DNA of 20,000 bases from Rhizaria sp. SCN 62-66 (taxonomy: Eukaryota), in assembly GCA_001724265.1 (NCBI GenBank), contig MEDY01000129.1:48754-68753 (forward strand), written 5' to 3'. Below are positions 1 through 20,000 of this stretch, piece by piece. The stretch's first letter is position 1, and each line of letters starts with the position of its first letter. The notes beneath the pieces are model-generated. The model ran no database searches and had not been told where the DNA came from. It saw only the letters and a list, made by a program, of their open reading frames with translations. The position numbers were made by a program, and so were the translations under genes.

Positions 1-286
1 CTCGTGTTTTCATTCGTCAATGGCGTCAGACCAAAGGGGCATCTTGTCTGCTTCTCCAATCACCTTTAGCAATATAAAAAGGAAGCACGCTAAGCAAAAT
101 TACACGCAGTCCGATTAGCCGTGCACCAAATAATAATATTACGCATGCATTGACTCATTTACCACCTCTTTGTCTTTCCCTATACGCAGAAACCTGTCAA
201 AGCGTCCTGCAATCTTGCTGCTTGTTGCTGATCTCTGAGTCGCGACACCAGCTAGTTTCCCTTTCGCGCCGCCTTCTGCCCGCTCG

Positions 287-2969
287 ATGGACCCGCCTTC
301 CCCGCGCGGCGGCGCTTCTTCGCGCTCGTCGTCCCCCTCGGCCGCAGCAGCCCGTCAGACGCCCTCTCTATCAGGCTCCGCGCCTGTTGTCATCCCACCC
401 ACGACTCCCCTTGCCGCGCCTCCGGCCGCCGCCAGCGTCGCCAATGCCGCCGCGGCCGGTGCAGCCCCGCTGCCGTTGGGCGCCAGTCTCTTTGGCACGG
501 ATCCCGAGCCCTCAACCATGGGGCGTTCCTACATCTATGACGACAACGCCAACAATAACAACAACAACAACAGCACTGGCAACGGTGGGAGCGTGAGCAC
601 CGCGGGCGGCGTCGTTCGCGGCGGCTACCTCGGTCTCGGCAACAACAGCCACGGCGACGGCGACGGCGACGGCGGCAGCAACAGCAGCAGCGCCGCTAGC
701 TCCCGCCGCAACAGTCTCCAAACCTCCGCTCCTCTCCTTGGCAACTCTAACCCTAACCACAACAATAATACCAACAACAACAGCAACAACAACGCGTCGT
801 CACAGTCACCCCACTCCGCCACGGTCACGACCGCGACCGGCCGCCACGGCGGCGGCGGCAGAGGCTCGGGCGGCCCCGGCTCCCGCGCCGGCTCCGGCCC
901 CAGCTCGCGCCACAGCTCGCGCCGCGGTTCCGGCTCTAGCGGGTCAGGCGGCGCGAACACCCTGGCAGCGCTGAACCTGCCGCCGCCTGGAACCGCGGGG
1001 TCTGAGCTCAGCGCGGAGGAGATCGCCGCGGTCTGGGACGCTTCAGACGCCGAGGTTGCGGAGCTGGCGCAGCAACGCCGTCAAGCGCCTCTGTACACTG
1101 TCATCATGATGTGTTTGACCGTGTTGTTTGTGTTTGCTGACCAGAACGTCATGGCGCCAAACTTGACCCAGATCGCGCGCGAGTTCAAGATGTCTAACGA
1201 TGAGCGCGACACCAAGCTCGGCGGGTACATTTCGGCCGCGTTCTTCCTCATCGGCGCTCCCGTCGCGCTTATCGTCGGATACTTCACTGATAAGTTCAAT
1301 CGCCCTATCGTCTTCGCCATCGTCGTGCTGCTCGGTGAAATCCCTTGTTTTTGCTCTGGCTTTGCGTCCAACTACACAGAACTGTTTATCACGCGCGCGC
1401 TGACCGGCATCGCCATCGGCGGCGCTGTCCCGCTTGTTTACTCACTGCTCGGTGACTTGTTCAACACTGAACAGCGCTCGCTCGCCGCCGCCGCGATCGG
1501 TATCTGCATGGGCGGCGGCATCCTTCTCGGTCAAATCATCGGCGGGCTTGTCGGTCCCCCCGCGGGATGGCGCGTGCCGTTCTTCATTGTGGCAGCCCCC
1601 GCGATTGTATTTGCGGTTATTGTCCTGTTCACCGTCAAAGACCCACCGCGCGGGCAGCAGGAGGAAGCTGCTGCGCGCTCACTCGTCGCTGGACAGGTAC
1701 GATATTTTTCCTGTCAAAGAACAAATATGCAAGTAAATATGATTTAACGAAGATTTATATGTTGTTCATTCTTTTTAGTTTAAAATAATGTCACAATACC
1801 TATTGTTTTTGTTTTGTTTTGAATTATGTAGGCGTATTCTGGCCAGTTCACGTGGCGCAAGGTAGGCGACATGCTCCGCACCAAGACCAACATCCTCGTC
1901 TACCTTACTTGCGCCACAAGCACAATCCCTTGGGGCGCGATTTTTGTCTTTGCCAACGATTTCCTTGCCGAGAACCGTCGCCTGGGCCCCGCCAAGGCGA
2001 CCTGGGTCGTCGTCGTGTTCGGCGTCGGCTCCGGTATCGGCGTCGTGCTGGGTGGCTACATCGGTCAAAAGATCTACAACGCGAGTCGGCCCTCGATTGG
2101 TATCTACATGGCGCTCACCACGGCCATCGGCGTCATCCCTATGGCGCTGCTGTTTGAGATCGCAACGCCTTCGATCTACGCGCTGCTAATCTTTCTCGCT
2201 CTGTTTGCCGGCGCGCTGCTGTCTGCGGCCTCGGCAAACACCAAGGCCGTATCCCTCAACGTCAACCTGCCCGGTACGTCTCACCCATTCATCACGATAT
2301 CTCTGAGATGTACTTACATCTTCATTTAGTGACATTTCTGCCACAATTCAATCGATTAGAATCCATATTTTTTGCACACTGTCTCACTTGACACTCATTA
2401 GGGACTGAACTCTTTCTTTGTTTCACCCACTCTGGAACTGCGACTATGAACGCACATCTACAGAGGTGCGCGGCACTGCCTTCGCGATGGTGAACATCAT
2501 GGACGACCTGGGCAAGGGCCTCGGTCCGATGATCTTCGCCGCCATCGCGCGCGGCGTTGGACGCCCCTGGGTACGTACTGCTACAGTATCATCATGAAAT
2601 GACAAAATACTCCGTCCTAAGTTTTCGTGTCCTAATTGTACTGTACTTGCACATGGTGATCTCTGATTGTACTTTCCTCTCATTTTGCACTTGCTTTCAC
2701 TTAACTCACGACGAACACGACGCTTTTGACGCATTCTTGCGCTTTCACATCCACAGGCAATGAACATCTCGATGATGATGTTCGTCGTTACGGCATGCTT
2801 TATCGGCTGCATCTACTGGACGCTCGAGGCCGACGAAGACCGCGTCCAGGCGATTATCACTCAGCAGCAGGACGACTCGCTGCCGCCCGAGGCGCTCGCC
2901 AGACGGTCTTCGTTTGATGCGCCGCTGGGCTTGGCGGAGCACGCACTTGCGCCTGAGAACGCTGTTTGA
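287..2969 (+). CDS. Spinster-like MFS transporter, 723 aa; exons 287-1696, 1832-2273, 2464-2570, 2757-2969
   Basis: MFS signatures (FVFADQNVMAPNL, VGYFTDKFNR motif A, RALTGIAIGG, LLGDLFxxEQRS, GWRVPF) and many hydrophobic helices. Three GTACG...YAG introns join in frame (AGQ|AYSGQ, NVNLP-E-VRGTAFA, GRPW|AMNIS). Ends in TGA. About 265 aa of low-complexity N-terminus. Confidence 0.9.
542..793 (+). repeat. Coding (AAC)n-rich microsatellites giving poly-Asn tracts, plus a GGCGAC repeat, in the MFS N-terminus
   Basis: aacaataacaacaacaacaac at ~551-571, aac/agc runs at ~760-793, ggcgac x3 at ~653-670. Confidence 0.8.
1697..1831 (+). other. Spliceosomal intron 1 of MFS gene (135 nt)
   Basis: cag|GTACGA ... 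T-rich tract ... tgTAG|gcg; phase 0; restores frame into ORF 1871..2329. Confidence 0.88.
2274..2463 (+). other. Spliceosomal intron 2 of MFS gene (190 nt)
   Basis: g|GTACGT ... ctaCAG|ag; phase 1; yields the MFS-type PExRGTA motif. Confidence 0.88.
2571..2756 (+). other. Spliceosomal intron 3 of MFS gene (186 nt)
   Basis: tgg|GTACGT ... ccaCAG|gca; phase 0; joins to the final TM helix ORF at 2760. Confidence 0.85.
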
Positions 2970-3925
2970 GTGATGACTGTGGACAGCTTCTACGACTGTG
3001 AGCAGTGGCGGCGATGAACAGCAATTGCGAGCTGAGTTGTCAGTTGGCTGGAGCTGCTAGTTGCTGCTGAGTTTGTGATCGTACTTTTTAGAAGTGTTTT
3101 TTTTTGTGTGTAAATATGTACTAGCGTGTTATTTGCTAATCTAAGCTGTTTTTTTTTTTTTTAAATGTGTTATGTTGGTGTGTGCCTGAAGAGCGTTGGA
3201 GGTAGCAACGGTTCGTACTCAAAGCGTTCATGTTCTTGCATGTGTACGAGTATGTTCGTGCTTTCTTTGCGTTAAGATGATAATAATGGTGTCCGTTACA
3301 GGCTTTTACAAGTGATTGTGAAATTGTCTTTTGTTGTTGCTGTGTTTGTGCCTGTTTACGTTGTCGGGAGTTGAGACCTTCGGTATCGCCCACACTCCGT
3401 ACACACATACGAGGCATGCAGTCATTTGTGTCGAGAAATTACTAAAGATCCAAATGAGAGAAGTTTGAATGAGCGAAATAAGTATTTGTACTTTTTGGAT
3501 GTGAACCTACTCTCCCAGCATTATGATGAGTCGTGACATTGAGCGAAATCTCATACTATGCGACGGATTCTTCTTGATGATGCTTTGGTGTGTGGTATGA
3601 ATAAACTGTTTATTGTGTTTTTCATCTGTGTAACATGGATTTTGTGTGTGTTGATTTTTACTGTTTTGATTTTCATTTTCCCTCTCTATGATGTCCAATG
3701 TGCGCTCGTGAACAATGACAAGAACCCCCGAAGCATCTTCACAAGTGCCGCAACATTCATAACAACAGTCAGTGCTGCGACACAACGCGCTCACACAGAG
3801 CGCGCGTGTGTGTGCCTAGAGATCTGCTGGTAATATCTACACATGCTCACAGTCACTGGCTATACATTTTTTTTTTGCAGGAAAAAGGATTTGTGTTGTT
3901 TCGTTGGCACTTACATTGTAGGTAC

Positions 3926-4960
3926 TTACTCCTTGTTGACGTGAATGAACTCAGAGTCGGACAGCGCAGAGGTGGCGACGGAGGCCTCAGCGGACGCAGC
4001 CTCGGACTCCTCAGCCTCGGCAGCCTTCTCCGTCGCCTCAGCGGCGGCGGCAGGGGCCTCAGCGGCGGCCTCAGCGGGCTTCTCAGCCTCGGCAACAGCA
4101 GCAGCAGCGGCGGCGGCGGGCTGGTTCGCGGCAAGCGACTTGTGGGAGCCGTCGCAGAAGGGCTCACCCTCAGCACGGCCCTTGGCGAGGCCGCAGGCGC
4201 AGACCCAAACCTGGTCCTTGCCAGTCGACTCCTTGCTGACGGCCTTGGGGGCGACGGACGTGCCGTGCTCGGCGTTGTACGCGCGGTGGGAGCCGTCGCA
4301 GTAGGGGAAGTTCTTGGACTGGCCGCACGTGCAGATGTACTTGGTCTTGCCATCTGGAGAGACACGCGAAACAGCAACAACAAAGCGAAGGAAAGAAAAC
4401 AGGACAATAGGGAGCATGACAAAACAATTTAGTTAGGATTTAGTGAGAATACAGTATTATTTGACCAAATCATGCGCTATTAGAGTATACTAAGGACGGA
4501 TGCAAGATATAATTGCGAATTTGAGTGCAAGCGTACCGGTGAGGTCGACAGCGATGGGTTTGGAACCCTTGTTGTGGGCAATGGGGTAGGCCTCCTTGTT
4601 CTGGCAGCAGCCGGCGTCCTCGATATCGCCGCCCTTGCAACATGCGCTCTTGGCGGCGCACGCGGCCTGCTTCTCGGCTGAGCAGCCCTTGGCGGCGCAC
4701 TCAGCCTTCTGAGCAGGCGAGCAACTAGTGGCGCTGGCGCTGGAGCCGCAGCAGCCGCCGGCGGCGGCGGCCTCGGAGGTGCCGTGGGGATTGATGGGGG
4801 AAATCTTAGCGAAGGTGTTGCGGCAGAGGCAGCAGAGGAAGTTGCGCACGGTCTCGGACTTCTGGTAGAGAACGTAGGTGCCGAGGGCGACGAAGCCGGC
4901 AATGATGCCGGCCTTGACCACGCAGGGCTGCTTCGCGCACGAGGAAGTGGAGCAGGACAT
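3926..4960 (-). CDS. Tandem CDGSH iron-sulfur protein (CISD/NEET family) with N-terminal TM helix, 283 aa; exons 4960-4537 and 4353-3926
   Basis: CTCGQSKNFPYCDGSH (4333-4286) and CACGLAKGRAEGEPFCDGSH (4201-4142). Intron 4536-4354 (GTACGC...ctcCAG, phase 1) gives PIAVDLT-D-GKTKYICTC. Hydrophobic AGIIAGFVALGTYVLY near the N-terminus. Ends in TAA. Confidence 0.9.
4354..4536 (-). other. Spliceosomal intron of CDGSH gene (183 nt)
   Basis: Minus strand g|GTACGC ... pyrimidine tract ... tctcCAG|at; joins two ORFs in frame. Confidence 0.88.
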
Positions 4961-5705
4961 TCGCTAACTGCGGTGCAGAAGAGCGCAAAAGGGCGGAGTT
5001 TAAGGGTGGTAGAGCGGAGTGAACGCGCACAGAGAATAGAGGGTGAGAAGTCTGTCAACCGGGGGCGTGGGAGGAAAAGCAGCTGCTTTTTGGGTCGCGT
5101 TCAAGAAGCGCCGGCAAATACTGTCTCGGGAGAGACACAAACGACGTATAAAGCACATGTAATAAAGAGATTATGCCAAATATTAAACCGTAATGCTATT
5201 CCGACATGTTTTCACAAAGCCTATGGGCTGGGCACGCCACACGAGTCGTCACAAACTAACTGGTGAACCTAGCAAATGCGTATGTTGGTTTCGCCCCCCG
5301 CAAGTTCTCACGCAAAAAACACGCCTTCCAGACGCATCTCACGAGAAAAACAGAAGCATTTCGAGCTCAAATCATAGTATATAATAAAAACAAGACATTC
5401 TATATTGCTGTTTCGTGTTACGCTTTGCTGCATCATTTTCACAGAGATACCGCTACTAAGATGTATTCGTCAGTGGGACCCGAGGTCTGATCCACCCAAT
5501 CTACTGCCATCGTAAGCAATGCTACACTGACCAGACAGGTCAAACAACTACAACGCAGCTAATTAGAGACTTTAACACATGGATTTGGCCATTTTGCGGC
5601 CACCAATAAACAATCACCGCGCAAAGAGGCAGTCAGTGAGTCACGAGTAACAACAACAAAGGTTTAGAGTTGAGAGTGAACGATACGCCTGACAAGCATC
5701 CGCGT

Positions 5706-8489
5706 TCATTTCTCGTCGCCCTTCCCACTGGTACCGCCCTGCTGTCCCTGCTGCTGCTGCCCTTGCTGCCCACTCTGTCCCTGCCCCTGCTGCTGCTGTT
5801 GCTGCATCTGCTGCTGTTGCTGCATCTGCTGCTGTTGCTGCCTCAGCCTCTTAAAGTGCTTATTTTTGGTGTGGATATACAGCGCCTGATGCGACCCGTA
5901 TGCCTTGCCGCACCCGGGCGCCTCGCACGTGTAGATCCGCTCAATCTCGTGCGCCGCGCGCCGCACGCGCGTCCCGCCCGCGCCGGCACCCGTCGCCGCG
6001 TTGCCGGTCGACGCGGCGTAGTCGCCGCCCAGCAGCGTCGTGAACGCGCCGGCCGAGGCGAGCGCGGCCAGAGTCGGTGAGTTGCCCGTACTGCCGCCGT
6101 TGCCCGCACCAGAGCCGGAGGATACGCTACTGCCTCCGCCGCTGCTGCCCGCTGCCGCGCGGCCGCTGCCGCCACTGCCGCCTTTGCTGCTGCCGCCGCC
6201 ACCGCCCTGGCGCCCCCCAGCGGCGCCGCTGCCGCTGTCAGCGCCGTTGCCGCTGTTGCCGCCGCTCTGCGCCGCGCCCGCCGCGGCCGGCAGCGCGAGC
6301 CGCATGGAGGCCATCGTGCGCTTGTGCGCGTCGACGTCGTCCAGCGCCTCGACGCGGCCAAACTTCGAGTAGACGAACGCCGCCGTGTCCGACGCCGCCG
6401 CCCATCCCGTGGTATTCCCGGTCGGCGCGTGCGCGTGCGAATGCGAGTGCGCGAGCGCGGCCGCGTCCGACACGCCCGCGGCCGTCGCGGCCGTCGCGGC
6501 GGCGGCGGCGGCGGCGCGGGCCGCGGTGCTCGGCATCGGGGTCAGCCCGGCCGCGTAGCTGTAGTTGTACGGGTACCCCGTGGCGCCGCCAGCGGCCGCG
6601 ATGGCAGCGGCGGCCGCGGCGGCGGTGACGCTCGCACTTGGCGCCGCCGCCGCCGCTGCAGACTGACTGCCCCCGCCGCGGCCCGCGCTGCCACTGGAAG
6701 TCGACGCCGCCGCCGTGGTTGCGGTGCTGCTGCCCTTACTGCGATCGCGGTCGCCGCGGCCACGGTCACGGTCGTCCTTGCCCGCCGCCGTCGCAACTGC
6801 AGTCCCCGCGGCATTCGAGGCGCCGGCGCCACCGGTCGACTGGTTGGAGATCGCCTGCAGCGCTGTGAGCGACGAGTGCGCTAGCGCGGCGACTGCAGCG
6901 GGGATCGACGCGCGCGCCGCCGACGTCATCCACGGGTTCGAGGACGCGTACCCCATCACAGCGGCCGCAGCGTCGCGCGCGGAGGCCGCCGAGGCCGCGG
7001 CGACGACGGCGCCCGACAGGCGGTGGTGCTCCGCGTTGTGCGGGGCGCGGCCCAGCGCGGGGCCGCCGGGCCGGTAGGCAGAGAGACGGCCCGTGCCGGG
7101 ATGCACCGCGGTGAGCGCGGCGCGGTCGGCGGCGCTGAGCGAAGACGACGCGGGTGTATTCGCGGAGGCCGCCGACGACGACGCGGCGGTGGTGGACCGG
7201 GCGGACCGGGCGCGGCTGGCGCTCTCGGCGGTGCCGTCGCCGTCGTCTTCCATAGCGTCGCCGCCGTTCGCAGCAGAAGTTGCAGAGGCAGAGGCGGAGG
7301 CGTCGGGCTCGCGCGCGCGCTTCCGGTTGCGGTTCTGCTCAGCAGCGTCGCCGTTCGCAGCGCTGGCAGTTGACGCGGTCGCGTTGTTGTTGTTGCTGCT
7401 GCTATTGCTGTTGCTGCTGTTGTTGGCGTAGGACGAGTCCGGGGGCGCGATTGGGATCGCGAGCAGCGGTGACGACCGCGGCACCGACGGCGCCTCATGC
7501 AGCGACGACGCGACCGCGAGGCGGCGCCAGTACGCCTCCGCCGCGGCCGCCGCGGCGCTGGCGGAGCCCGCGGGGGCGGCTTGCATTAACCGCGCCGCGG
7601 TGCCGGCGAGGCGGGCGCGCGCGGCGCCGAGAGCGACGGCGCTGCCCGCGACGGCCGCGGCCTCGGCGCCGCCCGAAAGCGCGTCGCTGCCCTCGGCGGT
7701 GTCGGCGCTGGCGGTGGAGTTGAGCGCGCGCAGGTCGGCGTGAGCTTCGTGCAACAGAGCCCAGGCCTCTGTGGCAGAGGCGGTCACTGCAGCGGTCGCG
7801 GCCTCGGTCGCGGACAAAGACGGGTTGGCTACCGCGGCGGCAGCGGCGGCGGCGGCGGCGGAGGCGGCACGCGCGGCCCCGGCGGCGGCGTCGGCGGCCG
7901 TGGGCAGTGTGGGGGCCATGTCGGCCACGGGACGCGCTGGGAGAGGCGCCAGCGGTAAAGAGTCGACGTGAGCCTTCCAGATGCGGTAGTGGAGCGAGAA
8001 CTTCCAGATTTGGTAGTAGAAGTCAACACACTGCTGCGTGGTCTTGGTGCGGATGTGGCGCGACATGACGTGGAAGTCCTTGCCCCACTGGCAGATGCAG
8101 GCTTCGAAAAGCGCGATTTCCTTCGGGGACCAGATGTCCATGGGCGACGGCCGGCGCAGCGGGGAGCGAAGTGCGTCGATCGTGCAGTACGCGGTCTGCC
8201 CGTACTCACCAGAGACCCAAACGGAGTTGCCGTTGGCGTGGACCTCGCGCGGGCGCATGTAGAAAGCGAGGGACGCGCGCAGCCAGGCGTCGAACTTGTC
8301 GCGGCCGGGCAGCTCGGCGCTGTGCGCGGGGCACAGAGCCATCTCCTCCTCTTCCGTCATCAGCAGGTGTGACGGGGAAGAGCCGCGGCGCACGGTCTTA
8401 CGACGTTTTGTCTTGCGCTTGGGCTGCGCAGAACGGCGGTTGCGAGAGCTGTTGCTTCCGCCACCAGAGCGCGAAGGAGCGTCACTCAT
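5706..8489 (-). CDS. SANT-domain + C-terminal C2H2 zinc-finger protein (putative chromatin/transcription regulator), ~927 aa, no intron in the CDS
   Basis: WSPKEIALFEACICQWGKDFHVMSRHIRTKTTQQCVDFYYQIWK matches the MTA/RERE/MIDEAS-type SANT pattern. RRAAHEIERIYTCEAPGCGKAYGSHQALYIHTKNKH is a C2H2 finger. Basic NLS-like PKRKTKRRK, Ala/Ser/Gly-rich linker, polyQ tail. Start placed at 8489 (MSDAP) because the upstream in-frame stretch is a pyrimidine tract/acceptor. Confidence 0.82.
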   Translation of the reverse strand: MSDAPSRSGGGSNSSRNRRSAQPKRKTKRRKTVRRGSSPSHLLMTEEEEMALCPAHSAELPGRDKFDAWLRASLAFYMRPREVHANGNSVWVSGEYGQTAYCTIDALRSPLRRPSPMDIWSPKEIALFEACICQWGKDFHVMSRHIRTKTTQQCVDFYYQIWKFSLHYRIWKAHVDSLPLAPLPARPVADMAPTLPTAADAAAGAARAASAAAAAAAAAVANPSLSATEAATAAVTASATEAWALLHEAHADLRALNSTASADTAEGSDALSGGAEAAAVAGSAVALGAARARLAGTAARLMQAAPAGSASAAAAAAEAYWRRLAVASSLHEAPSVPRSSPLLAIPIAPPDSSYANNSSNSNSSSNNNNATASTASAANGDAAEQNRNRKRAREPDASASASATSAANGGDAMEDDGDGTAESASRARSARSTTAASSSAASANTPASSSLSAADRAALTAVHPGTGRLSAYRPGGPALGRAPHNAEHHRLSGAVVAAASAASARDAAAAVMGYASSNPWMTSAARASIPAAVAALAHSSLTALQAISNQSTGGAGASNAAGTAVATAAGKDDRDRGRGDRDRSKGSSTATTAAASTSSGSAGRGGGSQSAAAAAAPSASVTAAAAAAAIAAAGGATGYPYNYSYAAGLTPMPSTAARAAAAAAATAATAAGVSDAAALAHSHSHAHAPTGNTTGWAAASDTAAFVYSKFGRVEALDDVDAHKRTMASMRLALPAAAGAAQSGGNSGNGADSGSGAAGGRQGGGGGSSKGGSGGSGRAAAGSSGGGSSVSSGSGAGNGGSTGNSPTLAALASAGAFTTLLGGDYAASTGNAATGAGAGGTRVRRAAHEIERIYTCEAPGCGKAYGSHQALYIHTKNKHFKRLRQQQQQMQQQQQMQQQQQQGQGQSGQQGQQQQGQQGGTSGKGDEK
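5740..5843 (-). repeat. CAG/CAA polyglutamine repeat with ~18-bp higher-order unit (QQQQQM)
   Basis: Plus strand ctgctgctgttgctgcat repeated ~2.8 times at ~5788-5841, flanked by Q/G-rich codons. Confidence 0.85.
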
Positions 8490-8497
8490 CGCGGCTG

Positions 8498-9127
8498 CAA
8501 TCGGGCCACGGAACAAAGGAGAGCAAATGTCATGATAAAGAGGCATAGAGATAATGTGAGTCAGGTGTACGCTGGATAAGCACAATATAACCATGCATTC
8601 GTTGTCGCAGCGGTATTCTCACCCAGGGATAAGGGCGGCACTGCGAAGATCAATGAGAGCGAGGTATCACTCTGACGATTACACTGCCACTTGGAGTACG
8701 GCCTGCAGCCGACACCGACGGGCTGCGCGCACAATACAAATATAGAAGCTTCACCAATCTCGTATAAATTACGGTCCCACCAGTGACATTCAAAATGATG
8801 ACTTCTGCATGTCCCAGCAAGGTGCGCTTTGATTGCCAACTTTCGCGCCTGCTGCAGAGCGCCTCGGACTCGAACCGAAAAAAAATTGTCCGTGGACGAT
8901 TCGAGCTTGTCGTTTTCATGTCACCACCGCATCAATACTCATTTTTTCACGCTGTATCACACACGGCCGAATAGGGCTGCTATATTCCCGCCAGATTTTA
9001 TTTAATCGCATTGCGTAGAGTGCGTTTTACGTTGTTGCCGAGCTGTCCGAAACTCTCGTTTCCGCTCTCCCCCTTCTCACTCGCATCTCCCCCTTTCCTT
9101 GTCTGTCCCTCGTGCTCCTGTTCGCCG
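8498..9127. promoter_or_regulatory. Putative bidirectional promoter region between divergent SANT gene and DauA-like gene
   Basis: ~630 bp lower-GC spacer between head-to-head starts; no convincing ORF. Inferred from arrangement only. Confidence 0.5.
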
Positions 9128-9130
9128 CAG

Positions 9131-10678
9131 ATGTTGCGCTCGCTCACCCGTGCCCACCGCGCCGCCGCGAAGGCCTCTGCCGCGCCCGTCGCCGCCCGCG
9201 CGCTGCTGTCCACCGCCGTGCGCGCCCCCGCGCTGCAGCAGCTGAGCGCGCTGGTGTCCGAGCCCGCCGGCGCCCACTTCGATGCCGTCGTCCTCGGCGC
9301 CGGCATCGGCGGTGTCGCGGCCGCCGTCGGCATCACGTCCCCTGCCATCACGCGCGTTACGCTTGACACCGTGCCAGTTGACGTCAACGCCGCGCCCTCG
9401 TCGACCGCGGCCGCTGTGGTTGATCTGACTACCCCGGCCGGCGAGCGTAAGCGTGTGCTCGTGCTTGAGTCAGAGGGCGACTTCTGCTTCCACTCCACGG
9501 GCCGCTCCGCCGCCATCTACTCCGAGGTCTACGGCTCCCCTGCCGTGCGCGCTCTCAGCACGGCCACGAAACCGTTTTACTACGCGCACGCCGCGTCTGG
9601 CCTGGTCAGTGAAACTCCACTCGCCGTCCGCCGACCCGCGCTGCACGTCACCAACGACCCCGCGCAGGCGGATATCAAAACCATCTACGCCGAGTCCGCG
9701 CCCTTGGTGCCCTCGCTGCGCCACATCACGCCCGCCGAGGCCGTCGACGCGTGCCCGTGGCTCATCGGCGCTACGGAGGACTTCCTCCACCGCGGCGAGC
9801 CCGCGTCTAACTTAGACGCAGAGGAGACTGAGAAGCGTCGCGCCGCCGTGATTACGGGCGCGCTGCTGGAGCCCGACGCGGCGACGATGGACGTCGACGC
9901 CATCTGGACCTCAATGACTAAGCTTGCGCGCGGCAACGGCGCCGCGTTCGTCAAAGGCGCTGCAGTGACCGACGCCACCGTCGACGCCGCTAGCAACCGC
10001 TGGACGCTCAAGATCGCCCCGTCCGAGAGCAACGCCGTGTCCCCCAACGCCGGCGAGACCGTGAGCGTGACCACGGACCTCGTTGTCAACGCGTCCGGTG
10101 CTTGGGCCGACACCGTGGCCAGCAAGTTCGGCGTCGCCCCAGTGGGGATCACTCCGATGCGCCGCACCATCATCCAGTTCGATCCCGCTGACGTGGCGCC
10201 CGCGTTTCCCGCCGCCGCGGGCTTTGCGGACAAGGACGCGTACCTCCGCGCGCAGGGCGCCTGGCCCGCTGTGTTCGATGCCCACGACACGTACTACTAC
10301 AAGCCTGAGAGCGGCCGCGTCCTGGCGTCCCCCGCCGACGAGACCCCCACGGAGCCGTGCGACGCCCAACCCGACGACTGGGACATCGCGGTCTGCGTCG
10401 ACCGGCTCAACGACGCGACGCCGTTCCGCCCGCGCAAGGTCGCAGAGAAGTGGGCCGGGCTCCGCTGCTTCGCCACTGACCGTGAGTTCGTCATCGGCGA
10501 GGATGCGTCTGCCAAGGGGTTTTTCTGGATGGCCGGGCTCGGCGGTTACGGCATCCAGACTGCGATGGGTAACGCGAAGCTCATCGCGGGGCTTGTGCAC
10601 GAGGGCAAGGTGCCGCAGGAGCTGAAGAAGTGGGGATTCGATGAGAGCAAGATCTCTCCCAACCGCTTCCGCAAGTAA
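9131..10678 (+). CDS. FAD-dependent D-amino-acid dehydrogenase (DAO family, D-arginine dehydrogenase DauA-like) with mitochondrial presequence, 515 aa
   Basis: Rossmann VVLGAGIGG; HSTGRSAA-x-Y-x3-YG-x-P-x-VRAL; VVNASGAWAD; PMRRT; YYKPE; SPADETP; WAGLRCF; GFFWMAGLGGYGIQT; C-terminal SPNRF. These are collinear with Pseudomonas DauA as I recall it. N-terminus MLRSLTRAHRAAAKASAAPVAARALLS is R/A/S/L-rich with no acidic residues. Confidence 0.88.
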   Translation: MLRSLTRAHRAAAKASAAPVAARALLSTAVRAPALQQLSALVSEPAGAHFDAVVLGAGIGGVAAAVGITSPAITRVTLDTVPVDVNAAPSSTAAAVVDLTTPAGERKRVLVLESEGDFCFHSTGRSAAIYSEVYGSPAVRALSTATKPFYYAHAASGLVSETPLAVRRPALHVTNDPAQADIKTIYAESAPLVPSLRHITPAEAVDACPWLIGATEDFLHRGEPASNLDAEETEKRRAAVITGALLEPDAATMDVDAIWTSMTKLARGNGAAFVKGAAVTDATVDAASNRWTLKIAPSESNAVSPNAGETVSVTTDLVVNASGAWADTVASKFGVAPVGITPMRRTIIQFDPADVAPAFPAAAGFADKDAYLRAQGAWPAVFDAHDTYYYKPESGRVLASPADETPTEPCDAQPDDWDIAVCVDRLNDATPFRPRKVAEKWAGLRCFATDREFVIGEDASAKGFFWMAGLGGYGIQTAMGNAKLIAGLVHEGKVPQELKKWGFDESKISPNRFRK

Positions 10679-11302
10679 GCATAAGTAAGCTTAAGCCGCT
10701 TGTGTCACTATTTGTGTTGAGACGTTTGTCGATCGGGTTATATTTGAATACATAGTTTATATATTTTTGAGATACGATGCAGTATATAAAAGCACTTTGT
10801 ATTGTTCTGTTTCATCAACTACAAGCCACTACGCATCGACACACGTACTGCAACATGATTCCAAACAACAAGAGCTTGATCACGTGTCACTGTACTGTTA
10901 TGTTTGTTGCGCTGCGAAAGAGCTGAAACGAAACATAATGATAATATTTGTAATTGTGTTTTTGTTCTTATTTTAAGTTCGAAAGCACGGAGGAAAACAA
11001 CACATCACAGTGACGCAGTATACTTATAAGTTTCTGTGAGGAGTCGCGCTTCGCTACTTTCGACAGTTTTCTTACATTTTCTTTTTCTGGTTGTTGTCGT
11101 TGTTCTTGAACTTGATGATATTTTTTCCTATTGCGTTTAAATTTCATGCTAATTCATCCTTCTACTACTCAATCACATCACTTGAAACCAATCGCTTCCT
11201 TCCCTTAATAATTCTAAGCTTTAGTAACCACAGCTTGCAGAGTCCGATTCGCGGTAATCGCTATAGCAGCTGCAATTGTGCTTATTTCGCGCCTTCAAGT
11301 AT

Positions 11303-13294
11303 TTAAAGGTCGGTGAGGTCGGTGGCAACGTAGACGTAGGGGTAGTACTCCTGGCCGCCGCCCATGGTCGCCAAATCGATATCCGCGTCGGCCTTGGAGC
11401 CGGCGAGCAGAGACGAGTTGGCGAGCCCCGAGTAGAGGTTGTTAAGCACATCACGCAGCTTCTTCTCCGAACCCTTCTCGGGCAGCAGCAGCGCGGCGAT
11501 CCACTCGGTGGACAGACCGTAGCGCAGCACCGCCTCAACGTACACGCGCATCGCAACCACGTGGGTCCACGCGACGAACGCTTCTTCGAACTGCGACTCG
11601 CACCACAGCAACAGGTGCTCCCAGCGCGCGCGGCGCTTGTTGACGAGCTCGGCCATGATGAGGCGGTTGCGCTCATCCTCGTGTGCGTCAAACTTGAACG
11701 GACGCACAGTCCACCGGTGGTCGCGGCAGATAGCCTTGAACTTCTCCACGTTGGCCGTCGACTGCGCACCGCTGTGCTCGTCGCGGTCGCGCGCGTTGCT
11801 GCTGCTGGCCGAGTCGCCCACGGCGGCGTCGGGGCGCTTGAAGAGAACGACGCGGTACAGCACGAACTCGTCACCGGGGACCTGCTCCTCGCCGACAACC
11901 TTGATGGCGGAGCCGGGGACGACAGTGGACGTGGGCACGTTGGCAGAGCTCTTCTTGTTGCCGTTGCGGTCCACGGCCTTCGCGGCGGCCGCGGGGGCAG
12001 GGGCAGTCGCAGCCGGGGAAGCGGCAGCGGCGGCGGGGGCGGCGACAGTGCCCATGGCCTTGTCCATCTCGGCCTTGCGCGCGCGCTCGCGGGCCTCGGC
12101 CTCGGCATGGCGCTCGCGCTCAGCCTGCGCCTTCTCGGCGGCCCACTGCTCGACGAGCATGTACGACGCCAGGAACTCCTGCTCCTTGAGCTTGGGCACG
12201 GCGAGGAACACCGTCGTCAGGTGAGGGGTCTCGACCACGACCTCGGGGCGCAGGAAGCGCGAGATGGGGCGGACGAGGATCGAGCCGTTTTCCTTACGCT
12301 CCTGCGCGGTGACGAGGCCCTTGATCTCGTTGAACTCGGACAGCAGGCGGCGCAGCTCCTCGTCAGACTTAGCGAAGTCGTCGACGACCTTAAGACGGAT
12401 CGTGTCGATCGAGTCCGACTCGTTGAACACGTACCGGTTCCAGCGGAACTTGAAAAACGCCTCGCGGGGCGTCTTGGCCTGGTTCGCGCCGTGCGGGTCC
12501 GCGCCGAGCGCCTCGCCGATCATGAGAGACTGCGGAACGGCGGCGGCGGAGAGCTCGTCGGCGTTGTAATCGGCTGAGTGGTTCGCGAGCAGGACACGCT
12601 CCTCGGGACGGACCTTGGAGGGCTCGGCCTTGCGGGTGTCGTCGAAGGTGCGCTTAATCTTCTTGACGAGGGCGTTCATCGACGTGTCGAGCTTGGCGAG
12701 GTCGTCGGAGAGCGCGATGAGGGTGTCGATGGTGCCGACCTTGAGCTTCGGGATGCGGAACTTGTGGTTCACGGACAGGCTGCGGGCCGCGGTGGCGTCG
12801 TCCAGACGACGCCGCGTCTGCTGCGCGTCCTTGTTCTCCGCGGGCACGGCTGTTGGGAGGACGGGCAAGTGAGGTACAGGGAGGGCAAATGGGGAGCGAG
12901 AGAGAAGGAGGGGAAATGGCAGTGGTCGGAGATTGGGGTGAGTGGGACAAGCACATCCTAGGCATGGGAGAGTGAGATAAGGACACAGGCAGGCAAAAGA
13001 GGCACAAAGGGGTACATCCGGCAACAATCATTTGGGACAAACGACTTGTGTAAATATCAGTATTTCCTGAGGTGTTCTGCGGAAAGGAAAGTCGGCATAG
13101 TGAAGCAGATGAGGAGCTGGCCTCGGGGCGCCAGTCTGCCACAGCTAGCGCGATGAAATGAAGTTGTGAAAAAGTGCTATGCTGTGCACATCGTGCTTCA
13201 GATACATGTCTAAGATGCGATTCTAGTTGCGAAGTAAAGTGACTTCATGCCGAAGAGCTGACGTACCAATGACCCAAGCGGCGTTGCTTGCCAT
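11303..13294 (-). CDS. ATP6V1C: V-type H+-ATPase V1 subunit C, 524 aa; exons 13294-13267 and 12849-11303
   Basis: KFRIPKLKVGTIDTLIALSDDLAKLD, FRWNRY, ERKENGSILVR, HLTTVFLAVPK, VVPGSA, WTVRPF, FEEAFVAWTH...RVYVEAVLRYGL, EYYPYV. A 28-nt first exon (MASNAAWVI-A|VP) supplies the typical W-hydrophobic-x-P N-terminus via a GTACGT...aaCAG intron. Confidence 0.93.
12850..13266 (-). other. Spliceosomal intron of V-ATPase C gene (417 nt)
   Basis: Minus strand attg|GTACGT ... long pyrimidine tract ... ccaaCAG|cc; phase 1. Confidence 0.85.
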
Positions 13295-13303
13295 AGAGCC
13301 CTG

Positions 13304-14278
13304 CGGACGGAAAAGACGAATGGGGACGGATACAAGAGGGCGGGTGAGCACAGAAGAGCTAAAACGCGGTGATTAAGACAGATGACTACGTGAAAAGTCT
13401 GCTCAAAAGCGGCCGGTGTCGACACGAAGGCAATAAGGACCGCCAGGATTGGGTTTTCTCGACCAAAGACGTGCACCGTCGAACCGGTCCTGCAGAGTAA
13501 ATAAGTGTGTTCAAATATGGGCAGACCAATGTCAGTCTTCGCAGCAATCCGTTGATAGAAAGAAATTCCCACCATCTACCTTCCCATAACCATTATTTAC
13601 TACTTCAACCAGCGTATGCCCGATATAGACCCATAACAAGCCGATCCCTACGTCACCCCTCTTCTCAATTCTTCTCTTCTCTGTGCCAGCCAGCAGCCGG
13701 TCGGTCGGAAAAATCTGACTGCCACACAGCGAAAAATTAGGCCTCGTTCCGAGCGGTGCCGAAGAGACGGGCCAGTTTCGTCGAGAGTCCGCCCATACTC
13801 GGCTCCAGTAAAAAGCTCAGAAGTTGTGACACACTGTATGGGGTTTGTTATGCGGTGGTCAATGTTGGATGTTTTTCATATGCCATATTTCGTGCACTTG
13901 TGCGGTATAACCACGCTTTCTTCGGGAGGTGGCGAGCACCTCGGCTTTTCAGGGGCGTCGCTTGCAGCAAAGCGGACTGTTCGCATTACGCCCGTGCATT
14001 CTTCAATGAAAATGCAGTGTAATAACAGGATACCAGTCTCATGTACCTTCCGAGCTACATCCCAACTCCGAATCCCCGGCTTTATGAGGCCCTGAGAGGG
14101 AAGGTCTGAGCATGGACCCGCGATCGAGCAATCCTCCGAGCCGGGCTTATCCCACGCTTCGCGACGCCGGTCAGGCGCACTTGCTCACTGAATCCCGCGA
14201 AACCCATCTGTGACAACGTACACACTCACTTCTCCCACATTTCCGTCCTTGTTTCTTCCTCCCATGCGTTTGTTATAA
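13304..14278. promoter_or_regulatory. Putative bidirectional promoter region between divergent V-ATPase C and citrate synthase genes
   Basis: ~975 bp non-coding spacer between head-to-head genes. Inferred from arrangement only. Confidence 0.5.
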
Positions 14279-14289
14279 TAGAAGCCGAT

Positions 14290-15732
14290 ATGTTGAAGAA
14301 CGCTATCCGCATGGCCAAGGCCGTCAAGGCCCCCGTGGTGTCCGCGCCCGCGCGCAACACCCACCTGCTCAAGGCGCGCATGGCCGAGATGATCCCCAAG
14401 CGCCGCGAGGAGTTCTCCGCCCTCAACAAGACCCACGGCGAGAAGGTCATCGACTCCGTCACCGTCGGCCAGCTCACCGGTGGCATGCGCGGTATTAAGT
14501 GCATGCTCTGGGAGACTTCCATCCTTGACGCCAACGAGGGTATCCGCTACCGTGGCAAGACCATCCCCGAGCTCCAGGCCGCTCTCCCCGGCGTTTCTCG
14601 CCCCGGACTCTCTAAGGGCGAGCCCCTCCCCGAGGCGACCCTCTGGTACCTCATGACCGGTGAGGTCCCCACCGAGGCCCAGGTTGAGTTCCTCCGCCAG
14701 GACCTCCACGAGCGCTCCAAGATCCCCGCCCACCTCAAGCACGTCATCGCGGCCCTCCCCAAGGAGACCCACCCCATGACCCAGTTCATCTCCGCCATTG
14801 CCGCGCTCCAGACCGACTCGATCTTCGCTGAGAAGTACCACACCGTCAACAAGAAGGACTACTGGGGCCCCGCGTTCGAGGACGCCCTCAACGTCATCGC
14901 CAAGCTCCCCAAGGTCGCCGCCATGATCTACAACCACTCGTACGGCAACGGCACCACCCCCGACGCCGACACCTCGCTCGACATGGCCGCCGCGTTCAAC
15001 CGCATGATCGGCTTCGGCGCTGGGGGCAAGCCCTCGATGCAGGGCTGGGTCGACGAGAAGGAGTCCAAGGACGCCTTCGACGAGTACATGCGTCTCTACC
15101 TCACCATCCACTCCGACCACGAGGGTGGCAACGTTTCCGCGCACTCCGTCCGCCTTGTGGGCTCCGCGCTCTCTGACCCCTACCTCGCCTTCTCGGCCGG
15201 TATGGCCGGTCTCGCGGGCCCGCTCCACGGTCTCGCCAACCAGGAGGTGCTTGACTGGACTCTGCGCGCGCAGAAGAAGCTCATCGACGCCGGCCAGGGC
15301 CTCAACAAGGACACCGTGCGCCAGCTCGCTTGGGACACTCTCAACTCGGGTCAGGTCATCCCCGGCTTCGGCCACGCCGTCCTCCGCAAGACGGACCCCC
15401 GCTACACCTCCCAGCGCGTCTTCGCTCAGAAGCACATGCCCAACGACGAGCTGTTCAAGCTCGTGTCCCTCATCTACGAGGTTGTTCCTGACGTGCTCAC
15501 CCAGCACGGCAAGACCAAGAACCCCTGGCCCAACGTCGACGCCCACTCCGGCTGCGTGCTTCACCACTATGGCCTCACCCAGACCAACTTCTACACCGTG
15601 CTCTTCGGCGTTTCCCGCGCCATCGGCACTCTGTCGCAGTACGTCTGGGACCGTGCGCTCGGCCACCCCATTGAGCGTCCTAAGTCCGTCGACTTCCCCC
15701 TGCTCCAAAAGCTCATCGCCGAGGCCAAGTAA
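14290..15732 (+). CDS. CS: Citrate synthase, mitochondrial (eukaryotic type), 480 aa, no intron in the CDS
   Basis: [103 protein letters not shown]; basic presequence; strong C-ending codon bias. Confidence 0.98.
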
Positions 15733-16553
15733 GTCACTTAACACCAGTAATGCCTTCCTCCTCGCTGGTCTCACCCTTAGCAGCTGCGACGATGTGGCTC
15801 AGTCAAACGGAGTCGTTGGTGTTGTGCCTACGTATATGGTGGTGATCGCTGATGCCGTAGCTAGCTTTGTTAGTAGTGTGTATGCCTTTGTCTTTACGAT
15901 GGGCCTGCGCGCGCTCGGCAACAGTTTGGTCGCCCTGTGTTAATTCATATTTCGTAAAATATCACATTGTAGATTGTAAGCACGACGGCGAAAACGACGA
16001 TGTTTGTGACTTTCTCTCTCTTCTTCGCACAGCTGTGACCGCTGATGTCTATCATGTGTAGCATTGGTTCGTCTGCGCTATGTGGGGCTTTATCTATCTC
16101 GACCTCACACCCCTAACAGTCGCCGACACAGTCAGCCAATCAGTCCAGGACGACAATTTCACTCTGTTTGACTGGGGGATGGCTGTGATCGGCGCACCCC
16201 GCTTCTCGCGTATACGTGCGTCTAAATATGTGTGCATGTGCGAGTGAGGCGGGCTTATTCTATTTGCGTCACTGCGTCTCTTGTGTGCTTGCTTCATTTT
16301 ATGGGCGCGCAGTGGAGACATGAGGCTAGCTTCTCAATACAAATGTAACAAATACACTTAAATACGGTCAACCAAGTCACGACTAAACATGTCACGGGCA
16401 AAAATGGGCGGACGCCAAATGTCATGTGTGTTAGCAGTTCAATGTGATGCCTACAAAACAAGTCAATAATATAATAAGCTTAAGATTATTTGTTACGTTG
16501 TGGTTGTGGTCTCTATCGCGTCACTTAGGATTGAAGCCGACGAAATATACCGA

Positions 16554-16965
16554 ATCCGCGAGTCTGGCCTTGGTTGCTACTTTCCGACTTCACGCCAACA
16601 GTGACGGCTCGATATGTTCATTCTTGTTCTTCTGCTTGTTACAATTGCTCTTGCCACTCCGATCACCTAATGCAGTCGCAGGATTGCTCGGGTTTAACAT
16701 CTTCGACGCACTATTCAATTCAACACGAATATTTGACTTAATCGCATTTGACTTAATCGCATCGTTGTTGTAAAGGCCATAACCGTTGATGTGGCAGTCT
16801 TCATCGTCGTCGCTAAAGATAAGCTTATCACCTTCACGCGCGCGCGCACCACATGCCTCGTAGAGCGCGGTCAGGGCTTTCCAAATTGGCTCTGCCGTTA
16901 CCTCGCACTCAAGCCCACATGAGCAGTGCGCGTTCACACCCTCCATACCGGCGCCACTGACACGC
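16554..16965 (-). pseudogene. Partial, frameshifted duplicate of the unknown gene at 19225-19604
   Basis: Three blocks match in the same orientation: 16554-16607 vs 19225-19278 (1 mismatch in 54), 16783-16815 vs 19407-19439 (33/33), 16821-16965 vs 19460-19604 (~20 mismatches in 145, counted by hand). The intervening segment is unrelated and shifts the frame. Confidence 0.75.
16731..16760. repeat. Perfect 15-bp tandem duplication (atttgacttaatcgc x2)
   Basis: Direct inspection; encodes AIKSN-AIKSN on the minus strand. Confidence 0.9.
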
Positions 16966-17781
16966 TGTATCTGCTTTCGTCTCATCCAGTCTCGTCTCAC
17001 CGAGTCTCAACTCATCCAGGTCGAGACGCTCACAGCAGTCGGCAGTCACAAGTGCCACTGCAGGCATGCAAGAATGTGTCAATCTCGGTTCTTACGTCGG
17101 GCGAAGCTCCCACCTTCGTGACGTCTGCAAAGCCCCGGATATCACATGAGAACGTGCTGCAACCGCAACCGTTTGGAAGACGAGACCCGCGTTAGCCGCC
17201 GGTGCCACGCGCTTTACCACAACCGCACCTTAAGAAACCATTTGTCCCACAAGACTCGAAACCGGTGCAACAAACTCTTCGCAGTCCGCAGCTTTCATTG
17301 GCTGCACCCGTTGTCTTGGACATCACATCGGCCATCGTTGATCCTACGATGACTCATGATGACAACTACGCCAACGACAACGATATTGGTACTGCTTCCG
17401 AAAGTCACGTTAACGTTAACGGCGGTGGCGAGAAGCACACCGGCGAATATGACGACTGACTCGGCGCTGCATATGACCCAGTGAGAGAAAGCGACCTACA
17501 TCTACCATGAAAAAACGAGTGAGCTCGTGATTGTTGCAAGATTTTCATGTTTATGCAAATGCTTATCCAACACTTTATTGACTGATTGACGTCGAAACGC
17601 TTCACAATAGATCATTCGAGTCATTCCATGATTTTCTCAAATCCGCAATAGGAGTATATGCTCCCATCCGTATCACACTTCCCACTCTTGCAGTAATGCT
17701 CAAAACAGCGCAACACAGCATCATCGAATGGCATGCTACTGTTGTCTGCTTTTGTTGCTGTTGTCCCCTGCACGCATAACA

Positions 17782-18676
17782 TCACGCGACCGACAGGCAC
17801 TGCACCGCGCAGGAGACTTGCTGCGCAGGGCTTAAAAACGATGAATACAGGTGTGTCAAAGGTACGCGAGCTTTGAGAAGGTACTAAACTAAACAGCGCG
17901 AATATACGAGCACTGAGCCGACTGGATGGATCAGGTCCGCGTCAGCACCAGGTGCTGTATACTCTCCGTATACGATATCAGCGTTCGGCAGCATTACAGG
18001 CATTTTGTTGAATGACACTTTCGAGTCACAGTGGTCGAGCGTGACAAAAGGCATTATTGCTGCAGTCTGACCAGGTGGCACAAAACATTGGTACACTAAC
18101 TTGCCCAAGTCGCGGGTACTTGCAGCGACGCGAAAATGGGCGGCGTTCGCGGGAAACTTTGCATCATCTAGCCGGATCACCACCTAATAACCCATAGTCT
18201 TTCGCGCGAAAGGGTCACGAAAGGGTGCCCGCATTATCAAATCCAAATGGGATGATGTCTTTAGAGTTGATGCTGTGTAAGACAAGATGCGATCACGCGC
18301 CTTTTTTTGCAGAGCACCAAGTACCGCTGACGATGGCGCGCCAAGTTGGCGCACAGGGGGCCGAAAATCCCAAAGACCAGCGACCTTAAGAGTATGCGCG
18401 ATGTGCGTGTCTAACTCGGCCTCCCACGCAGAAGACTTCAGTAAAGTAACCCACGGCACATCTCGACGTTGTCGAGCCTCCTCTTCATCTTTTGCCGTAG
18501 CTTCCTCTTCTGCTTTAGCCTAAATATATGCCCTTACTAGCAGCTTGTTACCTGAGCTACTCGAGTTCCTCCTCCAGATTCCTCTTGTCCAACTTTAGCG
18601 ATTTGATCGTTTTTTGAAAGTTGTACTAGCAATTCTGCCAACGCAGTTTCTCATCCTCCCACTCGCGTTGCAGGTT
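17782..18676 (-). pseudogene. Stop-interrupted continuation of the unknown gene (pseudogenised tail or recoded CDS)
   Basis: Continues the 35-aa repeat past the first TAG; contiguous in-frame ORFs 18184..18459 and 17884..18183 are separated only by TAG; one frameshift near 18550; first TGA at 17784-17782. Confidence 0.55.
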
Positions 18677-18860
18677 CTATGACGTCTTCTTGTCAGACTC
18701 TAGCAAGCGAATGCTGTTATCATAGTCGACCTTGCACTTCTGCCAACTCAGCTTCTCAGTCTCCAACGCGCGTTGCATGTTCTGCGACGTCTCCTTGTCA
18801 GACTCTAGCAAACGCATCTTTTTATCATAGTCGACCTTGCATTGCTGCCAAACCTTGTTC
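18576..18860 (-). repeat. 105-bp (35-aa, five-heptad) coding tandem repeat, ~2.5-3 diverging copies
   Basis: gacgtc...gtcagactctagcaa...ttatcatagtcgaccttgca...ctgcca at 18681 and 18786 (period 105). Translations: WQQCKVDYDKKMRLLESDKETSQNMQRALETEKLS / WQKCKVDYDNSIRLLESDKKTS*NLQREWEDEKLR / WQNC*YNFQKTIKSLKLDK. Confidence 0.85.
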
Positions 18861-19981
18861 TCTGCCTCCAGCGCAAGCACACGTTGCTGGTTGGCATCGG
18901 CTTGTGCAGCGACATCGGTTGCCACAGCGTCCACGCACAGCTGCAATGCGCGCGCCTGCTGCACAACGTCAGGGAACGACACGCTGCAACATACACGCAA
19001 CACAGTAGTGTTGTTGCTTGTCTTGGTGTTCTTCTTTTTGTGTTGAGACGGCGCAACGTTTAGTGCTGTTGGAAAGCCCACCGTGATGACGGCTGTGTGT
19101 CCGTTTCCTGATTCAACAGCAGACGCTGCGTTCTTAGCGTTGATGTCGGACTCCGCATGAGACTTACTTTCGTTTGCATCCTCACACACACCATTATTGC
19201 CTCCTGTTAACCACACCTGGCCGGATCCGCGAGTCTGGCCTTGGTTACTACTTTCCGACTTCACGCCAACAGTGACGGTTACGTTGACGCAGCCAAAAGT
19301 GCTTGCAATCGTTGTGAAAGGAGGAGTAGAAACAGACACGTCAGCAGTGGCAGCCGCATCTACAGCTTTGAATGCGAAGTTATCAATAGATGGAGCACTT
19401 ACATTGCCGTTGATGTGGCAGTCTTCATCGTCGTCGCTATCGTCGTCGTTGGTGGAGACAAGCTTATCAACAGCGAGCGCGCGTGCACCACAGGCCTTAT
19501 AGAGCGCGCTCAGGGCCTTCCACATTGGCTCTGCCGTCACCTTGCACTCAAGCCCACATGCGCAGCGCGCGTTTACGCCCTCCACGCCGGCGCCACTGAC
19601 ACGCACACCGGAGCTGCTAGACAAAGGCTTGGACGTGCAGTTGCAGCCACGGCGCGCACTGAAACTAAAGCGCACACCGCACACCTCAGCTGTGCCCAAG
19701 GCGAAGTCGGTGGCGAGCGCAGAAGCAGGAACATCAGCCTCAATAACAACTTCGCGCGGGGTCGTGGTCGTAGCGGCATCAGCGAGTGCGGCTTCGAAAG
19801 CTTTGCGCGCGGCTGCATACTTGATGTTACTGATTTCCAGCTCAGGACCCACGCTCGCGGGCCAGCCAGGGCTTGCTGCAACAAGTGCGGCCAACGCCGT
19901 GACCTCGGGCGCATCGACAGATTTGCTGATGCCTTCGAGGTCGCTGCGTGCCTTTGCGAGCCTCTTCTCTTCAGCACTCAT
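18677..19981 (-). CDS. Unknown protein with a Cys-containing N-terminal region and C-terminal coiled-coil repeats (434 aa under the standard code; possibly ~732 aa extending to 17782)
   Basis: Long ORF; ATG 3 nt after a gcgCAG acceptor, like the other genes; a paralogous fragment exists nearby; no family recognised. The frame is open to the window edge, so an upstream exon is not excluded. Confidence 0.55.
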   Translation of the reverse strand: MSAEEKRLAKARSDLEGISKSVDAPEVTALAALVAASPGWPASVGPELEISNIKYAAARKAFEAALADAATTTTPREVVIEADVPASALATDFALGTAEVCGVRFSFSARRGCNCTSKPLSSSSGVRVSGAGVEGVNARCACGLECKVTAEPMWKALSALYKACGARALAVDKLVSTNDDDSDDDEDCHINGNVSAPSIDNFAFKAVDAAATADVSVSTPPFTTIASTFGCVNVTVTVGVKSESSNQGQTRGSGQVWLTGGNNGVCEDANESKSHAESDINAKNAASAVESGNGHTAVITVGFPTALNVAPSQHKKKNTKTSNNTTVLRVCCSVSFPDVVQQARALQLCVDAVATDVAAQADANQQRVLALEAENKVWQQCKVDYDKKMRLLESDKETSQNMQRALETEKLSWQKCKVDYDNSIRLLESDKKTS

Positions 19982-20000
19982 TGACTGCGCAGTGTACAGC

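Follow-up and report, generated by a model that had tools for sequence, protein, structure and literature searches.

The closest described counterpart of the arrangement examined here is spliced-leader (SL) trans-splicing in Paulinella micropora (Rhizaria, Euglyphida), for which the available portion of the published account describes a leader of 28–33 nt, an outron rich in pyrimidines and initiation of transcription at -136 to -151 (PMC6053224). The accessible text of a second paper links SL trans-splicing in Paulinella to foreign gene uptake and states that SL RNA genes are putatively lacking in the heterotrophic sister of the photosynthetic species (PMC9311404). Outside Rhizaria, the available part of a study of the cryptomonads Guillardia theta and Hanusia phi reports a 17-nt leader, 20 genomic SL genes, trans-splicing of ~21% of genes and a distance from acceptor to ATG that peaks at 0 nt, with 36.6% of the distances at or below 10 nt (PMC5619915). 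In the Rhizaria literature that we searched, SL trans-splicing was found described only for photosynthetic Paulinella. Nematode outron/SL1 trans-splicing combines an unpaired acceptor a few nucleotides before the ATG with a leader that ends in AG and with operons; nematodes are animals with operons, whereas no operon-like gene order is seen in the DNA described here.

We analysed a stretch of 20,000 nucleotides, referred to as the window, from an uncultured wastewater protist that is probably a cercozoan amoeba. In a single-gene tree of citrate synthase (CS) the organism groups with Guttulinopsis (Cercozoa), which places a lineage that the sequence-only reading had left unnamed roughly within Cercozoa near that genus, as far as one gene tree can do so; by this placement the organism is heterotrophic and belongs to another cercozoan group than Paulinella. 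Relatives of the DAO protein carry no lineage signal (the best named match, at 42%, is a protein from a Colpodella transcriptome, and alphaproteobacteria rank next at ~39%), and scanning prokaryote genome contigs with protein P0004 returned 19 loci, all of them citrate synthases of bacterial MAGs at 45–56% identity and none a relative of this organism. Rosculus vilicus, with a GC content of 37.7%, was rejected as the source of the DNA. The window holds seven genes, and the pyrimidine tract before the start codon is visible for six of them, that of gene 7 lying outside the window. The gene labels hold by Pfam (MFS_1, zf-CDGSH, Myb/SANT, DAO, V-ATPase_C and Citrate_synt), and gene 7 has no Pfam match.

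The sequence-only reading had claimed that a 3' splice acceptor stands before every start codon, preceded by a pyrimidine tract in the six visible cases. All seven AG coordinates are correct, as are the distances from AG to ATG of 97, 7, 5, 0, 6, 8 and 3 nt in the gene order of the table. The second site in MFS has a zone that overlaps the annotated ATG, and therefore either the start codon or the acceptor of this gene is uncertain.

Table. Acceptor-like sites before start codons, and the cis introns used for comparison.
Feature	Position	Strand	Details
MFS pre-ATG tract	119..189	+	CTCAT 154-158; 69-nt AG-free pyrimidine-rich zone; CAG 187-189; 97 nt to ATG 287
MFS second acceptor-like site	255..347	+	90-nt AG-free zone leading to CCGCAG 342-347
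CDGSH pre-ATG tract	4964..5051	-	CTCAC 5047-5043; AG-free 82 nt; CAG 4970-4968; second AG 4965-4964; ATG 4960
SANT/Myb pre-ATG tract	8495..8571	-	CTCAC 8560-8556; AG-free 75 nt; CAG 8497-8495; ATG 8489
DAO pre-ATG tract	9043..9130	+	CTCAC 9076-9080; AG-free 86 nt; CAG 9128-9130 abutting ATG 9131
V-ATPase C pre-ATG tract	13301..13358	-	CTCAC 13348-13344; AG-free 56 nt; CAG 13303-13301
V-ATPase C exon 1	13267..13300	-	34 nt; ATG 13294; joined to exon 2 over intron 12850-13266 in X1
Citrate synthase pre-ATG tract	14175..14284	+	CTCAC 14225-14229; AG-free 105 nt; TAG 14279-14281 and AAG 14282-14284 (NAGNAG pair); ATG 14290
Gene 7 acceptor	19982..19987	-	gcgCAG 19987-19985; 3 nt to ATG 19981; tract outside window
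MFS cis introns	1697..1831; 2274-2463; 2571-2756	+	intron 1 (1697..1831) GTACG..TAG
CDGSH cis intron	4354..4536	-	GTACG..CAG; joints in X1 and X4 RNA contigs
V-ATPase C cis intron	12850..13266	-	GTACG..CAG; joint in X1 and protein P0163

The anatomy of these sites was compared with that of the five cis introns, all of which have the GTACG donor that had been ascribed to them and two of which (4354-4536 and 12850-13266) are confirmed by RNA. When both strands of the window were scanned for AG dinucleotides with at least 68% pyrimidines in the upstream 40 nt and a preceding stretch of 55 nt or more that lacks AG, only 22 of the 2281 AGs fell into this acceptor-like class, including all six visible pre-ATG AGs and two of the five cis acceptors. 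In the 55 nt before the pre-ATG AGs of the six genes and of a relative's citrate synthase gene, AG is never found, although base composition predicts 5.0 occurrences, and GA is found 4 times, so that GA is not avoided; at the 3' ends of the cis introns the corresponding numbers are 1 AG against 6.3 expected, and 9 GA. The pre-ATG tracts thus shun AG but not GA in the way that the ends of the cis introns do, and the pre-ATG sites have the appearance of genuine 3' splice sites. A CTCAY motif lies 31–75 nt upstream of the AG in every one of the six tracts; multiplying the shuffle probabilities gives 7e-4, for a motif picked post hoc, after inspection of the data. The proposal that this branch-like motif is shared with the cis introns fared less well, as only three of the five contain it. 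The relative just mentioned (locus L001, CS 84% identical) combines CTCAT with a pyrimidine tract and an AG 3 nt before its ATG, and the layout is kept without alignable sequence upstream of the ATG. Another locus (L002, CS 64% identical) was rejected for comparison because it is AT-rich and represents a different kind of genome.

The RNA data include cDNA contigs from runs X1, X3 and X4, which were compared with the window. The most informative is a 1921-nt contig (X1, record 4) that encodes the complete spliced V-ATPase C (P0163, 524 aa, MASNAAWVIAVPAENK). It tracks the genome through exon 1 to ~13302 and departs from it at the predicted CAG 13303-13301, with an ambiguity of 2 nt; its pre-ATG stretch of 33 nt is made up of 6 nt of genomic 5'UTR, 2 letters (AG) that also fit the genome and 25 letters that have no fit to the window, and among the joints listed these 25 letters have none elsewhere in the 20 kb. 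They may represent a leader, but also adapter sequence or an artefact of fold-back. Since P0163 begins at the ATG, the idea that it might carry a translated leader as an N-terminal extension was rejected, and the protein is uninformative on the leader. Two further contigs run unspliced through acceptors, namely X1 record 2 (8187-8542), which extends past the SANT AG by 45 letters on the upstream side, and X4 record 20 (8900-9373), which does so at the DAO AG by 229 letters. At these genes, therefore, transcription begins before the AG, and this speaks against the AG as start site. Reads running unspliced through the tracts had been named in advance as evidence against trans-splicing; such RNA does occur at SANT and DAO, yet precursors would look identical. 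Both contigs fit outron-bearing precursors, X1 and X4 containing spliced cDNA of this organism, with DNA contamination as another possible source.

Informative RNA contigs are available for five genes, two of which (SANT and DAO) are represented by unspliced RNA only, and run X3 yielded no 5' end. The spliced X1 contig of CDGSH starts at 4965 without extra letters, and in the CS contig, which has 19 loose letters, agreement with the genome breaks off within codon 2, at 14295, rather than at an acceptor; that neither contig enters its tract is at most a weak hint. These ends are not equivalent to that of V-ATPase C, and the same leader was not seen on a second gene among the contigs compared. 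Uncovered places (in X1 the CDGSH, V-ATPase C and CS tracts, in X1 and X4 the intergenic bins) were not counted as evidence. Among citrate synthase contigs from metagenomes no common leader emerged when, for 50 of the 80 loci, the region preceding the match start (300 nt at most) was searched for shared 12-mers; these occurred only in pairs of near-identical contigs, and the contigs come from many unrelated organisms. Within the window, an Rfam scan found no SL family (the sole match is sub-threshold and snoRNA-like), no tRNAs were found, and the two matches to a pattern of GTA[CT]G with an Sm-like site downstream were discarded as unconvincing SL RNA genes, one of them lying in a cis intron and the other in a coding-like stretch.

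We consider SL trans-splicing the best explanation of the pre-ATG acceptors, with confidence evenly balanced between acceptance and doubt. Transcripts would begin upstream of the ATG, at distances ranging from about 50 to over 230 nt, and the first part of the pre-mRNA would be an outron containing the CTCAY motif and the long AG-free pyrimidine tract. The outron would be cut off at the first AG, 0–8 nt before the ATG, where the spliceosome would attach a short leader donated by an independent SL RNA, side by side with the splicing of cis introns of the usual GTACG..AG kind. A length of at least ~27 nt is expected for this leader, whose last letters may be AG. The limited RNA data suggest that such a short shared leader is spliced onto mRNAs of this protist, and we infer that many mRNAs share, as a leader supplied in trans, the off-window letters found on the V-ATPase C contig. 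Of the original proposal of SL trans-splicing, the site anatomy and the departure of this contig at the AG stand, while no leader shared between mRNAs of different genes appeared in the contigs compared and the window yielded no SL RNA gene; its extension to most mRNAs is drawn from six or seven genes, and the analysis covered these and one relative's site.

The acceptor anatomy would be the same if each gene had a small non-coding first exon upstream, joined to the pre-ATG AG by excision of a cis-spliced 5'UTR intron. The expected donor is nevertheless absent upstream of four of the six genes, although it is used by all five known introns: in agreement with the sequence-only reading, no GTACG precedes the sites of MFS (189 nt visible), CDGSH (738 nt), SANT (636 nt) and CS (987 nt), and distant candidates exist for DAO (8567 and 8696) and V-ATPase C (14221). 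Gene 7 was left out of this assessment because only 19 nt upstream of its site lie inside the window. These candidates speak for cis introns, as do GTATG upstream of CS at 13614 and 13836 and GTATGT, noticed by eye ~295 nt before the AG of L001. Among the RNA joints listed there is no cis 5'UTR joint at any of the six sites, the 25 letters of V-ATPase C have none to the window, including 14222 onward, and the X4 contig 8900-9373 shows none from either DAO donor. We therefore consider cis-spliced 5'UTR introns very unlikely.

Other readings dispense with splicing at these AGs altogether. Plant core promoters combine a pyrimidine patch (Y patch) with an initiator that follows the YR rule, so that the coding-strand tract ends at a C/T-A step, and a comparable promoter here would place a pyrimidine-purine initiator (CA or TA) at the presumed AG, giving mRNA leaders of 2–10 nt. 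Two contig ends agree with this, each at a purine after a pyrimidine: the V-ATPase C fit ends at the A of CAG (~13302), and the first letter of the CDGSH contig, at 4965, is the A of TAG. In addition, CGCAG precedes five of the seven starts and none of the five cis acceptors, which is odd for SL trans-splicing if both sets of acceptors obey the same 3' splice-site rules. However, this promoter model expects no transcript upstream of the sites, and the SANT and DAO contigs extend there; it would leave DAO with a leader of 2 nt, and it needs a separate explanation, a library or assembly artefact, for the 25 extra letters of V-ATPase C. Avoidance of AG but not of GA is unexpected in a promoter patch, and the plant model, in which 5'UTRs are tens of nucleotides long, predicts neither this avoidance nor non-genomic 5' letters. 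We regard a core promoter as unlikely. The tracts might instead be plain pyrimidine-rich 5'UTRs of transcripts that start at or near CTCAY, a motif compatible with a TCA-type initiator. The X4 contig spans the DAO tract, and X1 record 2 is colinear over the SANT tract and ends 15 nt short of the A of CTCAC, an end that counts against SL trans-splicing in that CTCAY may be an initiator and not a branch point. Yet the DAO contig begins 176 nt upstream of its CTCAC, which is therefore not its start, and the V-ATPase C contig departs from the genome at the AG with no continuation into the tract; that the CDGSH and CS contigs stay out of theirs weighs little here. The SANT tract contains four ATGs, the nearest 57 and 44 nt before the start ATG, and the CS tract contains one 26 nt before it; these would fall within the 5'UTRs of the two genes, whereas splicing at the AG would take them out, which we count in favor of SL trans-splicing. 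Plain 5'UTRs also leave the intron-end-like avoidance of AG unexplained, and we judge them quite unlikely.

If SL trans-splicing is the correct explanation, the organism resembles Paulinella micropora, as described in the available part of its account, in being a rhizarian that keeps cis introns and has a pyrimidine-rich tract and an AG before the ATG, and its ~27 off-window letters, including the two that also fit as AG, compare with a leader of 28–33 nt (PMC6053224). According to the same text, the Paulinella leader ends in G after CT, whereas here the last two letters may be AG, and the leader, the SL-I and SL-II genes and RT-PCR proof are established there, none of which is seen here (PMC6053224). 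The likeness to the cryptomonads, within the accessible part of that study, includes C/TAG after a polypyrimidine tract, NAGNAG sites (common there), genes on both strands, retained cis introns and a short distance from AG to ATG, 0–8 nt here (PMC5619915). In that text ~21% of genes are trans-spliced, compared with a signal at six or seven of seven genes here, where the leader is a candidate only (PMC5619915).

Our tentative view, held with a little less than even confidence, is that a heterotrophic wastewater cercozoan close to the sainouroid amoebae adds a leader of ~27–30 nt, ended by AG, to most of its mRNAs by trans-splicing, with short outrons and acceptors 0–8 nt before the ATG. The process would then have arisen twice in Rhizaria or be more widespread there than expected. 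By analogy with a known sainouroid, UAG may also be a sense codon in some genes of the same organism. In practical terms, the finding bears on the annotation of 5' ends and start codons in eukaryotic metagenome contigs of this kind, for which an AG-free pyrimidine tract ending 0–8 nt before the ATG would, if the interpretation is true, provide a signature of trans-splicing recognizable from the genome alone. If confirmed, the result would add a new lineage to a known mechanism, and the presence of acceptors in front of almost all ATGs of a heterotrophic cercozoan would mean that the trait is older and wider in Cercozoa, or that it has arisen again.

The window is eukaryote nuclear DNA and carries seven genes on both strands (see the table). 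Their exons are GC-rich, with a third-position GC of 0.85-0.91 in the SANT, DAO and citrate synthase (CS) genes, and introns and spacers are AT-richer. Internal stops are absent from all six modelled genes, GTACG opens every one of the five cis introns, and the spliced V-ATPase C model equals the stored protein P0163 (524 aa, 1921-nt contig).

Genes of the window and sites before their start codons (window positions)
Gene	Cis introns	Pre-ATG AG with visible tract	CGCAG site	GTACG upstream
MFS transporter	3	189	187-189	absent
CDGSH iron-sulfur protein	1	4968	4970-4968	absent
Myb/SANT protein (SANT)		8495		absent
DAO-family FAD oxidoreductase (DAO)		9130	9128-9130	8567, 8696
V-ATPase subunit C	1, behind 34-nt first exon	13301	13303-13301	14221
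Citrate synthase (CS)		14281		absent
Gene 7 (without Pfam match)			19987-19985	

The acceptor-like AGs that precede the start codons (pre-ATG AGs) form a pattern far from chance. They lie 0, 3, 5, 6, 7, 8 and 97 nt before the ATG, and the coordinates and distances proposed for them in a sequence-only reading were all correct on recheck. We defined a rare class of AG dinucleotides by a pyrimidine share of 68% or more over the 40 nt before the AG and an AG-free zone 55 nt or longer, and scanned both strands. This class comprises 22 of the 2281 AG dinucleotides in the window and takes in all six visible pre-ATG AGs, as well as two cis acceptors (4354 and 12850). Within the 55 nt ahead of the pre-ATG AGs of these six genes and of L001, the locus of a relative in a metagenome, AG does not occur at all, versus 5.0 occurrences expected from base composition, and the mirror dinucleotide GA occurs 4 times. 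A similar picture emerges for the five cis introns, whose 3' ends hold one AG versus 6.3 expected and nine GA. The tracts avoid AG as the 3' ends of cis introns do, and therefore a splice-specific property is common to both, beyond pyrimidine richness. The branch-like motif CTCAY, which was picked post hoc, is found 31-75 nt upstream in all six tracts (product of composition-matched shuffle probabilities, 7e-4) and in only three of the five cis introns. The donor search of the sequence-only reading held on recheck, with no GTACG upstream of four genes and candidates only for DAO and V-ATPase C. At the CS acceptor there is a TAGAAG pair of the NAGNAG type.

Five of the seven pre-ATG sites carry CGCAG and none of the five cis acceptors does (TGTAG, CTACAG, CCACAG, CTCCAG and CAACAG). 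The MFS gene has a second acceptor-like site, where a 90-nt AG-free zone (255-347) spans the annotated ATG at 287 and ends in CCGCAG (342-347), and its true start may be a later ATG, for example the in-frame ATG at 518 (located by eye). Upstream ATGs are present in the SANT and CS tracts. The SANT frame on the minus strand (8490-8594) is open for 35 codons upstream of the ATG at 8489 and holds two further ATGs (8594, 8546); this stretch is probably not coding because its third-position GC is 0.51 versus 0.85 in the gene.

Six public runs, derived from wastewater, activated sludge and biofilm, were listed for positions 8400-16000, and five of them contain this stretch at least in part; contigs, not reads, of four runs were compared with the window. 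Spliced cDNA of the organism is present in runs X1 and X4 (joint 4353/4537 in both, 12849/13267 in X1), and the cover of introns and spacers in run X5 is DNA-like. At the V-ATPase C gene, an X1 contig (record 4; 1921 nt at depth 21) matches 10990-12849, jumps the intron, and continues with 36 letters that fit from 13267 and represent exon 1 and the AG, after which come 25 letters without fit to the window among the matches listed. The break coincides with the predicted acceptor CAG. With P0163 as the reference, 33 nt of the contig precede the ATG, of which only 6-8 are genomic 5'UTR. The acceptors of SANT and DAO are bridged, the former by 45 letters of an X1 contig (record 2, 8187-8542, no differences) and the latter by 229 letters of an X4 contig (record 20, 8900-9373), and therefore RNA, or contaminating DNA, extends upstream of both AGs. 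Ends of contigs and stretches without cover count as no more than weak hints. One such end belongs to the spliced CDGSH contig, which has no extra letters and starts at 4965, in the latter of the AGs at 4970-4968 and 4965-4964. The X1 SANT contig (minus strand) stops at 8542, at a distance of 15 nt from the CTCAC A at 8557, and CTCAY may therefore mark the transcription start and not a branch point. An X1 contig at CS (14276-14295) has 19 letters without fit; the fit stops at 14295 within codon 2, where there is no acceptor, which may reflect a sequence variant close to the end of the contig, or else an artefact.

Four models were weighed against these observations. If the tracts were plain pyrimidine-rich 5'UTRs with nothing spliced, SANT and DAO would be accounted for, but not the AG avoidance, the upstream ATGs or the break of the V-ATPase C contig with the genome at the AG. 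A promoter with transcription starting at the AG accounts for the CDGSH and V-ATPase C contig ends, although the bridging contigs contradict it and leaders of 2 nt would be needed. Cis-spliced 5'UTR introns have the acceptor anatomy in common with the sites; however, four of the six genes are without a donor and no such joint is found among the joints listed.

The remaining model, in which a candidate leader from elsewhere is spliced onto the mRNAs, accommodates all five RNA observations, and we give it an even chance of being correct. The SANT and DAO contigs would then be precursors and those of the other genes mature ends. Counted against it or left unexplained are that no leader was seen on the mRNAs of different genes, the CGCAG contrast, the option of CTCAY as an initiator, and the second MFS site. 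The sequence-only reading had proposed spliced-leader (SL) trans-splicing; its observation is confirmed and this interpretation is partly supported. The acceptor signal and the non-window letters of the V-ATPase C contig speak for the proposal, and the leader common to genes that it would require was seen on no second gene among the contigs compared.

Two genes have further peculiarities. The DAO protein (window 9131-10678) has a few environmental eukaryote-like matches (69%, 58% and 45%), followed by alphaproteobacterial FAD oxidoreductases at ~39% identity over ~79% of its length; judged by these comparisons, the gene looks bacterial in origin, and an N-terminal part seems to have been added. 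Gene 7 has a partial, diverged second copy 2.6 kb apart (16550-16965 versus 19221-19604, blocks 84-97% identical), which has no pyrimidine tract ahead of it and is probably a gene fragment. The open reading frame of gene 7 itself (minus strand, 18548-18789) stops at TAG 18679-18677, and its 105-nt coiled-coil repeat runs on in frame past TAG 18628-18626 and TAG 18559-18557 to TAA 18550-18548. None of the other six genes uses TAG as its stop (four have TAA, two TGA), and their 3458 codons, 243 of them for leucine, include no in-frame TAG. An insect-derived sainouroid is reported to read UAG as leucine (PMC5304391). The TAGs of gene 7 may be sense codons or, equally, belong to a decayed last repeat.

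The closest CS locus in the metagenome collection is L001, with a protein 84% identical; other CS loci there were too distant for comparison, and the prokaryote genome collection yielded bacterial CS homologues only and no relative. At L001 the ATG is preceded by CTCAT, a pyrimidine tract that is strong, and an AG at 3 nt, all in upstream DNA that shows no alignment to the window: the layout is kept and the sequence is not. The best named CS matches are both Cercozoa, Guttulinopsis vulgaris (64%) and Euglypha rotunda (63%). The CS phylogeny called for by the sequence-only reading was run as a 30-row tree and, for a single gene with thin named sampling, places the window protein in a 12-row clade that has full support and is made up of environmental sequences and Guttulinopsis, with Euglypha in the next wider clade.

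[quoted passage not shown] The cryptomonad account gives SL sites that most often lie 0 nt from the ATG, with 36.6% no more than 10 nt away, and a C/TAG acceptor behind a pyrimidine tract, with NAGNAG alternatives common (PMC5619915), and the AG-to-ATG distances in the window and the CS TAGAAG pair resemble this arrangement. Eustigmatophytes are reported as another lineage recently added to SL trans-splicing (PMC8570151). Our literature search, whose scope excluded supplements and subscription journals, found no report of it in sainouroids or other heterotrophic Cercozoa. If confirmed, leader splicing in this organism would represent a new lineage for a known mechanism.
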